Shown here: positions 1 to 64,000 of the stretch, piece by piece | Layout: each line of letters opens with the position of its first letter | Position numbering within the stretch: position 1 is the stretch's first letter | DNA from: Candidatus Omnitrophota bacterium | Lineage (GTDB): Bacteria > Omnitrophota > Gorgyraeia > Gygaellales > Profunditerraquicolaceae | Length of the DNA: 64,000 nucleotides | Direction: 5' to 3' | Assembly (NCBI GenBank): GCA_022710715.1 | Contig: JAKLGJ010000001.1 | Location: 42,041-106,040, forward strand | Made by a program: the position numbers and the translations under genes | Notes under the pieces: generated by a model | What the model saw: the letters and a program-made list of their open reading frames with translations, nothing else | Databases searched by the model: none | What the model was told of the DNA's origin: nothing

Positions 1-488
1 TCCGCAAAGCCGCTTTTGACGCGGTGGGGGGGTATCGCCGGGAGTTCCCCGGCTGCCTGGATTATGATCTGGCGCTGCGGTTGTCTCAACGGTACGCCCT
101 GGCCAATCTGCCCGAGCGTCTGCTGCGTTACCGGGTCCATCCGCAGAGCATGAGCGCGGAAAAATCGGCGCGTATGGCTTTTGAAAGATCCCTGATCGTG
201 CTGGCATGGCAGAAACGCCGCCGCGGGGAATCGGATGCGGAAGTGCTCAAGACGCCGTTACCCCGGCTGAAAGAGGATCCCCGGAGGCTGCTCGCGGGTC
301 AGTATTACGGCTTCGCCGATTCGCTCTACGCCGGCGGAGACGCGCGCGCGGCGCGCAGATTCTCCTGGAAATCGCTTTGTTTATTCCCTTTTCACCGGCA
401 GGCGGCGGGTTTGCTGCTCCGGACCTGGCTTCCCGGCGCGGTCAGGAGCTGGTTGCGTAATCACAGGTCGACTCTATGCCGAAAGTAA
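1..488 (+). CDS. Family-2 glycosyltransferase, C-terminal part (5' end lies outside the window)
   Basis: Frame 3 reads ...FDAVGGYRREFPGCLDYDLALR..., the GT2 C-terminal motif region. No start is present in the window; the stop is at 488. Confidence 0.55.
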   Translation, partial: RKAAFDAVGGYRREFPGCLDYDLALRLSQRYALANLPERLLRYRVHPQSMSAEKSARMAFERSLIVLAWQKRRRGESDAEVLKTPLPRLKEDPRRLLAGQYYGFADSLYAGGDARAARRFSWKSLCLFPFHRQAAGLLLRTWLPGAVRSWLRNHRSTLCRK

Positions 489-1312
489 GTGTGGTTATTC
501 CTGTTTTTAACCGTGCGCAGCTTATCGGCAACTCTGCGCGCAGCGTGCTCGCACAATCGTTCACCGATCTCGAGCTGATCATTGTCGACGACGGCTCGAC
601 GGACGGGACTGCGGCCGCGCTCGAAGCGCTGCAGCGAACCGACGCGCGTATCAGGCTGGTCCGCCATGAGCGCAACCGCGGTGAAGCCGCTGCCCGCAAT
701 ACCGGGATCCGCGCCGCCTGCGGCGAGTTCATCGCGCACCATGATTCCGACGATATCTGGCTGCCGCAGAAGCTGGAGCGGCAGGTCCGTTTCCTGGAGT
801 CGGCGCCGGCCGAGACGGGGCTGGTTTATTGCAGTTTCCGTATCCATCGCGGCGCGACGGTGCTGGACTATCCTCCCGAACAGGTGAAGCAGCGTCAGGG
901 CAGGCTGCACGAGGTGTTGATCAAGGGTAATTTTATCGGCACGCCCACGGTGCTGATGCGCCGGGAATGTTTCGACAAAGCCGGGCTCTTTGACGAAGCC
1001 CTGCCGCATCTGGTGGACTGGGATCTGTGGCTGCGCGTTTCCAGAGAGTACAGCTTCGGGTTCGTCGCCGAACCGCTGGTAGAGGTGTACTACCAGCCGC
1101 AGAGCGTCACCGCGGATATGCGCGCCCGGCTGCGCGCCACGGAAATGGTGATACGTAAATATCCGGCGGATTTCTCCCGTCAGGGACGTCAGGGACGCAC
1201 GGAAAACATCCTGGCCGATACCTATCGTGGTATGGCCAGGAAAGCGCGGGAGCACGGCTACCCGTTTCTGGCTTTGAGGTATATGTGGAGATGGTTGAGT
1301 GCAGCGTTGTAA
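476..1312 (+). CDS. Glycosyltransferase family 2
   Basis: VSVVIPVFNRAQ...IIVDDGSTDGT...DSDDIWLPQKL: the classic GT2 N-terminal DxD/DDGS architecture. The ATG overlaps the upstream gene end. Confidence 0.85.
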   Translation: MPKVSVVIPVFNRAQLIGNSARSVLAQSFTDLELIIVDDGSTDGTAAALEALQRTDARIRLVRHERNRGEAAARNTGIRAACGEFIAHHDSDDIWLPQKLERQVRFLESAPAETGLVYCSFRIHRGATVLDYPPEQVKQRQGRLHEVLIKGNFIGTPTVLMRRECFDKAGLFDEALPHLVDWDLWLRVSREYSFGFVAEPLVEVYYQPQSVTADMRARLRATEMVIRKYPADFSRQGRQGRTENILADTYRGMARKAREHGYPFLALRYMWRWLSAAL

Positions 1313-2214
1313 TCGTTAACTGGAATACCCGCGACTGCCTGGAAGGCTGTCTGCGGTCGGTGTTCGGCAATCTCGCCGGCATCGCCGCGGAGGTGATCGT
1401 GGTGGATAACGGTTCTTCCGACGGCAGCGTGGAGATGGTGCGGCGGGATTTTTCGTCGGTGCGGCTGATCACCAATCCGCAGAATCTGGGTTTCAGCAAA
1501 GCGATCAATCAGGGCATTCGCGTCTGCCAGGGCAGTGCCATCCTGCTGCTGAACAGCGATATTGTGCTGGGCAAACAGGCGGTGCCGCTCATGCTGCGGA
1601 TCCTGCAGCAGCACGCGCAGGCCGCTGCGCTGGCCTGTCAGCTGCGTAATCCGGATAACTCGGTGCAGTTTTTCTGCCGCAGGTTCCCGGTCCTGCTGAC
1701 CGCGCTGTTCCAGAACACGTTCCTGGAGCGGCTCTTCCCGCGCAACCGCGTCCTGGATGCCTATTATATGCGGCAATGGCAGCACGATGATTTCCGGGTG
1801 GTGGAACAGCCGCCTGCCTGCTGTTTGCTGGTGCGCAAAGGAATATTCGATAAGGTCGGCCTGTTCGATGAGCGGATGTTCCTCTTCTTCAGCGACGTAG
1901 ACCTGTGCCTGCGCATAAAACAGGCCCGGTACAGTATTTACTTCAGCCCGCATGTTCAGGCGGTGCATTATCACGGCGTGGCGACCCGGCGGTTGCTTGC
2001 CGCCGATCCCGGCGCGGAGAGGATCTGGCATAAAGACCGGTTCACCTATTACCGCAAGCATTTCGGTTTCGCAGCGGTGCTGTGCATCAAGGCGGTCATG
2101 ATCCTGGATTTCTCTTTGCGTCTGGCGGAATCGCTCCGGCTGCGTCTGCAAGGTAAACTGCCCGCCGGAACGTTGCGCCGGCAATGCGCATTGTTCACGG
2201 TCATCTTGAGTTAA
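1285..2214 (+). CDS. Glycosyltransferase family 2
   Basis: CSVVIVNWNTRDCL...VIVVDNGSSDGS...LLLNSDIVL. GTG start at 1285, or ATG at 1291. Overlaps the previous gene. Confidence 0.85.
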   Translation: MEMVECSVVIVNWNTRDCLEGCLRSVFGNLAGIAAEVIVVDNGSSDGSVEMVRRDFSSVRLITNPQNLGFSKAINQGIRVCQGSAILLLNSDIVLGKQAVPLMLRILQQHAQAAALACQLRNPDNSVQFFCRRFPVLLTALFQNTFLERLFPRNRVLDAYYMRQWQHDDFRVVEQPPACCLLVRKGIFDKVGLFDERMFLFFSDVDLCLRIKQARYSIYFSPHVQAVHYHGVATRRLLAADPGAERIWHKDRFTYYRKHFGFAAVLCIKAVMILDFSLRLAESLRLRLQGKLPAGTLRRQCALFTVILS

Positions 2215-2215
2215 A

Positions 2216-3097
2216 ATGAACGCTCCCAGCGTGCCCATAGATCTGATCACGGTGAATTACAATAATCGTTCTTTCCTGGAGGAATTTATCGCCGGCCTGG
2301 AAGGGCAGACCTATCCTAAAGACAAGATGCGCCTGTTCTTCGTGGATAATGCCTCCCGGGACAGGTCGCTGGAACTGGTCAAAGGTTTGAGAACGTCATT
2401 TAAGCTTGAAGTGGTGGTGAACCGTCGCAACGAAGGGTTTGCCCGGGCCAATAACCGGGTATTCCCCCGTTGTACGGCTGAATATATCGCTCTGGTCAAT
2501 AATGACACCCGCCTGGATAAAGAATGGTTGAGCGCTCTGGTGGCGCGCATGCAGGCCGATGCGTCTATCGGCGCGGTTTGTTCAAAACGTATCCCGCAGG
2601 AGGCGCCCCGGTTCATTGATCCCGTCACCGGAGAGATCAGCTGGTGTTCCGCCGGCCATTGCCTGGTGCGTCGAGCGGCGCTGGAGAAGAGCGGGTATTT
2701 CGACGAGGCATTCTTCATGTACGGGGAGGACGTGGATCTGTCATGGCGGATGTGGCTGCGGGGTTTTCGCTGCGTGTATGTTCCGGAATCCATCTGCGAA
2801 CATCATTTCGGAAAGACGGAAAACTACCGGCTCAAACGGCTGTTCTACCATGCGCGCAATTCCATTCTCCTGCGGTACGCTTACGGCACCGGCAGGGATA
2901 TCCGCTCGGCGTTGTGGCGCTGGATCAAAGAAGCATTGTCTCTGGGGCTGAAACGGCTGCAGGCCGGTCAGGCAGCGGCGGTGCTGGCAGCGGTAATCTG
3001 CCACTGCGTAAAGATCCCGTATTTCCTGGGGAAGAAAAAATCCTTACAAGCGCTGCTCGCGCAGCGGCCTGATGCCGAAAAATGGATCCGATTGTGA
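2216..3097 (+). CDS. Glycosyltransferase family 2
   Basis: IDLITVNYNNRSFLEE...FFVDNASRDRS...LVNNDTRLD, a GT2 rhamnosyltransferase-like fold. Confidence 0.8.
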   Translation: MNAPSVPIDLITVNYNNRSFLEEFIAGLEGQTYPKDKMRLFFVDNASRDRSLELVKGLRTSFKLEVVVNRRNEGFARANNRVFPRCTAEYIALVNNDTRLDKEWLSALVARMQADASIGAVCSKRIPQEAPRFIDPVTGEISWCSAGHCLVRRAALEKSGYFDEAFFMYGEDVDLSWRMWLRGFRCVYVPESICEHHFGKTENYRLKRLFYHARNSILLRYAYGTGRDIRSALWRWIKEALSLGLKRLQAGQAAAVLAAVICHCVKIPYFLGKKKSLQALLAQRPDAEKWIRL

Positions 3098-3873
3098 CCC
3101 CGAAGATATCCGCGGTAGTGATGATCTATAACGAAGAGAAGCAGATCCGCGCCTGTCTCGAGACCATTCGATGGGTCGACGAGATAGTGATCTGTGATTC
3201 GTATTCCACCGATCGAACGGTGGAGATCTGCCGGGAATATACGGATAAGATATTTCAGAGGCGTTTCGATAATTTCGGCGCCCAGAAGAGCTGGACCCTG
3301 GATAAACCCGGTCATGAATGGGTGCTCTTTGTGGAAGCGGATGAGCGTTTTACGCCGGAACTCGCCCGGGAGATCCGCGACCGCATCGGCCGCGGCGAGG
3401 GATACGACGGATACTGGATGCCGTTCGAGAATTACGTTCTCGGCCGGCGGATGCAGAGTCCTTTCTGGGAGTTCAAGAAGATAAAGCTTTATCGTAAAGG
3501 CACGGGCCGCTGGCAGGAAAGAAGAGTGCATGCCCGATTTATCCTGGACGGTAAAGCCGGAGAACTGACGCATGCCGTCAGACATTATCCCTATGAACGG
3601 CTGGGGGATTTTGTGCGCAAATCCTGGCGGGCGACCACCCTGGAAGCGCAGGAGATCGCGGCAGGGAATAAGGCGCCGGGCTGGACGCAGCTGCCGAAGT
3701 CTTTCCTCGGCGCAGGTCTGACTTTTGCCCGGTTCTATTTCAGCCGGGGAGAATATAAGAACGGTTGGCGGGGATTCGTGTTTTCCTGTTTTGCCGCGCC
3801 GCAGGCGTTCTTGACCCGGATCAAAGCGATTACGTTCAAGGTGCGTGGGTATGGATACCGCCGGGCAGTTTGA
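3082..3873 (+). CDS. Glycosyltransferase family 2 (LPS-core WaaE/KdtX-like)
   Basis: ISAVVMIYNEEKQIRACLETIRWVDEIVICDSYSTDRT, the GT2 'glycosyl transferase family 2' core-biosynthesis type. ATG overlaps the upstream stop. Confidence 0.75.
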   Translation: MDPIVTPKISAVVMIYNEEKQIRACLETIRWVDEIVICDSYSTDRTVEICREYTDKIFQRRFDNFGAQKSWTLDKPGHEWVLFVEADERFTPELAREIRDRIGRGEGYDGYWMPFENYVLGRRMQSPFWEFKKIKLYRKGTGRWQERRVHARFILDGKAGELTHAVRHYPYERLGDFVRKSWRATTLEAQEIAAGNKAPGWTQLPKSFLGAGLTFARFYFSRGEYKNGWRGFVFSCFAAPQAFLTRIKAITFKVRGYGYRRAV

Positions 3874-4873
3874 ATATGTGCGGTGCAATCTTTGTGGCGC
3901 GGATGCGCCGGAGCCGTTCGCCGAAGGTACGGATCGGCTTTTAAAGCGCGGGGAGCGGTTCACGCTGGTTCGCTGCAGCCGCTGCGGGCTGGTCTATCTT
4001 AATCCCCGTCCGGCGCTCGCCGATCTGGCCCGGCATTATCCGCCGGAGTATGTCGCGTATAAGAAGATCGCCGCTGAACAGGTGGGCATTATGGGGCGGG
4101 GCACCGGTCGGTATGCCCGGCTCAAGAACCGGATCAAGCAGAGCATCCTGGAACGGTATTACGGATATCCTGCGGCGGATACGCGTGGGGGTCTCCCGCG
4201 CTGGCGGGTCCGGTTGTTCCTGGGAGTATTCCGCCGGATGTATTACCGGACTGTTCCCTGGGTGGCTGGCGGCAGGGTGCTGGATGTGGGGTGCGGCAAC
4301 GCCGCGTATCTGGCCTGGCTGAAGCAGCTGGGATGGCAGGTGCAGGGAGTGGAAATCGACCCGGGGTGCGTGCGGTATGCCCGGGAAGTCTTCGGTATCG
4401 ATGTCTTCGCAGGCCGGTTGCGGGACGCCGGGTTTGCCGACGAGTCGTTCGATTGCATTACCCTGTGGCATTCTCTGGAACATTGCGAGGATCCCAGCGG
4501 TATTCTAGCGGAATGCCGGCGCATCTTGAAAAAAGGCGGTTTACTGGTGATCTGTGTGCCCAATGTCGGTTCCTGGGAAGCCGCTCTGTTCAAACAGAGA
4601 AGCCTGTTGTGCGATCTTCCCAGGCATTTCTACGATTTTTCCGGGCGGACTCTTTCCCGGCTGCTGGAAAAGAATGCTTTAAGCCTGCGGCATATACGGT
4701 ATCTGGAGGATGTTCCCATCATCGACTGGACGCTCAACGGCTGGCTGGCAGAGAAGAACATCCCGTTGCGACTGCCGGCCGGGATGTGGCGCAGTCCTTT
4801 GCTGCGCCCGCTCTACGCGCTGATGGAACGGCTGCGGACGGCGAATGTGATGATCTGTTACGCGCGAAGATAA
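3845..4873 (+). CDS. Class I SAM-dependent methyltransferase with N-terminal Cys4 zinc ribbon
   Basis: CNLCG...CSRCGLVYLNP zinc ribbon, then LDVGCGNAAYLAWL (SAM motif I) and LWHSLEHCEDP/GGLLVICVPN. An alternative ATG at 3851 is possible. Confidence 0.75.
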   Translation: MGMDTAGQFEYVRCNLCGADAPEPFAEGTDRLLKRGERFTLVRCSRCGLVYLNPRPALADLARHYPPEYVAYKKIAAEQVGIMGRGTGRYARLKNRIKQSILERYYGYPAADTRGGLPRWRVRLFLGVFRRMYYRTVPWVAGGRVLDVGCGNAAYLAWLKQLGWQVQGVEIDPGCVRYAREVFGIDVFAGRLRDAGFADESFDCITLWHSLEHCEDPSGILAECRRILKKGGLLVICVPNVGSWEAALFKQRSLLCDLPRHFYDFSGRTLSRLLEKNALSLRHIRYLEDVPIIDWTLNGWLAEKNIPLRLPAGMWRSPLLRPLYALMERLRTANVMICYARR

Positions 4874-4882
4874 GGATTGAAA

Positions 4883-5833
4883 ATGGCTCTGGAGAAGTCG
4901 ACCTTGGTATCGGTGGTTGTTTTGAACCTTAACGGCTGCGAGTTGCTCAAAGTATGTTTGGCTGCGCTGGTCAGCCAGACCTACCAGCCGGTGGAAATAA
5001 TCGTGGTGGATAACGGTTCGCAGGATGATTCCGTGGACGTCCTGAAGAAAGAGTACCCGCAGATCAGGATCATTGAAAATAAACGCAACCTCGGCTATGC
5101 GCCGGCCGCGAATATCGGGATCAAACAGGCCCGCGGCGAGTATATCGCGGTGTTGAATAACGATACGCGTTGCGATCTGGACTGGCTGCAGAAGCTGATG
5201 GATATCATGGCTACCGATGAACGTATCGGCAGCTGTTCATCCAAGCAAATGAACTTTTTCCAGCCGGAGATCATCGATTCCGCGGGTATTCAGCTGCATC
5301 GGGGCGGATTTCCCTTGAACCGGGGCCGGGGGCAGAAAGACACCGGTCAGTTCTCCACGGTTGAACCGGTGCTGGGCGCTGCCGGGGCGTCGGCGTTATA
5401 CCGTCGCCGGATGCTTGAAGAGGCCGGGTTGTTCGATGAAGTTTTTTTTGCCTACAACGAAGAATTCGATCTGGCCTTGCGGCAGCTTCTCTGCGGCTGG
5501 AAATGCATGTTTGTGCCGGATGCCACGGTGTATCATATGAGCGGAGCTACCCGGGCTAAAAAAGATCAGCGGTTCCTGGTGTATTATATGGAGCGTAACC
5601 GGATCTTTACGCTGATCAAGGATTTCCCCTGGCCGGTGATCAGAGAGAACTTCCTTTTTCTGCTCAAATACGAATGGGACATCTTCCTGCGCGTGCTGCG
5701 TTTCGAGTTTGCGCCTCTCCGGGCCAGGCTGGCGGCGTTGAAATATATTCCGGCAATGATCAAGAAGCGTAAAGTCATTCAAAGCCGCAAAAAGATCGGC
5801 GCGGAAGAATTCCGAAGATGGATCATGCATTGA
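4883..5833 (+). CDS. Glycosyltransferase family 2
   Basis: VSVVVLNLNGCELL...IIVVDNGSQDDS...AVLNNDTRCD. ATG at 4883 sits behind AAGGA; the ORF track used TTG at 4877. Confidence 0.8.
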   Translation: MALEKSTLVSVVVLNLNGCELLKVCLAALVSQTYQPVEIIVVDNGSQDDSVDVLKKEYPQIRIIENKRNLGYAPAANIGIKQARGEYIAVLNNDTRCDLDWLQKLMDIMATDERIGSCSSKQMNFFQPEIIDSAGIQLHRGGFPLNRGRGQKDTGQFSTVEPVLGAAGASALYRRRMLEEAGLFDEVFFAYNEEFDLALRQLLCGWKCMFVPDATVYHMSGATRAKKDQRFLVYYMERNRIFTLIKDFPWPVIRENFLFLLKYEWDIFLRVLRFEFAPLRARLAALKYIPAMIKKRKVIQSRKKIGAEEFRRWIMH

Positions 5834-5851
5834 CGCTGAAGGAGCGAATGA

Positions 5852-6982
5852 GTGCGCATCGGTATTGATATCCGTCCGTTGATATTTACCCGGGCAGGGA
5901 TACACACGTATGTCCGTCAACTGGTCGAGCATTTATCCGCAGTGCCGGGCAATCAGCTTTTTTTGTTCACCAGCGCTGCCAGCGGCGTTGCCCGGGATGC
6001 GCGCACCGTCAAAGAAGTGAACCTGCGCCTGCCGCAGGTGCATCCCTGGTGTGAACGATTCTGGCAGAGCATACTGCTGCCGCCCGCAGCCAGAAGAGAG
6101 CGGCTGGCGGTTTTTCACGGCACGCGATTCTGGGTCCCGCACGGCGCCGGTTGTCCTTCGGTGGTAACGGTGCATGATCTCGCTTTTAAAAAGTTGAGCG
6201 GTCTGGTGGAAAAAAAGACCGCGGTTTTCTTCGATCGTCTGGTCAGGCAAAGCCTGCGGCGGGCTGATCGGGTCATCGTGCCTTCAGAGACCAGTAAAGC
6301 CGATCTGATCCAGCTCTATGCCGCCCGGCCGCAACAGATCGAGGTGGTTTACGAAGCGGCGGAAAAGCTTTTCGCGCCCCGCGAAAAAAAGACGGCGCAG
6401 GAGGAGTGCCGCCGGCGTTTCGGGATCACCCGGCCGTTTTTCCTCTTTGCCGGCACGCTGGAACCGCGCAAGAACCTGGTCCGGCTGCTGGAAGCATACG
6501 GCCTGATCCATGACCATAGTGAAACGGATTTAGTGATCGCCGGAGGCAAAGGATGGCAGTATCAGGATATGTTCGCCGCAGTCCGTCGACTGGGTCTGGA
6601 GTCGCGGGTGAGGTTCATCGGATATGTCCAGCCGCAGGAGCTGTGCGCTCTCTACAATGCCTGCGAGGTGTTTGTTTTTCCGTCTATCTATGAAGGTTTC
6701 GGTTTGCCGGTGCTCGAAGCCATTGCCTGCGGGGCTGTGGCGGTCACCGCAGCTAATTCCGCGCTGCGGGAATTGTTCGGGGAATGCACCTGCCAGGTCG
6801 ACGCCGGGTCGGCGGAATCCATCGCGGATGGTTTACGCCGGGCCGCCGCGGATACCGGGTTACGGCGCGCTTTGCGCGAGAAGGGATTACGCCGGGCAGG
6901 GGAGTTCTCCTGGGAAAAGACAGCTGCCCGGACTCTGGAAGTGTATCGCCAAGTGATCGGGGACGTTCCCATACTACCATGA
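5852..6982 (+). CDS. Glycosyltransferase family 4 (GT-B, GT1 superfamily)
   Basis: FLFAGTLEPRKNLVRL...EGFGLPVLEAIACGAVAV, the GT4 C-terminal domain. GTG start follows GGAGCG. Confidence 0.8.
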   Translation: MRIGIDIRPLIFTRAGIHTYVRQLVEHLSAVPGNQLFLFTSAASGVARDARTVKEVNLRLPQVHPWCERFWQSILLPPAARRERLAVFHGTRFWVPHGAGCPSVVTVHDLAFKKLSGLVEKKTAVFFDRLVRQSLRRADRVIVPSETSKADLIQLYAARPQQIEVVYEAAEKLFAPREKKTAQEECRRRFGITRPFFLFAGTLEPRKNLVRLLEAYGLIHDHSETDLVIAGGKGWQYQDMFAAVRRLGLESRVRFIGYVQPQELCALYNACEVFVFPSIYEGFGLPVLEAIACGAVAVTAANSALRELFGECTCQVDAGSAESIADGLRRAAADTGLRRALREKGLRRAGEFSWEKTAARTLEVYRQVIGDVPILP

Positions 6983-8103
6983 AAATTCTGATGATCGATG
7001 CCGGCGGATGGGGAGGGATCACCCATTACACCTATAATCTGATCCGGGCTTTGTCGCAGGACGCATCGCTGGAATGCGTGCTTTTGACCGACACCGCATA
7101 TGAGCTGGATTTCCTGCCGCGTAACTTCAGGATGATCAAAGCCGGATTCAACGGCCGGGCGTATCCGGTTCAGGTGTTGGGGTTGGTGAAAACGGTCCTG
7201 GCGGTGCGGCCGGCAGTGATCCATGTGCAGACGCTCTTTACCGCCAGAAAAGACTGGTTGTTGTTTTTGCTCTGCCGCTGGCTGGGGATAAAGATCATCC
7301 TTACCGCTCATAATGTCATGCCGCACGAGGAATTCGAGCAGAAGGCTTTTTTCATGCGCCGGGCGATGCGTATCATGTATGCTTCCTGCCGCGCGATCAT
7401 CGCGCATTCCGCGTTCTCCCGGGAGCAACTGATACGGTCTTTCGGACTTCCGGCCGGCAGGATCCGGATCATCCCGCACGGCAATTATCTTTTCGCGCGG
7501 ACAGCGGAGATCACCAGAGAACAGGCAAGGCAGCAGCTGGGGATCCCTCAAGGAAAAACCGTATTCCTGCATTTCGGCGCTTTGCGCCGGTATAAGGGGA
7601 TCGATGTCCTGCTGGAAGCGTTCAAGCAGCTGCGGCTTGCCAACGACGGCGTTTTTCTGGTGCTGGCAGGAAAACCCATGCATCTCGATGAAGAGTATTT
7701 CCTGCGTCTCATCGCCGGGCTGGGATTGCAGGAGGACGTGTTGTTCAAACCGGGGTACGTGCATTTCAAGGATATCGCGGCCTTTTTCTTTGCCAGCGAT
7801 GCGGCGGTATTTCCCTATATCCGCACCGATACCAGCGGATCGCTGCAACTGGCTTACGCTTTCGGCAAGCCGGTGATCGCCACTCAAGTCGGCGGTATCC
7901 CCGAAGACGTGGAGAATAATCGTAACGGGATCCTGGTCGCTCCCGGGGATCCGGTTACCCTGAAGCTGGGGATGGAGGTCCTCGTCTTTCATCCGCAGTC
8001 ATTGGTGGCGATGGGCCGGCGTTCCTTGGCTCTGGCGCAGGAACGTTTTTCCTGGACGCAGATCGCCGTTTCGACCGCCGCTTTGTATAGAGAAAGTATA
8101 TGA
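6979..8103 (+). CDS. Glycosyltransferase family 4
   Basis: MKILMIDAGGWGGITHYTYNL...FPYIRTDTSGSLQLAYAFGKPVIATQVGGIPE. ATGA overlap with the upstream stop; the longer ORF-track start at 6784 is rejected. Confidence 0.8.
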   Translation: MKILMIDAGGWGGITHYTYNLIRALSQDASLECVLLTDTAYELDFLPRNFRMIKAGFNGRAYPVQVLGLVKTVLAVRPAVIHVQTLFTARKDWLLFLLCRWLGIKIILTAHNVMPHEEFEQKAFFMRRAMRIMYASCRAIIAHSAFSREQLIRSFGLPAGRIRIIPHGNYLFARTAEITREQARQQLGIPQGKTVFLHFGALRRYKGIDVLLEAFKQLRLANDGVFLVLAGKPMHLDEEYFLRLIAGLGLQEDVLFKPGYVHFKDIAAFFFASDAAVFPYIRTDTSGSLQLAYAFGKPVIATQVGGIPEDVENNRNGILVAPGDPVTLKLGMEVLVFHPQSLVAMGRRSLALAQERFSWTQIAVSTAALYRESI

Positions 8104-9599
8104 TGCCGGAAAGAGCAGTTCTTCTGATCATCCTCTGCGTTGTGATCGTGCTTTCAACGCTGGGTTTTTCCGCTCTGCCTGCGCCGTACGGGGACAATGC
8201 CCGGTATATCATCGTGGCCCAGTCCCTGGCTGCGGGCAAAGGTATGGCGCTGGCCAACGCGCCCGAACAGCCGCAGGATACCAAGTATCCGCCGGGATAT
8301 CCGCTGCTGCTGGCAGGGTTGATCGGGATATTCGGGTATCACCTTGCCTTGCTCAACGCTTTGTCGTTGCTCTGCACGCTGGCAACGGTGGTGATTGCCT
8401 GGAAATTCACGCGGGTGCTCGGTTTTACCCGGGGAATGCGCATACTGCTGACAGGGATCTTCGCTTTGCATCCTTTGACTTTGGAATATTCCCGGGTAAC
8501 CCTGATCGAAGCGGCGTTTGTTCTGACTTTGTTAAGCACGCTGTATTGCCTGGCGCGTTTTGAGTCGGAGAACAAAGCAGGATGGCTCCGGGCAGCCGGG
8601 GCGTTGATGATCGGCGCATTCTGTATCCGCTATTCCGCGATCATCCTGACGGTCGCGTTTATCTTTGTCGTGCGGCGGAATAAAACGCGTGCCGGCTTGA
8701 TCGGTATCTGCGGCTTGACGCTGCTTCTCCTGGCGGCGGCTTTTTTCTACAGCGGCCGGAATTTTTCCGGGAGTTATTTCGCCGAGATCCTGGATGCGGG
8801 AAATTACCTGCGGCCGGGGAACGGGACGATCGGTCTGACGGGGTTCGCCGGACGGTACGCGTACAATGCCGCGGCGTATGCCGGAAATGTTTTGCCGGAA
8901 ACCATGCTGCCGGTCACCCGTTATATCCTTCCGCATACTTTCTGGTGGCCGGCGAAGATCCTGCTCGGTCTCGGGTGTTTGGCAGCGATGAGTGCGGGAT
9001 TCTTCAGGCTCCGGCGCAGGGAGGGCGCAAGGAATTCCCTGGTTTTTGTCCTGGTTTATGCGTTGCTGCTGCCGGCATTCCCGACGTATGGCAGCCGGTA
9101 TTTATTTGCGGCGTTATTCTTTGTGCTGGTCCTGGCATTTACCGGCATGGAGCGACTGTTCCGCCGGCGCGCGCCTGCGGTTCTTGCCGCCGCAGGAGCG
9201 ATCTTTGCGGCCGGAGCGATCTGTGCAACCGCGGATATCGGCATGATCAGGCAGGGGTTCGAGCCGCAGTGGCGTAATTTCTATCGCAGCCTCGATTTTA
9301 TCAAAGAGCACGCTCCGGCGCAGGCGGTGGTGGTCTGTCGAAAACCATTCCTGGCTTACCTGGTCGCTCAACGCAGGGCAGTGGGATTTCCCGCGACCGC
9401 AGATACCGGCCGGATGATGGAGTATCTTCGCCGCATAGCCGGGGCATACGTGATCGTGGATAGTATCGATATCGCCGGGATACAGTTCAGCCGGCGGTTT
9501 CTGGAACCGGCGGTGCGCGACTACGGCGATAATTTTGAACTGCTCTATCGTCTGGAAGCGCCGCAAACGGCAGTGTATAAAGTAAAGACCGAACCATGA
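8100..9599 (+). CDS. Polytopic membrane glycosyltransferase, PMT_2/ArnT-like (GT39/GT83 family)
   Basis: More than 10 predicted TM helices. N-terminal GDNARYIIVAQSLAAGKG resembles the DxxRY/DE motif of the ArnT/PMT family. ATGA overlap. Confidence 0.65.
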   Translation: MMPERAVLLIILCVVIVLSTLGFSALPAPYGDNARYIIVAQSLAAGKGMALANAPEQPQDTKYPPGYPLLLAGLIGIFGYHLALLNALSLLCTLATVVIAWKFTRVLGFTRGMRILLTGIFALHPLTLEYSRVTLIEAAFVLTLLSTLYCLARFESENKAGWLRAAGALMIGAFCIRYSAIILTVAFIFVVRRNKTRAGLIGICGLTLLLLAAAFFYSGRNFSGSYFAEILDAGNYLRPGNGTIGLTGFAGRYAYNAAAYAGNVLPETMLPVTRYILPHTFWWPAKILLGLGCLAAMSAGFFRLRRREGARNSLVFVLVYALLLPAFPTYGSRYLFAALFFVLVLAFTGMERLFRRRAPAVLAAAGAIFAAGAICATADIGMIRQGFEPQWRNFYRSLDFIKEHAPAQAVVVCRKPFLAYLVAQRRAVGFPATADTGRMMEYLRRIAGAYVIVDSIDIAGIQFSRRFLEPAVRDYGDNFELLYRLEAPQTAVYKVKTEP

Positions 9600-11620
9600 A
9601 TATACTGTATCTGACGGATACCGGGGATATTGTCGGCGGAGGAGAGATCAGTCTCTTGAACCTGCTCGAGCGCATTGACCGTTCGCGCTTCTCTCCGTTT
9701 CTGGCTGTTCCGTTCAAAGGCGAATTGACCGCCCAGGCGGAGTTCATGCATGTGCCGGTGAGCGTCATTCCGGTACGGAAAGTTTCCAATCCGCTGTACG
9801 GCCTGCAAACGTTCTACGCGCTTTTTCGCCTGACCCGCATCCTTAAACAAAAAGAGATTCATCTGATCCATACCAATTCCACCGGAGGGATCGTCGCGCT
9901 GGCCGGTATCGCTGCCCGCCTGGCCGGAATTCCTTTTGTTTCGCATGTCCGGATCATGGATAGCGGTAAAGTTTCGGATATCGCGCAGTCGATCCTTTCC
10001 ACCCGGGTGATCGCGATTTCGCGGGCCTGCCAGGCGCGTTTTCTGGAACTGCCCTGGCGCGGGAAAGTGGAGATGATCTATAATGCCGTGGATTGCGACC
10101 GGTTCGCCTCGGTTACCAACGGCAGCCAGATCAGGAAAGAGGCGCATTGCGACTCCGGCGAGCCGCTGGTCGGCATGGTCACGTCGTATTATCAGAACAA
10201 AGGGCTGGAGTATTTCATCGCCGCCGTCGGTCAGGTTGCCGCACGGGTTCCCAGAGCGCGGTTTGTCATTATCGGATTGGATAAAGCCAGGCACGGCGGG
10301 TATATCGATCATCTGCGCGGGCTTGCCGCGCGCGCTGGCCTGGGGGAGAAGCTGACCATTGCAGCGCGGAAAAAGGATATGCCGCAGGTAATGGCCGGAT
10401 TGGATGTTTTTGTATTTTCGACGTTGCGCGAATCGTTCGGCAGGGTGGCGGTGGAAGCTATGGCTTCCGGAAAACCGGTAGTGGCTTTTGCTACCGGCGG
10501 CGTCGCCGAGATCGTTGACGATGGACGAACCGGATACCTGGTCGCTCCGCGGGATGTGTCCGGTATGGCGGAGAAGATCGTTTATCTGCTGCAGCATAGA
10601 GAGACGCGCGAAGAGTTCGGTACGCAAGCCGCACTGCGGGCGCGCACCTTATTCGGTATCACCGGGCATGTCCGTAGCGTTCAGGATGTCTACGGGCGGC
10701 TTAAAGCGACGCATATCGTCGGTCCGGAGGAATGCTTTTTATGCGCCGGCACGTTATTCCGCAGGATCAACACCTGTATCATTACGCCTGAAGACGCCAA
10801 GATCAAAGAAAAACAATTGCATCTTGTCCGTTGCAAGCGTTGCGGTCTGGTATTCGTACATCCTTTGCCGGACGTTTTCAGCGAGCATCCCGAAGAGTTA
10901 TACGGCAAGGATTATTTTGAAGCCCAGTATATGCGGTTTTACGGAGAAGCCGCGTCCGGCGGGCTGCAATCCAATGAGCCTTTCGCTTCCCGGTTAGCCC
11001 TGCTCAACGAGTATGTCGTTGCCCGACAGGGCGGCAGGCGACTGCTGGATGTGGGGTGCGCCAACGGAACATTTTTACTGGATGCCCGCAGGCAGGGCTG
11101 GACGGTTACCGGCATCGATTTGTCCGACCAGGCTGTGCAAGCCTGCGCGCAGCAGGGGGTGCCGGTCAAACGGGGAGCGCTGGAAGAATTGTATTTTCCC
11201 GACGCTTCTTTCGATGCCGTGGTCTGCAGCGATAGCCTGGAGCATGTCGTAGACCCGAAGGTTTTTCTGCGGGAAGCCAGGCGCGTGCTTGATACCGACG
11301 GAGTCCTGTATCTGGCCTTGCCGGATTTCAACGGATTGCAGTACCGCCTGCTCCGGCTGATCAATACATTCAACCGCCGGAATTATTTCGTTCTTCCGCA
11401 CCATGTGTTCCATTTTACCCGGCGCAGCCTGCGTCATCTGTTGGAAGAAAGCGGGTTCGAGATCCGCCGGGAGATCTCTTCGGAGTCGGTGATCAGCCAG
11501 AAAGGCTGGGCCCGCTGGGCGATGAAATCGCTGTTTTTTATCGCCCGCCTTTTGAGGATGAAAGACCGGCTGGTCGTTATCGCGGTCAAGGGGAGAAGAA
11601 AGATACATTATGTCCGTTAA
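9596..11620 (+). CDS. Bifunctional fusion: GT4 glycosyltransferase (N) plus Zn-ribbon SAM methyltransferase (C, from about 10720)
   Basis: N-terminal half has the GT4 motif ESFGRVAVEAMASGKPVVAFATGGVAEIV. C-terminal half has CKRCGLVFVHP...LLDVGCANGTFLLD...DAVVCSDSLEHV, paralogous to the methyltransferase at 3845-4873. Confidence 0.75.
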   Translation: MNILYLTDTGDIVGGGEISLLNLLERIDRSRFSPFLAVPFKGELTAQAEFMHVPVSVIPVRKVSNPLYGLQTFYALFRLTRILKQKEIHLIHTNSTGGIVALAGIAARLAGIPFVSHVRIMDSGKVSDIAQSILSTRVIAISRACQARFLELPWRGKVEMIYNAVDCDRFASVTNGSQIRKEAHCDSGEPLVGMVTSYYQNKGLEYFIAAVGQVAARVPRARFVIIGLDKARHGGYIDHLRGLAARAGLGEKLTIAARKKDMPQVMAGLDVFVFSTLRESFGRVAVEAMASGKPVVAFATGGVAEIVDDGRTGYLVAPRDVSGMAEKIVYLLQHRETREEFGTQAALRARTLFGITGHVRSVQDVYGRLKATHIVGPEECFLCAGTLFRRINTCIITPEDAKIKEKQLHLVRCKRCGLVFVHPLPDVFSEHPEELYGKDYFEAQYMRFYGEAASGGLQSNEPFASRLALLNEYVVARQGGRRLLDVGCANGTFLLDARRQGWTVTGIDLSDQAVQACAQQGVPVKRGALEELYFPDASFDAVVCSDSLEHVVDPKVFLREARRVLDTDGVLYLALPDFNGLQYRLLRLINTFNRRNYFVLPHHVFHFTRRSLRHLLEESGFEIRREISSESVISQKGWARWAMKSLFFIARLLRMKDRLVVIAVKGRRKIHYVR

Positions 11621-12464
11621 GGTAGCCGCAGTGATCGTTACGTACAATAATGCCGCCGGGATAGAGCGGCTCCTGTCCGATCTTCACGGTCAGTCCCTGC
11701 GTCCGGATACGGTCTGGGTGATCGATAACGCGCGCGACGATGCCACGGCCCGGGTTATCGCTCAAAGTCCGCAGAAGGTCGAATACGTGCGTTTGCCGGA
11801 GAATTCCGGCAGCGCCGGCGGGTATGCCGAAGGATTGAGCCGTGCTCAAGCCGGCCATGACCTGATCTGGCTGCTTGACGATGACGTAGCTTTGAAGCCG
11901 GATAGCCTGGAGGCGCTGGTGCAGGCATATGTACAGCTCCAGAGCCGGATTGCGCCGGTCGCAGTGCGCAGCTGGTGCACGCAAGAGTGTCCTTTTCCCG
12001 CGGCTCGCGAAACGTCCAGTTTTGCCTGGCGCGGCACGATGATCCCGGCGGGTACCGTCGGGCAGGTGGGATTGCCCAGAAGAGACTATTTTCTCTATGC
12101 CGATGACGCAGAGTATGCTTTACGCATGCGCAAAGCCGGCTACAGGATATTCTGGATACCGCAGAGCCGGGTGATCGAACAGCGTCATGAGGATAAAACC
12201 CGCGTGCGCCTGGGGCGTATGGATGTTCAATTGTATCGCAGCCCGGCGAGATTATATTACGCTTTTCGCAACCAGCTGCATCTGGCGATCAGTCACCGGC
12301 AGCGGTGGTTGCTGGTTCGTACCCTCGGCTATGCTTTGAAACTGCTCGTTTTTTTGTCAGCGCGCGGCAGACTGACCGGGCCGTTGCGCCGGGCAGTATG
12401 GCTGGGGTTATGCGACGGTTGGGCGTCGAGACTGGGAAAACATCCGGAGTACGGGAATTTATGA
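11610..12464 (+). CDS. Glycosyltransferase family 2
   Basis: VAAVIVTYNNAAGIERLL...WVIDNARDDAT...WLLDDDVAL. Confidence 0.75.
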   Translation: MSVKVAAVIVTYNNAAGIERLLSDLHGQSLRPDTVWVIDNARDDATARVIAQSPQKVEYVRLPENSGSAGGYAEGLSRAQAGHDLIWLLDDDVALKPDSLEALVQAYVQLQSRIAPVAVRSWCTQECPFPAARETSSFAWRGTMIPAGTVGQVGLPRRDYFLYADDAEYALRMRKAGYRIFWIPQSRVIEQRHEDKTRVRLGRMDVQLYRSPARLYYAFRNQLHLAISHRQRWLLVRTLGYALKLLVFLSARGRLTGPLRRAVWLGLCDGWASRLGKHPEYGNL

Positions 12465-13534
12465 AGTTCAAACGCGTTTTACTGGAGTTGTATTACGGAT
12501 TGCGCTGGCTGCTCTTGTGGCCGCTGGTTTTGTTCGTGCGACCCAGGCCGCGCTCCGGCGCGCAGCACTGCCGGATACTGCTTATCCGGCCTGACCGGCT
12601 GGGAGATCTGGTGATGACGTTGCCGTTGATCATGAATCTTGACCAGGCCTACCCGCAGGCCCGGATCGATATCCTGGTTCGGCCGTATCTGGCAGGGATT
12701 GCCGGCACGATCCCGGGGATTGATGCGGTTCTGGAGTATACCGGAGCAAAGGCCGCGGTAAGAGAGATCCGGCAACGGTCATACGATATGGTCTTTGATC
12801 TGGTTTATGATTATACCCTGGAAAGCGGTCTTCTGGCGTTGTTCAGCCGGGCGCCGGTGCGGGTAGGATTCGCTTACGGCAGACGCGGTTGTCTTTTCAG
12901 CCATCCGGTGCATGTTCCGGAAAAGATGCGCGGGATGTCCGCTATTCTTCTGGAGCAGTTAAGAGCCGCAGGCGTGGCAGTGGGCGTGCGGCGGCCGATG
13001 CTGCGGGTACAATCCAAGTTCGACGGGACCGCGGATGTGATCGCGCTGCACCCCGGGGGTTTTTTCCCTTCGCAGCGCTGGCCGGCAGAGCAGTTCGCGG
13101 GACTGGGGAAATCGCTCTTAGCCCATTATCCGCAGGTTAAACTTTTAGTCATCGGCGGTCCTGCTCCCGCGGATAAACAGGCGGTCGATCTGATCGTCGC
13201 GGGACTGGCCAGCAGCCGGGTGCAGCCGGTTTTCCCGGAACTGGAGCAGCTGGCCGGGGTTTTGTCGGGATGCAAGATGCTTGTCTGTAATAATTCCGGT
13301 CCATTGCATCTGGCTGCGGCGGTGGGCATCCCTACGGTTTCGACTCTCGGTCCGACGGATGCGCGGCTGTGGTTCCCCGCAGGCGAGCACCAGCGGGTAG
13401 TGACCAGGAGTCTGCCCTGCAGTCCCTGTGCGCGACGGGTCTGCCGGCAGCATGAGTGTCTGGAGCAGATCAGCGTTGAAGAGATGTTCGGATGTATAAA
13501 AGCGGAGTTGAAGAAAATATATGGCCTTACCTGA
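12461..13534 (+). CDS. Glycosyltransferase family 9 (ADP-heptose:LPS heptosyltransferase-like)
   Basis: ILLIRPDRLGDLVMTLPLI...IALHPGGFFPSQRWP...LVCNNSGPLHLAAAVGIPTVSTLGPTD, the GT9 signature. Start chosen at the ATGA overlap (MKFKRV) rather than the ORF-track start 12305. C-terminal Cys cluster CSPCARRVCRQHEC. Confidence 0.75.
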   Translation: MKFKRVLLELYYGLRWLLLWPLVLFVRPRPRSGAQHCRILLIRPDRLGDLVMTLPLIMNLDQAYPQARIDILVRPYLAGIAGTIPGIDAVLEYTGAKAAVREIRQRSYDMVFDLVYDYTLESGLLALFSRAPVRVGFAYGRRGCLFSHPVHVPEKMRGMSAILLEQLRAAGVAVGVRRPMLRVQSKFDGTADVIALHPGGFFPSQRWPAEQFAGLGKSLLAHYPQVKLLVIGGPAPADKQAVDLIVAGLASSRVQPVFPELEQLAGVLSGCKMLVCNNSGPLHLAAAVGIPTVSTLGPTDARLWFPAGEHQRVVTRSLPCSPCARRVCRQHECLEQISVEEMFGCIKAELKKIYGLT

Positions 13535-14564
13535 ATTCCACTCGGTCCTGATCATTAATCTCGGAGGCATGGGAGATCTCTTGCTTTCCATTCCGGCGCT
13601 GCGCGCTTTAAAGCAGCGATATTCCGGCGCACGCTTTGATTTCCTGGTCAGCGACCGGACCCCGGGCTGGTTCGCCGGTTTTGATCTGGCAAACCATCTG
13701 TACGCCTGGCCGGGCAATCTTCTGGCTGCGCCGGCCTTGCTGCGGGAATTGCGCAGGAATCGCTATGATCTGGCGGTGAACATGCGTACCATGGTCAGCG
13801 GGATCAGCAGCTTGAAGATGCGTCTGCTTGCAGCGGGCGTAGCTGCCCGGATGACCTGCGGGCGGGATACCGACGGCAGGGGCGGTTTTTTCGATATCCG
13901 CATCCCTGAAACCAACGCCGGCGGGCAGCATGAAATGCTCTATGATTGCGATACCGCGCGGGCTTTGGGCGCGGAGGTTAAAGACATGCGGGTAGTTTTG
14001 TCGGCGGATCACGCGGCCAGGCTGGCTTTATCCGACGTGCTGGTATCCCGGGGAGGGAATCCCGATCTTGAGTTGATCGTGGTTCATCCCGGCGGTATGC
14101 CTTCGCGCCGCTGGCCGCTGGAGCGCTTTGCCCGGTTGATCGCTTTGCTCCGGGAAAAAGCCGACGCCGCCTGCGCGGTGGCGGTGACCGGGGATAGCAG
14201 GGAAAGGCTTTTGTGCCGGCAGCTGTGCCGCATGGCCGGTCCGGGCGTCAGTGATCTGTCCGGTTTGTTGTCGCCGCCGATGCTTTTTGCTTTAATGGAA
14301 AAAGCCAGGCTGGTCATCACCAATGATACCGGTCCCATGCACGTCGCGGCGATGATGCAGCGTCCGTTGATCGCGCTCTTCGGGCCGGGAGATCTTGTCC
14401 GGTATGACCCGCGGGTCATCCATCCCCGGGCCGTAGTCTTTTTCAAGGGCAGAGAGCTGCCTGTGTGCAACAAGAGGAACTGCCGCGGCAGAGAGTGCCT
14501 GAAGCGTATCGACGTTGACGAAGTGGCGCGGGCGGCCCTGCGGCTGCTGGAGGTAGACCTGTGA
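13521..14564 (+). CDS. Glycosyltransferase family 9 (heptosyltransferase-like), second paralog
   Basis: VLIINLGGMGDLLLSIPALRAL...VVHPGGMPSRRWP...ITNDTGPMHVAAMMQRPLIALFGPGD. C-terminal CNKRNCRGREC. Confidence 0.75.
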   Translation: MALPEFHSVLIINLGGMGDLLLSIPALRALKQRYSGARFDFLVSDRTPGWFAGFDLANHLYAWPGNLLAAPALLRELRRNRYDLAVNMRTMVSGISSLKMRLLAAGVAARMTCGRDTDGRGGFFDIRIPETNAGGQHEMLYDCDTARALGAEVKDMRVVLSADHAARLALSDVLVSRGGNPDLELIVVHPGGMPSRRWPLERFARLIALLREKADAACAVAVTGDSRERLLCRQLCRMAGPGVSDLSGLLSPPMLFALMEKARLVITNDTGPMHVAAMMQRPLIALFGPGDLVRYDPRVIHPRAVVFFKGRELPVCNKRNCRGRECLKRIDVDEVARAALRLLEVDL

Positions 14565-16090
14565 AAAATGCGCATCGGGCGGCATGGATAGCTGTCTGCG
14601 CGCTGCTGATGCTGGCGGTGCTGGTGCGCTGGCAGTTCATTTTTTCTTTTATCTCCGACGGCGATGATGCGGTTTTCGCCCTCATGGCCAGGCATATCTC
14701 TCAGGCCCGGGAATTTCCGCTGTACGTCTGGCAGGCGCATTATTCCGGGACGTTGAGTTTATACCTGGTTGCGGCGTTATTCCGTTTTGCCGGGCCGCAT
14801 GCCTGGGCGTATAATGTAACGGGAGTGTTCCTGTCCCTGTGCTGGGCGGTACTGACGTTGCTGCTGGCGCGCAGATGGTTAGGCCGCAGCGGGTATTGTG
14901 CGGCTTTTGCCCTGACCGCGGTGGCGCCGCTGCAGGTATTGACCCGGTCGCTGATCCTCTGCGGCTGGGCGGAAACGCTGCTTTTAGGGACGGTGATGTG
15001 CATAGTATTGTCGCGCTGGATGCAGCAGCCGGCGCAACGGCATTCCGGATCATACGCCTTGCTCGGGTTGATCTGCGGGATCGGTCAGTGGATCAGTCCC
15101 GGATATACTTTTTTGACCTTGACCGCATTGACCGTAGTGATCTTTACGGATCGCCGGCGATTCGTGCGTCAAGGCGGCATCTGGTTCATCCTGGGAGCGC
15201 TGGCAGGATATCTCCCGGCGCTGGTCTATGCGCTTCAGCATCCCGGCGCTTCGGCTATGCGCATGGCCGGCAGGATCCTTGATCTGGATCGCAGTGTTCT
15301 GGCTGCGGCGCATCCGGGGTTGACGGTGCTGCGCCAGCTCGTCTGGCGTTTGAGCACCGTGCCGGCGTCGTTGCTGCGTATTCCGTCGCTCATCCGGCAA
15401 TTGATGGGGCCGATCAACGCCGCAGTCTTCGGGGTTGCGTTAACGGCTCTGTGCCTGAAGGAGGTGCCGCTTTTTTTGAAAGAGCGGAAAATCACCGCCG
15501 GGATGGTCGTGATCATCGCCGCCGTTTGGTTTGTGCTGGTATATGTTTTCCTGGTGGGAGAAGCGGCCGCCCGGTATATGCATCCGTCGTATATGATATT
15601 TGCCCTGTGCGCGGGATGGGCGATTTCCGTTCTCTGGCAGCGCTGGAAGGCGGTCAGCCTGTTTCTGCTGTTGCTGCTGATCACTGCCAATATGTATTCC
15701 ATCGCTTATCCGTCCAGAACGGTTGATGCTTCAGCCTGGAAAGAACTGGTGGCCTGGCTGGAGAGCCGGGGATTCGACCGGGGGTACTCGGATTACTGGG
15801 CGGGATATCCGGTGGTTTTTGCCTCGAGAGAAAAGGTGATCATCTCGCCGACGTTGTTCCATCCGGATAACAGCGACAGGTATCCGGACTATACCCGGCA
15901 GGTGCGTTCGGCGCAGGCTGTTTTTCTGCTGGTGGATACCCGGCTCTATCCCCGGGCCAAACAGCAGATAGAAGAACGTTTGCAGGCGTTGAAGATCGCG
16001 TTCGGTTTCTTCCAGATCCGGCGTTTTGCGCTGTTCTATGATTTCTCACAACCGGTGACTCCGCAGTTACTGCAACTTAAAGGGCGTTGA
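14561..16090 (+). CDS. Polytopic membrane protein, PMT_2/GT39-like glycosyltransferase (second copy)
   Basis: GTG start in a GTGA overlap. About 12 TM helices. N-terminal SDGDDAVFALMARHISQ acidic motif and the large membrane topology are typical of the ArnT/PMT family. Confidence 0.55.
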   Translation: MKNAHRAAWIAVCALLMLAVLVRWQFIFSFISDGDDAVFALMARHISQAREFPLYVWQAHYSGTLSLYLVAALFRFAGPHAWAYNVTGVFLSLCWAVLTLLLARRWLGRSGYCAAFALTAVAPLQVLTRSLILCGWAETLLLGTVMCIVLSRWMQQPAQRHSGSYALLGLICGIGQWISPGYTFLTLTALTVVIFTDRRRFVRQGGIWFILGALAGYLPALVYALQHPGASAMRMAGRILDLDRSVLAAAHPGLTVLRQLVWRLSTVPASLLRIPSLIRQLMGPINAAVFGVALTALCLKEVPLFLKERKITAGMVVIIAAVWFVLVYVFLVGEAAARYMHPSYMIFALCAGWAISVLWQRWKAVSLFLLLLLITANMYSIAYPSRTVDASAWKELVAWLESRGFDRGYSDYWAGYPVVFASREKVIISPTLFHPDNSDRYPDYTRQVRSAQAVFLLVDTRLYPRAKQQIEERLQALKIAFGFFQIRRFALFYDFSQPVTPQLLQLKGR

Positions 16091-16093
16091 TCC

Positions 16094-16753
16094 ATGCTTA
16101 AGAAAATCTACTGTTTCCTGCATCGCCGGTTCTCTCCGGCGCAGCAACGCGGCGCTTACTCTGCCGGATACTGGCAGCAGCTGGTGCGTGCCGGGGCGAT
16201 GGAATTGTGCCTGAAGACAGAAGGCCGGTTGCTGGAAGTCGGCTGCGGCGAAGGGTTCCTGCTTGAGCAGCTGGCCCTCCGGCAGCCGCAAAGGGAGTTG
16301 TGGGGGATAGATGTGGACGCAGGCAGGATCGCCCAGGCCGCGCGCAGACTTGCCGCGCACGGGCAGGCGCATTGCGCGCGGGGCAGCGGCGCGCAACTGC
16401 CGTATGCCGACGGTAGTTTCGAAGCAGTGGTTTGCGTAAATGTTTTTTTTAACCTGGCTTCTCTGGCTGATGTGGCGGCGGTGCTCCGGGAGATAAAACG
16501 CGTATGTAAACCGGGAGGACGGATCATATTCGATTTTCGCAATGCCGCCAATCCTTTGCTGCGCCTGAAATACGCCTGGGCCGATTTTTATGACCCCACG
16601 GTCAAAACGCTGCCGCTCAAACCGTATACCGCGCAACAGATGCGCGGGATCGCGCAGGCTGCGGGTCTGGAAATAGCGGCAATGCGCGGTATCGGCGCTG
16701 CAGGTGTGCGCTGGGCCCCGGTTATTCTGGTGGAAGCGAGAAAAGTATGTTGA
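16094..16753 (+). CDS. Class I SAM-dependent methyltransferase
   Basis: LLEVGCGEGFLLEQL (motif I) ... DGSFEAVVCVNVFFNL ... CKPGGRIIF. Confidence 0.75.
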   Translation: MLKKIYCFLHRRFSPAQQRGAYSAGYWQQLVRAGAMELCLKTEGRLLEVGCGEGFLLEQLALRQPQRELWGIDVDAGRIAQAARRLAAHGQAHCARGSGAQLPYADGSFEAVVCVNVFFNLASLADVAAVLREIKRVCKPGGRIIFDFRNAANPLLRLKYAWADFYDPTVKTLPLKPYTAQQMRGIAQAAGLEIAAMRGIGAAGVRWAPVILVEARKVC

Positions 16754-17928
16754 GAACAGTTCCTGTAGTGGCGTTGCCCATCGGCCTCAACGATCTGGTT
16801 TATGGTCTCGGGCATGCTGCTTGCCCCCGGCAGATGCCGCGTTTCGAACTGGCGATGCAGCAGGCGTGCGGCTGCCGGTATGTGTTTACGGCTGATTCCG
16901 GGACCACGTCTTTTTATCTCGGGCTGCTGGCTTTGAAAAAAGTGTCCGGGCGTACCGAAGTGATTCTGCCGGCGTATACTGCGCAGACACTGGTGACTGC
17001 GGTGCTCGCGGCAGGGCTCAAGCCCGTCCTGTGCGACATTACCCTGGATGATTTCAATCCGGATATTCAGTCTTTGTTGTCTTCAGTCACCTCGCGCACC
17101 CTGGCGGTGGTCTGCGTGCACATGTTCGGCATCCCTGTGGCCCGGACCGCGGAACTTAAACAGCAATTGCCGCCGGAGGTTTTTTTGATCGAGGATTGTT
17201 GTCAGGCTCTGGGCAGTCAGATCCAGTCCAAGCCCGCGGGAAGCTGGGGGGATTTGAGTTTTTTCAGTTTTAATCGCGGCAAGAACATCTCGTTATTCGG
17301 CGGCGGGTGCCTGGCTACGAATTCCGACCGGCTGCGTCAATCCGTAGAGCAGATAGTGGCGGCCAACCCGCGCCGTTCCGGCTGGATACAGGAGATGCGC
17401 GTTTTAACCGGCTTGATCGGTCTGGCGGTCGCAGTGCGGCCGCGCATGTACGGTTTGCTTTATCCGCTGCTGTCGCGTTTACGTCAGCAGCCTGCGCCGC
17501 AACGGGTGCGCGTGGGAGCGATGAGCGGGGCGCAGGCAGGTACAGGAGAAGCGTTATTGAGAAAATTGCCGTTCTTCTCCGCGCAACGCCAGTCGCGGGT
17601 GCATGATCTGCTGGCGGGATTAAGTCAGTGTTCCGGCATACGTTTGCCGCGCATACAAACCCGGCTGTTGCCGGCGTGCAACCGGCTGCCGGTGCTTTTC
17701 GAGCAACCCGACCGGAGAGCGGTGGTCATGCGCGCTCTCCTGGCTCAAGGAATAGAGGCATCATTGATGTATCTGCAACCGCTGCACCGGGCGTTCGACC
17801 TGGGGTACAAGGCCGATGCGTTCCCGGCGAGCACGTATGCGGCAGAGCATCTTCTTACCCTCCCGGTGCATCCTCTGGTCAGCGGCGAGGATATGCGCCG
17901 GATGATCGATACGATAAAGGCACGATGA
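16747..17928 (+). CDS. DegT/DnrJ/EryC1/StrS-family PLP-dependent sugar aminotransferase/dehydratase-like
   Basis: FTADSGTTSFYLGLLAL...ILPAYTAQTLVTAVLAAGLKPVLCDI...FFSFNRGKNISLFGGGCLATN, with the conserved Lys in the SF(H/N)xxK context. Confidence 0.6.
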   Translation: MLRTVPVVALPIGLNDLVYGLGHAACPRQMPRFELAMQQACGCRYVFTADSGTTSFYLGLLALKKVSGRTEVILPAYTAQTLVTAVLAAGLKPVLCDITLDDFNPDIQSLLSSVTSRTLAVVCVHMFGIPVARTAELKQQLPPEVFLIEDCCQALGSQIQSKPAGSWGDLSFFSFNRGKNISLFGGGCLATNSDRLRQSVEQIVAANPRRSGWIQEMRVLTGLIGLAVAVRPRMYGLLYPLLSRLRQQPAPQRVRVGAMSGAQAGTGEALLRKLPFFSAQRQSRVHDLLAGLSQCSGIRLPRIQTRLLPACNRLPVLFEQPDRRAVVMRALLAQGIEASLMYLQPLHRAFDLGYKADAFPASTYAAEHLLTLPVHPLVSGEDMRRMIDTIKAR

Positions 17929-19115
17929 TACAAAAACGCAATCTGCGCAGATTTTTGCTCAAAACTTTCCGGCAGCCGGGGTACGCCCTGGGTGTCGCGC
18001 GCAAACGCGCTCTGGCCTATCTGATGTATCTGGGGGGCAGCGGCAGGAGCCGTTTGCCGGAATCGCTCACTCTTTTTCTGACCCATCGTTGTAACCTGCA
18101 GTGTAAAATGTGCGGGCAGTGGGGGGAGGCAGGGGTGACCCGCAAAAACCCGGCCGGAGCGTCCGGTAAGGAATTAAGTCTGGAAACGTACCGGCGTCTC
18201 CTGGAAGAAATCGGTCCGTATAAACCGAATATCACTTTGTTCGGAGGAGAGCCGCTGTTGTATCCGCACGCGGTGGAATTGATCGAACAGATCAAGCGGA
18301 AAAAGATGCACTGTTTGATGATTACTAACGGCGCGTTACTTTCCGGCTGCGCGCAAAAGCTGGTGGAAAGCGGCCTGGATGAATTGAACGTTTCGCTTGA
18401 TGGCGACCGGTCTGTTCACGACGGTATCCGGGGCATGCCCGGGTTGTTTGAAAAGATCATGGCCGGTTTACAGGCAATAGCCGAACATAAGAGCCGTCTG
18501 GGGCTGGCGCGCCCCCTGGTGCATCTGCAATGCACGATCAACAGCGGCAATTTTATGTATCTGGACGTCGTGCCGGCGGTGGCCAGGCGGGCCCGGGCCG
18601 ACGCTTTGACGTTCCATCATCTGATACATCTTGACCGTTCGGAGCTGGAGGCGCAGGAACGGCTGTGCGCGCAACTGGGTTGTTCTGGCGCGGGATGGCA
18701 GGGGTTTGTCTTCGGCCACGGCATAGACGTGGGTGTGCTGAAGGAACAGCTCGGCCGCGCAAGCGCGCAGGCGGCAGGACCGGCGATAGACGTGTATCCG
18801 GCTTTCTCGCCGGAGGAGATCGACCGTTATTACAATATATCCGGTAATTATTCCGAGTATAACAGTTATAGTAGTTACAGTAACTATTGTAAATCAATCG
18901 GCGCGCGCTGCTTGAGCCCCTGGATAGCGGGATATCTGTTCCCCGGGGGGGATCTGCGGCCGTGCTTGAACCTGGATTACAGCTTCGGGAATATAGGAGA
19001 GCAGCCCCTGCGGGCGGTCTGGAACAGTCCGTCGGCGCGGCGCTTCCGGAGATTCCTGAAAGTGCAGCGGTTGTTTCCCGCCTGCGCGCGGTGCACCGAA
19101 CTTTACCGGTATTAA
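17925..19115 (+). CDS. Radical SAM enzyme with C-terminal SPASM/twitch Cys cluster
   Basis: CNLQCKMCGQW (CxxxCxxC) ... LFGGEPLL ... C-terminal CKSIGARC...PC...PACARC. Start chosen at the ATGA overlap (MIQKRN), not the ORF-track start 17628. Contains the low-complexity stretch YNISGNYSEYNSYSSYSNY. Confidence 0.7.
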   Translation: MIQKRNLRRFLLKTFRQPGYALGVARKRALAYLMYLGGSGRSRLPESLTLFLTHRCNLQCKMCGQWGEAGVTRKNPAGASGKELSLETYRRLLEEIGPYKPNITLFGGEPLLYPHAVELIEQIKRKKMHCLMITNGALLSGCAQKLVESGLDELNVSLDGDRSVHDGIRGMPGLFEKIMAGLQAIAEHKSRLGLARPLVHLQCTINSGNFMYLDVVPAVARRARADALTFHHLIHLDRSELEAQERLCAQLGCSGAGWQGFVFGHGIDVGVLKEQLGRASAQAAGPAIDVYPAFSPEEIDRYYNISGNYSEYNSYSSYSNYCKSIGARCLSPWIAGYLFPGGDLRPCLNLDYSFGNIGEQPLRAVWNSPSARRFRRFLKVQRLFPACARCTELYRY

Positions 19116-19234
19116 GAAGCAGCGCCCGGAACCGGCGCCGTGTTGTGGTAACAATTATATGTATTGTATGTTTTATAGTTATTGTAGTTACTATAATTAT
19201 TAAATGTCTTGAGTGCAATCGGGAGGCGGGTCGG

Positions 19235-20371
19235 GTGCGTATCTCGCATATCATTACACGCATGGATTGGGGCGGCAGTCCGGATATCGTCAGGCTCCTG
19301 TTTCAGGGGCTCGAAGCGCAGGGGGCGCAGTGTACCCTGATCACCGGGCCTACGGAATATCCCGGCGTCAGGACCCGGGAATTTCTCGAGCGGATACGCG
19401 CCAGGCTGCTGGTAGTTGAGGAATTGCAGCGCCAGCCCCAGGGGTATAAGGATATCGTTGCCTGCCGGAAGCTGACCAGACTGTTGCGGCAGGGCGAGTT
19501 CGATATCGTGCATACCCATACCGCCAAGGCCGGCGCTCTGGGCAGGATCTCTGCCCGGCTGGCGGGAGTCAAACACGTGGTGCATTCGCCGCACGGCCAT
19601 AATTTCTACGGTTATTTTAACTTCGTATTCAGCCGCTGTATCGCTGTTACCGAGCGGGCCCTGGCGCCTTTGGCCGAGGTCCTGGTGGTGCAGACGCAGT
19701 TGGAAAAAGAGGATTATATCCGTTACGCGGGAGTAGACCCCGGCCGTATCCGGGTCATTCCGCAAGGGATCGAGCCGGTTTCCGGCAGTCCGGATATTCC
19801 GGCTATCAGGCGCAGTTTAGGCATCCCCGCCGGCAATCAGGTCGTGGGAACGGTCAGTCGTCTCGAGCCGGTTAAAGGAATCCAATTTTTGATCCTGGCT
19901 GCCGCCCGCCTGGTCAAGACGCGGCCGCAGGTTTCATTCGTGGTGGCGGGCGACGGAAGTCAGGCGGAGCTGCTGCGCGATATGGTCAGCCGCGACAATC
20001 TGGGCGCGTATTTCATTTTCACCGGCTGGCGGGAGGATGCGCGGCAATTGATGCCCGCGTTTGACCTGCTGGTCCAACCTTCTCTGAATGAGTCGGTGGG
20101 GATGGTTTTGCTTGAGGCCCAGGCCGCCGGCGTGCCGGTTATCGCCACCCGCGTCGGAGGGATACCGGAAACGATCGATGAGGGGCATACCGGGTTACTG
20201 GTCGCGCCTGCGGACGCGCACGGTCTGGCTCTTTCCATGCAGGAGCTGCTTTCCGATCCCGACCGGCGCGCGGCAATGGCCGCGCAGGCCCGATCCCGGG
20301 TGGCGCAGCGTTTTCTTGTTTCGCGGATGATCGAATCGCACGCGCATTTGTATCGGGATTTACTGCGTTGA
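19235..20371 (+). CDS. Glycosyltransferase family 4
   Basis: GTG start 8 nt after GGGAGG. N-terminus (V/M)RISHIITRMDWGGSPDIV is the canonical GT4 start. ...ESVGMVLLEAQAAGVPVIATRVGGIPETI. Confidence 0.8.
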   Translation: MRISHIITRMDWGGSPDIVRLLFQGLEAQGAQCTLITGPTEYPGVRTREFLERIRARLLVVEELQRQPQGYKDIVACRKLTRLLRQGEFDIVHTHTAKAGALGRISARLAGVKHVVHSPHGHNFYGYFNFVFSRCIAVTERALAPLAEVLVVQTQLEKEDYIRYAGVDPGRIRVIPQGIEPVSGSPDIPAIRRSLGIPAGNQVVGTVSRLEPVKGIQFLILAAARLVKTRPQVSFVVAGDGSQAELLRDMVSRDNLGAYFIFTGWREDARQLMPAFDLLVQPSLNESVGMVLLEAQAAGVPVIATRVGGIPETIDEGHTGLLVAPADAHGLALSMQELLSDPDRRAAMAAQARSRVAQRFLVSRMIESHAHLYRDLLR

Positions 20372-20437
20372 TCATCGCGCGCGCCGCTCAAAAGAAAATT
20401 AGTCGTTGCGATTTTTTTAAAAAGGGGTATAGTATAC

Positions 20438-21133
20438 ATGATTGTTTCCGTGCATCAGCCGCAATACATTCCCTGGCTGGGCTACATTGACAAGATTGCC
20501 CGCAGCGACCATTTCGTTTTTCTGGACTGCGTGCAATACAAAGAGCGCGAATTCCAGAACCGCAATCGTATCCGGACTGACCGGGGATGGATGTGGTTAA
20601 CCGTACCGGTAATCTCTACCGGTAAGGGCAGGCAGCTTTTCAGCGAAGTGCTCATTGATAACAGTTTCAGATGGAAACAGAAGCACTGGGACACCTGGCA
20701 GACTTTTTACGGCAAAGCTCCATTTTTTGAAGTTCATCGGCAATTTTTCGAAGATACCTACAGTCAAAAATGGGAGAAACTCATGGATTTGAATATTCAT
20801 GTTATTCGCCACATACTTAACTGTCTATCTATAAGCACCGCAATAAGTTTTGAGTCTGAACTGAAGACGTCCAGCACTAAAACCGAACGTATTATTGAAA
20901 TCTGCAAGAAACTCAAAGCCAGCACTTATTTATCCGGGAGCGGGGGCAAGGATTACCTGGATGAGTCGCGTTTTGAAGATGAGGCTATTGATCTGGAATA
21001 CCAGCATTTTACTCATCCGGTTTATCAGCAGCAGTTCATGAAAGATGAAGAGGATTTCCTGCCTTATTTATCTGTTCTGGACCTCTTATTGAACGAGGGG
21101 CCGGATAGCAGACAGGTGATGGGGTATAAATGA
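20438..21133 (+). CDS. WbqC-family protein (LPS/O-antigen cluster associated)
   Basis: MIVSVHQPQYIPWLGYIDKIARSDHFVFLDCVQYKEREFQNRNRI matches the WbqC family N-terminus. Visibly lower GC than the upstream genes. Confidence 0.65.
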   Translation: MIVSVHQPQYIPWLGYIDKIARSDHFVFLDCVQYKEREFQNRNRIRTDRGWMWLTVPVISTGKGRQLFSEVLIDNSFRWKQKHWDTWQTFYGKAPFFEVHRQFFEDTYSQKWEKLMDLNIHVIRHILNCLSISTAISFESELKTSSTKTERIIEICKKLKASTYLSGSGGKDYLDESRFEDEAIDLEYQHFTHPVYQQQFMKDEEDFLPYLSVLDLLLNEGPDSRQVMGYK

Positions 21134-21134
21134 G

Positions 21135-21758
21135 ATGAATATCCTGGCTATCGGGGCCCACCCTGATGATATAGAATTCGGTTGCGGGGGAGCTTTGATC
21201 AAATACGTCCAGGCCGGACACGCGGTCTGGCTTTTTATTTTGACCGACGGCAGTTACGGCGGCAAGCCCGAGATCCGCAAGCGCGAGCAGGAAAAAGCCG
21301 CGCGTTTTATCGGCGCCCGGCGGGTATTCTGGGGGCAGTACGTAGATACGGAGCTGGCGGAAGTCGGGGACAGGGAGTTGATCAAGAAAATGGATGAGGT
21401 TATCCATCAGGTCAAACCGGATATGGTCTTTCTGAATTTCCCCGAAGATGTGCATCAGGATCACCGCGCCGCCGCCCAGGCAGGCGTATCGGCTACCCGT
21501 TATATCAAGGAAGTGCTTTTTTACGAGGTGCCCACCACGCAGCATTTTGAACCCGACGTCTTTGTGGATATCAAAACCGTGCTTAAAAAGAAACAGCAGC
21601 TTTTGCAACTTCATACTTCACAGGTAGATAAGACCCGGGTGCAGAATCTGACTATCCTGGAAAGCGTGCAGTCCTGCGCGAATTTCCGCGGTTTCCAGGG
21701 CAGGGTTAAATACGCCGAAGGGTTCAAGGCTTTACGGTTATTGCGAGAGATCGCTTAA
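21135..21758 (+). CDS. PIG-L/LmbE-family N-acetylglucosaminyl deacetylase
   Basis: ILAIGAHPDDIEFGCGGALIKY...HQDHR: the AHPDD and HxDH zinc motifs of the PIG-L family. Confidence 0.8.
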   Translation: MNILAIGAHPDDIEFGCGGALIKYVQAGHAVWLFILTDGSYGGKPEIRKREQEKAARFIGARRVFWGQYVDTELAEVGDRELIKKMDEVIHQVKPDMVFLNFPEDVHQDHRAAAQAGVSATRYIKEVLFYEVPTTQHFEPDVFVDIKTVLKKKQQLLQLHTSQVDKTRVQNLTILESVQSCANFRGFQGRVKYAEGFKALRLLREIA

Positions 21759-21762
21759 GTCT

Positions 21763-22788
21763 ATGCCTATTATCGCCACTTTTCTGCTCACCTTTTTCGT
21801 CACCTTCCTACTTGTTTTTTTTCTAAGAAAAGTCGCCTGGAAATACAATATTGTGGATAATCCCGGAGGAAGAAAAGTTCACCTGCAAGCCACGCCGTTG
21901 CTGGGAGGCGTGGGCATTTATCTGGGGCTGGTTATCGGGTTGATGGTCAGTTCCACGGATATGGGGCCGTTCCTGCCGGTTATGGCTGGAGCTACGCTGA
22001 TTCTGGCTGTCGGGCTGGTAGAGGATATCCGGGGATTAAGCGCGCAGATACGGCTTATCTTCCAGTTGCTGGCGGCGACCATCATTGTCGGATCCGGGAT
22101 CAAGGTCAGCTTCCTGCCTAATGTTGTCTGGGGGGATATCGCCGAAATCCTGGTTACGGTGATCTGGTTGGTAGGGGTGACCAGCGCTTTCAATTACCTT
22201 GACGGTTTGGACGGGCTGGCTTCCGGTTCTGCGGTGATCAATCTTGCCGCTTTCAGCGTCATACTCTACAGCACCGGTCAGTACGCTCTGGGCAAGCTGT
22301 GCATCATCCTGATTGCCGCCTGCCTGGGGTTCCTGCCGCATAATTTCCGCATTCACCAAAAGATGTTCCTCGGCGAAGCAGGCAGCACTTTGCTGGGATT
22401 TATGCTGGCCAGTATAGCGCTGGTGGGTAACTGGGCCGAGGATAACACGGTCAAGCTCTTTATTCCTATACTTATTATCGCCGTTCCCATCTTTGACATG
22501 ATCTTTACCACGATTATGCGGGTGAGGGAAGGTAAGGTCAAGACGGTGGTGCAATGGCTGCGTTATGGCGGTCGGGACCATTTTCACCATTATCTGGTCT
22601 CTTTAGGGCTTCCCAACGTAGGAGCGGTGATTTTTATCTATTTTGTATCGATTTCTCTGGGAATTGCAGCTTATATGGTGAGCAATGATAAAGCGATCGA
22701 AGGCTTGCTTGCGCTAACCCAGACTGCCATAACTTTTTGCGTTATCGCCATCCTTATTCTTGCCCAGCGCAGGAATTTTCAGCCATAA
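21763..22788 (+). CDS. Polyprenyl-phosphate sugar-1-phosphate transferase (WecA/TagO/MraY family, GT4 membrane)
   Basis: About 10 TM helices; IVDNPGGRKVH...LDGLDGLASG (DGxDGLA motif) of the MraY/WecA superfamily. Confidence 0.8.
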   Translation: MPIIATFLLTFFVTFLLVFFLRKVAWKYNIVDNPGGRKVHLQATPLLGGVGIYLGLVIGLMVSSTDMGPFLPVMAGATLILAVGLVEDIRGLSAQIRLIFQLLAATIIVGSGIKVSFLPNVVWGDIAEILVTVIWLVGVTSAFNYLDGLDGLASGSAVINLAAFSVILYSTGQYALGKLCIILIAACLGFLPHNFRIHQKMFLGEAGSTLLGFMLASIALVGNWAEDNTVKLFIPILIIAVPIFDMIFTTIMRVREGKVKTVVQWLRYGGRDHFHHYLVSLGLPNVGAVIFIYFVSISLGIAAYMVSNDKAIEGLLALTQTAITFCVIAILILAQRRNFQP

Positions 22789-22825
22789 TCCGCGTTTAAA
22801 TTTTTAAACATTTTATTAAAAACTC

Positions 22826-22854
22826 TTGACAATTTAAGAAATTTATATAATAAT
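22826..22854 (+). promoter_or_regulatory. Sigma70-like promoter (TTGACA-N17-AATAAT)
   Basis: TTGACA at 22826-22831; AATAAT at 22849-22854 in an AT-rich island, with TATAAT alternatives at 22846. No CDS immediately downstream. Confidence 0.4.
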
Positions 22855-22951
22855 AAGCGCAACAAATAGATAGGAAGTTGAGGCTCCAAATAACCTTTGG
22901 GAAGTAAGTTTGCAACTCTTTCGTGGATGCCCTTGAAAAGGGGATATTTCT

Positions 22952-23086
22952 ATGGTATACTTGCTTCTGACAAATAGGTATTTGGGAAACCGAAATGGCA
23001 AACTCAGGGTGACCTGGGGACGCAAAGTCATGCATCCGCCCGATTGTAGAAGCGGACCGGCAGACTGCCGTAGTTCCTCACGTTAA
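22952..23086 (+). CDS. Hypothetical 44-aa small protein (MVYLLLTNRYLGNRNGKLRVTWGRKVMHPPDCRSGPADCRSSSR)
   Basis: Strong SD AAAAGGGGA 6-7 nt upstream of ATG 22952; stop at 23084-23086, immediately followed by the terminator hairpin. Lies between the promoter at 22826 and the terminator at 23088. Confidence 0.3.
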   Translation: MVYLLLTNRYLGNRNGKLRVTWGRKVMHPPDCRSGPADCRSSSR

Positions 23087-23087
23087 T

Positions 23088-23118
23088 CTCGGGTGTTGTT
23101 TGCCTGAGATTTTTTTTT
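23088..23118 (+). terminator. Rho-independent terminator
   Basis: CUCGGGU-guuguuu-GCCUGAG stem-loop (7 bp with G-U pairs) followed by AUUUUUUUUU. Confidence 0.55.
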
Positions 23119-23128
23119 GACTGGCGCA

Positions 23129-23173
23129 AAAGTGCCAGGCACATAAGGGTTAAGAACATGAAAGTGCCAGGCA
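23129..23173 (+). repeat. Two direct copies of AAAGTGCCAGGCA (13 bp) spaced 32 bp start-to-start
   Basis: Exact copies at 23129-23141 and 23161-23173, between the terminator and the ATG at 23205. Confidence 0.45.
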
Positions 23174-23204
23174 GAAGCCAAAAAAACACCTAGAAAACGA
23201 GAAA

Positions 23205-24401
23205 ATGCCGAGATTACCCAGAATACATATTGAAGGCGCGCTGTACTTCATTACCAGCAGGGGCGAGATCAACGAATCTATCTTCAAGGACGAAGGAGAT
23301 TATAAGATGTTTCTGGAGCTGATGAAAAGATACCAGGAGCAGTTTGGAGTGAAGATCTTCGCCTTTTGCCTGATGCCGGATCATTTTCATATTCTGGTGG
23401 AAATCGAAAAGTCGATCAAAGAGGATCAATCCTCCGCTCAAAAAACCCAGGAAATGTCGGATTTTATGCAATCATTGAATAACAATTATACCAAATATTA
23501 CAATGGCCGCTATAACCTCAAAGGCCATCTCTTCCGCGAACGCTACAAATCCGCGATTATTCAGAAAGAGAATAATCTTTTGAAAATGACCGCTTATCTG
23601 CATTTAAATCCGGAAAAGCTTGCCTTGGCGGAAGACGCCAAAGATTATCCTTACAGCAGCTATCAGCTTTACCTATATAATGACCCGGTCAAACAGGCGG
23701 ATCTGCAGTTCCTGCGGGATGCGGTGAATGAGGCTTTGAGTTTTCTGGGTAATCAGAGTTACGGCGAGTTTGTGCGCGGCCTGGACCCGGAAGAAGGGGC
23801 TTCCATTCACAAGCGGCTTAATCGCGGCGGGATCCTGGGATCGGAAGAATTCGTAGCCATGGTCAAATCCGAAGTGGAAGCATACCAGGCCGGCGGACTG
23901 GGCCAGAAACTGGAAATCAATGCCAAGAATTATTATAAATTGTTCTTTGTCCTGGGCAGCGTGGTTTTTGTGCTGGTGGCTACCCTGGGCGGGTTATATT
24001 TCGTTTCCCTGCGCAAGAAAGTGCAGACGCTCTCCAAAACCGAAGCGGCCGCGAAGGCTACCAATCATCAGCTCGATGCTTTGAATTCATCGGAATGGCA
24101 GGTAAAGATCATCGGCGGCCCCCAGAAACCCGAGGATGCGGATATCCTGACTTTTATCAACGGTAAATTTGTTTCCGCCAGGATGAATTCCCTGGGGTAT
24201 CCGGGGTCGAATTATTCCATCGCGGTGCAGGAAGACAATAAGGTGGTCTGGGAAACCATGCAAAGTTCCGCCAGCGGTATTGTTTCCTGGCACGGTGAAC
24301 TGGAACAGGACAAAATGACCGGAGTGATCAGCCTGCGGGAAAACGGGAAAGACCCGCAGGATTTTTCATTTGTGAGCATTGCCCACAGGAGGAAGAAATG
24401 A
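23205..24401 (+). CDS. RAYT/IS200-like HUH-Y1 (TnpA_REP-like) domain fused to a TM helix and an about 150-aa C-terminal extracytoplasmic domain
   Basis: N-terminal 150 aa carry GALYFITSR ... MPDHFHILVE (HUH) ... AYLHLNPEKL (catalytic-Tyr helix), alignable to E. coli RayT (LPEHMHCIW / DYIYINPVKHG). Then a TM segment LFFVLGSVVFVLVATLGGLYFVSL and a C-terminal domain of unknown function. Confidence 0.7.
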   Translation: MPRLPRIHIEGALYFITSRGEINESIFKDEGDYKMFLELMKRYQEQFGVKIFAFCLMPDHFHILVEIEKSIKEDQSSAQKTQEMSDFMQSLNNNYTKYYNGRYNLKGHLFRERYKSAIIQKENNLLKMTAYLHLNPEKLALAEDAKDYPYSSYQLYLYNDPVKQADLQFLRDAVNEALSFLGNQSYGEFVRGLDPEEGASIHKRLNRGGILGSEEFVAMVKSEVEAYQAGGLGQKLEINAKNYYKLFFVLGSVVFVLVATLGGLYFVSLRKKVQTLSKTEAAAKATNHQLDALNSSEWQVKIIGGPQKPEDADILTFINGKFVSARMNSLGYPGSNYSIAVQEDNKVVWETMQSSASGIVSWHGELEQDKMTGVISLRENGKDPQDFSFVSIAHRRKK

Positions 24402-24886
24402 GCGCAAGAACCGCTATTACCGCCGCGATTGCATGTATGACTTTATCATTCATCTGCAGCCAGCCTGTCCCGGCGCAGGAAGCGCCGCAGGCCGAGCAGC
24501 CGCAGGTGCAGGTTGCGATAAAACAGGTTTCCGGCGTTATCAGCGGTTTATCTTCCGGTTTCATCGCTATCGAGCTGGGCGGGGGCAGCGCTAAGGGCGC
24601 CCGTGAGTCGGCATTCAATCTGGACAAGAATGTCCGGATCGTGCATAAGAAAAGCCTGAAAGAACTTTCTGTCGGCGATACCGTTTCTCTGGATTACGAA
24701 GAAACGGTAACCAAGCAAGCGGACGGAAAGAAGATGCGAAAAACCCGCGTAATCGCGATTACATTCCTTAAAGCTGCGCCGCAAGGTTTGATTGCGCAGG
24801 AAGAGACCCAACCTCTTCAGAAAAGCGAGCCGAAAGCCGGCGAGCTTTCTCTGAAGGGAATTAAAGGGGAGGCCGGCAATGAATAA
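24398..24886 (+). CDS. Small secreted protein (signal peptide), unknown function
   Basis: ATGA overlap with the upstream gene. N-terminal MSARTAITAAIACMTLSFICSQPVPAQEA resembles a Sec signal peptide. Ends 8 nt inside the giant ORF start. Confidence 0.5.
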   Translation: MSARTAITAAIACMTLSFICSQPVPAQEAPQAEQPQVQVAIKQVSGVISGLSSGFIAIELGGGSAKGARESAFNLDKNVRIVHKKSLKELSVGDTVSLDYEETVTKQADGKKMRKTRVIAITFLKAAPQGLIAQEETQPLQKSEPKAGELSLKGIKGEAGNE

Positions 24887-27800
24887 AAAGACTATTATTT
24901 CGAGAACGAGCTTTGCGGCGATCGGTTTGGTTTTCGGTTTATTCTTGAGCCTGTTCTTCGCATTGCCGGAGGCCTCGGCGGTCCAGATCAAGAAGGTCCA
25001 GACCGGCGACGTCTATTTCGACACGGACGACATTTCCCAGACCGTGCCTATCCAGGCGGTGGACCAGACCAAGACGCTTATCCTGGTCTATCCCAATGTG
25101 GATTACAATACCAGCAACTACATCTATAATTCGCTGTTTACCGTGCAGTTCGAAGCGGATAACAGTATCGTGCTTAACCGCGACGGCGCCAACACCGGCG
25201 CGTATGTGCGTTATTATATCATTGAATTCACCGACGGCGTTTTCGTGCAGCGGGGGATCAGCTCTTTTATCTACGGCAACTATAATAACACCGCGTACCG
25301 GATCAAGGAAGTGATCCTACCGACTTCCATCGACCCGGAAAAGTCTTTTGCCGTGGTTAATACTCGTTTCAACTACACTTCAAGCGCCTATGATGAAATG
25401 ACCCTGGTCACCGGAGAAATATTCGATGAAGATACGATGATCCTGGAGAGGAGCTCTTCCTATGACGCCAACAGGACGGTGAACATCGTCTGGCAGGTGG
25501 TGGAATTCCAGACCGACGCGATCGTGCAGTCCGGCAACCTGACCATGCCCTGGAACGCAACGTCCGCCACGGTTTCGCTGACCGACGATCCCACCGATGG
25601 GACGTTCAGCAACCTGGACTATATTCCCGCGGGCAAAACCGACAAATGCTGGCTGTTCTATCAGACCCGCGCCCGAGCCAATATCAACGGCGTGGAAGGC
25701 CGCTACGCCATCCGCGGCGATATCAGCGCGGAAAACCAGTTGACCTTTACCCGGGCCCAGGGCGACGGTACGACGGTCAACGACGAAAACTATATCCGCT
25801 GGTATCTCATTCGTTTTACCGATGAAAGCACCAAAGTCCAGAAAGATTCAGTGACAGTCGCCGCAGCGAGCGATCTGGCCATGGAAACTATTCCTACGGC
25901 GGTCGATCCTTCGCGCGCTTTCCCGTTTATCGGGGTTTCCGGTCAGGCTAATACCACGGCCACGTATGAGGACGATATCAGGTTCCAGCCGGAATTCAAC
26001 GTAGCCAAAGGCGTGGCTTTTCAGCCTGACGGGACTACGCCGGCGATCTGGGTTGCCGGGTTCCATTCCAATAAAGTGTACAAGTTCAATGCGGATACCG
26101 GCGCGTATATCACTTCAGTCACCGTCGGCACCGAACCGGTGGCAGTCTGCTACGATTCCGAGAACGACGCCATCTGGGTGGCCAATTACGGCTCGAATAA
26201 CGTGACCAGGATCAATGCCGATAACGCCACGGTAGACGGCACGGTGGCAGTTGGTACCGGCCCTACGGATATCTGTTTCGAAACGATCACTAACTCCGTC
26301 TGGACCGCCAATTATGTTTCCGCCACGACCGGATCCGTGAGCAAAGTAGACGCTTCGGCGATGACTTTGACCAGCACCGGCACCGCCACCTACGGCCCCA
26401 CCAGCATCTGCTGGGACCAGAGTAATAATTATATATGGATCTGTTACTGGACAGGCACTAATACCGTCCAGCTGGGTTACTGGACCTGCGCGGATAATGA
26501 TTTGAGCAACGGCCTGACTGCCCGCGATATCGGCAACGGTTCTCAAGCCTATACCTGTATCCGCTACGCGCCCACCAACGGCATTGATGGACAGACTTAT
26601 AACAGTATCTGGGTGGCATCTTTGCGTTATAATTTCGTGATGAAGATCCGCTGCAATGCTCTGGGCACCTATTATCAGTATTATCCCGAACTGGCGCCCA
26701 GCGGCATGACCTGGGATCCTACTACCAACCGCATGTGGATTGCAAATTACGCGTCCAATAAGCTTACCAAGATGAAATCATCCGACGGTACGTCTGACGA
26801 AACCAACCCGGACACCGACACCAATCCTTTCTCGGTGTGCTACGCTGCGACCGCAACGCCGTATATCTGGGTTTCCAACGCTTCCGCCCGCACTCTGCAG
26901 AGATTCGATCCGACCGACAGTTCAAATGAAGGGACGTTCGCCATCAGCACCTCTGAAGATCAGCTGGCTCTCAAAAGAGCCAATACTGCCAATTCCAGCG
27001 ATATCAACTGGCAGGTCATCGAATTCGCGCCGATCACCGTGAAAAGCCCTAACGGCGGCGAAGTATGGCACGTGGGAGCGGATCCGGCGGATACCACCAT
27101 TACCTGGAAGCACGCGGATTCCCTGGCCGGATCGACCGTGGATATCCTGCTTTCTCAAAACGGAGGGACCACCTATCCGTTGACTATCACCACCGGAGTC
27201 AATGCTACCGCGGATGCGTTCGCCTGGACTATCGACAACGTCGAAGACGGCGCGAATCCTCTGCAGGACGACCTGCGGGTGAGGATCATCAAGACCGGCA
27301 CTACCACTACCGACCGGCAGTACGACGATTCCAACGGGAATTTCGAGATCAAAGGGACCATTGCGGTTACCCAGCCTAACGGCGGGCAGACCGATTGGTA
27401 CGTGGGGGATAAGGATAAGAAGATACAGTGGAGCAAGACCGGTGACTTCGATCCGGCCCACGATGCCGACTACAGTTTTAATATCTATCTTTCCGAGGAC
27501 GGAGGGGACAATTACAATTATACCGTAGTTACCGGCCTGCTTCAGGCGGATGTAGCCTGCGGCGTTGCGGACGATACCTGCGAGTGGACCTGGGATGAGA
27601 GCAATAACGGGATCCCGGACAAAATCGGCGCCGATCGTAAGATCAAGGTAGCCCTGAACGGGGAAGAATCTGCGGTCAATGACGTTTCGGACGCGGTTTT
27701 CTCCATTCGCGGCGTGGTTACCCTCACCGCGCCTAACGGCGGGCAGACCTGGCTGGCGACCGAATCCAACGATATCACCTGGACCAAGAAAGGTTCCATT

Positions 27801-30800
27801 GCGTCTTTTACCTTGAAATACTCTTTGAACAGCGGCGCGGATTATCTCGCGACTATCGACAGCAGCGTGGATGCGGCTACGTATTGTACCGGAGATACCT
27901 GCACCTATCCCTGGAATCCCACTCCAGAAGCGGCTATCGGCACTGCGGTGCGCATTAAAGTGATCAGCAATGAAGCGGTCGGTCTGCAGGTGGAAGATGC
28001 TTCGGACGCCAATCTCACCATCGCGGCTTCCGTGCAGCTGGATACGCCTACCGGCGTGGACGTCTGGACGGCTACCGAAGGAGCGGATATCACCTGGACC
28101 GTGCACGGCGTGATGGATTACGTGCATTTGTGGTGGTCGGCGGATAACGGGGTGAGCTGGACCCGGATCACCGGCGACGCGGGCACGGCTGCCGCAGCAG
28201 GCAGCTATCACTGGAACAGCGTGGCTGAAGGCCTGGTGGGCACTACCTGCAGGATCTGCGTTTCCAAGCGCAACGGTTCCGGAGAGACCGAGCCTTCGAC
28301 GGTCAAATCGGTTTCCGCGGCCTTTGTCTCGCGCGGCAAGCTGATTCTCTCGAGTTTCGACGGCGGCGAAATGTTCCTGGCCGGCTCCGCCCAGAATATC
28401 ACCTGGGACGCCAAAGGCATCGGGCTGGGCAATGTGCGCATTTATTATGCGGCGGACGGATCGGATTTCAGCAGCCTGCTGACGGATTCCACGCCTGCTT
28501 CCGATGAAACCTTCCCCTGGCCGGCGCTGCCTTTGACCACGACCAATACCGGCAAAGTCAAGATCGAGCTGTTCAACGAACCTCTGGTTAACGACACTTC
28601 GGCCGGCGCCTTCATTATCGGGACCCTGGTCATTACCACGCCGGACGGCGACGAAAGCTGGACCGTGGATGCCAGCGAAAATATCGTCTGGGATTCGGTG
28701 AAGTTCACCGGTAACGCGCACATCTATTACAGCGACGACGGCGGCACGGATAATTATCCGCATTCGATCACCACCGTTCCGGTCGCGCTTTCCGAAGAGA
28801 TCAAATCCTGGACCATTCCCGACGCCATCGGCACGAACCTGAAAGTCAAGATCGTTTCCGTGGATGCGCCGGCAGTGTTTGCGGTATCCCCGGGCACATT
28901 CGTCATCAAAGGCGGCTTCAATGTGAGCACGCCTGCGGGCACGGATAAATGGGAAGTGGGTACCCAGCATAACCTGGACTGGGTGACGCACGGCACGATC
29001 AATAACGTCGATCTGTACTGGAATACCAATAACGGCGCCTGGACCCAGTTCGGCAACGATCTTTCCAACGGTATCGGCTATGCCAACTGGACGGTTCCCG
29101 ACGCCATCGGGATCAACACCAAGATCAAGGTGACCAATGCCGACGGCACGGTTTCCGCGGAGTCCGCGGCGTTCACGGTCAAAGGTAAACTGCAGGTGAC
29201 CGCGCCGGTTTCCGGCGACGTCTGGTATAAAGGCGACACCAACCGGGTAGTTAGCTGGTTTGCCTGGGGCACGGTGACCAATGTCAAGATAGAGTACAAG
29301 ACTTCATTGGCCGGCGGGTATACCACGATCGTGGCCAATGATCCCAGTCATACTGCGGGCAATAACTCTTATACCTGGGCGGCAGGCGTGGCGGACGAGA
29401 AATCCGAAACGTGCTACATTCGTGTTTCCGATGCCAATAACGCCGAAGTGGAAGCGGTTTCCGATGCGTTCTCCATCCGGCCGAAGATCACGGTCAGCGC
29501 TCCGGTGGTCGGGACCGATTTCACCGTGGGTTCGGATAATGCCAATGCCGTGCAGTGGAGCATCAACGGCTCGACCAAAGTCAGCACGGTCAACGTGGTC
29601 TACAGCACTGCCGGCGCAGGCGGCCCGTTCGATAAGACCATCGCTTCCGGCGTCACTGCAGGCGACGGGCAATGTAACTGGGACGATGTCGGCGATTATA
29701 TCGGCAATAACGTGGTGGTGCGCGTGGTGGATACCGGCAACAGCAATGTCTGGGGCAATTCCGGCGTCCTGGGTATCAAAGGCAGCATCACCCTTTCCCA
29801 GCCGGTGGGCAGCGAAGACTGGAAAGTGGGAGAGACTACTCATAATATCGTCTGGGGCAAGACCGGAACCATCGGCACGGTGAAGATCTACGCGGATTAC
29901 GGCTCCGGATACGAAGCTGTCCCTGTGGGAACTGCGGATGCCGAAGCAGTCAGCCTCTGGAACTGGACTCCTATCCCGGACCATGTCTCCAATACGGTCA
30001 AAGTCAAGATCACCGACGGCGATAACGAGGCCAAGACCTTTATCGAATCCAACGTATTCCATATTGTCGGCGGTTTCACCATCTCTCAACCCGGAACCCT
30101 GTACGCCACCGATCCGTATACCATCAGCTGGACTGCTTCCGCTTCCGGTATTTCCAAGGTCAAAATAGATTTTTATAACGGCACCAGTTGGTCGCCCGTG
30201 GCTACCGACGTGAATAACGACGGCACCAACGGCGGTTCGTACGCCTGGACTGTGCCCGCGAACACCGATTCCACCGCCTGCAAGCTGCGCGTGACCTCTA
30301 CCACTCCGGATCAGCCGGCTTCCGCATCGGAAACCGCGGCGTTCACGGTCAAGGTGGGCAAGTTTACCGTTTCCCAGCCCAATACCCTGATCACCGGCGA
30401 TGCGTACACCGTTTCCTGGACCAGCGAGGCAGCCGGCGTTTCCAAGGTCAAGATCGAGTTCTATAACGGATCGGGCTGGTCGGATATCGCTACCAACCAG
30501 GATAATAGCGGCGTTGCCGGCGGTTCGTACGGGTGGACTGTGCCCGGGACCACCAATTCCGCGGCGTGTAAACTCCGGGTTACCGCCACTACACCCGCTC
30601 AAGCCGGGTCCGCTTCCGAAACCAACGCGTTCTGGGTGCACGGCAAGATCGAATTCACCGGCGTGACCACTCCTTCTCCGACTGTGGGAGAGATGTGGAC
30701 CGTGGGTCAGAGCGAGGATATCAATTTCAAGATCACCGGAAAGATCGACAACGTGGATATTCTTTACTCCAAGACCGGCGGAGAGCCGTATTCCTATCCC

Positions 30801-33800
30801 GTCACTTCCGGTTTGGCGGTGAGCTCCGGGGAGAACTCTCATTCCTGGAGTATTCCCACCAACCAGGATATATTGACCAAGACCCAGGCCCGGATCAAGA
30901 TCCAGGATTCCCTGCAGACTACCGTAGTGGCGCAATCGCCTCTGTTCGGGATCAAGGGAACGATCAGCGTTACTGCTCCCGTGGCCAGCGATATCTTCAC
31001 CTATGGCGGAGCTCCCACCAATATCACCTGGACCTATGCCGGTTTGATCCAGAATGTCAAAATGTCCTATTCCACCAACGGTTTGACCTATGATTTTACC
31101 ATCAACAGCGGTAATGCCGTGGCGGTAACGCCGTCGAGCTTCGCCTGGTCCATTCCCGACAAGATCCTGGGGGACGTGGTATCGGTAAAGGTCGAAGACG
31201 CGGATAACGATCAATGTTACGGCGTGTCCGGCACGTTCGAGATCGTCGGGCAGCTTACCCTGGTGGCTCCGGTAGGCGGAGAGAAGTGGTCGGTGGGTTC
31301 CACCCAGAATATACTCTGGACGCCCACGGGCACGTTCACCACCGTACGCATCGAAGCTTCAGCCGATGACTTCACCTCGCATATGCTCGACATCACCCGT
31401 CCTGCCGGCGCAACCGGCGTGCAGCAGAGTTACGGATGGGTCATTCCCAGCACTTTGAGCAACACGATGAAAGTGCGCGTCAGCGATCCGGATCACCATC
31501 CGGAAACGGTCAAAGACGTCTCCGACGCTACCTTTAAGATCCTGGGTTCCCTGGACGTGACTGCTCCGGAAGCCGGCCAGGCCTGGTATAAAGGCGAAAC
31601 GAACAAAGTGATCAGCTGGGATGCTTTCGGCACGGTAACCAATGTCAAGATCGAGTATAAGACTTCCGGCGGCGGCGCGTACACCACCATAGTGGCCAAT
31701 GACGGCAGCCATACTGCCGGCCCGAATACCTACACCTGGTCAGCGGGTGTAGCGGACGAAAATTCCGAAACCTGTTATATCCGCGTATCCGACGCCACTA
31801 ACTATGACGACGTATACAGCGTTTCCGCCGCGCCGTTTTCCATCCGGCCGGTGATCTCGGTCACTCATCCGCTGGTAGGCAGCAATATCGCGGTTGCCGC
31901 CAGTTACGCCAACGCGGTGAAATGGAGCCTCAACGGCTCGACCAAGGTCAGCAATGTGGACATCGTTTATTCCACCAACGGCACCGCCGGTCCGTTCGAT
32001 AAGACCATCGCCACCAGCGTAGAAGCTGCGCTGGGCCAGAAAGACTGGAATATCGTCAGCGATACCATCAGCGGCAACGTGGTGGTCAAGGTCATGGACA
32101 GCACCAATAACGCCGCGTTCGGTTATTCGCCGGTGTTCAATATCGTCGGCCAGATCGCGGTGCAGCAGCCTGCGGCCGGCGTGGACTGGTTTGTCGGCGC
32201 CACGGACAAGAACATCACCTGGACCAAGCAGGGGACCATCGGCACGGTCAATATCTATGCCGATTACAATGACGCGCAGGGATACCAGTCTATCGCCACC
32301 GGCGTGGATTCCGCAACGGGGTTATGGAACTGGCCCGCTATTCCCGATAAAGTCAATAACGCGGTAAAAGTCAAAGTCACCGACGCGGATAACGAAGCGG
32401 TTGTTTTCGGGGAATCCGCGGCATTCCATATCGCGGCTACTTTTGCGGTGACCGCTCCGGTTAACGGCAATGTCTGGAAGATCGGCGAGTCAAAATCGAT
32501 CACCTGGACCTGCGCCGGAACCGCGGTGAGCACGGTCAAGCTGGAATATTCCACCAACGGTTTTGTCAACGAAACCGCGACGGTCCTGATCGCCGCCGCC
32601 GCGCCGAACACCCTGACCTATTCCTGGCCGATTCCCGATGCTATTACTACCTCGGGTAAAGTGCGCGTATCCGATCCGGCGAACAGCAACGCCAATGCGC
32701 TGTCCGGCGGTCTGTTCAGCATTATGGGTACCTTGACCGTGACCAGCCCCAACGCCGGCACGGAATCCTGGGATGTGGGCTCGACGTATCCGGTGACCTG
32801 GACCAAGACCGGGTCTATTCCCACCATAGATGTGTATTATTCGCATAATAACGGCACCGACTGGGCCAAAGTCAATACGGTCGCCATCAACGCGGCTTTA
32901 GGGACCTGGAACTGGGCTATAGATGAAGCTACGGAATTGACCTCCGGGAAATCCGGTCTGGTCAGAGTGATGGATACCAGCTATGGCACCGTTTATGATG
33001 ACAGCAATCTGCCGTTCGAGCTCAAGGGGCAGGTGACGGTGAACACTCCTTCTTTGAACAATATCTCTATGCTCGTGGGAGACGCCTATAACATCACCTG
33101 GACCAAATACGGAGCGGTGAATAACGTGCAGCTGCATTATTCCATTAACGGCGGTATCGGCGGCGGCGGCAGTTACCTGGCCCCGAACCTGATCGCTACC
33201 GTAGTCTCGGAACCTTCGAGTTACTCCTGGACCGTTCCTGATGCTATCGGCACCAATTTGAGAGTCAGAGTGCGCGACGCGGCCAACGCCAATGTCTGGG
33301 ATGAATCCAACAATCCCTTCACCATCAGGGGCAAGGTGCACGTCGATTATCCCAACGGCGGAGAGACCTTCCTGGTCGGCGAGACCAAACAGGTTAAATG
33401 GACCCCCACCGGCACCTATTCGCAGGTGAAGCTGGAATATTCCACCAACGCTTTTGCCGATGAATCGCAGACTGTTGTCGTGGGCACGGTGGGTGCTGGC
33501 GACACCGGCGAGCAGCAAAGCTATGACTGGACCGTTCCCGACAAGATCTCCACCAGTTTGAAGATGCGTATTTCCGACGCCAACGACGCGTTGGTCAGCG
33601 ACGTCAGCGACGCCACTTTCACCATAAAGGGAGCATTGACTTTGACCAGCCCGACTACCGGGGTGACCTGGATCGTGGGCGAATCGCAGAATATCACCTG
33701 GACCCGCAACGGTTCTGTGGCTCTGGTGAAACTGGAATACTCCACTGACGGCGGCGGCAACTATACCCAGACTATCGCGGAAAACGTGGCCGGCGGTTCC

Positions 33801-36800
33801 AGTCCCTATCCCTGGACCATTCCCGACGCCATCGACAGCGATATCCGCGTGCGCGTCAGCGATATGAGCGACGGGACCGTCAAGTCAGAATCGGGCGATT
33901 TCACCATCAAGGGCAAGCTTACCCTGACTGCGCCTAACGGCGGGGAAGTCTTGACTGTGGACGATAATTTCGACATTACCTGGACCCGGGCGGGAAGTAT
34001 CGCCAATGTCAAGCTGGAATACTCCACCAACGGCTTCTCCAGCGAAGCCGAAACCGTGGAAATCGTGGCTTCCACCAATGCTACCGGAACGCCTCCGGCC
34101 AGCTATAAATACACCTGGGCTGTTCCCGACGCGATCGACGCCTCGGTAAAGGTGCGTATTTCCAACGCCGCGGATCCCACGGTTACCGACGTCTCCAATA
34201 ACCTGTTCAAGATCCAGGGTTCTTTCACCCTGACCGCTCCTAACGGCGCGGAGAAGTGGTCGGTGGGCAGCGGCCAGTCCGTGACCTGGACCAAACACGG
34301 CAGCATTGTCAATGCCAAGCTGGAATTGTCCAAAAATTCCGGTTCCTCCTATCCGATCATCATCACCAACTCTACTCCTGCCGGCGGTTTGAGCTACAGC
34401 TGGACTATTCCCGACCAGATCGCCACGCAGTGCCGGGTCAGGATCTCCGACGCGGACGACGCGACGGTCCTGGACGCCTCGAACGCGGATTTCGTGATCA
34501 TGGGTACCTTTACCGTGACTGCGCCCAACGGCAGCGAGGTCTGGGTGGTGAATACCCAGCAGAACATCGCCTGGTCGGTAGTGGGTACTGTTTCCAACGT
34601 CAAACTTTCCTACTCCACCGACGGCGGAGGGACGTATCCTCACGTGATCATCGCCAGCACGGAAAACAGCAGCCCGTACAACTGGACCATTCCCGACGCT
34701 ATTTACAATACCTGCAGGGTGCGCGTGGCTGACGCGGCCAATGACGACGCCTTCGACATTTCCAACGGGAACTTCAAGATCAAAGGCGTCCTGACCGTGG
34801 TTTCTCCCAACGGCACGGAAGTCTGGCCGATCAATTCCGGACATAACATTACCTGGAGCCGGGTCGGTTCCGTAGCCAACGTCAAGATCGAGTATTCCAC
34901 CAACGGTTTCACCGATGAATTGCAGACCTACACCATCATCGCTTCCACGCCCGGAGTGGATTTGAGCTATCTCTGGACGGTGGAAGATACCCCGAGTTCG
35001 AACTGCAAAGTGCGTATTACCGATGTGACCGACGCGACCGTTTTCGATGTTTCCAACGCCGCTTTCCGCATCACCGGTAACCTGACCGTGACCTATCCCA
35101 ACGGCGGGGAAGAGCTGATCGTCAATGAAGTGAAAAATATCACCTGGACCAAATTCGGTTCGATCGCCAGTGTCAAAGTGCAGTATTCCACCGACGGCGG
35201 CAGCACCTATCCCGTGGGCAAGGTGATCATCGCTTCCACTTCCGCGTCTAACTTGAGCTATTCCTGGACGCTGCCGGACGATATCTCCAGCCAGTGCCGG
35301 GTCAAGATCTCCGACGTGGGCGATGATTCGGTCGCCGACCAGTCCGACGCCAATTTCACCATCAAAGGTTCGGTCACCCTGACCGCTCCCAACGGCGGGC
35401 AGAACTGGATCGTGGGCGCCAACGAAGACATCACCTGGACCCGTAACGGTTCGTTTGCCAACGTCAAACTCGAATATTCCATCGACAATTTCACCACCCC
35501 GGTGGTGATCACCGCGTCCACCAATGCCACCGGTACGCCGGCAGATACCTATAAATATACCTGGTCGGTTGCGGACGCCATTTCCACCAATGTCAAGGTG
35601 CGCATTTCCGACGCATTGAATTCCTCGGTGAGCGACGTTTCCGACGCCGCATTTACCATCAAGGGCGCTTTGTCTCTGACCAGCCCGACTACCGCGGTGA
35701 CCTGGCTGGTAGGAGAGAGCCGTAACATTACCTGGACCAGGACCGGTTCCATCGCCAACGTCAAACTCGAATATTCCATTAACGGCGGCGGCGCCTATCC
35801 CAACGTGATCATCGCTTCCACGCCTGCCGGTACGGGTTCCTACGGCTGGACGGTCGCCGACGCCATCGGCGGCGATGTGCGGGTGAGGGTTTCCGACGCG
35901 CTCGACGCTACGGTGAAGGATGAATCCGACGTCAGCTTTACCATCAAGGGGGTGCTTACGCTGACCGCTCCCAATACCAGCGTCAGCCTGGTGGTGGATG
36001 ATCCGTATACGATCACCTGGACCAGGGCCGGAAGCATCTCCACGGTCAAGCTCGAGTATTCCACCAACGCTTTTGCCGATGAAGCCCAGGTCACGGTTAT
36101 CGCCGCATCGACCGACGCTACTACCGGCTCCTATGCCTGGACCGTTCCCGACGCCATCGGTACGACTTTGAAAGTGCGCGTGACCAACACCGCCGACGAT
36201 ACGGTCAAGGATGTTTCGGATACCACCTTCAGTATTATCGGATCCGTGCTCCTGACCGCGCCCAACGGTACGGAACAATGGGTGGTCGGCGATGAGAACA
36301 ATGTGACCTGGACCAAGCACGGTTCGATCACGGCGGTCAAACTGGAATTGTCCAAGGACGGCGGCACGACCTGGCCGGTCTCGATCACCAATTCCACGCC
36401 TGGCGGCGGCTTGAGCTATGCCTGGACCATTCCCGACCAGATATCCACACAGTGCCGGGTGAGGATTTCCGATACTTCCAACGTCAACGTGGTTGATACC
36501 TCCGACGCCAATTTCGCCATTCGCGGCGGGTTCACCGTGACCAGCCCTACTACCGGTTCGGAAGTCTGGGTGGTAGCCGAGGTGCATGACATTACCTGGA
36601 GCTCCAACGGCACTATTTCCAACGTCAAGCTCGATTATTCCACCAACGGCGGCACGACCTACGATTACACTATCATCGCTTCTACTCCGAACACCAACTC
36701 CTATTCCTGGACCATTCCCGACGCCATCGCCATTACCTGCAAGGTCAGGGTTTCGGACGCCTCCAACGCCAACGCTTTCGACGAATCCAACAATAATTTC

Positions 36801-39800
36801 AAGATCAAAGGCGCTTTGCGCGTGACCAGCCCCAACGCGGGTACGGAATCCTGGAGCGTCGGATACAGCCATCCGATCACCTGGGAACGGACCGGTCAGG
36901 TGCAGTCGATCAATATTTATTATTCCGCCAACGCCGGCGGTGACTGGACCAAGATCAACGGCGCGGTAGTAGACGCGGCTCTGGGCACCTGGTCCTGGGA
37001 TATGTCTGCCGATACCGAATTGTCCACTACGGCGTTGATCCGGATTATCGACGCTTCCGATGCTACGGTCACCGACACTTCGAACAATCAGTTCACGGTA
37101 AAGGGTGGCTTGCGCGTGGAAACACCCAGCGCTGCCGGGATTTCCCTGCAGGTAGGTAACAGCTATAACATTACCTGGTCGAAATTCGGCAACATCGCCC
37201 AGGTCAAGATACATTATTCCACCAACGGCGGCGATATCGGTGAAGGCACCTATCCGGATCCGGCCAATCTTATCGCCATTGTCGACGCGGACGAGCTGGA
37301 ATCTCTCTGGGCGGTGCCCGACCGCATCGGCACCAATCTGCGCATCCGCGTGATGCAGTCGGATAACGCCAATGTCTGGGATGAATCCGATAACGCCTTC
37401 GAGATCAAAGGCAAGCTGCAGGTCTTGCAGCCTAACGGCGGAGAGATCTGGTTCGTGGGTGACGCCAACGATCTGCAATGGCGGCCGTACGGTACGTTCA
37501 CTTCGCAGGTGAAACTGGAATATTCCACCAACGGTTTTGCCAACGAAGCCGCAACCACCCTGATCGCTACGGTTCCCGCGGGCGCCAGCGAAGGGACCAG
37601 CACCTACAGCTGGACCATTCCCAACGCCATCGGCAGCGGCCTGAAGGTCAGGACTACCGACGCCAATAACGCCACGGTTACCGATGTTTCCGACAGCACC
37701 TTTACCATCAAAGGTAAACTTCTGCTGCAGACGCCTAACGGCGGAGAGACCTGGGTGGTGGGTACCGTTCAGAATATCACCTGGCAGACCACTGGAACCA
37801 TCGCCAATGTGAAGCTGGAATATTCCATTAACAACGGCGCGACCTATCCCAATGTCATCGTGGCTTCCACCGACGGATCTACGGGCAGCTACCCCTGGAC
37901 CATTCCCAGCGCTATTGGTACCAACCTGCGCGTGCGCATTTCCGATGTTTCCGACGCCACAGTCGAAGATGTTTCCAACGCCACCTTTACCGTCAAAGGC
38001 GCATTACTTCTGACCGCGCCTAACGGAGCGGAAGCCTGGCAGATCGGCTCCACGCATAACATCACCTGGACCCGCACCGGCGCCATCGCCAACGTCAAAC
38101 TGTCGCTTTCCATCGACGGTATTACCTATCCGACGACCATCGTCGCCACTACCGACGCTTCCACCGGTAGCTATGCGTGGCTGATCCCGGATAACCCGGG
38201 CAATACCACCAAAGTCAAGGTGGAGGATGTTTCCGACAGCACGGTATTCGATATTTCCGACGCTAACTTCAAGATCATCGGTTCGTTCACCCTTACCGAA
38301 CCTAACGGCGGCGAGGCCTTCGGCATCGGGACCAACAGGTATGTCCGCTGGACCAAGACCGGTTCCATCGCCAACGCCAAAATACAGTATTCCACCAACG
38401 GCGGCGCCAACTATGACAATACCATCATCGCTTCCACGCCTGCCGGCGGTCTGGAATATGAATGGACCGTTGCGGACACTCCGACCACTACCGCCAGAGT
38501 GAAGATCTCCGACGCATCCGACGTGACCGTATTCGATACCTCGGACGCCAATTTCCGGATCCAGGGCGTGTTCGGCGTGACTGCGCCCAACGGTTCGGAA
38601 GTTCTGACCGTGGGCGGAACGCAGACCATTACCTGGAGCTGCGTGGGCTCGGTCACCAACGTCAAGCTGCAGTATTCCACTAATGGCGGCTCCACCTACG
38701 ATTACACTATCGCAGATTCCATCGCCAACTCGCTGGAATATTCCTGGACCGTGCCGGATTCCATTTCCACACAGGTGCGCGTGCGGGTGGCGGATGTCAA
38801 CGACGATACCGCAGCCGACGCCTCCAACGGTAATTTCAAGATCAAGGGCGCGGTGCTTTTGACCAGCCCCAACGGTACCGAGAACTGGATCGTGGGTTCG
38901 TCGCATGATATCACCTGGACCCGTACGGGTTCCGTGGCGACGGTGCGCCTGGACTATTCCAAGAACGGCGGCTCTACTTATGTCGACGCCATCACCGCTT
39001 CAGTGAACGGCACCGGCGATCCGGCAGGAACCTATAAGTATGCCTGGACTATTCCCGACGCCATCGGCACCCAGTTGAGAGTCAGGATCATGGATACCTC
39101 GGATTCCACGGTGCTCGACCAGTCCGACGCCAATTTCAACATCAAAGGCGCTCTGACCGTGACCAGCCCGAACGGCGGCCAGAACTGGATCGTATCTTCG
39201 GCGTACCCGATCACCTGGACCAGGACCGGCGCCATCGCCGCGGTCAAAATCGACTATTCCAAGAACTCCGGATCCACCTTCCCTAACCCAGTGGTCGCTT
39301 CTACCGACGCTTCCACCGGTACCTATAGCTGGACTATCCCGGATGATCTGTCTACGGCAGTGAGAGTGCGGGTGATGGACGCCGCGGACAGCTCGGTATT
39401 CGACGCGTCCGACGCGGATTTCGCCATCGGCGGCGCGGTTACCCTGAACGCGCCTAACGGCGGACAGATCTGGTATGTCGGCGCGGCGCAGAACGTTACC
39501 TGGACCCGTTTCGGCTCTATCCCGCAGGTGAAACTGGAGTATTCCATCAACGGCGGGTTCAGCTACACTAATACGATCATCGCGGCTACGGACGCAGCGG
39601 CGCAAACCTATGCCTGGGCAGTGGCCGACGCTATCGGCGACCAGGTCAGGGTGCGCGTTACCGATACCACCAACGCCGCAGTTACCGACGAGTCCGATGC
39701 CAATTTCACCATCAAGGGTATTCTGTTGTTGACTTCGCCTAACGGCGCGGAAACCTGGATCGTGGGCGAAGCCCGCAACGTGGTCTGGTCCCGCACCGGC

Positions 39801-42800
39801 AGCATCGCCAATGTCAAGCTCGAGTACTCCACGGATAACGGTACCACCTATCCCAATACCATCGTCGCTTCTACCGACGCTTCCACCGGCGCCTATCTGT
39901 GGACCGTGCCGGATTCCATCGGCGCCAACCGCAAGGTCAAAGTGTCCGATGTTCTGGATGCCAGCGTGTTCGACGTTTCCGACGCCGGGTTTACCGTCAA
40001 AGGTTCGGTGACCGTCACCGCGCCTAACGGAGGAGAAGCCTGGGGAGTGGGCACGCAGCATGCCGTTACCTGGACCAGGACCGGCAGCTTCCTTAACGTA
40101 AAGATCGAGTATTCCACGGACGGCGGCGTGACCTATCCTTCCACCATCGCAGCTTCTACCGATGCCGCAGCCGGGACCTATAACTGGACTATCCCGGACG
40201 ATATCTCTTCCGGTTGCAAGGTCCGGGTAAGCAATGTCCTGGATAGCACCGTGGCCGATGTTTCAGATACCAACTTCAAGATCGTGGGGATCCTGAACTT
40301 GACCTCTCCTGTAGGCGGGGAGCGCTGGATCGTGGCTACCAACCATAACATCACCTGGACCCGCAGCGGCACCATCGCCAATGTCAAGCTGGAGTATTCC
40401 ATCAACGGCGGCGGCACGTATCCCAACACTATCGTGGCTTCTACACCCGGCGGATCGTTGAGCTTTACCTGGCCCGTGCCGGACAATATCACCAAGACCG
40501 CCCGGGTGAGGATATCCGACGTACTGGATTCCACGGTATTGGATACCTCGGACGCCAATTTCGTCATCTCTGCAGGTTTCACTCTTTCCAGCCCTAACGG
40601 CGGAGAAGTTCTGCCTGTGGCCGGTACGCACAATATCGCCTGGGCTCCGGTGGGTTCCGCTACTACCGTGCGGCTCGACTATTCTACGGACGGCGGTTCG
40701 AGTTACGATAAGAATATTTCCACTTCTACCGCCAACTCCGGGTCGTTCTCCTGGACCGTGCCGGATACCGTGTCCGCGCAGTGCAAGGTCATGGTCAGCG
40801 ACTACAACGATATAGACGCTTTCGACGTTTCGGACGCCAATTTCAAGATCCGCGGCGACTTAGTGGTCACCGCGCCTAACGGCGGCGAAGCCTGGGCTGT
40901 AGGTACGGCTTATAACATCACCTGGACCAAAGCCGGTTCCATCGCCAACATCAAGATCGAGTACTCCACCGACGGCGGCACCACGTATCCGAATCTGATC
41001 GTCGCCAGCACCAACGCCAGTGCGCTTACGTACAGCTGGACGGTCCCGGATACATTGTCTACCAACTGTCGTGTCAGGATCACCGATACCGGAGACGCCG
41101 CGGTATTCGATTCTTCGAATGCCAGCTTCAAGATCAGAGGCGCCTTTACCCTTACCGCTCCCAACGGAGGGGAGATCTGGGAGGTGGGTACGGTCCAGAA
41201 CGTTACCTGGACCATGGTCGGCTCGATCGTCAACGCCAAACTGGAATATTCCACGGACGGCGGCTCGAGCTACGTTACCACCATCGTCGCCACTACCGAC
41301 GCTTCGGCGATGAGCTATCCCTGGTTGATCCCCAACGAGATCACCACGCAGTTGCGCGTGCGCATTTCCGATGTTTCCGACGCCTCGGTGTATGACGCTT
41401 CCAACGCCAATTTCAAGATCAAGGGCGTGCTGCGCATTACCGCGCCTAACGGCGGCGAAGACTGGGATGTGGGGGTGAGCAACAATATTACCTGGGTGAC
41501 CACCGGTTCAGTGACCTCGGTGCGCCTGGATTATTCCACGGACAGCGGGACTACTTTCCCGGGCGTGATCGTGGCATCCACGCCTGCGGCAGCCGGCACC
41601 TATGCCTGGACCGTGCCCGACGCGATCTCCGTTGATGTTCGGGTCAAGATCACCAATCTTTCCGACGCTACGGTCAACGACGTCTCCGACGCGGATTTCA
41701 AGATCAAAGGCCGCCTGACCGTGACCGCTCCTAACGGCGGAGAGGTCTGGGGAGTCGGTTCCACGGAAACGGTCGGCTGGTCGCGCATCGGCTCGTTCTC
41801 CAATGTGAAGATCGACTACTCCGTGGATTCCGGCGGTTCCTTCCCCAATCCGATCGTCGCTTCCACGCCTGCGGCAGCCGGCGGATACTCCTGGACTATT
41901 CCGGACAACATCAAGACCACGGTAAGGGTCCGGGTCAGCGACGCGGCGGATTCCACGGTTTTCGATATTTCCAACGCCGATTTCAAGATCAGAGGCAACC
42001 TGCTTTTGACCGCTCCCAACGGAACGGAAGTGTGGCTGATCAGTTCCAGCCAGGCGATCACCTGGGTGCGCTACGGCTCGATCTCCAAAGTCAGACTGGA
42101 TTATTCCAAAGACGGCGGATCGAACTATTCCTTTAATATCTGCACCTCGCAGGATGCCGGACCGCAGACCTATAACTGGTCTATTCCGGATAATCCCGGT
42201 ACGGCGGTAAGGGTCAAGATCACCGATGAAGGGGATAACACCGTTTACGATTCCTCCAACGCGAATTTCACCATCCGCGGCGGTTTCCAGATCCTGGCGC
42301 CGAACGGCGGGGAAGCCTGGACGGTCAATTCCAGCCATGGTATTGCCTGGACCACATTCGGTTCCTACGCCAACGTCAAGATCTGGTATTCCAAGGATAA
42401 CGGTTCGACCTGGGATATCGTCAACGGCAACACGCTTAACTCCAGTCCGTATGTCTGGACCATTCCCGACGCCATATCCACCCAGTGCCTGGTCAAGATC
42501 GCCGACGTCATCGACGTGGACGCGGTGGATACTTCCGACGCGGCGTTCATCATCCGCGGTCAGGTGAATATAACCTCTCCCAACGGAGGCGAGGCCTGGG
42601 GCGTGGGGTCTTCGCAGACGATCACCTGGAACAAGACCGGCACTATTCCCAGTTTCAAGCTGGAATATTCCACCAACGCTTTTGCCGATGAGTCGCAGAC
42701 CCATCTGATCAACGGCGGCATCCCCGGAGCCAGCGTTTCCTATTCCTGGACCGTTCCGGATGTCATCGGCACTAACTTGAAGATCAGGGTCAGCGACGCC

Positions 42801-45800
42801 ACGGACACGGCGGTTACCGATGTGTCCGACAACCCGTTCCGGGTGCGCGGCGCTTTGACCGTGACCGCTCCCAACGGCGGCGAAGCCTGGATCGTCGGTT
42901 CCAGTCACAGTATTACCTGGAACACCGGCGGTACCATCGCCAATGTCAAGGTCGAGTATTCTACCGACGCGGGGAGTTCCTGGACCATCATTGCCGCTTC
43001 CGCGCCGAATATCAACAGCTATGCCTGGACCGTTCCCGACGCCATTTCCAGCCAGTGCCGGGTCAGGGTATCGGATTTTACCGATTCCGACGCCAGTGAT
43101 ACTTCGAATGCCAACTTCAAGATCCGCGGCGATCTGGTCATTACCGCTCCCAACGGAGGAGAGAAATGGGCGGTCGGCACCACCAAGACCATCACCTGGA
43201 CCAGGACCGGCTCCATCTCCAACATGCGTCTGGAATATTCCGATAACGGCGGAACCACCTATGCTCCGATCGTGGCTTCCACTACCGGCAGCAACTATTC
43301 CTGGACCGTGCCTGACGCCATCACCATTCAGGCTCTGGTCAGGATCTATGATGTCAGCGACATGACGGTTACCGACGTTTCGGACGCGACGTTCAAGATC
43401 CAGGGTTCTTTCACCGTGACTTCTCCCAACGGCGGCGAAGCCTGGCAGGCGGCTACCGAGAACACGATCACCTGGACCTCCAACGGTTCGGTTAACTTCG
43501 TGCGCGTGGATTACTCCAAGGACAGCGGCGTTACCTGGAACGAGATCGTGGCGTCCACCGCTAACGACGGAGAGCAGACCTGGTTCATCCCGGTGGAGGC
43601 GGTTTCCGTGAATAACCGCATCCGCGTGGCCGACGCCGGAGACGTGGAAGCGTTCGATATGTCCAATAACGATTTCCGCGTGCGTTGTTCCTTCACCCTG
43701 ACCGCGCCTAACGGCGGCGAGAAGTGGAGGGTAGGACGAGCGTATAATATTGCCTGGACCAAGGTGGGTAACCCGGCGAACGTGAAGCTGGAATTCTCCC
43801 GCGATAACTTCGTCACCGATTTCAACACCATCGCGGCTGTGGCTTCCCCGGTCAGCCCGTATTCCTGGACTATCCCAGACTATATCCATCCCGGAGTGAA
43901 AGTGAGGATCTCCGACGCTGCCGATTACGGCGCCCGCGATGATTCGGATGCCGTGTTCGCTATTGTCGGCGACGTTACCGTGACCGCGCCCGTGGGCGGG
44001 GAACAGTGGATCGTCGATTCCCAGCAGACGATCACCTGGACCAGCGCCGGCTCGATCACCGACGTGAAGATCGAGTATTCCACTACCGGCGGCGCTTCCT
44101 ACAATCTGATCGAAGGCGTGCCGAACAGCCACTCGTATTTGTGGACCATCCCGGACACGATCAGCGCTTCCTGCAGGATACGCGTTTCCGATCTGACCTA
44201 TCCCGACGGCAACGGTGTATCCACCGCCAATTTCAAGATCAAAGCCGGGTTCACGTTGAGCGCGCCTAACGGCGGCGAGATCTGGACGGTCGGCGATGCG
44301 CATAACATCACCTGGACCAATATCGGTACGGTCAACAACGCGCGCCTGGATTATTCCACTGACGGCGGCACGACCTATCCCAGCGTGATCGCGGCATCCA
44401 CTGCCAACACCGGCACCTATGCCTGGACCGTTCCCGACGCTATTTCGACGCAGGTCAGGGTCAGGGTCGGCAGCGCTACGGACGTCGACGCGTATGACGT
44501 CTCCAACGCCAACTTCAAGATCCGCGGCGCTTTCCAGGTCACCGCTCCCAACGGCGGGGAACTCTGGCGGATCGCGCTGGATTATCCCATCCAGTGGAAT
44601 ACCATCGGCACCATAGCTAACGTGCGCATTCTCTATTCCACCGACGGCGGGACGACCTATCCGAATACCATCGTCAACTCGGTCGCCAACATCAACTCCT
44701 ACACCTGGCATTTACCTGACACCAGGACGCCTACAGCCAAAGTGCAGGTGGTCAATCCCGCGGATACCACGGTGCTCGATGAATCCGACGCCACGTTCCG
44801 TATTCAGGGATCATTGACCATGACCGCGCCCAACGGCGGAGAAGAGTGGATTTCCGGCGACGTGCACAATATCACCTGGAACTGGGGCGGCACGCTGCCT
44901 ACGGTGAAGCTGACCTATTCCATCAACAGCGGCGTCACCTATCCTTACACCATCAACGCGGCGGCGGCTAACGGCGCCGGCGGAGAAGGCGCGCATTCCT
45001 ACGCCTGGACCGTTCCGGATACCGTTGCCTCTACCTGCAGAGTGAAGATCGAGGATCCCGACGACTCGACCGTTGCCAGCGCTTCGGCGGCCGATTTCAA
45101 GATCCGCGGCGGCATCAGCATCACGTCGCCGGCAGGCGGGGAACGCTGGGTGACCAATGAAGTGCATAACATCACCTGGACGGATCGCGGCGAGATCCCC
45201 ACGGTCAAGATCCAGTATTCCAAGGATAACTTCGTTGCCGACGTGCATACCATAGCGGCTGCGGCGGAGAATACCAACAGCTACGCCTGGACCATTCCCG
45301 ATGACCGTTCCACCACGGTCAAGGTGCGCGTCACGGATACCCGCGACGATACTATCTCCGGCACTTCCGCCGGCAACGTGCATATCGACTACTACACCAT
45401 CACCTGGGTGCTCAAGGATCTGTTGACCAACGTCGGCCTGACCAACCTGGGCGTTACCGAAAAAGCCACCGGCACCGAGAACGTGCGCTGGTCGCAGACC
45501 GGATTGACTTCTCCGATCGTGACCCAGGCCCCGTACGGGTTCTGGACCACTACCTGGAGCGCTACCGGTTACGGCGACAAGGGCCAGAATTATACTGCGG
45601 ACAGCGATCAGAGCTTCGAGCTCTACATGGAAACGACCGCAGTGCATATCTGGCGCGCGGAAGCCCGTTTCAGCTGGAACGCGGATACCCGGGAACTCAA
45701 CGCTACTTCCTGGCTGGAAAGAGACGGTTCCATCGTTACCGGCGTCAAGAGCGTGCTTATCACCATCTACGATGAAGACGGCACGGTCATCACCACGATG

Positions 45801-47708
45801 AACGCTCCGACCACTTCCGCCGAAGGTTACTTCACCATGGTCTGGAAGGATACCACCAACAAGCTGCAAGCCGGCGTGGTTTACGCGGCGCTGGTCGATC
45901 TGATGAACTTGAGCGACGCGCATTTCAAGACGCCGACGTCCTTCTCGATCACCGAGACGGAGCGTTTGAAGAATACCGAAGAAGCGGTGAACAACATGGT
46001 CAATGTCACTTTGCCTTCGTTCCAGGCCACGGTACAGGGCACCTTGAATACGGGTCTGGCCGAGCAGAAGGATCTGATCGAGGAAAAGATGACCGAGCAG
46101 ACCGGTTTGCTCGTCGGTGACAAGACCAAAGCGGAGATCCTGGCGGCCGGCGGCATGGTAGGTATGGTGCAGCAGTCGCTGACCAGTTTCGAAAGCTCAT
46201 CCAATGAAGCCATACAGCGGCTGCAGTCCGGAGCCGATACGGCGGTCGAAGCAGGCCAGGAACTCGAAGCTACGGCCAAGAAGTATTCCTGGGATGCCTC
46301 TGCGGCTCCCAACCCGGCGCTTGCCGGAGACCGCGTTACGCTTTCCGTGCAGGGCCAGCCGGGCTGTCTGCCGATGTTGAGCGTATATACCTGGAACAAC
46401 AAGCCGGTCATGACCGATGTGATCCTGACCGAGTCGCGTCCGGGTTTCTACACCTATGAATTCAACGCCGATTCGCGGTTCGACGTAGGTAAGGCCTATA
46501 CCTATATCGTCAGCGAACAGTCGACCGGCGGTCTGGTATCCGGTTCGGCCATGGTCGAGTCCATGGGTATCTCCACGGTCGCCGGCCTTGCCGCGGCCGC
46601 TCCGGAAGCGGAACGCGCAGCCAAGAAGGCGCTGGACGCTATCCAGGCTGTAGAAGCGGTGCTGGTGTCCAAGGACAACATCAATATTGCCTCGACACTG
46701 CAGAGCCTGAAGTCGTCGGTGGATGAATTGCCGGCGCAGATAGCCAAGGAAGGGCCGAATACCCAGCTTACCGGCGCGGTCAACGATATCTCCGACAAGT
46801 TGAACAAGTTGCTCGGAGACGAAGGCGTTGATCTGGGCACGATGCTGGAGGAGAAACTGGGCGGTGAGTCGACGCTCAAAGAAATGCGCAATAAGACCGA
46901 TACCATCCAGGCAGTGGTAGACCTGCTGCTGCAGATCATGGAATCCAAGCTCGGCGGCGTGGATGAGCCGATCATCTCGGAATCCCTGCAGGCGGGGTCG
47001 GTGAAGTTCCGCATCGTCGTGGTCAACCCGTCGAAGATCAAGGTGCAGACGGTGAAGATCAAGAAGTATCTGCCTGAAGAAGTGCAGCTCAAGGATATCA
47101 TGGATGCCGGCGGATTGGACCTGGAGTACGATTCCGAGAAAGGCATCTATTACGCCTATAAGAACGATGTTGCGCTGCAACCCGGCGAATCCAGGGTGTT
47201 CGAGGTGGAAGTGGAAGACGTCTGGATCATTCCCGAAACCAAGATCACCGACCTGAAGAAGCAGGTGGAGAACGCCCTGCCGCGGTTCAAGAATACCGAA
47301 TTCGCCGCGCGCGTGGAAGAGATGGCCAGGACCGTTCCCGCGGTGCTCGAAGAGATGCTCAAGACCCAGCTGGACGAGACGGTCAGCCGCGAGCAGCATA
47401 TCGGCATCTATCGCCAGAACCTGCAGACGATCAAGCGGGTAACGGAGGAACTGGCGCGTCTGGATGCGATGATCAATCCGATGAAAGGCACTGCTACGCC
47501 GGAAGTGCTGGAGAAGAGCAAGTTCAAGATTAATCTCCCCGGCAAGAGCACCACCTGGTTGATCATTCTGGTGATCATCGTTTTTCTGGGATTGCTCGCC
47601 GGCGTGTTTTTCTTCGTCTGGCAGGCGCAGATGAAATCCGGCCAGGACGCGATCAAGGCTGCGGCCAAAGACGCGTTCCCCGGGCAGAAGCCTCCGGAAA
47701 AGAAATAA
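24879..47708 (+). CDS. Giant (7609 aa) cell-surface repeat protein: signal peptide, N-terminal modules, YVTN-type beta-propeller, about 70 tandem Ig-like (Kre9/KNH-like) repeats, coiled-coil region, C-terminal TM anchor
   Basis: SD GGGGAGG 8 nt before the ATG. Uninterrupted 22.8-kb ORF. The repeat consensus recurs every roughly 88 aa: TLTAPNGGExWxVGxxxxITWTxxGSIANVKLEYSTDGGxTYPxxIxASTDASTGSYxWTVPDAISTxCRVRISDxxDATVxDVSDANFKIKG. C-terminal TM LIILVIIVFLGLLAGVFFFVW, then a short tail. Confidence 0.85.
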   Translation: MNKKTIISRTSFAAIGLVFGLFLSLFFALPEASAVQIKKVQTGDVYFDTDDISQTVPIQAVDQTKTLILVYPNVDYNTSNYIYNSLFTVQFEADNSIVLNRDGANTGAYVRYYIIEFTDGVFVQRGISSFIYGNYNNTAYRIKEVILPTSIDPEKSFAVVNTRFNYTSSAYDEMTLVTGEIFDEDTMILERSSSYDANRTVNIVWQVVEFQTDAIVQSGNLTMPWNATSATVSLTDDPTDGTFSNLDYIPAGKTDKCWLFYQTRARANINGVEGRYAIRGDISAENQLTFTRAQGDGTTVNDENYIRWYLIRFTDESTKVQKDSVTVAAASDLAMETIPTAVDPSRAFPFIGVSGQANTTATYEDDIRFQPEFNVAKGVAFQPDGTTPAIWVAGFHSNKVYKFNADTGAYITSVTVGTEPVAVCYDSENDAIWVANYGSNNVTRINADNATVDGTVAVGTGPTDICFETITNSVWTANYVSATTGSVSKVDASAMTLTSTGTATYGPTSICWDQSNNYIWICYWTGTNTVQLGYWTCADNDLSNGLTARDIGNGSQAYTCIRYAPTNGIDGQTYNSIWVASLRYNFVMKIRCNALGTYYQYYPELAPSGMTWDPTTNRMWIANYASNKLTKMKSSDGTSDETNPDTDTNPFSVCYAATATPYIWVSNASARTLQRFDPTDSSNEGTFAISTSEDQLALKRANTANSSDINWQVIEFAPITVKSPNGGEVWHVGADPADTTITWKHADSLAGSTVDILLSQNGGTTYPLTITTGVNATADAFAWTIDNVEDGANPLQDDLRVRIIKTGTTTTDRQYDDSNGNFEIKGTIAVTQPNGGQTDWYVGDKDKKIQWSKTGDFDPAHDADYSFNIYLSEDGGDNYNYTVVTGLLQADVACGVADDTCEWTWDESNNGIPDKIGADRKIKVALNGEESAVNDVSDAVFSIRGVVTLTAPNGGQTWLATESNDITWTKKGSIASFTLKYSLNSGADYLATIDSSVDAATYCTGDTCTYPWNPTPEAAIGTAVRIKVISNEAVGLQVEDASDANLTIAASVQLDTPTGVDVWTATEGADITWTVHGVMDYVHLWWSADNGVSWTRITGDAGTAAAAGSYHWNSVAEGLVGTTCRICVSKRNGSGETEPSTVKSVSAAFVSRGKLILSSFDGGEMFLAGSAQNITWDAKGIGLGNVRIYYAADGSDFSSLLTDSTPASDETFPWPALPLTTTNTGKVKIELFNEPLVNDTSAGAFIIGTLVITTPDGDESWTVDASENIVWDSVKFTGNAHIYYSDDGGTDNYPHSITTVPVALSEEIKSWTIPDAIGTNLKVKIVSVDAPAVFAVSPGTFVIKGGFNVSTPAGTDKWEVGTQHNLDWVTHGTINNVDLYWNTNNGAWTQFGNDLSNGIGYANWTVPDAIGINTKIKVTNADGTVSAESAAFTVKGKLQVTAPVSGDVWYKGDTNRVVSWFAWGTVTNVKIEYKTSLAGGYTTIVANDPSHTAGNNSYTWAAGVADEKSETCYIRVSDANNAEVEAVSDAFSIRPKITVSAPVVGTDFTVGSDNANAVQWSINGSTKVSTVNVVYSTAGAGGPFDKTIASGVTAGDGQCNWDDVGDYIGNNVVVRVVDTGNSNVWGNSGVLGIKGSITLSQPVGSEDWKVGETTHNIVWGKTGTIGTVKIYADYGSGYEAVPVGTADAEAVSLWNWTPIPDHVSNTVKVKITDGDNEAKTFIESNVFHIVGGFTISQPGTLYATDPYTISWTASASGISKVKIDFYNGTSWSPVATDVNNDGTNGGSYAWTVPANTDSTACKLRVTSTTPDQPASASETAAFTVKVGKFTVSQPNTLITGDAYTVSWTSEAAGVSKVKIEFYNGSGWSDIATNQDNSGVAGGSYGWTVPGTTNSAACKLRVTATTPAQAGSASETNAFWVHGKIEFTGVTTPSPTVGEMWTVGQSEDINFKITGKIDNVDILYSKTGGEPYSYPVTSGLAVSSGENSHSWSIPTNQDILTKTQARIKIQDSLQTTVVAQSPLFGIKGTISVTAPVASDIFTYGGAPTNITWTYAGLIQNVKMSYSTNGLTYDFTINSGNAVAVTPSSFAWSIPDKILGDVVSVKVEDADNDQCYGVSGTFEIVGQLTLVAPVGGEKWSVGSTQNILWTPTGTFTTVRIEASADDFTSHMLDITRPAGATGVQQSYGWVIPSTLSNTMKVRVSDPDHHPETVKDVSDATFKILGSLDVTAPEAGQAWYKGETNKVISWDAFGTVTNVKIEYKTSGGGAYTTIVANDGSHTAGPNTYTWSAGVADENSETCYIRVSDATNYDDVYSVSAAPFSIRPVISVTHPLVGSNIAVAASYANAVKWSLNGSTKVSNVDIVYSTNGTAGPFDKTIATSVEAALGQKDWNIVSDTISGNVVVKVMDSTNNAAFGYSPVFNIVGQIAVQQPAAGVDWFVGATDKNITWTKQGTIGTVNIYADYNDAQGYQSIATGVDSATGLWNWPAIPDKVNNAVKVKVTDADNEAVVFGESAAFHIAATFAVTAPVNGNVWKIGESKSITWTCAGTAVSTVKLEYSTNGFVNETATVLIAAAAPNTLTYSWPIPDAITTSGKVRVSDPANSNANALSGGLFSIMGTLTVTSPNAGTESWDVGSTYPVTWTKTGSIPTIDVYYSHNNGTDWAKVNTVAINAALGTWNWAIDEATELTSGKSGLVRVMDTSYGTVYDDSNLPFELKGQVTVNTPSLNNISMLVGDAYNITWTKYGAVNNVQLHYSINGGIGGGGSYLAPNLIATVVSEPSSYSWTVPDAIGTNLRVRVRDAANANVWDESNNPFTIRGKVHVDYPNGGETFLVGETKQVKWTPTGTYSQVKLEYSTNAFADESQTVVVGTVGAGDTGEQQSYDWTVPDKISTSLKMRISDANDALVSDVSDATFTIKGALTLTSPTTGVTWIVGESQNITWTRNGSVALVKLEYSTDGGGNYTQTIAENVAGGSSPYPWTIPDAIDSDIRVRVSDMSDGTVKSESGDFTIKGKLTLTAPNGGEVLTVDDNFDITWTRAGSIANVKLEYSTNGFSSEAETVEIVASTNATGTPPASYKYTWAVPDAIDASVKVRISNAADPTVTDVSNNLFKIQGSFTLTAPNGAEKWSVGSGQSVTWTKHGSIVNAKLELSKNSGSSYPIIITNSTPAGGLSYSWTIPDQIATQCRVRISDADDATVLDASNADFVIMGTFTVTAPNGSEVWVVNTQQNIAWSVVGTVSNVKLSYSTDGGGTYPHVIIASTENSSPYNWTIPDAIYNTCRVRVADAANDDAFDISNGNFKIKGVLTVVSPNGTEVWPINSGHNITWSRVGSVANVKIEYSTNGFTDELQTYTIIASTPGVDLSYLWTVEDTPSSNCKVRITDVTDATVFDVSNAAFRITGNLTVTYPNGGEELIVNEVKNITWTKFGSIASVKVQYSTDGGSTYPVGKVIIASTSASNLSYSWTLPDDISSQCRVKISDVGDDSVADQSDANFTIKGSVTLTAPNGGQNWIVGANEDITWTRNGSFANVKLEYSIDNFTTPVVITASTNATGTPADTYKYTWSVADAISTNVKVRISDALNSSVSDVSDAAFTIKGALSLTSPTTAVTWLVGESRNITWTRTGSIANVKLEYSINGGGAYPNVIIASTPAGTGSYGWTVADAIGGDVRVRVSDALDATVKDESDVSFTIKGVLTLTAPNTSVSLVVDDPYTITWTRAGSISTVKLEYSTNAFADEAQVTVIAASTDATTGSYAWTVPDAIGTTLKVRVTNTADDTVKDVSDTTFSIIGSVLLTAPNGTEQWVVGDENNVTWTKHGSITAVKLELSKDGGTTWPVSITNSTPGGGLSYAWTIPDQISTQCRVRISDTSNVNVVDTSDANFAIRGGFTVTSPTTGSEVWVVAEVHDITWSSNGTISNVKLDYSTNGGTTYDYTIIASTPNTNSYSWTIPDAIAITCKVRVSDASNANAFDESNNNFKIKGALRVTSPNAGTESWSVGYSHPITWERTGQVQSINIYYSANAGGDWTKINGAVVDAALGTWSWDMSADTELSTTALIRIIDASDATVTDTSNNQFTVKGGLRVETPSAAGISLQVGNSYNITWSKFGNIAQVKIHYSTNGGDIGEGTYPDPANLIAIVDADELESLWAVPDRIGTNLRIRVMQSDNANVWDESDNAFEIKGKLQVLQPNGGEIWFVGDANDLQWRPYGTFTSQVKLEYSTNGFANEAATTLIATVPAGASEGTSTYSWTIPNAIGSGLKVRTTDANNATVTDVSDSTFTIKGKLLLQTPNGGETWVVGTVQNITWQTTGTIANVKLEYSINNGATYPNVIVASTDGSTGSYPWTIPSAIGTNLRVRISDVSDATVEDVSNATFTVKGALLLTAPNGAEAWQIGSTHNITWTRTGAIANVKLSLSIDGITYPTTIVATTDASTGSYAWLIPDNPGNTTKVKVEDVSDSTVFDISDANFKIIGSFTLTEPNGGEAFGIGTNRYVRWTKTGSIANAKIQYSTNGGANYDNTIIASTPAGGLEYEWTVADTPTTTARVKISDASDVTVFDTSDANFRIQGVFGVTAPNGSEVLTVGGTQTITWSCVGSVTNVKLQYSTNGGSTYDYTIADSIANSLEYSWTVPDSISTQVRVRVADVNDDTAADASNGNFKIKGAVLLTSPNGTENWIVGSSHDITWTRTGSVATVRLDYSKNGGSTYVDAITASVNGTGDPAGTYKYAWTIPDAIGTQLRVRIMDTSDSTVLDQSDANFNIKGALTVTSPNGGQNWIVSSAYPITWTRTGAIAAVKIDYSKNSGSTFPNPVVASTDASTGTYSWTIPDDLSTAVRVRVMDAADSSVFDASDADFAIGGAVTLNAPNGGQIWYVGAAQNVTWTRFGSIPQVKLEYSINGGFSYTNTIIAATDAAAQTYAWAVADAIGDQVRVRVTDTTNAAVTDESDANFTIKGILLLTSPNGAETWIVGEARNVVWSRTGSIANVKLEYSTDNGTTYPNTIVASTDASTGAYLWTVPDSIGANRKVKVSDVLDASVFDVSDAGFTVKGSVTVTAPNGGEAWGVGTQHAVTWTRTGSFLNVKIEYSTDGGVTYPSTIAASTDAAAGTYNWTIPDDISSGCKVRVSNVLDSTVADVSDTNFKIVGILNLTSPVGGERWIVATNHNITWTRSGTIANVKLEYSINGGGTYPNTIVASTPGGSLSFTWPVPDNITKTARVRISDVLDSTVLDTSDANFVISAGFTLSSPNGGEVLPVAGTHNIAWAPVGSATTVRLDYSTDGGSSYDKNISTSTANSGSFSWTVPDTVSAQCKVMVSDYNDIDAFDVSDANFKIRGDLVVTAPNGGEAWAVGTAYNITWTKAGSIANIKIEYSTDGGTTYPNLIVASTNASALTYSWTVPDTLSTNCRVRITDTGDAAVFDSSNASFKIRGAFTLTAPNGGEIWEVGTVQNVTWTMVGSIVNAKLEYSTDGGSSYVTTIVATTDASAMSYPWLIPNEITTQLRVRISDVSDASVYDASNANFKIKGVLRITAPNGGEDWDVGVSNNITWVTTGSVTSVRLDYSTDSGTTFPGVIVASTPAAAGTYAWTVPDAISVDVRVKITNLSDATVNDVSDADFKIKGRLTVTAPNGGEVWGVGSTETVGWSRIGSFSNVKIDYSVDSGGSFPNPIVASTPAAAGGYSWTIPDNIKTTVRVRVSDAADSTVFDISNADFKIRGNLLLTAPNGTEVWLISSSQAITWVRYGSISKVRLDYSKDGGSNYSFNICTSQDAGPQTYNWSIPDNPGTAVRVKITDEGDNTVYDSSNANFTIRGGFQILAPNGGEAWTVNSSHGIAWTTFGSYANVKIWYSKDNGSTWDIVNGNTLNSSPYVWTIPDAISTQCLVKIADVIDVDAVDTSDAAFIIRGQVNITSPNGGEAWGVGSSQTITWNKTGTIPSFKLEYSTNAFADESQTHLINGGIPGASVSYSWTVPDVIGTNLKIRVSDATDTAVTDVSDNPFRVRGALTVTAPNGGEAWIVGSSHSITWNTGGTIANVKVEYSTDAGSSWTIIAASAPNINSYAWTVPDAISSQCRVRVSDFTDSDASDTSNANFKIRGDLVITAPNGGEKWAVGTTKTITWTRTGSISNMRLEYSDNGGTTYAPIVASTTGSNYSWTVPDAITIQALVRIYDVSDMTVTDVSDATFKIQGSFTVTSPNGGEAWQAATENTITWTSNGSVNFVRVDYSKDSGVTWNEIVASTANDGEQTWFIPVEAVSVNNRIRVADAGDVEAFDMSNNDFRVRCSFTLTAPNGGEKWRVGRAYNIAWTKVGNPANVKLEFSRDNFVTDFNTIAAVASPVSPYSWTIPDYIHPGVKVRISDAADYGARDDSDAVFAIVGDVTVTAPVGGEQWIVDSQQTITWTSAGSITDVKIEYSTTGGASYNLIEGVPNSHSYLWTIPDTISASCRIRVSDLTYPDGNGVSTANFKIKAGFTLSAPNGGEIWTVGDAHNITWTNIGTVNNARLDYSTDGGTTYPSVIAASTANTGTYAWTVPDAISTQVRVRVGSATDVDAYDVSNANFKIRGAFQVTAPNGGELWRIALDYPIQWNTIGTIANVRILYSTDGGTTYPNTIVNSVANINSYTWHLPDTRTPTAKVQVVNPADTTVLDESDATFRIQGSLTMTAPNGGEEWISGDVHNITWNWGGTLPTVKLTYSINSGVTYPYTINAAAANGAGGEGAHSYAWTVPDTVASTCRVKIEDPDDSTVASASAADFKIRGGISITSPAGGERWVTNEVHNITWTDRGEIPTVKIQYSKDNFVADVHTIAAAAENTNSYAWTIPDDRSTTVKVRVTDTRDDTISGTSAGNVHIDYYTITWVLKDLLTNVGLTNLGVTEKATGTENVRWSQTGLTSPIVTQAPYGFWTTTWSATGYGDKGQNYTADSDQSFELYMETTAVHIWRAEARFSWNADTRELNATSWLERDGSIVTGVKSVLITIYDEDGTVITTMNAPTTSAEGYFTMVWKDTTNKLQAGVVYAALVDLMNLSDAHFKTPTSFSITETERLKNTEEAVNNMVNVTLPSFQATVQGTLNTGLAEQKDLIEEKMTEQTGLLVGDKTKAEILAAGGMVGMVQQSLTSFESSSNEAIQRLQSGADTAVEAGQELEATAKKYSWDASAAPNPALAGDRVTLSVQGQPGCLPMLSVYTWNNKPVMTDVILTESRPGFYTYEFNADSRFDVGKAYTYIVSEQSTGGLVSGSAMVESMGISTVAGLAAAAPEAERAAKKALDAIQAVEAVLVSKDNINIASTLQSLKSSVDELPAQIAKEGPNTQLTGAVNDISDKLNKLLGDEGVDLGTMLEEKLGGESTLKEMRNKTDTIQAVVDLLLQIMESKLGGVDEPIISESLQAGSVKFRIVVVNPSKIKVQTVKIKKYLPEEVQLKDIMDAGGLDLEYDSEKGIYYAYKNDVALQPGESRVFEVEVEDVWIIPETKITDLKKQVENALPRFKNTEFAARVEEMARTVPAVLEEMLKTQLDETVSREQHIGIYRQNLQTIKRVTEELARLDAMINPMKGTATPEVLEKSKFKINLPGKSTTWLIILVIIVFLGLLAGVFFFVWQAQMKSGQDAIKAAAKDAFPGQKPPEKK

Positions 47709-47718
47709 ACTTCCGCTG

Positions 47719-47757
47719 CGGAACCGTGTTGCACCGCGCAGGTGTAACACGGTTCCG
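47719..47757 (+). terminator. Long hairpin downstream of the giant gene (putative terminator or processing site)
   Basis: CGGAACCGTGTT...AACACGGTTCCG forms a perfect 12-bp stem, extendable to about 16 bp. No U-tract follows. Confidence 0.4.
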
Positions 47758-47878
47758 TAGTAAGCGTTCCGGACCCTGGATATGACCGCGTAACGTCGTT
47801 ATTCCGCAGCGAATATCTGCAGTTCTCCTGCCGTCGTAATTTTCTTTTTCTTTTTGCTTGCGTAGCGGCAAAAAAACG

Positions 47879-47887
47879 TGATATAAT
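47879..47887 (+). promoter_or_regulatory. Extended -10 promoter element (TGaTATAAT) upstream of the atp operon
   Basis: TGATATAAT at 47879-47887, about 58 nt upstream of the atpC ATG. A weak -35 (TTGCTT) lies 22 nt upstream. Confidence 0.35.
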
Positions 47888-47944
47888 AACTCCAACTTAT
47901 TGTTTGTTATAGAGTTAGCAAATAAACCCGAGGATATCTCGACG

Positions 47945-48178
47945 ATGTTCGAAATAGTCATGATCAGCCCGGAAGAAATCCTCTACCAGGGTAAAGCCGA
48001 GAGCGCGATCTTTCCCGGAGAGTCGGGAGTTTTTGAGACGCTTTCCTATCATCGTCCGGTGGTCAGCCGTCTGGTGGGGGGGAGCGTGTTCATCGATAAC
48101 CGGGAATATCCCATCCGGCGGGGATTAATGGGTTTCAGTAATAATAAAGCCACCGTCATCGTGGAGAGAAACGCATAA
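47945..48178 (+). CDS. atpC: F-type ATP synthase epsilon subunit, beta-sandwich domain only
   Basis: MFEIVMISPEEILYQGKAESAIFPGESGVFETLSYHRPVVSRLVGGSVFI matches the AtpC N-domain. About 77 aa, with no C-terminal helical hairpin. The ORF-track TTG start at 47900 is rejected. Confidence 0.7.
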   Translation: MFEIVMISPEEILYQGKAESAIFPGESGVFETLSYHRPVVSRLVGGSVFIDNREYPIRRGLMGFSNNKATVIVERNA

Positions 48179-48396
48179 TGGATAAAAACCTGGCATTGCT
48201 CCTGATCTTTCTGGCGTGTATCGCGGTGCCTTCCTGGGTTTTCGCGCAGTGCGGTAAGTCGAGTATCGCGGCCCTGGGAAGAAATCCTTCGGCGGCGCCG
48301 AAGGTCTTTACCGCGATGATCTTTGTGATGGTTTTCGCCGAAGCCGCGGCGATCATTTCCATGCTGGTGGTGTTTCAGCTGTTTTCAGGGCAATAA
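48178..48396 (+). CDS. atpE: F-type ATP synthase c subunit (atypical helix 1)
   Basis: 72 aa, two TM helices. ALGRNPSAAPKVFTAMIFVMVFAEAAAIISMLVVF resembles the RQPE loop and helix 2 with the conserved carboxylate (E). Helix 1 lacks the GxGxGxG motif. Confidence 0.65.
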   Translation: MDKNLALLLIFLACIAVPSWVFAQCGKSSIAALGRNPSAAPKVFTAMIFVMVFAEAAAIISMLVVFQLFSGQ

Positions 48397-48488
48397 CAAC
48401 GTGAAACTATACACCTTGCGCAAATTGCACCTAACGCTAATAAGGAATTGCGTTAGTGTGCCCTGTGGTCAAATTGCGCAAGTGTTTC

Positions 48489-48509
48489 GTCCCGCGGCTG
48501 CCGCGGGAC
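48489..48509 (+). promoter_or_regulatory. Perfect 9-bp stem / 3-nt loop hairpin immediately upstream of the atpF SD
   Basis: GTCCCGCGG-ctg-CCGCGGGAC, 3 nt before AAGGAG (48512-48517). Confidence 0.45.
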
Positions 48510-48524
48510 TCAAGGAGTTCTAAG

Positions 48525-49244
48525 ATGAATATTCTGATCCCGATGCTGGTGGTGCTGGTGGTGCTGTTCTTCATTATGATGCATTTTATGTCGAAAATGA
48601 TCAAAGGCGATGTGGTTTCTGCGACCGCGCATCTTGACCAGCAGGCCCAGGAATATGCCAAGAAAGACGCTGATCTTGCCAAAAAATTCGAAGAGCTCAA
48701 GCGTCAGGGCCAGGAGATCGTCGCCAATGCCCAGAAGGAAGCGCAGCAGAAGAGCGAAGAGCTTTTAAAGGAAGCGGCGCAGGAGAAGGAAAAGGTCATT
48801 GCCGCCGCCCACCTTCAGGCGGATGAAGTGATCAAGCAGGCGGACGCCGCCCGGCTGGCGCTTCTGGCGGACATGGACAAGAAAGTCGATGAACGCGCCG
48901 TGGTTAAGGCGGTAGAATTGCTTTCCCAATCCTTGCCGGAATCGGTGCGCAGCCACATGCATGAGCGCTGGGTCGCGGATCTGATCGGCACCAGTTTCGA
49001 ACAACTCGACCGTCTGAAGATCCCCGGGGATGTGCATATCGCGGAAGTGGTCAGCGCTTTCGCTTTAAGCCCCGAGCAGCGGGAAATGCTTGCTGCCAAA
49101 CTTTCCGAGAAGATCGGCAGACAGATGGAAGTGCAGGAAAAAGTCGATCCTGCGATCATCGCCGGATTGATCGTGACTATCGGCAGTCTCTTTTTCGACG
49201 GAAGCGTGCGGTTCAAGATCCAGGAGGTAGCGCGTGCCGAATAA
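48525..49244 (+). CDS. atpF: F-type ATP synthase b subunit fused to the delta (OSCP) C-terminal domain
   Basis: N-terminal TM helix MNILIPMLVVLVVLFFIMM, a long charged coiled-coil, and a C-terminus ...LSPEQREMLAAKLSEKIGRQMEVQEKVDPAIIAGLIVTIGSLFFDGSVRFKI resembling the delta C-domain. SD AAGGAG sits 7 nt before the ATG. Confidence 0.65.
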   Translation: MNILIPMLVVLVVLFFIMMHFMSKMIKGDVVSATAHLDQQAQEYAKKDADLAKKFEELKRQGQEIVANAQKEAQQKSEELLKEAAQEKEKVIAAAHLQADEVIKQADAARLALLADMDKKVDERAVVKAVELLSQSLPESVRSHMHERWVADLIGTSFEQLDRLKIPGDVHIAEVVSAFALSPEQREMLAAKLSEKIGRQMEVQEKVDPAIIAGLIVTIGSLFFDGSVRFKIQEVARAE

Positions 49245-50715
49245 CCAGACCGTCCCTGAAACCGGCCAGGCGGCTTTCCAGATCCATGAAGCCGGCGTGA
49301 TTGTAACGGTCCGCGAGTGTATTGCCAGGGTAGAAGGTTTGCCGTCGGTTATCAACGGTCAGATCGTGGAATTCGAACAGGGCGGCCGCGGTATCGTGAT
49401 GGGATTCAATGAAAAGGACGTGCAGGTCCTGGTGATCAGTTCGAAAGGACCGCTGCATGTCGGTGAACGGGTATTGAGCACCGGCGAATTCCTGCGCCTG
49501 CCGGTGGGCGACGGTTTTCTGGGGCGTATCGTCAATGCCCTGTGCGAGCCGGTGGATCAGGACGGGCCGATCCAGTCGAGCGATATGTACCCGGTCTTCG
49601 CCGAGGCGCCCGGGGTTATGGACCGCGCGCCCGTACGCGAAACGCTTGAGACCGGCACGCTGGTGCTCGATGCGGTCATCCCTATCGCCAAAGGCCAGAG
49701 GCAGCTGTTGATCGGAGATCGCCTTACCGGCAAATCCACCGTGGCTCTGGACGCGATCATCAACCAGAAGGGCCACGACGTCATCTGCATTTACTGCTGT
49801 ATCGGCAAACCCAATTCCAGCCTGCTGAAAGTCCTGAATCTCTTTAATGAAAAAAACGTCATGCCCTATACCATCGTGGTCAGCGCGGTGGCTTCCTGTT
49901 CCATGGGCGAACAGTATATCGCGCCCTACACCGCCTGCACGCTGGGCGAATATTTCATGAAAAACGGCAAGGACGTTCTTTTGATACACGACGATCTGAC
50001 CAAGCACGCCTGGGTGTACCGCCAGATATCGCTTTTGATGGAACGCGCCCCGGGCCGCGAAGCCTATCCCGGAGACATTTTCTATACCCATTCCCAGTTG
50101 ATGGAACGCGCGGGCTACTTCAAACCCGAACTCGGCGGCGGATCCATGACCTTCCTGCCTATCGTGGAGATCCTGCAGGGCGACGTTACCGGGTATGTTT
50201 CTTCCAATCTCATCTCCATGACCGACGGCCAGATATATTTCTCCACCGCGTTGTTCAACAAAGGCGTGCGCCCGGCTATCGATTTCGGTTTGTCCGTGTC
50301 GCGTATCGGGAACAAAGCGCAGTGGCCGGCGATGAAGGCGCTTTCCGGGCAGATGCGTCTGGAATACATCCAGTACCAGGAATTGCTGCAGATGACCCAG
50401 TTGCGCACTACCGGCCTTTCCCGGGAAGCGGAAGACCGGATGAAGCGCGGCCAGGCGATCACCCAGCTGCTCGTCCAGGATAAGAACAAACCCTTATCCA
50501 TGGAAGCCGAAGTCATGTACCTGTTCGCGTTGAGCATGGGCGTTCTGGATACCCTGGCGCCGGCTGATATCAAGAAATTCAAAGACAATTTCGTCGGGCT
50601 GGTGTCGCGCGAATTCCCCGACCTGTTTACGGAGATCCGCACCAGCATGATCCTTAACGATACCAGCATCGAAATGCTCTATGAGGCGTTGAACCACTAT
50701 TTTGCCCAGGGATAA
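49234..50715 (+). CDS. atpA: F-type ATP synthase alpha subunit
   Basis: GDRLTGKSTVALDAIINQK (P-loop) ... LLIHDDLTKHAWVYRQISLLMERAPGREAYPGDIFYTHSQLMERAG. Confidence 0.85.
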   Translation: MPNNQTVPETGQAAFQIHEAGVIVTVRECIARVEGLPSVINGQIVEFEQGGRGIVMGFNEKDVQVLVISSKGPLHVGERVLSTGEFLRLPVGDGFLGRIVNALCEPVDQDGPIQSSDMYPVFAEAPGVMDRAPVRETLETGTLVLDAVIPIAKGQRQLLIGDRLTGKSTVALDAIINQKGHDVICIYCCIGKPNSSLLKVLNLFNEKNVMPYTIVVSAVASCSMGEQYIAPYTACTLGEYFMKNGKDVLLIHDDLTKHAWVYRQISLLMERAPGREAYPGDIFYTHSQLMERAGYFKPELGGGSMTFLPIVEILQGDVTGYVSSNLISMTDGQIYFSTALFNKGVRPAIDFGLSVSRIGNKAQWPAMKALSGQMRLEYIQYQELLQMTQLRTTGLSREAEDRMKRGQAITQLLVQDKNKPLSMEAEVMYLFALSMGVLDTLAPADIKKFKDNFVGLVSREFPDLFTEIRTSMILNDTSIEMLYEALNHYFAQG

Positions 50716-51566
50716 ATGAGACTGCTTTCGGCGATCAAAAAGGATATGGATTTCAATCTCAACCTCTATAATCTCATCGAGGTGCTCAAAGAGATCGCCA
50801 TTGCCCAGTATAAGATCCTGGAAAAGAAGCTCAAGACTTTTGACGAAGTGTTCAACCATCTGGGGACCATTTTCGACCTGTTGCAGGTGGGAAATACCGG
50901 GCATCCGTTGCTGAATCCCGCCGGCCGCCAGGCGGGCGTTATCGCGCTTACTTCCGACGCCGGGCTTCTGGGTGGTTTGAACATGAGCGTGATGAGCCAG
51001 GCGATCAAGGAAGCGGACAAGGTCAAGGGCCGCTTGATCATTGTCGGCGAGAAAGGGCAGATGTACGCTCAAGAAACGGATCTGCCGTTCATCGTTTTTA
51101 AAGGCGTCAAAGACGAGACGCGGTTCGAGCAGGCGCAGCAGTTGCGCGATTACGTGCTGGCCGAGGAATTAAGCGGTAAATTAGGCCAGCTCAAGATCGT
51201 CTATCCGGTGGCGCTGTCTATCGTTTCGCAGCAGGTCAAGACGCTGCAGTTGTTCCCTTTTTCCACCGCGGAACATTTGCAGCGCAGGCCGGCGCCCGCG
51301 ATCGCCGCCAACGGCGTGATCCTGGAATCGGCGGTCGGCGATATCCTGGAATACTGGATACATCTGTTCCTGGCGCAGAAATTCTATCAGATCTTCGGGC
51401 TTTCCCGGCTGGCGGAGTTATCGGCCCGGTACAATCACCTGGAGACCAGCAAGGGCAAGATCGATAACCTGAACAAAGAGTTGAAGCTGCAGTATTTCCG
51501 GCAGCGCCATGAAATGATCGATAAGAATATCCGCGAGCTTTTCTGCGCGCGGCTGGCGTTTAAATA

Positions 51567-51567
<1 letters not shown>
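50716..51567 (+). CDS. atpG: F-type ATP synthase gamma subunit
   Basis: VIALTSDAGLLGGLN (ITSDRGLCGGxN motif) and a C-terminal helix. Confidence 0.8.
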
Positions 51568-53022
<1,455 letters not shown>

Positions 53023-53078
53023 TAGTGGAAGCACCTATTACTGCGGCCGCAGACGCATACAACGGGAGGAAGAGGAGC

Positions 53079-53603
53079 ATGGCCGATAATCCGGAGGGCT
53101 CAATGGAAAAAGGCTCGAAACGCATAGGAGAAATCCTCATCGAGAAAGGGTTTATTACCGAAGCCCAGCTTAATGACGCGCTCCTGGACCAGAAAGTCAC
53201 CGATAAATTCCTGGGGATGATACTCAAAGAAAAGGGAGTGATCACCGACAAAGAGCTTATGCAGGCGCTGGCCGAACAGTTCGGCATCCAGCTGGTCGAT
53301 ATCAAGACGTATTATATCGATATGGAACTGGCCAGCAAGTTCACCACTTCGTTGATCATGGATCATAAATGCTTTCCGCTCAAAGAGGACGAGTATACCC
53401 TGACCATGGCTATCGTTAATCCCCTGAACGCGGTGGCCATCGCCAAGATCGAAGAGGAAGCCAGCCCGCGCCAGGTGGAGCTGGTCCTGGTCCTGGAATC
53501 GGATCTGCAGGAAATCCTGCAGCAGTATAAGCAGTACAGCGGCCAGCGTATCCAGCGGCTCTTAAAACGCAACAAGCCTGCAGAGGGGGGCCCGACTGCA
53601 TGA
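53079..53603 (+). CDS. Standalone T2SS/T4P GspE N-terminal (T2SSE_N) domain protein
   Basis: IGEILIEKGFITEAQLNDALLDQ...LGMILKEKGVITDKELMQALAEQFG, the T2SSE_N fold, with no ATPase domain. ATG at 53079 behind GGGAGGAAGAGGAG; the ORF-track start 53025 is less likely. Confidence 0.6.
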   Translation: MADNPEGSMEKGSKRIGEILIEKGFITEAQLNDALLDQKVTDKFLGMILKEKGVITDKELMQALAEQFGIQLVDIKTYYIDMELASKFTTSLIMDHKCFPLKEDEYTLTMAIVNPLNAVAIAKIEEEASPRQVELVLVLESDLQEILQQYKQYSGQRIQRLLKRNKPAEGGPTA

Positions 53604-55759
53604 ACAAAATCGACTCGGTTATTTTCCAGAGTCTGGCGGGTTCGAATCTTGTCCCGCGCGATTCTCTCGATCGCTATGTCAAAGAATCCGAGCAGACCGG
53701 ACAGACCCTGGTGTCGCTGCTGCTGCAGCATGCGTTGCTGACCGAACACGAATTCCTGGATATCCTTTCCGAAAAACTCAAGATTCCCCGCCTGGATCTG
53801 AAACATATACCGATCGATAAGAGCCTTATCGATAAAATCCCCTCCAAGATCGCGCATTATTACAAATTCTTCCCGGTCAAGGTTATCGACCGGACGCTGA
53901 CTCTCGCGGTCTCCCAGCCGCTGGATATCAAAACGCAGGATGAAATCCGCACCCAGCTGGGATTCGACGTGGAAATGGTGCTTTCCGCCAGCGCGGATAT
54001 TTCCGAACAGCAGCGTAAACATTACGGTTTTGCCGCCGATACCCTGGGCAAGATGAATTCTGCCACCGGGCAGGAACAGCAGTCGTCCGACCAGGACGCC
54101 GCCGGCCCGGAGAAAGTGGAAGATATCGAGAAGCTGGCGGAGGATGCTTCGGTCATCCAACTGGTCAACCAGCTCATTCTGGAGGCGTTCCGCAAGAGGG
54201 CTACCGATATCCACATCGAGCCGTATCGCGATGCCGTGAGCATGCGCTATCGCATCGACGGTATCCTCTATGACGCCAATGTCCCCGTGGATATCAGGAA
54301 CTACATTTCTGCGATCATCTCCCGCATCAAGATCATGTCGAATCTCAACATCGTCGAGCGGCGTCTACCCCAGGACGGACGCGCGGTGGTCAAGGTGGGA
54401 GAGCAGGTGCTGGATCTGCGCATTTCGACCATTCCCACTCCGTTCGGCGAGAGCGTGGTTATCCGTATCCTGCCGACAAAGATGCTTTTCAATCTGGAGA
54501 AACTGGGATTGAGCCAGCGCGATCTGTTGCTTTTCGAAGAGATGCTTTCCAAACCGCACGGGATCATTTTCGTTACCGGCCCGACGGGCAGCGGCAAGAC
54601 CACGACATTGTATGCCTGTTTAAGCAAGCTCAATACCAAGGACCGCAAGATCATCACCATCGAAGATCCCATTGAATACGAGATGTCCGGGATTACCCAG
54701 ATACAGGTGATGCCGGAGATCGGCCTTGATTTTTCCCGCGGTTTGCGCAGTATCCTGCGCCATGACCCGGACGTGATCATGGTCGGCGAGGTGCGCGACC
54801 TGGAGACCGCGGAAATCGCTATTCGCGTGGCATTGACCGGGCATCTGGTTTTTTCCACGCTGCATACCAACGATGCCGCCAGCGGCATTACCAGGCTGGT
54901 GGATATCGGTCTGGAACCCTATCTGGTATCTTCGAGCGTGGAATCGTTCATCGCGCAGCGGTTGATCCGTTTGATCTGTCCGGCCTGCAAGCAGGAAGAC
55001 AAGGAGTGTCCCAGGGAATTGAAAGAATTGATCGCCCGCGAATCGGGATTGAGTTCTTCCGCGGGGGTGCGGACATTCCGCGGCACCGGATGTCCCAACT
55101 GCAACGGGACCGGATTCCTGGGGAGAACCGCGATTTACGAGATCCTGATGGTTAATCAGACGATCAAAGATATGATCGTGAAAAAGTGTCCTTCCAACGT
55201 GATAAAGAATTCCGCGGTTTCGAGCGGCATGCGTACGCTGCGCCAGGACGGCTGGCAGAAGGTTCTGGCGGGATTGACTACGCCTGAAGAAGTAATGAAG
55301 GTCAGCCCGCTTGAAGAACAGGTCAATCCGGCAGCATCCGATCAGATGTACGTCCCGCAGATGGTCGCTGCCGGCACTCCGGCGGCAGAGGGGGAGGCGA
55401 ACAAGCGGATTTACAAGCGTCTGCAGAGCCGGGTCAATGTGCGTTATGTCATTTTCAAGACGCCGGATGATTTTACCCGGCGCGGTTTGAACGCCGAGAC
55501 ATTGAGCGCAACCAAGAATATCGGCGCCGGCGGGCTTCTGTTCATGGCCAAAGAACGGTTGACTGTAGGCGACATCCTGGAGATGAAGATCGAACTGCCT
55601 AACGGGCAGGGGCCGGTGGATTGTCTTTCGCGGGTCGTCCGGGTAGAGGAGATGGAGGGGCAGGATGTGTACGACATCGCCGTCTGTTTCCTGGATCTGA
55701 CCGGAGGTCAGCGCAACCGGCTTGAACATTACGTGGAAGCGCGCAGCGAGCAAGGATAA
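53600..55759 (+). CDS. gspE: Type II secretion / type IV pilus assembly ATPase (GspE/PilB family) with C-terminal PilZ domain
   Basis: N-terminal T2SSE_N domain; GPTGSGKTTTL (Walker A); FSTLHTND; the tetracysteine CPAC...CPNC; then an extra about 160 aa with RLQSRVNVR (RxxxR) and NIGAGG (a D/NxSxGG-like PilZ signature). Confidence 0.8.
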   Translation: MNKIDSVIFQSLAGSNLVPRDSLDRYVKESEQTGQTLVSLLLQHALLTEHEFLDILSEKLKIPRLDLKHIPIDKSLIDKIPSKIAHYYKFFPVKVIDRTLTLAVSQPLDIKTQDEIRTQLGFDVEMVLSASADISEQQRKHYGFAADTLGKMNSATGQEQQSSDQDAAGPEKVEDIEKLAEDASVIQLVNQLILEAFRKRATDIHIEPYRDAVSMRYRIDGILYDANVPVDIRNYISAIISRIKIMSNLNIVERRLPQDGRAVVKVGEQVLDLRISTIPTPFGESVVIRILPTKMLFNLEKLGLSQRDLLLFEEMLSKPHGIIFVTGPTGSGKTTTLYACLSKLNTKDRKIITIEDPIEYEMSGITQIQVMPEIGLDFSRGLRSILRHDPDVIMVGEVRDLETAEIAIRVALTGHLVFSTLHTNDAASGITRLVDIGLEPYLVSSSVESFIAQRLIRLICPACKQEDKECPRELKELIARESGLSSSAGVRTFRGTGCPNCNGTGFLGRTAIYEILMVNQTIKDMIVKKCPSNVIKNSAVSSGMRTLRQDGWQKVLAGLTTPEEVMKVSPLEEQVNPAASDQMYVPQMVAAGTPAAEGEANKRIYKRLQSRVNVRYVIFKTPDDFTRRGLNAETLSATKNIGAGGLLFMAKERLTVGDILEMKIELPNGQGPVDCLSRVVRVEEMEGQDVYDIAVCFLDLTGGQRNRLEHYVEARSEQG

Positions 55760-55764
55760 CCCGT

Positions 55765-56988
55765 ATGCTATACCGATTTAAAGCCAAGAAGGGGCCGGGC
55801 AGTATCGTCGAATCCGAGCTGGAGGCTTTGTCCGAGCGCGAAGCGATCGATCGTATCAGCGCGATGGGGTATGTGCCCATCCATATAGAACTTGCCGAGC
55901 AGCCCGGCCAGGCGGCATCGGGTTCGGTGCAGGCGGCCAAGACTACCTTGGTGCGCGTCGGTTCGCGCGATCTGACGTTATTCACCCGTCAGCTCGCCAG
56001 TCTTTTGAAATCCGGGGTGCCTATCCTGCGGGCTTTGAGCATTATCGCCGAGCAGACCGGCAGCCTGCAGTTGCGCAGTATTCTCTACACCGTGCATCGG
56101 GCGGTCAAGGAAGGCGCTCCTTTTTCTTCGGTGCTCGCCCGGTATCCCGGAGTATTTTCCTCGTTGTACATCGCGATGATCCGCACCGGGGAAGACAGCG
56201 GCGCATTGCCGGAGGTGCTTTTCCGGATCGCCGAATACCGGACTAAACAGGAAGAGGCGATCAGGCGCTTCCGCATGGGGATGGTCTATCCGCTCCTGAT
56301 GGTTCTGGTCGGTATCGGTACCGTGGTCTTCATGCTGACCTATGTCATGCCCCGGCTGATGGGCGTGTATACCACGCTGGGCCGGCAATTACCCCTGCCT
56401 ACCCAGATCCTGATCGGCATAAGCGCTTTTTTACGCCAGTGGGGAGGATGGATCGTCGGGGTGCTGATAGTCGGGGCCGCGCTGGCAAAACAGCAGTCCC
56501 AGACCAAGCCCGGCAAGACGGCGATGAGCGCGTTCATTCTGCATCTTCCGGTGTTCGGCGCGCTGGTCCAGAAGGCCGAACTGGCGCGGTTCTCGCGCAC
56601 CCTGGAATTGCTCCTGCACAGCGGGCTGCCGATCCTCAAAGCAATCACCATTACCATCCCCGTGCTGGAAAATGAGATCATCAAGTCTCAATTGACCAGC
56701 AGTTATAAATCCCTGGAACAGGGCGGGTCTTTTTCCGCAAGTTTGAAAAATTCCCGCGTTATCCCGCCATTTATGAGCAATCTGATCAACGTGGGTGAGG
56801 AATCCGGAAAGATCGACGATTCGCTCAAGGAAGTAGCCGATGCCTATGAACGCGACACCGATGAAGCTCTGCAAATGCTTAACAGCCTGCTTGAACCGGT
56901 AATGATTATCGGTATGGGTGTGATCGTCGGGTTCATTGTCATGGCGATGCTTCTGCCGATTTTCGAGATGAATCTGATGGTTCAGTGA
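55765..56988 (+). CDS. gspF: GspF/PilC-family inner-membrane platform protein
   Basis: Two T2SSF repeats (LTLFTRQLASLLKSGVPILRAL... and ...LLHSGLPILKAIT) with 3 TM segments. Confidence 0.85.
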   Translation: MLYRFKAKKGPGSIVESELEALSEREAIDRISAMGYVPIHIELAEQPGQAASGSVQAAKTTLVRVGSRDLTLFTRQLASLLKSGVPILRALSIIAEQTGSLQLRSILYTVHRAVKEGAPFSSVLARYPGVFSSLYIAMIRTGEDSGALPEVLFRIAEYRTKQEEAIRRFRMGMVYPLLMVLVGIGTVVFMLTYVMPRLMGVYTTLGRQLPLPTQILIGISAFLRQWGGWIVGVLIVGAALAKQQSQTKPGKTAMSAFILHLPVFGALVQKAELARFSRTLELLLHSGLPILKAITITIPVLENEIIKSQLTSSYKSLEQGGSFSASLKNSRVIPPFMSNLINVGEESGKIDDSLKEVADAYERDTDEALQMLNSLLEPVMIIGMGVIVGFIVMAMLLPIFEMNLMVQ

Positions 56989-57001
56989 GGGAGTGCGGTA
57001 G

Positions 57002-57865
57002 ATGCGGATCTTGAATCGGATAGCGATGCTGACGATATGTCTGGCGGCAGGCGTTTCTTTGTGCCGTGCCGAAGACTGGCAGGAAATCAAGGGAGAGCAT
57101 TTTATCGTTCGCTATCTTAAAGCAGACGCGTCCAACGCCGAAGGATTCGCTCAAGATGTGGCCGGCAAAGCCGAGACGTATTACCGGCGGATCGCCGAGG
57201 ATCTGGGGTATCCGCGTTATTCCGAATTCTGGACCTGGGATAACCGGGTGAAGATCTATCTGTATCCCGACCAGGCCAGTTATGTCAGATCCGGCAATCA
57301 TCCGCAGTGGTCTGCGGGTATGGCGGATTACGAGAAAAAACAGATTATCAGTTTTTCGGGGAGCACGCGTTTTAGCGAACATGTCCTTCCTCACGAGATC
57401 GCGCATTTGATTTTTCGCGATTTTGTCGGGTTTACCGGCGAGATCCCGCTCTGGCTCGATGAGGGGGTGGCGCAGTGGGAGGAAGAGTCGCTGCGGCCGG
57501 ATATCAAACGGGTAAGCAAGTTGATGTTCGAGAAGGATTCCCTGTTGACGCTGGACGATATGATGACGCTGGATGTGCGCACGATCAATCCGGGCAGCGT
57601 GTATCAGCGGCCGACGGTGACCCGCAGCGGGCAGAAAGCGGTGATCGTTCTGTCCGGTGACGCGCTGGTGAACCATTTTTACGTTGAAGCGTCTTCGCTG
57701 GTGGGGTTTTTTATCGAGCGTTTCGGTTCTCTCGAATTTGCCAAGTTCTGCCGGCAGCTGCGCGACGGCAATAGTTTCGAACAGGCGGTGCAGGCGGTGT
57801 ATTCCGGGCTGCGCAGTCTGGCGGATGTGGAAAAAGAATGGAAGCGTTATCTTGAAGCAGGTTAA
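57002..57865 (+). CDS. Secreted HExxH protein (Peptidase_MA-like putative zinc metallopeptidase)
   Basis: Signal peptide MRILNRIAMLTICLAAGVSLCRA; HEIAHLIF (HExxH) and a downstream LWLDEGVAQWEE (third Zn-ligand Glu region). Confidence 0.45.
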   Translation: MRILNRIAMLTICLAAGVSLCRAEDWQEIKGEHFIVRYLKADASNAEGFAQDVAGKAETYYRRIAEDLGYPRYSEFWTWDNRVKIYLYPDQASYVRSGNHPQWSAGMADYEKKQIISFSGSTRFSEHVLPHEIAHLIFRDFVGFTGEIPLWLDEGVAQWEEESLRPDIKRVSKLMFEKDSLLTLDDMMTLDVRTINPGSVYQRPTVTRSGQKAVIVLSGDALVNHFYVEASSLVGFFIERFGSLEFAKFCRQLRDGNSFEQAVQAVYSGLRSLADVEKEWKRYLEAG

Positions 57866-57883
57866 CCGTGGACGGAGGGGACG

Positions 57884-58288
57884 ATGAGAAAAGCATTTAC
57901 TCTGATTGAATTGATGCTGGTGGTGGTGATTATCGGCGCGCTGGTGGCAATGGTGATGCCGCGATTGACCGGCAGGGGAGAGCAGGCCCGCGGCACTGCG
58001 GCTAAGGCCGATATCGACGCGAATATCGCCACAGCGCTGAAACTCTATGAGCTCGATAACGGGGAATTTCCTTCGACCAGCGAAGGGTTGAGCGCTCTGG
58101 TGACGAAATCTTCCAGCGCCAATAACTGGAAGGGGCCGTATCTGGAAAAGGGCAAAGTCCCCCTTGATCCCTGGGGCAGGGAATACAAATACAAATCTCC
58201 CGGCGATCATCGCACGCAGGATTACGATCTGTATTCCCTGGGCAAAGACGGAGTGGAAAGCGCGGATGATATCAAGAACTGGGAATAA
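57884..58288 (+). CDS. gspG: Major pseudopilin GspG
   Basis: MRKAFTLIELMLVVVIIGAL prepilin cleavage/methylation motif; the GspG-typical body ...LYELDNGEFPS...PWGREYKY. Confidence 0.85.
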   Translation: MRKAFTLIELMLVVVIIGALVAMVMPRLTGRGEQARGTAAKADIDANIATALKLYELDNGEFPSTSEGLSALVTKSSSANNWKGPYLEKGKVPLDPWGREYKYKSPGDHRTQDYDLYSLGKDGVESADDIKNWE

Positions 58289-58691
58289 GAAAGGTTTTAC
58301 CCTCGTCGAGATCATGGTCGCCACGGCGGTTCTGTCTCTGGGGATAGTCGCCATCTATCAGGCGTTGTTCATTACCCTGGACGCGTTTAATTATTGCGCG
58401 AATTATCTCGAAGTGGTTTCTCAAGTCAACGAGCGGATCTGGCAAACGCAGGAAGAATTGCGGCGGTTCGGCCCCGAGGCGAAAATAACCACCGCCGGGA
58501 CGTTTCCGCTGGAAGCGAAACGGCTGGACTGGGAGCTGTCTTATGTGATCGTGGACATTGCCAGCGACCTGTATAAGATCGACCTGACCACCAGCTGGAA
58601 ATCGGGACGGAGGATCGCGCAGATTACCCGCACCGCCTACGCATTATCCAAGAATGAAGAATCCGAAGGATCGGAAGGGACCGATGAGTAG
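58266..58691 (+). CDS. Minor pseudopilin (GspI/GspH-like)
   Basis: Leader MISRTGNKKG followed by FTLVEIMVATAV; 141 aa. Overlaps the gspG 3' end by 23 nt. Confidence 0.6.
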   Translation: MISRTGNKKGFTLVEIMVATAVLSLGIVAIYQALFITLDAFNYCANYLEVVSQVNERIWQTQEELRRFGPEAKITTAGTFPLEAKRLDWELSYVIVDIASDLYKIDLTTSWKSGRRIAQITRTAYALSKNEESEGSEGTDE

Positions 58692-59277
58692 ATCCCGGGC
58701 CGGTTTTACCCTCATTGAGCTGCTGGTGGTGACGGTGATGCTGGGGATCATCTCCCTGGCTCTGTATTCCACGTTTTCCGCGGGCGCCACGATCTGGAAA
58801 CGCACGCAGGCTCTGGTCATCGAAGAAGATGTCAATCTCTTCCTCGAGCATTTTGCCCAGGATGTGAGCACCACCTTTTTATTCACCGGTATCGATTTTA
58901 TCGGCAAAAAGGACCGTCTGGAGTTTCCCATCCTGCTGCAGAGCCGCGATCTGCAGAAACGGACCGTAGGCAAAGTCGTCTATGTGTTCAATCCCGAGGC
59001 GATGACGGTCGGCCGGGCGCAACTCGATTATTCCGCGCTCTTCCGGACGGAGGAGCCGGTGTTCGCCCGCGCCCTGCCGCGGGTGATCCAGTGCGTTTTT
59101 TCCTTTTATATGATCGATCCCCAGACCAAAGAAACCTACTGGGCGGATGATTTTTCCGCAGAGAAAGGGATGTCCCTGCCCCTGGCAATACGCATAGAGC
59201 TGGAAGTGCATCACGGGGAGTCGGTCCAGCGGTTCGTCAGGACCGTTTCCATACCGGTGAGTCAGACTGATGACTAA
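58684..59277 (+). CDS. Minor pseudopilin (GspJ-like)
   Basis: MSRSRAGFTLIELLVVTVMLGI prepilin motif; about 197 aa. 8-nt overlap with the upstream gene. Confidence 0.6.
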   Translation: MSRSRAGFTLIELLVVTVMLGIISLALYSTFSAGATIWKRTQALVIEEDVNLFLEHFAQDVSTTFLFTGIDFIGKKDRLEFPILLQSRDLQKRTVGKVVYVFNPEAMTVGRAQLDYSALFRTEEPVFARALPRVIQCVFSFYMIDPQTKETYWADDFSAEKGMSLPLAIRIELEVHHGESVQRFVRTVSIPVSQTDD

Positions 59278-60268
59278 AAAAGCAAGTATCCTTTTGATCG
59301 CGTTGTGGACGCTGGCGACATTATCGGCGTTCGCGGTGATTTTGAGCAACCAGGTCAGGCAGAAGCTGGAACTGGTCCGCAGCCTGGAGGCGCGCAATAA
59401 ACTTCACTATATCGCGGAAGCCGGCGTTCTGCAGGCCAAGGCGGAGATCGTCAAGCTCAAAGACAAGCCGGCGCTTGCGCTGAAAGACGAGTGGAGCGTG
59501 AATGATATGCTCTTCAAGAACCGTGCGGTGGGTGAGGGTATTGTCAGCATTGTTTACGAGACCGTCGATGAGCAGGCGCAGCGGGTCGAACGGTACGGGT
59601 TGATCGATGAAGAACGCAAGATCAATATCAATAAAGCTTCACGCGAAGTGCTGGAGCGGTTGTTCCGGGCGGCACTCGGCGCGGACGACACGGAAGCGCA
59701 GAACCTGGCAGCCGCGATCATCGACTGGCGCGATAGCGACAGCGAGCTGACCGTTCCCCTGGGCAGCGCGGAGGATCCGTATTACCGGACCAGTTCCAGT
59801 TCGTATGAAGCCAAAGATGCCCCGTTCGAGATTGTAGAAGAATTGCTTCTGGTCAAGGGTTTTTCACAAAACATCTTTGATAAACTCAAAGATTATATTA
59901 CAATTTATGGTAGCGGCAAGGTGAATCTCAATACCGCTTCCCGGCCGGTGTTACTGGCAGTGGGACTGGATACCACGCTTACGGATCAGCTTGAACAGAT
60001 ACGCGGGGGTAAAGACGGTATTGAAGCCACGGCAGACGATTTTGTTTTTGAGAATGCCGCGGACCTGTCCAGTCAGATGAGTCAGGTATTTTCTTTGTCT
60101 CCCGCGCAGCTTACGTTGCTCAATAACGTAGCCGCGCAATCCCTGGTGGCTGTTTCCAAGCATTTCCGCGTTCACAGTGTCGCCCGTTTGCATAAAGGCC
60201 GGGGCAGCCGCGAGATTTCCTGTATAATCAACGTTAAAGGCGAAATACTGTCTTATCAGGAACTGTAA
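59270..60268 (+). CDS. gspK: GspK-like minor pseudopilin
   Basis: N-terminal TM; the ININKASREVLERL helix-hairpin-helix motif characteristic of GspK; about 330 aa. Confidence 0.65.
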   Translation: MTKKASILLIALWTLATLSAFAVILSNQVRQKLELVRSLEARNKLHYIAEAGVLQAKAEIVKLKDKPALALKDEWSVNDMLFKNRAVGEGIVSIVYETVDEQAQRVERYGLIDEERKININKASREVLERLFRAALGADDTEAQNLAAAIIDWRDSDSELTVPLGSAEDPYYRTSSSSYEAKDAPFEIVEELLLVKGFSQNIFDKLKDYITIYGSGKVNLNTASRPVLLAVGLDTTLTDQLEQIRGGKDGIEATADDFVFENAADLSSQMSQVFSLSPAQLTLLNNVAAQSLVAVSKHFRVHSVARLHKGRGSREISCIINVKGEILSYQEL

Positions 60269-60271
60269 ACT

Positions 60272-61750
60272 ATGTGGAATTCTCTGATTCAACAGATGTT
60301 CGGTTCCGCTTCCCGCGACAGCGTGGCCATTGAAATCGGCACGACTGCCGTCAAACTGGCGTATGTGAAGGCCGCCGGTTCGAAAAAGGAATTAGCCGGG
60401 CTGCTTAGCCGTCCCGTGCAGGGGTTATCGGATGCGGACCTGGGAAAATTCATCCTCGACTTTATCGCTTCCTATAAGATCAAAAGTCCCGAACTCTTCC
60501 TGGTCGTTCCTTCGGCGGGGGTCATCACCAAGAATATCGAGGTTCCTTCCACCAATCCGCGGGAAATCAAGGAGATTATCAGTCTGCAAGCCGGCAGGCA
60601 TACGCCGTATTCCCGGGAAGAGGTGATCGTCGATTTCGTCAATCTGGGTACGCATAAGAAGAATTATACCAAGATCCTGATGGTTATCGTCACCACCAAG
60701 CAGGTCAAGAAACATCTGGAGATCATCGAGAAGAACGGTTTGCGGGTTCAGAAGGTGTTTTTTGCACCCGAAGCCATGGCCTGGGTATCGGTACGCGCCC
60801 TGCGTATGGATCCGGTCGATCCGTTCGGGTTCATCCATATTGATTCCGATAGCACCGATTTCATGGTCATGCATAAGGGCAGAATCCTGTTCCTGCGTTC
60901 GGTGCCGGTCGGTAAACAGCAGTTGACCGCGGATAAGGAGAAAGCGCAAGCCAAATTCACCGAGGAGATCAAAAAATCGCTGGAAGCGTACCAGGGTGAG
61001 GATATCGAGAAGACCCCGACAGCGCTCTATGTGGGGGGCGCGTCCGCAGGGCTGACGTATCTGGAATTGCTGCTTAATTCCACCTTGCATCTGCCGGTAA
61101 AACCGGTGGAGTATGCCCGTGGCGTCACCGCGGGCCGGCAGGCGGCGGAGTATCTGACGCAAGAGTCAACGTTCTCCTTTTTTGCCCCGGTCGCCGGCCT
61201 GTTGGCCAGGAAAGAGACGCGGGTGGACTTGATCCCGGAGGAGATCAAACTCAAGAAGATCCTTCAGCAGCGGGGCAGGGATCTGATCGCGATGGGATTT
61301 TTGTGCATGAGCATTTTTGTCCTGGTGATGTTTATCCTGACGGTTAAATGGTATTTCAAGAGCAGCTATCTGGAGACCCTCGATAAGAAATACCAGTCAC
61401 TGCATAAGGATGCGCAGGTCCTGGAGAATGATTTCAACAAGATCAGCCTGGTCAAGAATTATCAGTCCGGCCAGGGGTATCCCTTGAATGTCCTGGGGGA
61501 ACTGGTGGAGCAGGTTCCCATGGATCTGGAGATCAACGAGATCCGCTATGACAGTCAGGGAAAATTCTCCACTAAAGGCACCGCCGCTTCGATGTCCACG
61601 GTTTTTTCTTTTGTGGATAATCTGAATAAGTCGAAATATTTCAAGGAAGTTAAAACCAAGTATACCACCAAACGTAAAGAAGAAGGCAAGGATGTGGTTG
61701 ATTTCGAGATCACCAGCCTGTTGAATACCAAGGTGCAGGGGCAGCCATGA
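60272..61750 (+). CDS. GspL-like assembly protein (PilM actin-like domain plus TM plus PilN-like domain)
   Basis: N-terminal about 330 aa PilM-like (IGTTAVKLAYV...); the TM LIAMGFLCMSIFVLVMFILTV; then a periplasmic PilN/GspL-C-like tail. Confidence 0.65.
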   Translation: MWNSLIQQMFGSASRDSVAIEIGTTAVKLAYVKAAGSKKELAGLLSRPVQGLSDADLGKFILDFIASYKIKSPELFLVVPSAGVITKNIEVPSTNPREIKEIISLQAGRHTPYSREEVIVDFVNLGTHKKNYTKILMVIVTTKQVKKHLEIIEKNGLRVQKVFFAPEAMAWVSVRALRMDPVDPFGFIHIDSDSTDFMVMHKGRILFLRSVPVGKQQLTADKEKAQAKFTEEIKKSLEAYQGEDIEKTPTALYVGGASAGLTYLELLLNSTLHLPVKPVEYARGVTAGRQAAEYLTQESTFSFFAPVAGLLARKETRVDLIPEEIKLKKILQQRGRDLIAMGFLCMSIFVLVMFILTVKWYFKSSYLETLDKKYQSLHKDAQVLENDFNKISLVKNYQSGQGYPLNVLGELVEQVPMDLEINEIRYDSQGKFSTKGTAASMSTVFSFVDNLNKSKYFKEVKTKYTTKRKEEGKDVVDFEITSLLNTKVQGQP

Positions 61751-62310
61751 TCAAGCTGAACGCGTTGATAGGATTCGTCAAGAAGCTTTCCAAACGGGAA
61801 CGGATCGTTTTTTACTCGGCGGTTGCCGTTGTTTCTTTGATGCTGCTCGATCGGCTGGTGGTCGGACCGGTTTTCGGGAAATTGAAGTCGCTGGATGAAC
61901 AGATTGCTGCCACGACCGAAGGAATCAACCGGGATGTGCGGATCCTGGCGCAGAAGGACCGGATCGCCCTTCAGTTGACCGCCTATAAAGGTATGCTGGT
62001 GCCGGAAGGCACCAAGGAAGAGGAATTCTCGGATTTAATGAAGGAGGTGGAGACCCTGGCGAATAAGAACGGGGTATCGCTTCTGGATATGAAACCGGGC
62101 GATATCCGGGTTCTGGAAGGGGCGAAGCAATACCTGGTCAGCTTGAACTGCGAAGCGCCGTTCAACAAGCTGGTGGATTTCCTTTACGGCATTGAATCGT
62201 CCAAAAAGATGCTTAAGACCGACAGGTTCCAGCTGTCTTTGAAGAGTAAACAGGACCCCAGCATTAAATGCAGCATAACTATCGTGAAAATAATTTTGCC
62301 AAATTCGTAA
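61747..62310 (+). CDS. GspM/PilO-like protein
   Basis: ATGA overlap; a single N-terminal TM (IVFYSAVAVVSLMLL) and an about 150-aa periplasmic domain. Position after the GspL-like gene. Confidence 0.5.
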   Translation: MIKLNALIGFVKKLSKRERIVFYSAVAVVSLMLLDRLVVGPVFGKLKSLDEQIAATTEGINRDVRILAQKDRIALQLTAYKGMLVPEGTKEEEFSDLMKEVETLANKNGVSLLDMKPGDIRVLEGAKQYLVSLNCEAPFNKLVDFLYGIESSKKMLKTDRFQLSLKSKQDPSIKCSITIVKIILPNS

Positions 62311-62367
62311 TAATGTGGTATACTCTTTTCCCTATCCCGTGTAACGGTCCTCGAAGAAAACATAATG

Positions 62368-62396
62368 TTGACTTCACACCGAAATTACACTATAAT
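62368..62396 (+). promoter_or_regulatory. Sigma70 promoter for rpsO (TTGACT-N17-TATAAT)
   Basis: TTGACT at 62368-62373; TATAAT at 62391-62396; exact 17-nt spacer. Confidence 0.55.
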
Positions 62397-62431
62397 AAAA
62401 AAATAACGATGAAGAAAGGGAGGTGAATAGC

Positions 62432-62701
62432 TTGGCTTTAGTTACTACCCAAAAAAAGGAAATCATTGAGTCGTTCAAGACTCATAATCAGGATACCGGT
62501 TCTGCCCAGGTGCAGATAGCTCTTTTGACCGAGAGGATCAACCTTTTAACCGACCATTTCAAAAACCACAAAAAGGATTTTCATTCTCGCCGGGGACTCC
62601 TGATGCTTGTTGGAAAGCGCCGGAGACTTCTCAACTATCTTAAGAAAAAAGATATTGGCACGTATCAGGGGCTTTTAGATAAGCTGAAGCTGCGCAAATA
62701 A
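62432..62701 (+). CDS. rpsO: 30S ribosomal protein S15
   Basis: ...[54 protein letters not shown], the near-universal S15 core. TTG start 8 nt after AAAGGGAGG gives 89 aa; the ORF-track GTG at 62423 is an alternative. Confidence 0.9.
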
Positions 62702-62761
62702 GCCGGCTTGATGTTCCCTTTCAGGAAAACCCCATCCATATAAAAAGGAGTCAGTGTCCTT

Positions 62762-64000
62762 ATGCAGGATAACGAGCAGAAAATTCGAATCGGCAAAGAA
62801 GATATTATTTTCGGCACCGGAAAGATCGCCAAACAGGCTAATGGCGCGGTAACCGTTCAGTATGGCGGGACGGTGGTGCTGGTAACCGCCTGTATGTCCG
62901 AACAGATCAGACCGGGACAGGGCTGGTTTCCGCTGACAGTGGAATACCAGGAGAAGACCTATGCGGCCGGCCGGATTCCCGGAGGATTTTTCAAACGCGA
63001 AGGCAAACCTTCGGAGAGCGAGATCCTGACCGCGCGTCTCATTGATCGTCCGATTCGTCCACTTTTCCCCAAAGGCTTTCTTAATGATGTGCAGATCGTC
63101 GCCGTGGTCCTCTCAAGCGACGGAGAGAACGATCCGGATGTGCTGGCCGTTAACGGCGCTTCCGCGGCACTGACCATTTCCGATATTCCTTTCAGCGGTC
63201 CGCTGGCCTGTTGCCGCGTGGGCAGGGTCGACGGGCAGTTTATCGTCAATCCCACCTATGCCGAGCTGGAGAAATCCGAGCTCGATGTGGTAGTCGCCGG
63301 CAACAAGCACGGCGTAGATATGCTTGAAGCCAAGTCCAGAGAAGTTTCCGAAGAGGTGTTCTGGGAAGCGGTACAATTCGGTTATGAGCAGGTTAAACAG
63401 CTGATCGCTTTCCAGGAAGGGTTCGCCAAGACGTTCGGCAAGCCCAAGGCGGAAGTGACCTTGAGCGAGATCGATCCCGCGCTGCTGAAGAAGGTGCGGG
63501 AAATGGGATTGTCCCGGTTGCGCGAGATATATTCCTTAAGCAAAAAAGAAGACCGGGAAGAAGGGGTGAACAAATTATTCAAGGAGATCGAGACCTCTCT
63601 GGTATCCGAGGAATGTCCTCCGGAGAGCATCAAAGCCGCCCTGGTTGAGGCTGAAGAGGTTGAAGTCCGGCGTAAAGTGCTCGAAGAGCATGTGCGCGTG
63701 GATGGCCGCGGTTTCAAGGATATCCGTCAGATCAGTTGCGAAGTCGCAATTCTGCCGCGTACGCACGGCTCCAGCCTGTTTACCCGGGGCCAGACCCAGA
63801 GTTTAGCGGTGACCACGCTGGGCACGGGCGAAGACGAACAGATGATCGAAGCGCTGGAAGGCGAACGGTACAAGACTTTTATGCTGCATTACAGTTTTCC
63901 GCCGTTCAGCGTAGGCGAAACCGGCCCCATGCGCGGTCCCGGTCGCAGGGAGATCGGACACGGCGCTCTGGCAGAACGCGCGCTTTTAGCCGTGATGCCG
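62762..64000 (+). CDS. pnp: Polyribonucleotide nucleotidyltransferase (PNPase), N-terminal 413 aa; 3' end outside the window
   Basis: SD AAAAGGAG; MQDNEQKIRIGKEDIIFGTGKIAKQANGAVTVQYGGTVVLVTA...YAAGRIPGGFFKREGKPSE...RVDGRGFKDIRQISCEVAILPRTHGSSLFTRGQTQ; the conserved rpsO-pnp synteny. Confidence 0.9.
   Translation, partial: MQDNEQKIRIGKEDIIFGTGKIAKQANGAVTVQYGGTVVLVTACMSEQIRPGQGWFPLTVEYQEKTYAAGRIPGGFFKREGKPSESEILTARLIDRPIRPLFPKGFLNDVQIVAVVLSSDGENDPDVLAVNGASAALTISDIPFSGPLACCRVGRVDGQFIVNPTYAELEKSELDVVVAGNKHGVDMLEAKSREVSEEVFWEAVQFGYEQVKQLIAFQEGFAKTFGKPKAEVTLSEIDPALLKKVREMGLSRLREIYSLSKKEDREEGVNKLFKEIETSLVSEECPPESIKAALVEAEEVEVRRKVLEEHVRVDGRGFKDIRQISCEVAILPRTHGSSLFTRGQTQSLAVTTLGTGEDEQMIEALEGERYKTFMLHYSFPPFSVGETGPMRGPGRREIGHGALAERALLAVMP

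Follow-up and report, generated by a model that had tools for sequence, protein, structure and literature searches.

The giant-protein gene in the 64-kb stretch of Omnitrophota DNA analyzed here (the window) is the last gene of a single transcription unit that is kept across the Omnitrophota and comprises a promoter, a riboswitch aptamer, a terminator, two phased REP-like boxes, and three genes that overlap or abut. The three genes are forward-strand open reading frames (ORFs) encoding, in order, a 398-amino-acid (aa) protein with an HUH domain and one transmembrane (TM) helix (HUH-TM; 23205 to 24401), a small secreted protein of 162 aa (24398 to 24886), and the giant protein of 7,609 aa (24879 to 47708). 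Both junctions can be read directly in the sequence, in agreement with the original prediction: the HUH stop and the small-ORF start share ATGA at 24398 to 24401, and the end of the small ORF overlaps the giant start by 8 nt at 24879 to 24886. No terminator-like sites were found between the three genes on the plus strand. The fixed stoichiometry that had also been predicted does not follow from overlapping start and stop codons.

Homologs of the three genes might, according to one outcome foreseen in the original prediction, never co-occur elsewhere. In 80 species-level genomes, nearly all Omnitrophota, this clearly fails: the trio is a conserved unit, and its order is kept in relatives. A giant ORF follows the HUH-TM gene in 57 of the 60 loci whose sequence extends 3 kb or more past that gene, and a signal-peptide ORF is present in 55 related loci. 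This ORF starts between −25 and +4 nt from the HUH stop, most commonly at −3 (the same ATGA overlap as in the window) or +2, and its stop usually lies within ∼20 nt of the giant ORF start. As identity of the HUH protein falls from 62% to 30%, the genes keep their order and position. Because related loci repeat both the coupling and the giant ORF downstream, the arrangement is not due to chance. The module is present twice in each of two metagenome-assembled genomes (MAGs; L001/L002 and L049/L064), and the riboswitch and HUH gene are tandemly duplicated in another locus (L074).

Source databases label HUH-TM homologs “transposase,” and a 2026 preprint (10.64898/2026.06.07.730766) lists transposases among the flanks of giant genes, as might be expected of an ordinary IS200-like insertion lying beside a large gene by chance. 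That explanation is nevertheless refuted by conservation and synteny, and its probability is negligible: more than 300 homologs are conserved over their full length, including the TM helix and the extra domain, synteny is fixed across the 80 species, and the gene overlaps the next gene and is accompanied by neither tnpB nor element ends. Assignment of the protein to the IS200/IS605 transposases was rejected on similar grounds, since its 398 aa include extra domains in place of a short, core-only TnpA, its motif is Y-L-H-L-N-P rather than Y-x-x-x-Q, and its homologs are not multiple near-identical copies but are 30 to 62% identical, each in the same context.

HUH-TM consists of a RAYT-like Y1 HUH core (∼aa 1 to 155; 23205 to 23669), a helical region that extends to ILGSEEFV, a single hydrophobic TM helix (aa 246 to 268; 23940 to 24008), and a C-terminal eight-stranded β-barrel (∼aa 296 to 398; 24090 to 24398). 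The barrel is taken as periplasmic, and basic residues on both sides of the TM helix leave the topology undecided by the positive-inside rule. The barrel family consists mostly of stand-alone signal-peptide proteins. The core matches Pfam Y1_Tnp (E = 4e-12), and residues 5 to 151 only match the NCBIfam equivalog REP_Tyr_transpos (NF047646) with 76.6 bits, just under the cutoff of 80. Escherichia coli TnpA_REP (4er8) was the sole PDB match in a profile search. No helix-turn-helix (HTH) family matched residues 139 to 246, and Y1_Tnp was the sole domain found.

The closest RAYT comparison is with the TnpA_Y1 subclass that carries a DnaA_C-like HTH (Quentin 2018, PMC6006769; Nunvar 2010, PMC2817692; Bertels 2017, PMC5581495). 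HUH-TM shares with these proteins the Y1 HUH core, the HUH motif (HFH at 60 to 62), Y-x-H-x-N-P (Y131-L-H-L-N-P), and the serine motif YPYSSY. It is collinear with a RAYT that carries such an HTH up to ILG(S/D)EEFV, beyond which a TM helix and the barrel replace the HTH. The box sequence of the leader links the two further. In unrelated bacteria (Acidaminococcaceae, Caldatribacteriota, and high-GC contigs), boxes of the AAAGTGCCAGGCAC type are densely packed between genes in REP-like arrays. On one metagenomic contig (L112), the single locus that provides the REPtron evidence, boxes in inverted orientation flank, in REPtron fashion, a Y1_Tnp plus Bac_DnaA_C protein that is 29% identical to residues 1 to 222 of the window HUH-TM (E = 6e-26). 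Because of these arrays and the REPtron-like RAYT, sequence comparison identifies HUH-TM as a domesticated RAYT, in which one TM helix and an extracytoplasmic barrel have replaced the HTH, and the leader boxes as the REP-like sequence of the L112 RAYT lineage.

As with RAYTs and REPtrons, the HUH-TM gene adjoins short palindromic repeats, and like them it does not behave as a mobile element. Unlike in those systems, the boxes of HUH-TM are phased direct copies confined to the 5′ side of the gene, and the gene itself is the first in an operon with a riboswitch leader and overlaps the next. The inverted REPs on both sides of the gene that characterize a REPtron are absent from the window, the full arrangement being found only in the L112 relative, and the many dispersed REP copies that characterize a RAYT are seen neither in the 64-kb window nor in 1.24 Mb of Omnitrophota loci.

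The leader (22933 to 23174), with its riboswitch, terminator, and boxes, was overlooked in the original prediction and provides the main clues to control of the unit. It begins with a sigma-70-type promoter on the plus strand (22933 to 22961; TTGAAA, 17-nt spacer, TATACT, and a TG-extended −10), which scored 10 of 12 plus the TG in a consensus scan and lies ∼26 nt 5′ of the aptamer. Most related loci have a TGnTATACT −10 and a TTGACA or TTGAAA −35 at the same distance from the aptamer. The aptamer (22987 to 23072, plus strand) is a c-di-GMP-I (GEMM-I) riboswitch (Rfam RF01051; 54.9 bits against a gathering score of 35; E = 5.6e-8). An Rfam aptamer was found 5′ of the HUH gene in 15 of 17 related loci, with scores of 38 to 66 bits. 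The number was about 71 of 77 with our own covariance model (R1), which was built on an RNAalifold structure that differs from the true GEMM-I fold and served as a detector only, checked against Rfam matches. Among metagenomic loci, 26 of 29 with an HUH gene have the riboswitch, versus none of the remaining loci that bear boxes. GCAAAC and CGCAAA show no variation among 16 aligned aptamer copies. The window aptamer has the canonical ligand-contacting nucleotides in GACGCAAAG (A after GACGC) rather than those of the GGC variant, whose model (consensus GACGCGAA) gives the window a score of 53.7 against its gathering score of 59.

An intrinsic terminator, detected in a terminator scan of the plus strand, forms the expression platform of the riboswitch (23085 to 23120; an 11-pair stem at 23085 to 23111, followed by T9). 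In most loci a terminator lies 10 to 15 nt 3′ of the aptamer, often as AAUCUCAGG..GUUUGCCUGAGAUU. TTTGCC, which complements the aptamer GGCAAA, occurs in 19 of 59 terminators (0.35 expected), and in the minimum-energy fold the aptamer and terminator lie side by side. Because the two can coexist and the terminator carries the complement of the aptamer GGCAAAC, the riboswitch is most likely an OFF switch: high c-di-GMP would lead to termination, and the giant protein would be made at low c-di-GMP. This ON/OFF call relies on thermodynamic folding and on a set of relatives whose sequences are not independent. The terminator stem was also considered as a mimic of aptamer helix P1a, which was rejected, as the stems do not covary (L041, L050, and L037).

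Two boxes lie on the plus strand between the terminator and the start codon. Box 1 (23129 to 23142), the AAAGTGCCAGGCAC sequence itself, is REP-like and directional, with the palindromic core GTGCC-A-GGCAC; box 2 (23161 to 23174; AAAGTGCCAGGCAG) is a second copy 32 nt further on, and the start codon follows 31 nt after it. Leaders make up 11.3 kb of the 1.24 Mb of related loci and contain 106 of the 125 box matches there, a strong concentration. An AAA flank on the 5′ side accompanies these directional boxes, which are conserved although the HUH-TM protein itself is only 30 to 60% identical. At least two boxes are present in 56 of 72 loci, and the last box usually ends 9 to 15 nt before the ATG. 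Spacings between boxes in related loci cluster at ∼21, 32, 42, 53, 63, and 72 nt, i.e., at multiples of ∼10.5 nt (R = 0.82 over 16 distinct values). Box variants are mostly C to T where the partner is G (27, versus 5 G to A), a bias that would fit G-U-tolerant single-strand pairing and sits uneasily with a duplex reading of the 10.5-nt phasing. Boxes 1 and 2 are able to pair, but the helix is not extended by covariation of the flanks, and an inverted second box giving a 14-bp stem is seen only in the L035/L037/L075 group.

No boxes beyond the two leader copies were found in the 64-kb window and none 3′ of the HUH gene or operon, nor was there any convincing REP-like or IS-end inverted repeat around the HUH gene in the window. 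The double box had no match in 2.9 million viral contigs, and the box motif appeared in no relevant paper of the literature searched. A sigma-54 or internal promoter at the boxes was rejected: reading by eye against the consensus gave no −12 element on either strand, and the distance from box 2 to the ATG (9 to 15 nt) leaves no room for a promoter.

The original prediction had suggested that a domesticated HUH protein might serve as a regulator or bind DNA as part of the membrane. The conserved REP-like boxes of the operon leader now make this the reading with the best support, and it is still a role that we infer. The boxes could instead be bound by another protein or act as RNA. In one such explanation, a transcription or antitermination factor encoded elsewhere binds the boxes, to which HUH-TM is unrelated. 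Phasing at 10.5 nt is typical of duplex-binding regulators, and in L112-type relatives the DnaA_C-like HTH, absent from HUH-TM, could read duplex. We nevertheless consider a separate factor quite improbable, as the boxes are almost confined to HUH-TM leaders in these genomes, the related RAYT in L112 is flanked by them, and the boxes vary in step with protein type: loci whose HUH protein belongs to the divergent coiled-coil subfamily mostly lack canonical boxes (eight loci without a box).

The HUH histidines, Y131, H133, and N135 are retained in 99 to 100 of 100 main-family sequences, and this near-total retention of catalytic residues suggests chemistry rather than binding alone. HUH-TM might therefore be an active single-stranded DNA (ssDNA) endonuclease/ligase that cuts or joins at the boxes and not a mere binding regulator, a view also favored by the REP-like nature of the boxes, which are the substrate class of RAYTs, and by the two-copy modules and the tandem duplication described above. 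Conversely, a sub-branch of four loci (L074, L076, L077, and L079) has lost HUH histidines and kept the TM helix and the giant-gene link, and catalysis is thus not strictly needed. Boxes are not dispersed in related loci, an inverted box 3′ of the gene or operon is absent from the window, order and position are stable over the whole identity range of the HUH protein, and membrane anchoring is hard to square with action at the replication fork. On balance, a nuclease is unlikely. The roles open to such an enzyme include rearrangement, amplification, phase variation, movement of giant-gene cassettes, and covalent self-attachment to the locus.

The small protein has a typical signal peptide, an OB-fold β-barrel core (aa 37 to 123; 24506 to 24766), and a disordered tail that ends in LSLKGIKG-like residues. 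Word-indexed homolog searches returned just 3 and then 9 sequences. The OB protein accompanies barrel-type HUH-TM in 55 of 61 cases, versus 0 of 10 otherwise, and occurs nowhere else in 1.24 Mb. The giant protein has two hydrophobic ends only, an N-terminal Sec signal peptide and a C-terminal TM anchor with a short basic tail. It contains a conserved N-terminal module, a YVTN-type β-propeller similar to the Methanosarcina surface-layer protein 1l0q (E = 3e-9), a coiled-coil region, and dozens of Ig-like (Kre9_KNH/Reelin-B-like) repeats; no SecA_DEAD, dockerin, or peptidase domains were found in it by Pfam. A tblastn search with its first 1,200 aa gave matches in 62 of the 80 related loci.

HUH-TM and the OB protein could also be accessories for assembly or export of the giant protein (a periplasmic platform, chaperone, or anchor), with the HUH domain only a scaffold and the boxes independent REP-type RNA or DNA elements, e.g., mRNA stabilizers. 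The translational coupling of all three genes is consistent with this, as are the strict co-occurrence of a barrel and an OB fold that are both extracytoplasmic, the abundance of stand-alone secreted barrel proteins, and the folding of the leader RNA, which is somewhat better than that of shuffled controls (z = −2.5). A pure accessory role, however, leaves unexplained an intact HUH site and two cognate boxes side by side in more than 60 species, and coiled-coil-type HUH-TM proteins, which lack the barrel and the OB partner, are still linked to giant genes. We therefore regard this role as a minority possibility.

We propose, at somewhat less than an even chance, that HUH-TM acts on the boxes from the membrane, as a cis-regulator or tether resembling ToxR/ToxS, and that c-di-GMP provides a further level of control. 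HUH-TM would sit in the inner membrane with its HUH domain in the cytoplasm and its barrel in the periplasm. The HUH domain would recognize both boxes of its own operon leader and act in cis on giant-gene expression, by autoregulation, as a roadblock, or by helping transcription. The periplasmic barrel would pair with the cotranslated OB-fold protein, as ToxR does with ToxS, and the pair would signal the condition of the envelope or giant protein back to the DNA-bound HUH domain. The riboswitch would add a second-messenger layer, high c-di-GMP terminating transcription. To our knowledge, and in the literature on RAYTs and IS608, known Y1 HUH proteins bind single-stranded hairpins and not phased duplex sites, which counts against this mechanism, and the location of the boxes 3′ of both promoter and terminator would be unusual for activator sites.

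ToxR/ToxS, TcpP/TcpH, PsaE/PsaF, and CadC are bitopic membrane transcription regulators. By analogy, the trio would share with the ToxR/ToxS type a nucleic-acid-binding domain in the cytoplasm that a single TM helix joins to a periplasmic domain, a small periplasmic partner gene directly downstream (here the OB gene, which overlaps the HUH stop), and direct-repeat sites near the surface-structure genes under control. It differs in having an HUH fold where ToxR has a winged helix (OmpR type) and in the position of its sites, in the transcribed leader 3′ of the riboswitch, and its periplasmic parts, a barrel and an OB fold, have no sequence or fold relation to those of ToxR/ToxS. In the Lap system of Pseudomonas, the giant adhesin LapA is associated with the inner-membrane c-di-GMP receptor LapD and the periplasmic LapG. 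The logic is similar, as in both a giant surface protein is accompanied by a bitopic inner-membrane protein and a small protein of the periplasm, with c-di-GMP control (predicted in the trio), but no GGDEF/EAL receptor, LapG-type protease, or type I secretion genes were found in the trio or its neighbors, and c-di-GMP would act on RNA in the trio and acts on a protein receptor in Lap. Riboswitches that respond to c-di-GMP control adhesin and pilus genes in, e.g., Vibrio cholerae and Clostridioides difficile. The window likewise has a GEMM-I aptamer and an intrinsic terminator before a surface-protein gene, but in another phylum and with a 23-kb gene as cargo; further, the gene that directly follows its leader derives from a RAYT, and a pair of REP-like boxes separates the platform from the start codon.

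A different use of DNA binding, which we rate as rather unlikely, is that the HUH domain serves as a membrane-anchored, locus-specific DNA handle holding the 23-kb giant gene at the inner membrane. Attachment would be through box binding or covalently via Tyr131, transcription, translation, and export would be physically coupled, the barrel and OB protein would form a gate, and c-di-GMP would set the timing.

The window giant shares its phylum and its nature as a very long surface protein with the Omnitrophota giants already described (10.1101/2023.11.21.568195; 10.64898/2026.06.07.730766), and like them it has type II secretion/type IV pilus-like genes and PilZ-domain proteins nearby. The Archaeovorin and Dockerin types exceed 30,000 aa and have SecA_DEAD-like domains and many TM helices or dockerin/thrombospondin repeats (West-Roberts et al. 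2023 preprint, 10.1101/2023.11.21.568195). In contrast, the window giant, at 7,609 aa, has Ig-like/Reelin-B-like/YVTN modules only, with a single signal peptide at the N terminus and a single anchor at the C terminus. Neither preprint text contains the words riboswitch, IS200, or Y1_Tnp, and that of the 2026 preprint also lacks c-di-GMP. The original prediction saw no obvious precedent for the coupling of an HUH domain to a giant surface protein, and indeed the arrangement is not described in the literature searched on Omnitrophota giant genes, RAYTs, and c-di-GMP riboswitches. The operon suggests a mode of control for giant-protein genes that has not been described before.

Omnitrophota giant genes currently pose a puzzle, and we know of no account of how they are switched on. 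They can now be given a phylum-wide control region, with promoter, riboswitch, terminator, and two boxes, and two dedicated accessory proteins, all of which can be tested in vitro without culturing the organism. HUH-TM is a rare example of host use of a domesticated RAYT, and a REP-like sequence common to distant phyla is kept here in a single fixed place within a control region. Should the HUH domain read the boxes from the membrane, HUH-TM would be a new type of bitopic regulator; if it is a membrane DNA handle, it would represent a new functional class for HUH proteins and REP sequences.

The three open reading frames (ORFs) of the original prediction are present at exactly the predicted positions, all on the forward strand: the HUH-TM gene (23205-24401, 398 amino acids [aa]), a gene for a small secreted protein (24398-24886, 162 aa), and the giant gene (24879-47708, 7609 aa). 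The proposed ATGA overlap of the HUH-TM stop with the small-gene start (24398-24401) and the overlap of the small ORF with the giant gene, whose ATG lies within that ORF 8 nt from its end, can both be read in the sequence. Residues 24 to 133 of the HUH-TM protein match Pfam Y1_Tnp (E value of 4e-12), and the protein scores 76.6 bits with the NCBIfam model for REP-associated tyrosine transposases (RAYTs), slightly below the cutoff of 80. It contains HFH at residues 60 to 62, the motif Y131-L-H-L-N-P, and only one hydrophobic helix (residues 246 to 268). The small protein has a signal peptide and matched no Pfam family in a Pfam search; in the predicted structure, its core (residues 37 to 123) is an OB-fold barrel (pLDDT of ∼85 to 90) and its tail is disordered. 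The giant protein begins with a cleavable-looking signal peptide, and at its C terminus a TM helix precedes a short basic tail. It contains Ig-like Kre9_KNH and Reelin-B-like repeats (Pfam) and a YVTN-type propeller matching an archaeal surface-layer protein.

Lipopolysaccharide/glycan genes (GT9, GT4, WbqC, PIG-L, DegT, and a radical SAM/SPASM protein) precede the operon, and G+C content falls from ∼0.58 to between 0.47 and 0.51 over the end of this cluster and the operon leader (20000-24000). An F-type ATPase gene set (47900-53022) begins 190 nt 3′ of the giant gene. Its first ORF is short and epsilon-like (92 aa), the next encodes a 262-aa protein that has only a C-terminal OSCP match, and alpha, gamma, and beta come after it; the set is not separated from the giant gene by any convincing terminator. 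A type II secretion/type IV pilus-like cluster follows, in which an MshEN-only protein and a GspE-type secretion ATPase that has a C-terminal PilZ domain in addition to MshEN (53025-55759) are likely two more c-di-GMP receptors, 5 kb past the giant gene. Type II secretion-like loci near Omnitrophota giant genes are described in two preprints (West-Roberts et al., 2023, 10.1101/2023.11.21.568195; 2026, 10.64898/2026.06.07.730766); the first lists PilZ genes and sugar importers there as well, and the second, in which the carbohydrate import signal is weak, names glycoside hydrolases and transposase-rich flanks in addition.

More than 300 HUH-TM homologs exist; of the 120 listed, most are full length, with 36 to 95% identity, and nearly all the named ones are labeled Omnitrophota. 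Scanning of one genome per species yielded 80 loci. Of the 60 loci that have ≥3 kb of downstream sequence, 57 show a very long forward-strand ORF 0.05 to 3 kb after the HUH-TM gene, with 1,500 to 3,200 aa visible and most running past the end of the 10-kb flank, and the first 1,200 aa of the window giant protein have tblastn matches in 62 loci. In 55 loci, an ORF of 125 to 276 aa with a signal peptide has its start at −25 to +4 nt relative to the HUH stop; −3 (ATGA) and +2 are the commonest positions, and the giant ORF usually starts ≤∼20 nt from the small ORF stop. Because synteny and abutting starts recur across loci, the coupling of the trio is old and maintained. The original prediction described this coupling in one genome; homologs of the three genes do co-occur elsewhere, and the arrangement is far more general than the window (80 species-level loci). 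The trio does not form a mobile element: tnpB and element ends are both missing, and synteny is fixed from 62% down to 30% identity.

Local variants were seen. Another small secreted family (LPGN..VPI..ARVRS motif) takes the place of the OB protein at loci L017, L020, L022, L032, and L052, and three ORFs of 179 to 196 and 289 aa lie ahead of the giant gene at L066, L070, L071, and L078. An additional ORF of 760 to 805 aa stands between the HUH-TM and giant genes at L019, L023, L063, and L069, after the small ORF where present (L069 has none before it).

The original prediction did not include the leader elements, i.e., riboswitch, promoter, terminator, and short repeated boxes. The leader contains a c-di-GMP-I aptamer (22987-23072; Rfam, 54.9 bits versus a gathering score of 35). 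A sigma-70 promoter whose −10 element is extended (TGnTATACT; 22933-22961) stands ∼26 to 30 nt 5′ of the aptamer, as it does in most loci, and an intrinsic terminator (23085-23120; stem, 23085-23111) follows after 10 to 15 nt. Of 17 loci searched with Rfam, 15 have the aptamer directly 5′ of the HUH gene. A covariance model based on these copies detects it in ∼71 of 77 loci with upstream DNA and also in 26 of 29 metagenomic HUH loci. In the aligned copies, GCAAAC and CGCAAA do not vary. The window aptamer has the canonical A after GACGC, not the G of the GGC variant, and scores 53.7 bits with the c-di-GMP-I-GGC model. One related aptamer (L037:428-513) is assigned by Rfam to that variant (60.9 bits versus 59), yet it retains the canonical GACGCAAAG.

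The aptamer and terminator coexist in the minimum-energy fold, which argues against the standard ON design, since a ligand-bound aptamer cannot exclude a coexisting terminator. GUUUGCC in the terminator loop and 3′ arm is the exact complement of the invariant GGCAAAC of the aptamer, and TTTGCC occurs in 19 of 59 terminators, all from related loci, versus 0.35 expected. These observations moderately support an OFF switch in which the 5′ strand of the free aptamer would serve as the antiterminator; support is only moderate because the loci are related and the evidence is thermodynamic rather than kinetic.

The stretch from the terminator to the start codon contains two copies of the box AAAGTGCCAGGCAC (box 1, 23129-23142; box 2, 23161-23174). 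The 10-mer core is present in 62 of 80 loci, nearly always on the forward strand and just 5′ of the HUH start, and 56 of 72 loci have at least two copies. When 1.24 Mb was scanned allowing ≤1 mismatch to the 13-mer, 106 of 125 matches fell within 11.3 kb of leaders. The box is directional, with a conserved AAA on its 5′ side and no TTT on its 3′ side, and the last copy usually ends 9 to 15 nt 5′ of the ATG, beside an AAGG-like ribosome-binding site. In several lineages (the window, 23085-23111, and, e.g., L037, L035, L033, and L075), the terminator stem is made of box halves (CCAGGCAC, loop, GTGCCTGG), and in 13 loci the 3′ arm contains a degenerate inverted box ∼32 nt 5′ of box 1. At L074:7512-10930, the riboswitch and HUH-TM unit is present in two tandem copies, with several opposite-strand boxes further upstream.

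Center-to-center box spacings are 20 to 23, 30 to 33, 42 to 43, 51 to 53, 63 to 64, and 72 nt, with none between, and fit a 10.5-nt period (R of 0.82; 16 distinct values), which speaks for duplex DNA. This phasing conflicts with the reading of single-stranded hairpins by known Y1 HUH proteins and with the bias of box variants toward C-to-T changes that preserve G-U/G-T pairing (27 versus 5).

A double-box scan of metagenomes gave 93 loci, in 29 of which an HUH-TM gene comes straight after the boxes; no double box was found in 2.9 million viral contigs. Some 56 of the 93 are unrelated contigs (G+C content of 0.34 to 0.71) with boxes in tandem or dispersed intergenic arrays beside ordinary housekeeping genes, e.g., 25 boxes in 9.9 kb (L100) and 15 in 11.8 kb (L169). 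Three arrays have a tandem period of 19 to 21 nt (L087, L092, and L146), and a perfect 31-nt palindrome is centered on a box at L133; L158 and L150 are further array loci. Exact protein look-ups assigned two of the array contigs to Acidaminococcaceae and one to Caldatribacteriota. Arrays of this kind are typical of REP sequences. A REP-like core common to several phyla is unusual; we found no description of one, and the box motif was not found in the relevant literature.

A REPtron-like unit at L112:3390-4590 links the boxes to a RAYT. Its 316-aa protein matches Y1_Tnp (E value of 3e-15) and, weakly and under the Pfam cutoff, Bac_DnaA_C (E value of 1e-4); two boxes lie upstream in the orientation of the gene and three lie inverted downstream. 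The protein shares 29% identity with residues 1 to 222 of the window HUH-TM protein (E value of 6e-26), and the two are collinear as far as ILG(S/D)EEFV. Because this relative of the window protein has boxes on both sides, the box is the REP-like partner of the RAYT lineage that they share, which corresponds to the HTH-bearing subclass of Quentin et al. (2018, PMC6006769). The window protein belongs to this lineage, with the HTH replaced.

H60, H62, Y131, H133, and N135 are conserved in 99 to 100 of 100 sequences of the main HUH-TM family, which suggests that some chemistry is retained. A second subfamily has a charged coiled coil instead of the periplasmic barrel predicted at the C terminus (∼aa 296 to 398), and giant ORFs still follow. 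In one of its sub-branches (L074, L076, L077, and L079), N135 and at least one of the two HUH histidines are lost and Tyr131 is kept, showing that catalysis is not always required; the decayed motifs there read EFIH, AFIH, KAVY, and AFVH, and giant ORFs remain linked. In profile searches of all loci, the OB protein followed 55 of 61 barrel-type HUH-TM genes versus none of 10 nonbarrel genes and occurred nowhere else in the loci searched. Barrel and OB protein are probably partners and may be in contact. The same eight-stranded barrel recurs in a big uncharacterized secreted family (P0147-P0276; 1,326 clusters at 50% identity, no Pfam model) with a signal peptide, a K/E-rich linker, and a low-complexity tail whose end, in most members read, is a basic stretch and then W (GWFGR, GWLW, or WWQ); P0207 has three barrels in tandem.

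The simplest model using all conserved parts is that HUH-TM is a membrane-bound, cis-acting nucleic acid-binding protein. Its cytoplasmic RAYT domain would recognize the cognate boxes in the operon leader, with repression, help to transcription, or tethering as the outcome, and the periplasmic barrel and OB partner would connect this activity to what happens outside the membrane. The riboswitch would determine whether RNA polymerase gets as far as the boxes. The earlier suggestion that HUH-TM may be a domesticated HUH regulator is strengthened by the REP-like boxes in its own leader. The architecture of the trio resembles that of ToxR/ToxS-type regulators and its logic that of LapD/LapG/LapA, but the defining domains of both are absent here.

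The words riboswitch, IS200, and Y1_Tnp are absent from both giant-gene preprints, as is the trio arrangement; a literature search on riboswitches, Omnitrophota, and c-di-GMP yielded ComFB receptor papers only, and the word “membrane” is absent from the TnpA_Y1 classification paper (PMC6006769). Within the searchable literature, the arrangement is undescribed. The unit combines known kinds, i.e., a domesticated RAYT, a riboswitch-controlled surface protein operon, and a bitopic regulator paired with a periplasmic protein. Its mechanism has a real chance of being new.

Follow-up and report, generated by a model that had tools for sequence, protein, structure and literature searches.

The domesticated function of RAYT proteins has been an open question since their discovery. 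The best structural and profile match to the protein described here is Escherichia coli TnpA-REP/RayT (YafM; PDB 4ER8), a soluble protein of ~165 aa whose gene sits amid hundreds of dispersed REPs. The two proteins have a common fold, and they share an HUH motif, a catalytic Tyr with an Asn at +4, single-copy vertical inheritance and a short palindrome of REP type. Unlike RayT, the Omnitrophota protein is 398 aa long, has a transmembrane (TM) helix and an external barrel, and is encoded in a riboswitch-controlled operon; its motif is present as two phased direct copies and only in its own leader. The closest sequence relatives outside Omnitrophota belong to TnpA-Y1 subclass 2.1, in which a Y1 core is combined with a serine motif and a Bac_DnaA_C/HTH domain (Quentin et al. 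2018, PMC6006769). Both have an 'SSY' serine motif after the Tyr helix and neither is associated with classical IS features, whereas the duplex-DNA-binding HTH of subclass 2.1 is replaced in the Omnitrophota protein by a TM helix and an extracytoplasmic domain, and the subclass 2.1 relatives are without the riboswitch, the GTGCCAGGCA motif and the giant gene. The TnpA-Y1 survey (PMC6006769) nowhere uses the word 'membrane'.

The leader resembles those of the c-di-GMP-I (GEMM-I) operons, such as Cd1 of Clostridioides difficile and Vc1/Vc2 of Vibrio cholerae, where an aptamer and a terminator also precede a surface-protein operon. Unlike the GEMM-I adhesin, pilus and flagellar operons, the Omnitrophota operon starts with a gene for a Y1-like membrane protein, has a cargo of 7-8 thousand residues and contains a second conserved cis-element at a fixed distance past the terminator. 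ToxR, TcpP and CadC are bitopic one-component transcription regulators in which a DNA-binding domain in the cytoplasm (N-in) is joined by one TM helix to a sensor in the periplasm. They recognize direct repeats close to the promoter that they regulate and often have a small periplasmic protein as a partner. The Omnitrophota protein, whose function we infer, is like them in topology and site arrangement only. It differs in that the DNA-facing module has an HUH/Y1 fold, no OmpR-type winged helix being matched in the 398 aa by Pfam or NCBIfam, and in that the sites are mostly inside a transcribed riboswitch leader. Among HUH proteins, pMV158 RepB, AAV Rep and geminivirus Rep bind phased direct repeats of duplex DNA beside their nick site, which is a precedent for an HUH domain reading phased repeats; these proteins are of the Rep class and not Y1, act in replication instead of operon regulation and have no detected sequence similarity to ours. 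In the literature that we searched, there is no description of the fusion, of the motif or of a riboswitch before Omnitrophota giant genes.

Here, we describe a gene in a 64-kb stretch of Omnitrophota DNA (the window, i.e. all 64,000 nucleotides analyzed), together with its leader, its operon and its homologues. The features of the locus are collected in Table 1.

Table 1. Coordinates, in window positions, of the leader, the 398-aa gene with its predicted domains, and the downstream operon
Feature	Position	Strand	Basis or remarks
Distal sigma70-like promoter, TTGACA-17-AATAAT	22826..22854	+	Consensus scan, 11/12 matches
Proximal promoter, TTGAAA-17-TGgTATACT, extended -10	22933..22961	+	Consensus scan; ~25 nt before aptamer
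c-di-GMP-I riboswitch aptamer, predicted	22987..23072	+	Rfam RF01051, 54.9 bits vs gathering 35, E=5.6e-8
Intrinsic terminator, riboswitch expression platform	23085..23118	+	11-pair stem, 5-nt loop, T9
Motif copy 1, AAAGTGCCAGGCA	23129..23141	+	Palindromic core GTGCCAGGCAC; core begins 13 nt past T-run
Motif copy 2, AAAGTGCCAGGCA	23161..23173	+	32 nt (3 helical turns) past copy 1, 41 nt before ATG
Whole ORF	23205..24401	+	Single ATG-to-stop ORF, 398 aa
HUH/Y1 (RAYT-like) domain, predicted cytoplasmic	23205..23684	+	Residues 1-160; H60-F-H62, Y131, N135, YPYSSY serine motif
Helical extension and juxtamembrane helix	23685..23939	+	Residues 161-245; secondary structure of model
Single transmembrane helix	23940..24011	+	Residues 246-269; hydropathy maximum 2.5
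Extracytoplasmic 8-stranded beta-barrel, predicted	24081..24392	+	Residues 293-396; W298, F317, S324, W362, G373, F387, F389 invariant
Small secreted protein, 162 aa	24398..24886	+	Signal peptide; start overlaps Y1-gene stop (ATGA)
Giant surface protein, 7,609 aa	24879..47708	+	Signal peptide, beta-propeller-like N-terminal region, C-terminal TM anchor
20-nt-arm inverted repeat	47716..47760	+	90% complementary, 5-nt loop, directly after giant ORF stop; T-run absent

The sequence-only reading had recognized a RAYT-like HUH domain at the N-terminus, and profile and structure comparisons bear this out. Pfam Y1_Tnp (PF01797) matches residues 24-133 with 46.7 bits against a cutoff of 23 (E=4e-12), and 4er8 is matched both by the family profile (residues 3-150, E=1.9e-4) and by the AlphaFold model (pLDDT mostly >90 in this domain), for which it is the best PDB match (Foldseek E=6.6e-7, TM 0.67 on target). 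The NCBIfam model REP_Tyr_transpos (NF047646) gives 76.6 bits over residues 5-151, just short of its cutoff of 80, and the IS200/IS605 transposase model (NF033573) gives 16 bits where 55 are needed. The YFITSR-type start and the two sequence motifs named in that reading are all found at the implied places (ALYFITSRG at residues 12-20, MPDHFHILVE at 57-66, AYLHLNPEK at 130-138), and the HUH and Tyr motifs are retained as it had supposed, since H60, H62 and Y131 align with the active site of 4er8: H60/H62 correspond to H59/H61, Y131 to Y115 and N135 to N119. Y115 is the catalytic tyrosine of TnpA-REP (PMC3479197). Among the aligned homologues, H60, H62 and N135 are present in 65/65 and Y131 in 64/65. 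Conservation within the protein is highest in the Y1 domain, where R111, R113, K97, Y95 and N100 are invariant.

The fusion is one intact ORF, as had been proposed: a check for frameshifts found none, and more than 100 homologues cover 98-100% of its length. The helical extension that follows the Y1 domain is common to Y1 + DnaA_C-type relatives up to about residue 225. Alignments with Nitrospirota and CPR relatives span residues 1 to 188-225; the Nitrospirota relatives, of 310 aa, align over residues 1-225 and have a weak Bac_DnaA_C match. A TM helix had been predicted at residues 235-258; it is present but lies at 246-269, the sole hydrophobic segment of the protein (Kyte-Doolittle 2.5 over 19 residues). 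The model has this segment in a single long helix (214-268), and all aligned homologues keep it.

A linker of ~25 aa leads to the folded C-terminal domain, in which the other two quoted sequences are found, EWQVK from residue 297 and GVISLRENGKDPQDF at residues 373-387. This domain had been described as about 140 aa of no recognizable family; there is indeed no match in Pfam or NCBIfam, but the folded part is only ~105 aa (residues 293-396). A word-index search with the 116-aa C-terminal domain alone returned a single fragment and was replaced by an exhaustive profile search, which places the domain in a large uncharacterized family (1,349 cluster representatives, E<=1e-3). The family includes secreted stand-alone proteins, one of them encoded beside a secretin and another giant gene, and the stand-alone relatives that we inspected have signal peptides. 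Compared with the Cap15-type receptor barrel, a cytoplasmic, cyclic dinucleotide-binding CBASS effector, the C-terminal barrel does not qualify as a member. The 398-aa protein itself has no signal peptide. From this, from the single strong TM helix and from the signal peptides of the stand-alone barrels, we infer an N-in/C-out topology, that is, a type-II membrane protein with the Y1 domain and its extension inside and the barrel outside the cytoplasmic membrane.

The gene is part of a cassette present in about 65 genomes and conserved across Omnitrophota and relatives, in the order promoter, c-di-GMP-I riboswitch, intrinsic terminator, a gap of 13-14 nt, two copies of AAAGTGCCAGGCA, Y1 gene, small secreted protein and giant protein. 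The Y1 gene heads an operon of three genes and is translationally coupled to the two behind it. The end of the small-protein ORF overlaps the start of the giant ORF by 8 nt, and the inverted repeat after the giant ORF is the probable operon end. The neighborhood is fixed: WbqC, PIG-L and GT4 genes lie upstream, and the succession of Y1 gene, small ORF and giant ORF is found in about 50 of 55 loci. As many of the loci are phylogenetically related, this and the other counts overstate the number of independent events. Homologous small ORFs were found in 41 further loci (40/49 main-family small ORFs and L074). Giant ORFs are present in essentially every orthologous locus; the called ones are 6,717-8,192 aa long and the rest stay open past 3,100 aa. 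The giant protein contains tens of near-identical Kre9_KNH-type Ig-like repeats.

NCBI and JGI annotate the gene as 'transposase' or 'RayT'. The members of the fusion family are ~380-420 aa long, their full-length orthologues are 27-62% identical, and each species genome has one copy, with the exception of one MAG with two; in single copy and vertical inheritance, the family behaves as RAYTs do. REP/REPIN flanks (REPtron) and dispersed REPs were absent from the 64-kb window and from 1.3 Mb around the orthologues. Within the window, neither a TnpB-like ORF nor repeated IS ends are seen, and repeat families are absent: its perfect hairpins number just 10 and are unrelated, and the only 14-mers found at least three times are in the giant ORF. 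The earlier statement that TnpB, IS ends and REP arrays are missing is thus right for the window, but two REP-type core copies lie 32-76 nt before the ATG. These copies and the database label are the points in favor of a functional mobile element, i.e. a RAYT or IS200-type transposase with unusual cargo. We consider such an element highly improbable, given the single copy, the synteny shared phylum-wide at 27-62% identity, the absence of TnpB, repeated ends and dispersed motif copies, and the membrane anchor of the protein. The suggestion that this is not a mobile element is therefore upheld, and the available evidence strongly supports an exapted HUH/Y1 domain.

Of the two predicted promoters, the distal one (CTTGAC..TATAAT) is kept in 6/8 close orthologous leaders, and the proximal one (CCTTGA...TGGTATACTTTTTTCTGACAAGTAGG) is nearly invariant in 8. 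Rfam detects the aptamer upstream of the orthologous gene in 15/18 loci, and a purpose-built covariance model detects it in 67 loci, always on the + strand and in the leader only (1.27 Mb searched); L027 has two adjacent weak matches. In an alignment of 16 aptamer sequences, 96% of cells are paired and there are 8 compensatory pairs, which none of 500 shuffles reaches. A strong hairpin with T6-9 follows the aptamer in 32 of the 33 leaders folded, L087 being the exception. By score, covariation and expression platform, the leader element qualifies as a predicted c-di-GMP-I riboswitch. Since the aptamer and the terminator do not overlap, ligand-promoted termination would be the simplest reading. 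We also considered an antiterminator that pairs aptamer P2 with the terminator, and rejected it: a resemblance is seen in many loci, with no co-variation where P2 differs.

The second cis-element of the leader is the duplicated motif. Its exact 10-mer occurs in the leader of 57/88 loci and nowhere else in those loci, almost always on the coding strand, and in 57/59 leaders it begins 12-16 nt after the T-run. We found no further exact copies in the 64-kb window or in 1.3 Mb around orthologues. The spacings between copies across loci are restricted to 20-23, 30-32, 42-43, 53, 63-64, 72, 97 and 137 nt, and their circular concentration peaks (R=0.8) at a period of 10.5-10.7. The palindrome itself has a stem of just 4-5 bp. 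In riboswitch-less loci, the motif abuts the -35 element (L070) or lies at about +7 to +20 of a sigma70-like promoter (L053 and L072).

Several roles for the motif were evaluated. A sigma54 promoter was rejected: the reverse complement has TGGCAC, but neither strand has a TTGC at the required spacing. An ordinary promoter element was rejected as well: in riboswitch leaders the motif follows the conserved promoter at a distance of >150 nt, whereas in loci without a riboswitch it precedes the promoter or comes just after it. An RNA element, such as a protein-binding site or hairpin in the 5' UTR, appears disfavored because the spacing is quantized at 10.5 nt and the placement is promoter-proximal. 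The helical phasing of the copies points to duplex DNA, and spacing by whole turns yet of variable length is the pattern expected of sites that all face a membrane.

The motif core is also found outside Omnitrophota: in other bacteria, distant Y1-like genes are surrounded by REP-like clusters of it. A metagenome scan that started from the motif gave 3/80 loci with such genes (N-terminal-domain HMM E=3e-11 to 5e-8; NCBIfam REP_Tyr_transpos E=1e-7 to 7e-6). One of them (L157) has GGTGCCAGGCACC palindromes on both sides of the Y1-like gene, including an inverted pair; another (L114) has a palindrome pair directly upstream of the gene, and the third (L106) a cluster downstream. Most of the motif-first loci are REP- or minisatellite-like clusters with arbitrary spacing on a fragment without a Y1 gene, and tblastn of the cassette proteins against all 80 returned no matches.

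These observations can be brought together in a proposal that we hold with about even confidence: an exapted Y1 domain, tethered to the membrane, would bind operators and in this way regulate the giant-protein operon locally or tether it. The cytoplasmic Y1 domain would bind the leader motif, the core of the REP family that accompanies Y1-like genes elsewhere, and the protein would thereby regulate its own locus from the membrane by binding DNA, following the logic of ToxR but with an HUH fold. Bound 13-14 bp beyond the U-tract, it would be in a roadblock position and could stall RNA polymerase at the terminator. An input from the envelope, through the barrel and the small protein, would join the c-di-GMP input, and/or the locus would be held at the membrane, where the giant protein gets exported. 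The Y1 domain is put forward as the motif binder by elimination, as the only cytoplasmic module of nucleic-acid-binding type that the operon encodes.

The link between the Y1 domain and the motif is associative. Characterized Y1/RAYT proteins bind single-stranded hairpins and, to our knowledge, duplex direct repeats are read only by other HUH classes (RepB, AAV Rep, geminivirus Rep). The motif also occurs outside the cassette, and it could be bound by a regulator encoded elsewhere.

The catalytic residues have a more complex history in related lineages. The HUH histidines were lost in at least five of them (L087, L070, L071, L074 and L072), of which L071, L074 and L087 lost the Tyr as well; in L053 the Tyr alone was lost, and in L076 the HUH motif is degenerate. 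The motif and the giant gene are retained in every one of these lineages, as is the riboswitch in L087, L071, L074 and L076. The sequence-only reading had concluded on an exapted HUH enzyme: the exapted HUH/Y1 domain stands, while enzyme status is not established in view of these losses. Because lineages without HUH and/or Tyr keep the cassette, the conserved role of the Y1 domain is more likely to be binding than cleavage. The near-universal HUH and Tyr in the main family suggest that catalysis still matters there, and nicking or covalent attachment may persist in most lineages without being required for the retention of the system.

The same residues bear on a different possibility, in which an active HUH nuclease would nick or covalently join the coding (non-template) strand at the motif once transcription exposes that strand. 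The consequence would be covalent anchoring of the locus to the membrane during export, or recombination that varies the repetitive giant gene. We regard this as unlikely, although HUH, Tyr and the metal-ligand Asn are present in 64-65 of 65 homologues and align with the active site of TnpA-REP, the coding strand carries the motif in almost all cases, the motif core forms the sort of small palindrome that Y1 enzymes read, and tens of near-identical repeats make up the giant gene. In seven lineages the histidines and/or the Tyr have been replaced, yet the motif and the giant gene are kept, and in four of these lineages the riboswitch too; the 10.5-bp spacing and the promoter-overlapping placement fit duplex operators; and the palindrome stem is short, with no cleavage-site signature found.

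The regulator or tether that we favor must also be weighed against a role confined to the envelope. The protein could be an assembly or export accessory of the giant protein, with the barrel and the small protein working in the periplasm, the Y1-like part as a cytoplasmic scaffold without a nucleic-acid role and an unlinked transcription factor reading the motif. The secreted stand-alone barrels, with one beside a secretin and another giant gene, are in keeping with this, as are the translational coupling of the three genes and the dispensability of the catalytic residues in some lineages. We judge it quite improbable nonetheless, because the Y1 domain, with its invariant residues, is the most conserved part, and because distant Y1-like genes are independently accompanied by the same motif. 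The absence of the motif elsewhere in 1.3 Mb around the cassettes also makes a global regulator unlikely. Furthermore, a variant subfamily trades the barrel for a coiled coil, which takes its place, and retains the Y1 domain, the riboswitch and a variant of the motif. Other arrangements of the parts exist: in L087, a fusion joins the Y1-like and TM module and the domain of the small protein (33% identity over 105 aa, E=2e-9), and a separate barrel gene with a signal peptide is close by, and L072 has an additional stand-alone barrel gene.

More tentatively, and with somewhat less than even confidence, the regulator or tether proposed here may represent an unrecognized class of one-component regulators, in which a membrane-anchored Y1 domain reads REP-derived operators one RNA-polymerase footprint past a c-di-GMP riboswitch terminator, so that RNA and protein signals converge on one termination site. 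If this is true, a second-messenger signal (RNA) and an envelope or export signal (protein on DNA) would control a gene of ~23 kb, which would perhaps also be physically positioned at the membrane. A transposase and its cognate repeat would have been co-domesticated as a regulator-operator pair, a clear case of such co-domestication into host regulation in prokaryotes. HUH tags are already in use for protein-DNA coupling, and a small HUH domain with a putative specific site of 10-13 nt and a natural membrane anchor is a possible tool.

For Omnitrophota genomics, the annotation of the gene has practical consequences. In a recent preprint, transposases that flank giant genes are counted as indications of mobile DNA, and an unrecognized host gene named 'transposase' could inflate such counts around giant genes. 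The giant surface proteins of Omnitrophota are thought to mediate attachment or predation, and neither a c-di-GMP input nor a dedicated membrane protein appears in the giant-gene papers that we examined. If our proposal is correct, the cassette would offer a testable handle on how these giant surface proteins are controlled, by c-di-GMP and by a dedicated membrane protein.

The 398-residue protein encoded by the Y1-TM-barrel gene contains every sequence motif quoted in the sequence-only reading, and profile searches together with an AlphaFold model match bear out the assignment of its N-terminal part to the HUH/Y1 domain. This domain scores 46.7 bits against Pfam Y1_Tnp (cutoff 23) and 76.6 bits over residues 5-151 against the NCBIfam REP-associated tyrosine transposase model, slightly below the cutoff of 80. 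A profile of 65 homologues matches Escherichia coli TnpA-REP (4er8) over residues 3-150 (E=1.9e-4), and the full-length AlphaFold model (mean pLDDT 85.6) has 4er8 as its top PDB match (E=6.6e-7), followed by the IS200, IS608 and ISDra2 transposases. H60-F-H62, Y131 and N135 line up with H59/H61, Y115 and N119 of TnpA-REP, of which the histidines and the asparagine are metal ligands and the tyrosine is the nucleophile (PMC3479197). H60, H62, H133 and N135 do not vary among the 65 aligned homologues, 64 of which also have Y131.

A single strongly hydrophobic helix follows, as had been proposed, although it spans residues 246-269 rather than 235-258. The C-terminal domain, previously put at about 140 residues, has a folded part of about 105 residues, predicted to be an eight-stranded beta-barrel (domain model pLDDT 91.3, pTM 0.83); that it has no recognisable family holds for Pfam and NCBIfam, from which the barrel family is absent. 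The lack of a signal peptide, together with the single TM helix, predicts a cytoplasmic Y1 domain and a barrel on the outside.

Database sources label this protein 'transposase' or 'RayT'. The gene is nevertheless a conserved host gene and not a mobile element, the latter as the sequence-only reading thought probable: the fusion is conserved, there is about one locus per genome and the neighbourhood is fixed. Searching 5.8 billion proteins gave 302 relatives. Of the top 120, most are full-length (98-100% coverage, 36-62% identity, about 380-420 aa), nearly every one that has a source name is named Omnitrophota, and each comes from one or a few contigs. Scanning one genome per species gave about 60 full-length loci, one in each genome with a single exception, although the loci are phylogenetically related and this and our other locus counts overstate independence. 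The exception, MAG JAKPTF01, has two complete cassettes (L006 and L007), each with a riboswitch, two motifs, a Y1-TM-barrel gene, a small ORF and an open giant ORF; their proteins are each about 62% identical to that of the window, and they are either two paralogous giant-protein operons or the product of a mixed bin. Upstream, the fixed neighbours are WbqC, a PIG-L deacetylase and a family-4 glycosyltransferase; downstream, the order is a small ORF and then a giant ORF, which is called at 6,717, 8,192, 6,906 and 7,685 aa in other assemblies and is still open past >3,100 codons in about 50 of 55 genome loci. The 64-kb window has no TnpB-like ORF, in agreement with the earlier account, and no 14-mer occurs three times in it outside the giant ORF. 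The accompanying statement that flanking REP arrays are missing is right in that the window's perfect hairpins are 10 unrelated ones, but the leader carries two copies of a REP-type motif.

Coordinates of the cassette and its neighbours in the window
Feature	Position	Strand	Remarks
Glycan-synthesis block	18962-22788	+	GT4-type glycosyltransferase, WbqC, PIG-L deacetylase, WecA-like Glycos_transf_4
Proximal promoter-like site	22933-22961		Extended -10; nearly invariant in eight orthologous leaders
c-di-GMP-I riboswitch	22987-23072	+	Sole Rfam match in the window; 54.9 bits, gathering score 35
Intrinsic terminator	23085-23118	+	11-pair hairpin and nine T's, 3' of the riboswitch
Motif AAAGTGCCAGGCA, two exact copies	23129-23141, 23161-23173	+	Between terminator and ATG
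Y1-TM-barrel gene	23205-24401	+	Single ATG-to-stop ORF, 398 aa
Giant ORF	24879-47708	+	7,609 aa
Inverted repeat	47716-47760	+	20-nt arms, 90% complementary, 5-nt loop; 8 nt past the giant ORF stop, without a T-run
F-type ATP synthase genes	48456-53022	+	Delta-like, alpha, gamma, beta
Type II secretion/type IV pilus-like cluster	53025-60268	+	MshEN-domain protein, T2SSE ATPase, T2SSF, pseudopilins T2SSJ and T2SSK

Two promoter-like sites precede the riboswitch. Of 18 orthologous loci, 15 have a c-di-GMP-I aptamer in front of the gene according to Rfam. A covariance model built from those matches extends this to 67 loci; in 1.27 Mb all its matches fall in the leader, in coding orientation, and L027 has two adjacent weak ones. 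The same approach found no riboswitch in non-Omnitrophota relatives matching the Y1 domain only. In the aptamer alignment 96% of cells are paired and 8 pairs have changed on both sides, a result equalled by none of 500 shuffles, and the structure is maintained by compensatory changes. As the terminator and the aptamer do not overlap, ligand-promoted termination appears to be favoured; a search of the riboswitch leaders for a co-varying antiterminator found none. The terminator often has GTTTGCC, the complement of the invariant GGCAAAC of the aptamer, in its loop and 3' arm. Its 5' arm is often C(C/T)CAGGCA, the right-hand 7 nt of the motif (in leaders such as L026, L041 and L044), so that the terminator resembles an inverted pair of motif halves.

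The motif is nearly invariant in the leaders of L001-L088, usually present twice, and has the consensus AAA-GTGCCAGGCA-c. Of these 88 loci, 57 have the exact 10-mer GTGCCAGGCA in the leader, with one to three copies that nearly all lie on the coding strand; the rest of these loci (1.3 Mb of related sequence, about 20 kb per genome) has none, and the only further match in the 64-kb window has two mismatches. Its position is fixed, the distance from the T-run to the start of the motif core being 12-16 nt, mostly 13-14, in 57 of 59 leaders. Start-to-start spacings between copies are 20-23 (15 loci), 30-32 (33), 42-43 (3), 53 (3), 63-64 (2), 72, 97 and 137 nt, with no intermediates, and the circular concentration over the 15 distinct spacing values is highest (R=0.8) at a period of 10.5-10.7. 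That the copies lie whole B-DNA turns apart argues for a reader that contacts duplex DNA from one face. In three related cassettes with no detectable riboswitch, the motif abuts the -35 hexamer (L070), lies a few bases 3' of the -10 hexamer (L053) or lies a few bases past it (L072, from Ratteibacteria), which are classic operator positions.

Four lines agree in pointing to the Y1 domain as the putative reader of this motif: elimination, a motif-first search, dispensable catalysis and clade co-variation. Within the loci scanned the motif is private to the leader, and a dedicated factor is therefore expected to read it. The Y1 domain is the operon's only cytoplasmic nucleic-acid-type module; a signal peptide is present on both the small and the giant protein, and the latter also has a C-terminal anchor.

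For the motif-first search, metagenomes were scanned for two copies of the 10-mer, giving 80 fragments, most of which contain unrelated clusters, REP-like or of minisatellite type, of the palindrome GGTGCCAGGCACC in high-GC DNA. Three of the 80 carry distant Y1-like genes of 400-500 aa (E=3e-11 to 5e-8 with the N-terminal domain profile; E=1e-7 to 7e-6 against NCBIfam REP_Tyr_transpos), so any enrichment rests on three loci. In L157 palindromes lie on both sides of the gene (163-250 and 2347-2540, minus-strand coordinates) and include an inverted pair, which is a REPtron/REPIN arrangement; L114 has a palindrome pair directly upstream, and L106 a cluster about 450-600 nt downstream. The palindromes are GGTGCCAGGCACC or, in L106 and part of L157, the core variants GTGCCAGGCAC/GTGCCTGGCAC. 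These fragments look like an undescribed REP family with a RAYT-like partner in other bacteria, probably PVC or high-GC, and on these pairings the motif is the core element of a REP family which elsewhere accompanies Y1-type genes.

The Y1 catalytic residues are dispensable in some lineages. The HUH region reads PCQLQL instead of PDHLHL in L087, PDQITL in L070, SNQVNM in L071, SERLFL in L074 and SDKVYL in L072, and is degenerate in L076; the tyrosine is replaced by Phe in L087 and L071 and by His in L074 and L053. All seven loci retain the motif (or a close variant) and the giant gene, and L087, L071, L074 and L076 retain the riboswitch as well. As for co-variation, the leader of the coiled-coil subfamily has a single GTGCCACGCA; this clade-level change of protein type and motif counts as one evolutionary event, and so is a weak line. 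In that variant subfamily (L060-L067, L064, L071, L076) the Y1 and TM protein has a conserved C-terminal coiled coil (…DLQELYRADLVSYQAMQKRLEIEK…) in place of the barrel, and the small ORFs before the giant ORF differ (180, 193 and 290 aa, one of them polytopic).

An exhaustive profile search gave 1,349 representatives of the barrel family, mostly proteins of about 200 aa. All 15 examined (P0142-P0256) have an N-terminal signal peptide; 14 of them also have a linker rich in Lys and Glu, one barrel and a tail of low complexity, and in P0155 the barrel occurs three times. The tail is acidic and often ends in a basic-aromatic tip (WFGR, WWQ). In L087, from a different lineage, a secreted member (3237-3986) adjoins a secretin and another giant gene. 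That giant gene has its own riboswitch, terminator and two motif copies (7622-9347), then a 450-aa protein directly before a 6,457-aa ORF; in this protein the small-secreted-protein domain is fused to a TM helix and a Y1-like domain that is catalytically dead. Such fusions and fissions make a single functional unit of the Y1 module, barrel, small protein and giant protein. The stop of the window's Y1-TM-barrel gene overlaps the start of a 162-aa ORF (ATGA), which in turn overlaps the start of the giant ORF by 8 nt. The small secreted protein has homologues in 41 other loci. Along with its signal peptide and C-terminal TM anchor, the giant protein contains a beta-propeller-like N-terminal region (weak Vgb_lyase match), tens of Ig-like units of about 85 aa of the Kre9_KNH type and a coiled-coil region; the interior of its ORF contains many long spurious antisense ORFs.

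In distant genomes (L001, L003, L005) the glycan-synthesis block is likewise conserved ahead of the cassette; its role may be to glycosylate the giant protein or to make a glycan associated with it. The giant gene and the secretion cluster are separated by the ATP synthase genes, whose delta/OSCP match covers just the last 70 or so residues of a 262-aa ORF. The T2SSE ATPase of that cluster has both MshEN and PilZ domains, which are c-di-GMP-binding types. The cluster adds a second c-di-GMP-linked system at a distance of less than 6 kb from the giant gene.

The operon is under riboswitch control, and its first product is a bitopic membrane protein that has its Y1 domain, as predicted, in the cytoplasm. 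The operon's leader has copies of a REP-type motif that are phased and fixed in position. We infer that the Y1 domain binds these copies. RNA polymerase halts about 14 bp before bound EcoRI-Q111 in roadblock experiments; with the motif 13-14 bp past the U-tract, bound protein would hold polymerase on the U-tract, leading to stronger termination or pausing. The barrel and small protein might sense the envelope or export state and could thereby modulate the c-di-GMP decision. Sites that need to face the membrane would tolerate any whole number of helical turns, and holding the locus there may aid co-translational export of the 7,609-residue protein.

The Y1-TM-barrel protein belongs to the domesticated Y1/RAYT kind. 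TnpA-REP/RayT is the closest structure, and outside the phylum Y1 + DnaA_C-type proteins (subclass 2.1, PMC6006769) are nearest in sequence; their HTH has been replaced in the present family by a TM helix and an external domain. That survey of TnpA-Y1 proteins never mentions membrane-bound members, and the papers examined on Omnitrophota giant genes mention neither the Y1-TM-barrel gene nor a c-di-GMP riboswitch. The protein is similar in logic to ToxR-type regulators but lacks their defining domain. If binding and regulation are confirmed, it would represent a new class of regulator.

Follow-up and report, generated by a model that had tools for sequence, protein, structure and literature searches.

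Omnitrophota are widespread ultra-small bacteria that are thought to live on other cells, and giant open reading frames (ORFs) are concentrated in this phylum, where their products have been proposed to act as adhesins (PMC10066038; bioRxiv 10.1101/2023.11.21.568195). The locus discussed here was analyzed as a window of 64,000 nt from contig JAKLGJ010000001.1 (GCA_022710715.1), and all coordinates are positions in this window. It carries a single ORF of 22.8 kb, which raises the question of what a protein of this size does for the cell and which neighbouring gene products it works with. An earlier note on this DNA had tied such genes to a few lineages such as Omnitrophota and to cell-cell attachment, and both ideas are in line with that literature. 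The evidence below favours an extended cell-envelope fibre, an adhesin or tether, as the product of the giant gene, and we hold this reading to be probable, though well short of certain.

The 22.8-kb gene is real. The frame runs from an ATG through 7609 codons with no internal stop, just as the earlier note had described, and a Shine-Dalgarno-like GGGGAGG sits a few bases 5' of the ATG. By base composition, the probability of 7609 open codons is ~1e-118, and the codon usage is native, with a GC3 of 0.74 compared to 0.745 in the neighbouring atpA. The long ORFs on the opposite strand of the gene, listed at up to 1197 aa and open for up to 1372 codons, were set aside as shadow frames that arise from the biased composition of the coding strand. 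Sequence identical to the window is also present in JGI 3300010429 (a 1.62-Mb contig), ENA ERZ27257456 (a MEGAHIT contig) and at least four further samples, the identity having been compared over ~10.0 kb of the 22.8-kb ORF, to window position 34886. The full-length gene was called in two other assemblies as proteins of 7609 and 7593 aa whose sole difference is the choice of start, and full length in other assemblies rests on these two gene calls from two pipelines. An assembly artefact, whether a collapsed or chimeric repeat array or a pseudogene, could be suspected given that every available assembly with this DNA is short-read (all appear to represent the same clone) and that several contigs end exactly at aa 716, the start of the array. 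We find this barely credible. The longest exact DNA repeat in the ORF is 35 bp, with none of 41 bp or more, and the drift among copies that had been claimed for the DNA is evident in a mean pairwise identity of 51% and a maximum of 74%. The two pipelines recovered the same full-length gene, the ~10 kb compared is identical, an open frame of this length with native codon usage is not expected by chance, and the same architecture is present in at least 76 species. The features of the gene and its surroundings are collected in Table 1.

Table 1. Features of the giant gene and of the genes on either side of it, with window coordinates
Feature	Residues	Position	Strand	Basis
Y1_Tnp/RAYT-like membrane protein, 398 aa		23205..24401	+	PF01797, NCBIfam, synteny
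Small secreted protein (orf162), 162 aa, signal peptide, no family		24398..24886	+	orthologs
Giant ORF, 7609 aa + stop	1-7609	24879..47708	+	ORF listing, sequence, gene calls
Signal-peptide-like N-terminus (...LPEASA/VQIKK)	1-34	24879..24980	+	sequence, hydropathy
Head part 1, three beta-sandwiches	~35-370	24981..25988	+	AlphaFold model, BLASTP
Head part 2, 7-bladed YVTN-type beta-propeller	~371-700	25989..26978	+	TIGR02276, model, Foldseek
Return strand of last head sandwich (...INWQVIEF)	701-716	26979..27026	+	model, alignment
63 tandem Kre9/KNH-like (PF10342) beta-sandwich modules	717-6837	27027..45389	+	iterated HMM, Pfam, model
Conserved base, ~720 aa	6838-7559	45390..47555	+	homologue alignment, AlphaFold
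C-terminal TM helix (WLIILVIIVFLGLLAGVFFFVW)	~7560-7581	47556..47621	+	hydropathy, conservation
Short Lys-rich cytoplasmic tail, 28 aa		47622..47705	+	sequence, conservation
F-type ATPase cluster: epsilon (92 aa), c, b/delta fusion, alpha, gamma, beta		47900..53022	+	
MshEN-domain protein, PilB-type ATPase with C-terminal PilZ, PilC/GspF		53025..56988	+	type IVa pilus/T2SS-like

Hydropathy analysis finds only two hydrophobic segments in the giant protein, one at each end, and these are the signal-peptide-like N-terminus and the C-terminal TM anchor that the earlier note had recognized. The N-terminus starts with MNKK and looks cleavable, and the A-x-A/VQIK junction is kept in the homologue consensus. 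It would direct Sec export, while the one C-terminal helix would anchor the protein in the cytoplasmic membrane and leave a cytoplasmic stretch of 28 residues. Few 22-residue windows of the base are as conserved as the TM helix. The tail keeps an A-F-P motif but is overall only moderately conserved.

The head is composed of two parts. In the first, modelled by AlphaFold over residues 1-330 (ma9a52499c944), each of the sandwiches closes with a W/Y-x-V-V-E-F-like strand. This part matched no Pfam family and is common to relatives that have no propeller (P0053, P0055 and P0103, whose N-termini it matched in BLASTP). The propeller is inserted into the last head sandwich, with boundaries set by alignment to the propeller-less relatives. 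The TIGR02276 model (beta_rpt_yvtn) scores 31.7 bits on the head against a cutoff of 27.85, the propeller model has a pLDDT above 85 in most 10-residue blocks, and a Foldseek search with the propeller returned 1L0Q, a surface-layer protein fragment from Methanosarcina mazei, as the best match. The head profile also found 1L0Q among PDB sequences at E = 8.5e-39, and the propeller is, judging by sequence, homologous to the YVTN domain of this Methanosarcina surface-layer protein. In both proteins the propeller is followed by an Ig-like domain; however, the 1L0Q protein is archaeal and has a PKD domain where PF10342-type modules, 63 of them, are found here, and the propeller here is an insertion in a beta-sandwich head, unlike that of 1L0Q.

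A head of this fold could also be catalytic, and the fibre would then be a tether that shows a lyase- or lactonase-type propeller to the cell walls of prey. Cell-wall degradation has been proposed for other Omnitrophota giants (bioRxiv 10.1101/2023.11.21.568195), and virginiamycin B lyase is among the Foldseek fold matches of the head. The Pfam matches to Vgb_lyase (34.6 bits, cutoff 50) and SGL (24.6 bits, cutoff 26.3) are weak, though, and fall under their curated cutoffs, so that neither was used for assignment. The much stronger relative is the non-enzymatic S-layer YVTN domain, and the propeller is missing altogether in many family members; a tethered enzyme is thus quite improbable. The presence or absence of the propeller among relatives makes the head the variable part of the protein, and together with the conserved base this is what one would expect if a binding tip varied while its anchor was conserved. 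In the fibre reading, the far N-terminal head with its YVTN propeller would bind a ligand on another cell or surface.

Tandem Repeats Finder reported zero repeats in the giant ORF because the copies are too diverged in their DNA, and a protein HMM was therefore needed. The iterated HMM finds 63 contiguous modules with a period of ~95 aa (an 85-aa core and gaps of 9-16 aa) that tile the array and leave no room for other domains inside it; the earlier note had counted about 70 repeats of about 88 aa, and both figures are revised here. Each module has an Asp-box-like S-x-[DN]-G-G-x-T-[YW] motif, and the mean pairwise protein identity is 37%. The proposed likeness to Kre9/KNH domains was borne out by PF10342, which scores 27.0 bits on array modules 1-6 and 38.2 bits on four mid-array modules with a gathering cutoff of 24.6, while the PF10342 matches precomputed for the gene calls of JGI and ENA carried just a 'faint' flag. 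Two array modules were modelled by AlphaFold as 8-strand beta-sandwiches (pLDDT ~77-95 in 10-residue blocks), in agreement with the Ig-like fold that had been suggested. No enzyme family in Pfam matched the array, as expected for an adhesin-type fold rather than an enzyme domain, and the repeat profile gave zero matches to PDB sequences. At 3.5-4.5 nm per module, a length of ~220-280 nm can reasonably be inferred for the 63 modules, in keeping with the span of hundreds of nm that had been predicted, and the array would serve as a spacer of roughly one cell diameter of these ultra-small bacteria. The array itself is not new, since the module occurs in 37,384 representative proteins in public data and arrays of 50-58 copies are common there. 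That the module is so common had been overlooked in the earlier note, as had the conserved head and base and the link to ATPase and pilus genes.

The base is built, in order, of two beta-sandwiches, a long helical hairpin, a beta-sandwich, a helical bundle, a DUF11/CARDB-like beta-sandwich and helices, and these beta-sandwiches alternating with long helices would form a membrane-proximal stalk. Among protein sequences 36 homologues of the base were found (36-67% identity), with conservation highest on the membrane side and within the TM helix. No relative of the base was found in Pfam, NCBIfam or PDB sequences. Weak matches to spanin2, FlgD_ig, DUF11 and SinI-partner families were under the curated cutoffs and were not assigned. 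In the PDB, Foldseek matched the base model to generic multi-Ig proteins only, at low TM-scores, among them the Haloferax S-layer protein 7ptp and 6xi3, a structure of extender repeats from a large adhesion protein, and these matches are therefore uninformative on function.

An outer membrane is probable in this organism; the window holds two genes for GT9 heptosyltransferases as well as genes for pseudopilins of the T2SS type. An inner-membrane anchor would therefore require a further route across the outer membrane, and there is no secretin gene in the locus and no T1SS genes near the giant gene. The protein might instead never cross the outer membrane and act as a scaffold within the envelope, a long ruler or belt anchored in the inner membrane. 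The topology of signal peptide and inner-membrane anchor would suit such a scaffold, as would the missing secretin gene and the finding of no outer-membrane targeting signal (no T9SS CTD, beta-barrel domain or RTX/T1SS signal). A rod of 220-280 nm far exceeds the width of the periplasm, however, elsewhere YVTN-propeller heads and PF10342 arrays belong to exported surface proteins, and the variability of the distal head suggests that this end contacts the surroundings of the cell. We consider a periplasmic role improbable.

Several known systems resemble the fibre in part. The PF10342-module giants of other phyla have the same module in 40-58 copies and are 4-7 kaa in length, and a T9SS sorting domain ends 28 of the best 150 repeat matches, which are T9SS-exported surface proteins of other phyla. 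The T9SS-type giants end in a sorting domain (NYPNPFNP...), whereas this protein ends in a base and a TM helix; no NYPNPF-type motif was found at its C-terminus, where the TM helix and the Lys-rich tail are found instead. It also differs from them in its head and in its ATPase/pilus locus, and at 7609 aa it exceeds the longest of the best 150 module matches (6941 aa). Adhesins exported by T1SS with RTX repeats carry a C-terminal RTX/T1SS signal and are held at the outer membrane by their N-terminus. These adhesins (LapA, SiiE and the Marinomonas ice-binding adhesin) share with the giant protein a long Ig-like extender rod and a distal ligand-binding region, but the polarity is opposite, the giant protein having its Sec signal at the N-terminus and its inner-membrane anchor at the C-terminus. 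No RTX or related Pfam match was found in the C-terminal 802 aa, and the neighbouring genes are glycan, ATPase and pilus genes.

The known giants of the Omnitrophota are from the same phylum, are membrane-associated, lie near T2SS/T4P-type genes and have a proposed role in attachment. They comprise the Archaeovorin and Dockerin types of West-Roberts et al. (2023) and a V. archaeovorus protein of 39,678 aa, and Nielsen & Lui (2026) catalogued proteins of at least 10 kaa, including a 'tandem-repeat scaffold' class. The protein described here is 7.6 kaa, under the 10-kaa and 30-kaa cut-offs of such surveys, and it has two hydrophobic segments compared to tens in the known giants. Its head and base gave no Pfam match to SecA-DEAD, dockerin, TSP3 or C39, and neither PF10342 arrays nor the ATPase link are mentioned in the published descriptions of these giants.

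The giant protein belongs to a family, which we define by a PF10342 array, a base of ~720 aa, one TM helix near the C-terminus and a short tail. It was found at 76 genome loci with the array directly N-terminal of the base, and up to 35 modules are visible at nearly all loci within the 10 kb available upstream. Nearly all homologues of the head and base carry Omnitrophota or Omnitrophica labels, consistent with the lineage that had been proposed. The gene is fragmented in nearly every MAG, and this window appears to be the only complete example from head to anchor among the loci and homologues examined. Apparent short complete homologues (L023, L027, L035, L046, L072 and L084) were traced to scaffold N runs or single stops inside longer arrays, and no truly short version was found among those checked. 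It is the family, with its conserved head sandwiches, base and anchor, and its locus that appear to be undescribed.

Directly downstream of the family gene lies an F-type ATPase cluster in 75 of the 76 genomes, and beyond it PilB was found in 51 and PilC in 48 of those genomes, with many contigs ending earlier. The gap between the giant-gene stop and epsilon has a median of 37 bp, is 50 bp or less in 40 of 76 genomes and is in some only 0-15 bp or an overlap. In this window it is 191 bp, longer than in most relatives, with no terminator-like site on the + strand. When the scan was reversed and begun from the b/delta gene, the base was directly upstream in 45 of 48 informative loci, and two further loci had a repeat array without a base (an array gene in 47 of 48). 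An exact-sequence look-up of the epsilon protein was unmatched, and the public gene call probably uses a different start. A conserved block, with the giant gene as its first large member, runs into the ATPase and pilus genes and is probably co-transcribed. The 'symbiotic' F-type ATPase/T4a pilus locus of Seymour et al. (2023) is this one; their account makes no link to a giant gene and reads the locus as serving attachment to, or motility on, host cells (PMC10066038). The linkage suggests that the giant protein belongs to the host-attachment apparatus, although gene order alone is no proof of a functional link. Since the family gene heads the conserved block, the fibre would most likely work together with the attachment/motility locus.

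The giant gene is also the last of a conserved trio, whose order is kept in all five species in which the region upstream of the head is visible. The trio opens with the Y1-like gene, whose 3' end overlaps orf162 by 4 nt, and the end of orf162 overlaps the start of the giant gene by 8 nt. The Y1-like protein has an N-terminal HUH-type domain, a central TM helix and a conserved C-terminal domain of ~110 aa; PF01797 scores 46.7 bits, and NCBIfam REP_Tyr_transpos scores 76.6 bits, short of its cutoff of 80. A mobile element of the IS200/IS605 or RAYT type was considered and rejected, because the gene is syntenic in five of five species, its product has an additional domain as well as a TM helix, and one ortholog (L088) no longer has the HUH motif. 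The protein is 389-398 aa compared to ~150 aa expected for such an element. Orthologs of orf162 are present in L087 and L088 (32-44% identity), and positional orthologs in L169, L170 and L171.

Directly upstream of the trio are ~23 kb of glycosyltransferase and sugar-modification genes that include a PMT_2-type GT-C. These genes bear on another reading, in which many anchored copies of the protein form an outer covering, a coat or S-layer-like structural glycoprotein that may be glycosylated by the upstream cluster. The best relative of the head is a domain of an archaeal surface-layer protein, an S-layer protein is among the base-model matches, Ser and Thr make up 21% of the protein, and Velamenicoccus has been described as a 'coated coccus' (PMC10066038). 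Part of the glycan cluster is syntenic in L087, but it is not conserved upstream in L088, L169 and L170 and could equally serve LPS/O-antigen synthesis. In addition, a linear rod of 63 domains would be atypical as a lattice-forming unit, and a variable tip on a conserved base suits binding better. A coat function is rather unlikely on this evidence, and a binding fibre remains the preferred reading.

How closely the fibre is joined to the ATPase is a separate matter. It could transmit force as a leg or tether, forming the outer component of a machine driven by an F-type ATPase without an a subunit and possibly by the T4a pilus, with the conserved TM helix, the tail and the membrane-proximal base coupling fibre to motor as in Mycoplasma mobile gliding. 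In M. mobile, Gli349 combines 18 repeats of ~100 aa with a distal binding foot, Gli521 carries a TM segment at its C-terminus, and these TM-anchored giants work with an internal type-2 F1-like ATPase paralogue (PMC7052211); they offer a precedent, the likeness being one of architecture only. The linkage of giant gene and ATPase in both directions, with gaps that are at times closed or overlapping, is consistent with such a machine, as is the high conservation of the TM helix. No cluster at the loci examined has an a subunit, nor is there space for one between the genes. Seymour et al. grouped the alpha subunit of this ATPase with the Mycoplasma type-2/3 enzymes and termed the enzyme non-respiratory (PMC10066038), and subunits of V/A-type ATPases are also present in most complete Gorgyraeia genomes (bioRxiv 10.64898/2026.06.07.730766). 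Against this, alpha matches the bacterial ATP synthase alpha subunit in PDB 2qe7 at E = 5e-133 and is near a canonical F1 alpha, with no Mycoplasma F1-like chain among the 60 of 72 PDB matches listed. The c subunit keeps its ion-binding Glu, and the enzyme may therefore be an ordinary ion-driven one with its a subunit encoded elsewhere. Compared to M. mobile, the ATPase here keeps c, b/delta, gamma, epsilon and a canonical-looking alpha, the organism is probably diderm, and the leg and motor genes of M. mobile are not adjacent to one another. The cytoplasmic tail is also short and only moderately conserved. A leg of this kind is thus unlikely, if worth considering, and mechanical coupling of the fibre to the ATPase is a possibility.

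In its fullest form, the fibre, the a-less F-type ATPase and the type IVa pilus would be one conserved machine that catches, holds or moves along host cells. The base, TM helix and tail would be coupled mechanically or regulatorily to the rotary ATPase, the Y1-transposase-derived membrane protein and the small secreted protein would be accessory or regulatory factors, and the whole would be an independently evolved diderm counterpart of the gliding apparatus of M. mobile. Taken jointly, these proposals are speculative and we would not expect them to hold.

Published surveys of Omnitrophota giants have used cut-offs of 10, 20 or 30 kaa and have handled the 'symbiotic' ATPase/T4a pilus locus apart. 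The 7.6-kaa fibre protein represents a family that is conserved across the phylum and is the constant upstream partner of the ATPase locus, often with operon-type spacing. It provides a candidate external component of the attachment/motility system, and the conserved base can be used as a marker for the family. Should the coupling to the ATPase prove true, a rotary ATPase would here be put to a new use; otherwise the family would still be a well-defined new family of bacterial surface fibres.

The giant gene is a single uninterrupted ORF, as the earlier note had described, and a GGGGAGG Shine-Dalgarno-like motif is found a few bases 5' of its ATG. The chance of an open frame of this length, estimated from the regional base composition, is ~1e-118. 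The third-position GC content (GC3) of the gene is 0.74 and that of the adjoining atpA is 0.745, so the codon usage is native to the genome. The remaining frames in the region are closed with the exception of the antisense in-register frame, whose listed ORFs (1197, 1067, and 689 aa) could mislead gene callers. The antisense open frames are probably best read as the shadow of a biased coding strand. The GC skew is negative within the giant gene (to -0.09; window 24000-46000) and positive on both flanks, a dip that probably results from the codon and amino-acid composition of the Thr/Ala/Ser-rich repeats and not from a replication signal. The features discussed here are collected in the table.

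Locations of the features in the window and in DNA loci of relatives (L-numbers)
Feature	Location	Strand	Description
Glycan-synthesis genes	476-22788	+	~23 kb, all on the same strand
PMT_2-type GT-C gene	8100-9599		Within the glycan cluster
Terminator-like hairpin	23085-23111		Strong; just 5' of the gene trio
Y1_Tnp/RAYT-like gene	23205-24401	+	398 aa; first of the trio
Small secreted protein gene	24398-24886	+	162 aa; signal peptide; no family assignment; kept in relatives
Giant ORF	24879-47708	+	7609 codons; ATG start; no internal stops
Antisense in-register frame	24879-47708	-	Only 22 stops; longest open run 1372 codons
F-type ATPase cluster	47900-53022	+	Order epsilon, c, b/delta fusion, alpha, gamma, beta (also in loci L011-L086)
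Pilus/T2SS-like block	53025-62310	+	Runs up to rpsO and pnp at the window end
Y1-like orthologs	L087:5036-6217; L088:3188-4384; L169:1212-2381; L170:719-1912
Array ORFs without base	L096:2-4414; L110:3-3032		End in a module, directly 5' of the ATPase cluster
Enlarged interval	L042:6734-15783		SAG AM-311-M22; ~9 kb between giant gene and ATPase cluster

DNA identical (100%) to the window is present on a 1.62-Mb JGI contig (3300010429) and also in MEGAHIT contigs of two ENA assemblies, two Logan assemblies, a second JGI sample, and an NCBI MAG (records L001-L010: JGI 3300010429, 3300025715; ENA ERZ27257455/6; SRR4244739; SRR5007146; GCA_035914815.1), with the direct comparison covering the first 10.0 kb of the ORF, to window position 34886. 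The fetched DNA is identical to the window in seven or more records of samples or assemblies, which implies one clone spread across samples. The JGI (7609 aa) and ENA (7593 aa) gene calls are the same gene and differ in the choice of start. Two shorter short-read contigs stop exactly at residue 716, the last before the repeat array, and a third stops at residue 2576. The longest exact DNA repeat within the ORF is 35 bp, with none of 41 bp or more, and Tandem Repeats Finder reported no repeats in the ORF. Together with the independent recovery, this makes a collapse of the array unlikely for these short-read assemblies.

Hydropathy analysis shows just two hydrophobic segments in the protein, in agreement with the proposed signal-peptide-like N-terminus and C-terminal transmembrane (TM) anchor: residues ~10-35, which follow a Sec-type signal-peptide pattern (MNKK...LPEASA/VQIKK), and the TM helix at residues ~7560-7581. 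An HMM iterated on the giant protein itself detects 63 contiguous modules from residue 717 to 6837, each with a core of 85 residues and separated by gaps of 9-16 residues. The giant-ORF observation of the earlier note is thus confirmed and its tandem array stands, but the ~70 copies of 88 aa are corrected to 63 modules with a period of ~95 aa. The copies have indeed drifted at the DNA level, as the mean pairwise identity between modules is 51% for DNA and 37% for protein, and the closest pair (modules 8 and 16) shares 75% protein and 74% DNA identity. The module blocks 8-10/16-18, 19-22/33-36, and 23-26/30-33 are mutual best matches, and therefore the array grew via old multi-module segmental duplications.

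The module consensus, G..T.T.PNGGE.W.VG....ITWT..G...NVKL.YS..GG..Y...I.A...A....Y.WT.PD.I.....VRV.D..D..V.D.S.A.F.I, contains an S-x-[DN]-G-G-x-T-[YW] motif, which we take to be Asp-box-like. The suspected relationship to the Kre9/KNH family is borne out by scores of 27.0 and 38.2 bits for Pfam PF10342 (Kre9/KNH-like N-terminal Ig-like domain) on two array stretches (curated cutoff 24.6). Reelin_subrepeat-B reaches 29.2 bits against a cutoff of 27 for the full stretch, with all individual stretches below it. No PDB sequence matched the repeat profile. When the last two modules and the C-terminal region were modelled in AlphaFold with 36 homologues as input, both modules came out as 8-strand beta-sandwiches (pLDDT ~77-95 in 10-residue blocks), the kind of fold expected from the earlier reading.

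A search of 1.84 billion representative proteins with the 63-module profile gave 37,384 matching proteins at E <= 1e-3, of which 5,426 reached E <= 1e-30; among the top ones are some of 5-7 kaa in which 50-58 stretches match. The module and its big arrays are a widely reused surface-protein building block, and the array is ordinary in kind. Among the best 150 matches, the longest of which has 6941 aa, 28 end in a T9SS sorting domain, 24 contain at least part of the base (12 of these with the C-terminal TM helix too), and nine contain the head sandwiches; none of the 150 combines head and base. The giant protein is at the top of the size range and is the sole complete head-to-anchor family member seen in this analysis. 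Two relatives, P0053 (6457 aa) and P0061 (6910 aa), have a propeller-less head, 56-58 modules, and no TM helix, and stop just short of the base's last beta-sandwich, with the ending …GGIDxPVVHV(I/L)Y(E/Q). Either the family has a truncated variant or the genes are split.

The head (residues 35-716) has six close homologues with 38-48% identity, each truncated, of which four are labelled Omnitrophota/Omnitrophica, one Margulisiibacteriota, and one with a JGI functional name only. The search also gave weak matches to YVTN propellers, and TIGR02276 (YVTN repeat) is above its cutoff. In the AlphaFold model (mean pLDDT 73.8, pTM 0.68) three beta-sandwiches are followed by a 7-bladed propeller with pLDDT >85 in most 10-residue blocks. 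The best Foldseek match in the PDB is 1L0Q, the YVTN propeller and PKD fragment of a Methanosarcina surface-layer protein, followed by hydrazine synthase beta, YncE, and Lp49; the head sequence profile matches 1L0Q at E = 8.5e-39. The Pfam enzyme families Vgb_lyase and SGL match the head below their cutoffs. In the alignment, residues ~375-700 stand where the propeller-less relatives P0053 and P0055 have a short loop, which indicates that the propeller is a clean insertion in the last head sandwich and that only part of the family has one.

Residues 6838-7609 have no relative in Pfam, NCBIfam, or PDB sequences. The base has 36 homologues in the protein collection (36-67% identity); where a source is named, the label is mostly Omnitrophota/Omnitrophica, and the majority of these named entries carry a 'partial' flag. 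Its model (mean pLDDT 78.5) consists, after the last array modules, of two beta-sandwiches, a long helical hairpin, a sandwich, a helical bundle, a DUF11/CARDB-like sandwich, further helices, and the TM helix, and its Foldseek matches are generic multi-Ig proteins. Conservation climbs toward the membrane. The best-conserved 22-residue windows fall within the helical bundle, the final sandwich, and the TM helix (majority fraction 0.77), and the cytoplasmic tail is conserved at 0.55 with an A-F-P motif kept.

A scan of one genome per species with the base alignment yielded 76 loci with 28-65% identity. The record titles name Omnitrophota/Omnitrophica in 55 cases and 'uncultured Planctomycetales/Planctomycetia' in 14, and the other seven are labelled uncultured bacterium, bacterium, Patescibacteria group, PVC group, or Margulisiibacteriota. 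The frame 5' of the base is open to the edge of the fetched DNA in nearly all loci, with at most 35 modules visible. Short versions of the family were considered and rejected, the apparent cases being scaffold gaps or single stops.

The gene for ATPase epsilon lies downstream of the base in 75 of the 76 loci, and further downstream are c (73), b/delta (69), alpha (67), gamma (62), beta (63), a stand-alone MshEN-domain protein (40), PilB (51), and PilC (48); detection drops along the block because contigs end. Epsilon begins a median of 37 bp after the giant-gene stop, and the gap does not exceed 50 bp in 40/76 loci, with several overlaps. In the window it is 191 bp, and no terminator-like site was found on the + strand of this gap. 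A reciprocal metagenome scan with a b/delta protein alignment gave 80 loci, 48 with enough upstream sequence, and placed the base directly before epsilon-c in 45, a base-less repeat array in two, and neither in one; this alignment was built from base-selected loci, which confines the scan to that ATPase clade. L096 and L110, two metagenome loci with a base-less array ORF, are either a variant or an assembly or frameshift effect. Within the enlarged interval of L042 lies another gene encoding a head-like domain, 31% identical to the head in the window. Because the linkage is two-way and tightly spaced, a functional link between the giant gene and the ATPase/pilus block is likely, and their co-transcription is plausible.

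Seymour et al. described a non-respiratory 'symbiotic' F-type ATPase in Omnitrophota whose alpha subunit groups with Mycoplasma type-2/3 gliding ATPases and which shares its locus with T4a pilus genes in all classes; the locus was interpreted as an attachment/motility system, and giant ORFs (>20 kb) were treated apart from it (PMC10066038). Our checks on the ATPase, whose gene order and content are unusual, are mixed. The a subunit is absent, without room for one, in the window and in loci L011-L086, the short epsilon (92 aa) is placed first, and b and delta form a fusion that has an N-terminal TM, whereas alpha is near canonical F1 alpha (E = 5e-133 to bacterial ATP synthase alpha) and c keeps the helix-2 Glu carboxylate while missing the Gly-rich helix-1 motif. 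The pilus block encodes the stand-alone MshEN-domain protein, a PilB ATPase with a C-terminal PilZ domain (c-di-GMP-binding-type), PilC, an MA-family peptidase, several pseudopilins, a PilM-PilN fusion, and a T2SS-M-like protein.

Upstream, the Y1-like gene overlaps the small gene by 4 nt and the small gene overlaps the giant gene by 8 nt. In each of the four other species with this region visible, the same three genes stand in this order before the head; on a fifth contig, just the small gene is seen. The Y1-like protein (~395 aa) combines an HUH-type domain, which is cytoplasmic, with a central TM helix and, at its C-terminus, a conserved domain of ~110 aa. A mobile insertion was rejected as the explanation, as the gene keeps a fixed place near the giant gene in 5/5 species, carries a TM helix and an extra domain, and has lost the HUH motif in one ortholog. 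It is probably a repurposed partner of the giant gene; it looks like a transposase domain reused in a membrane protein, possibly a regulator. Further upstream, the glycan cluster encodes seven GT2, several GT1/GT4, a GT1-methyltransferase fusion, methyltransferases, the GT-C, two GT9 heptosyltransferases, DegT, a radical-SAM/SPASM enzyme, WbqC, PIG-L, and a WecA-like transferase. It is partly syntenic in L087 and not in the other relatives compared (L088, L169, and L170), and its products could act in making LPS or in glycosylating the Ser/Thr-rich fibre.

The topology, the PF10342 modules, the conserved base, and the distal head support the adhesin-type surface-protein reading of the earlier note. 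The giant protein would be exported by Sec and then anchored in the membrane at its C-terminus, giving a fibre whose base, close to the membrane, is conserved, whose middle is a long spacer, and whose distal head varies. On the basis of sequence and models, the evidence supports an adhesin or tether design, which is like that of the T1SS and T9SS giant adhesins but differs in anchor and polarity. From 63 modules of 3.5-4.5 nm each, we infer a fibre length of 220-280 nm. The GT9 heptosyltransferase and T2SS-type pseudopilin genes make an outer membrane probable, and this membrane, with no secretin gene in the locus before rpsO and pnp, is the main difficulty for any model of surface exposure. 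The fibre and the ATPase may be only co-regulated as components of attachment or may be physically coupled. Coupling is attractive by analogy because of the precedent in M. mobile, where TM-anchored giant 'leg' proteins with repeats of ~100 aa work with an F1-like motor (PMC7052211).

Other giants have been reported. Those of West-Roberts et al. (>=30 kaa) have many TM regions and SecA-DEAD, dockerin, and C39 domains, and are preceded by a T2SS-like locus, with ATP synthase unmentioned (bioRxiv 10.1101/2023.11.21.568195). Nielsen and Lui catalogued proteins of >=10 kaa, with PF10342 and F-type ATPase linkage unmentioned, and found most genomes without a complete F1Fo by KEGG criteria and subunits of V/A-type ATPases in most Gorgyraeia (bioRxiv 10.64898/2026.06.07.730766). 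A limited literature search found no account of the base-anchored giant family or of its connection with the ATPase locus. Neither the family with its conserved base nor its constant pairing with the 'symbiotic' F-type ATPase/T4a pilus locus seems to have been described before, and both give rise to hypotheses that can be tested.
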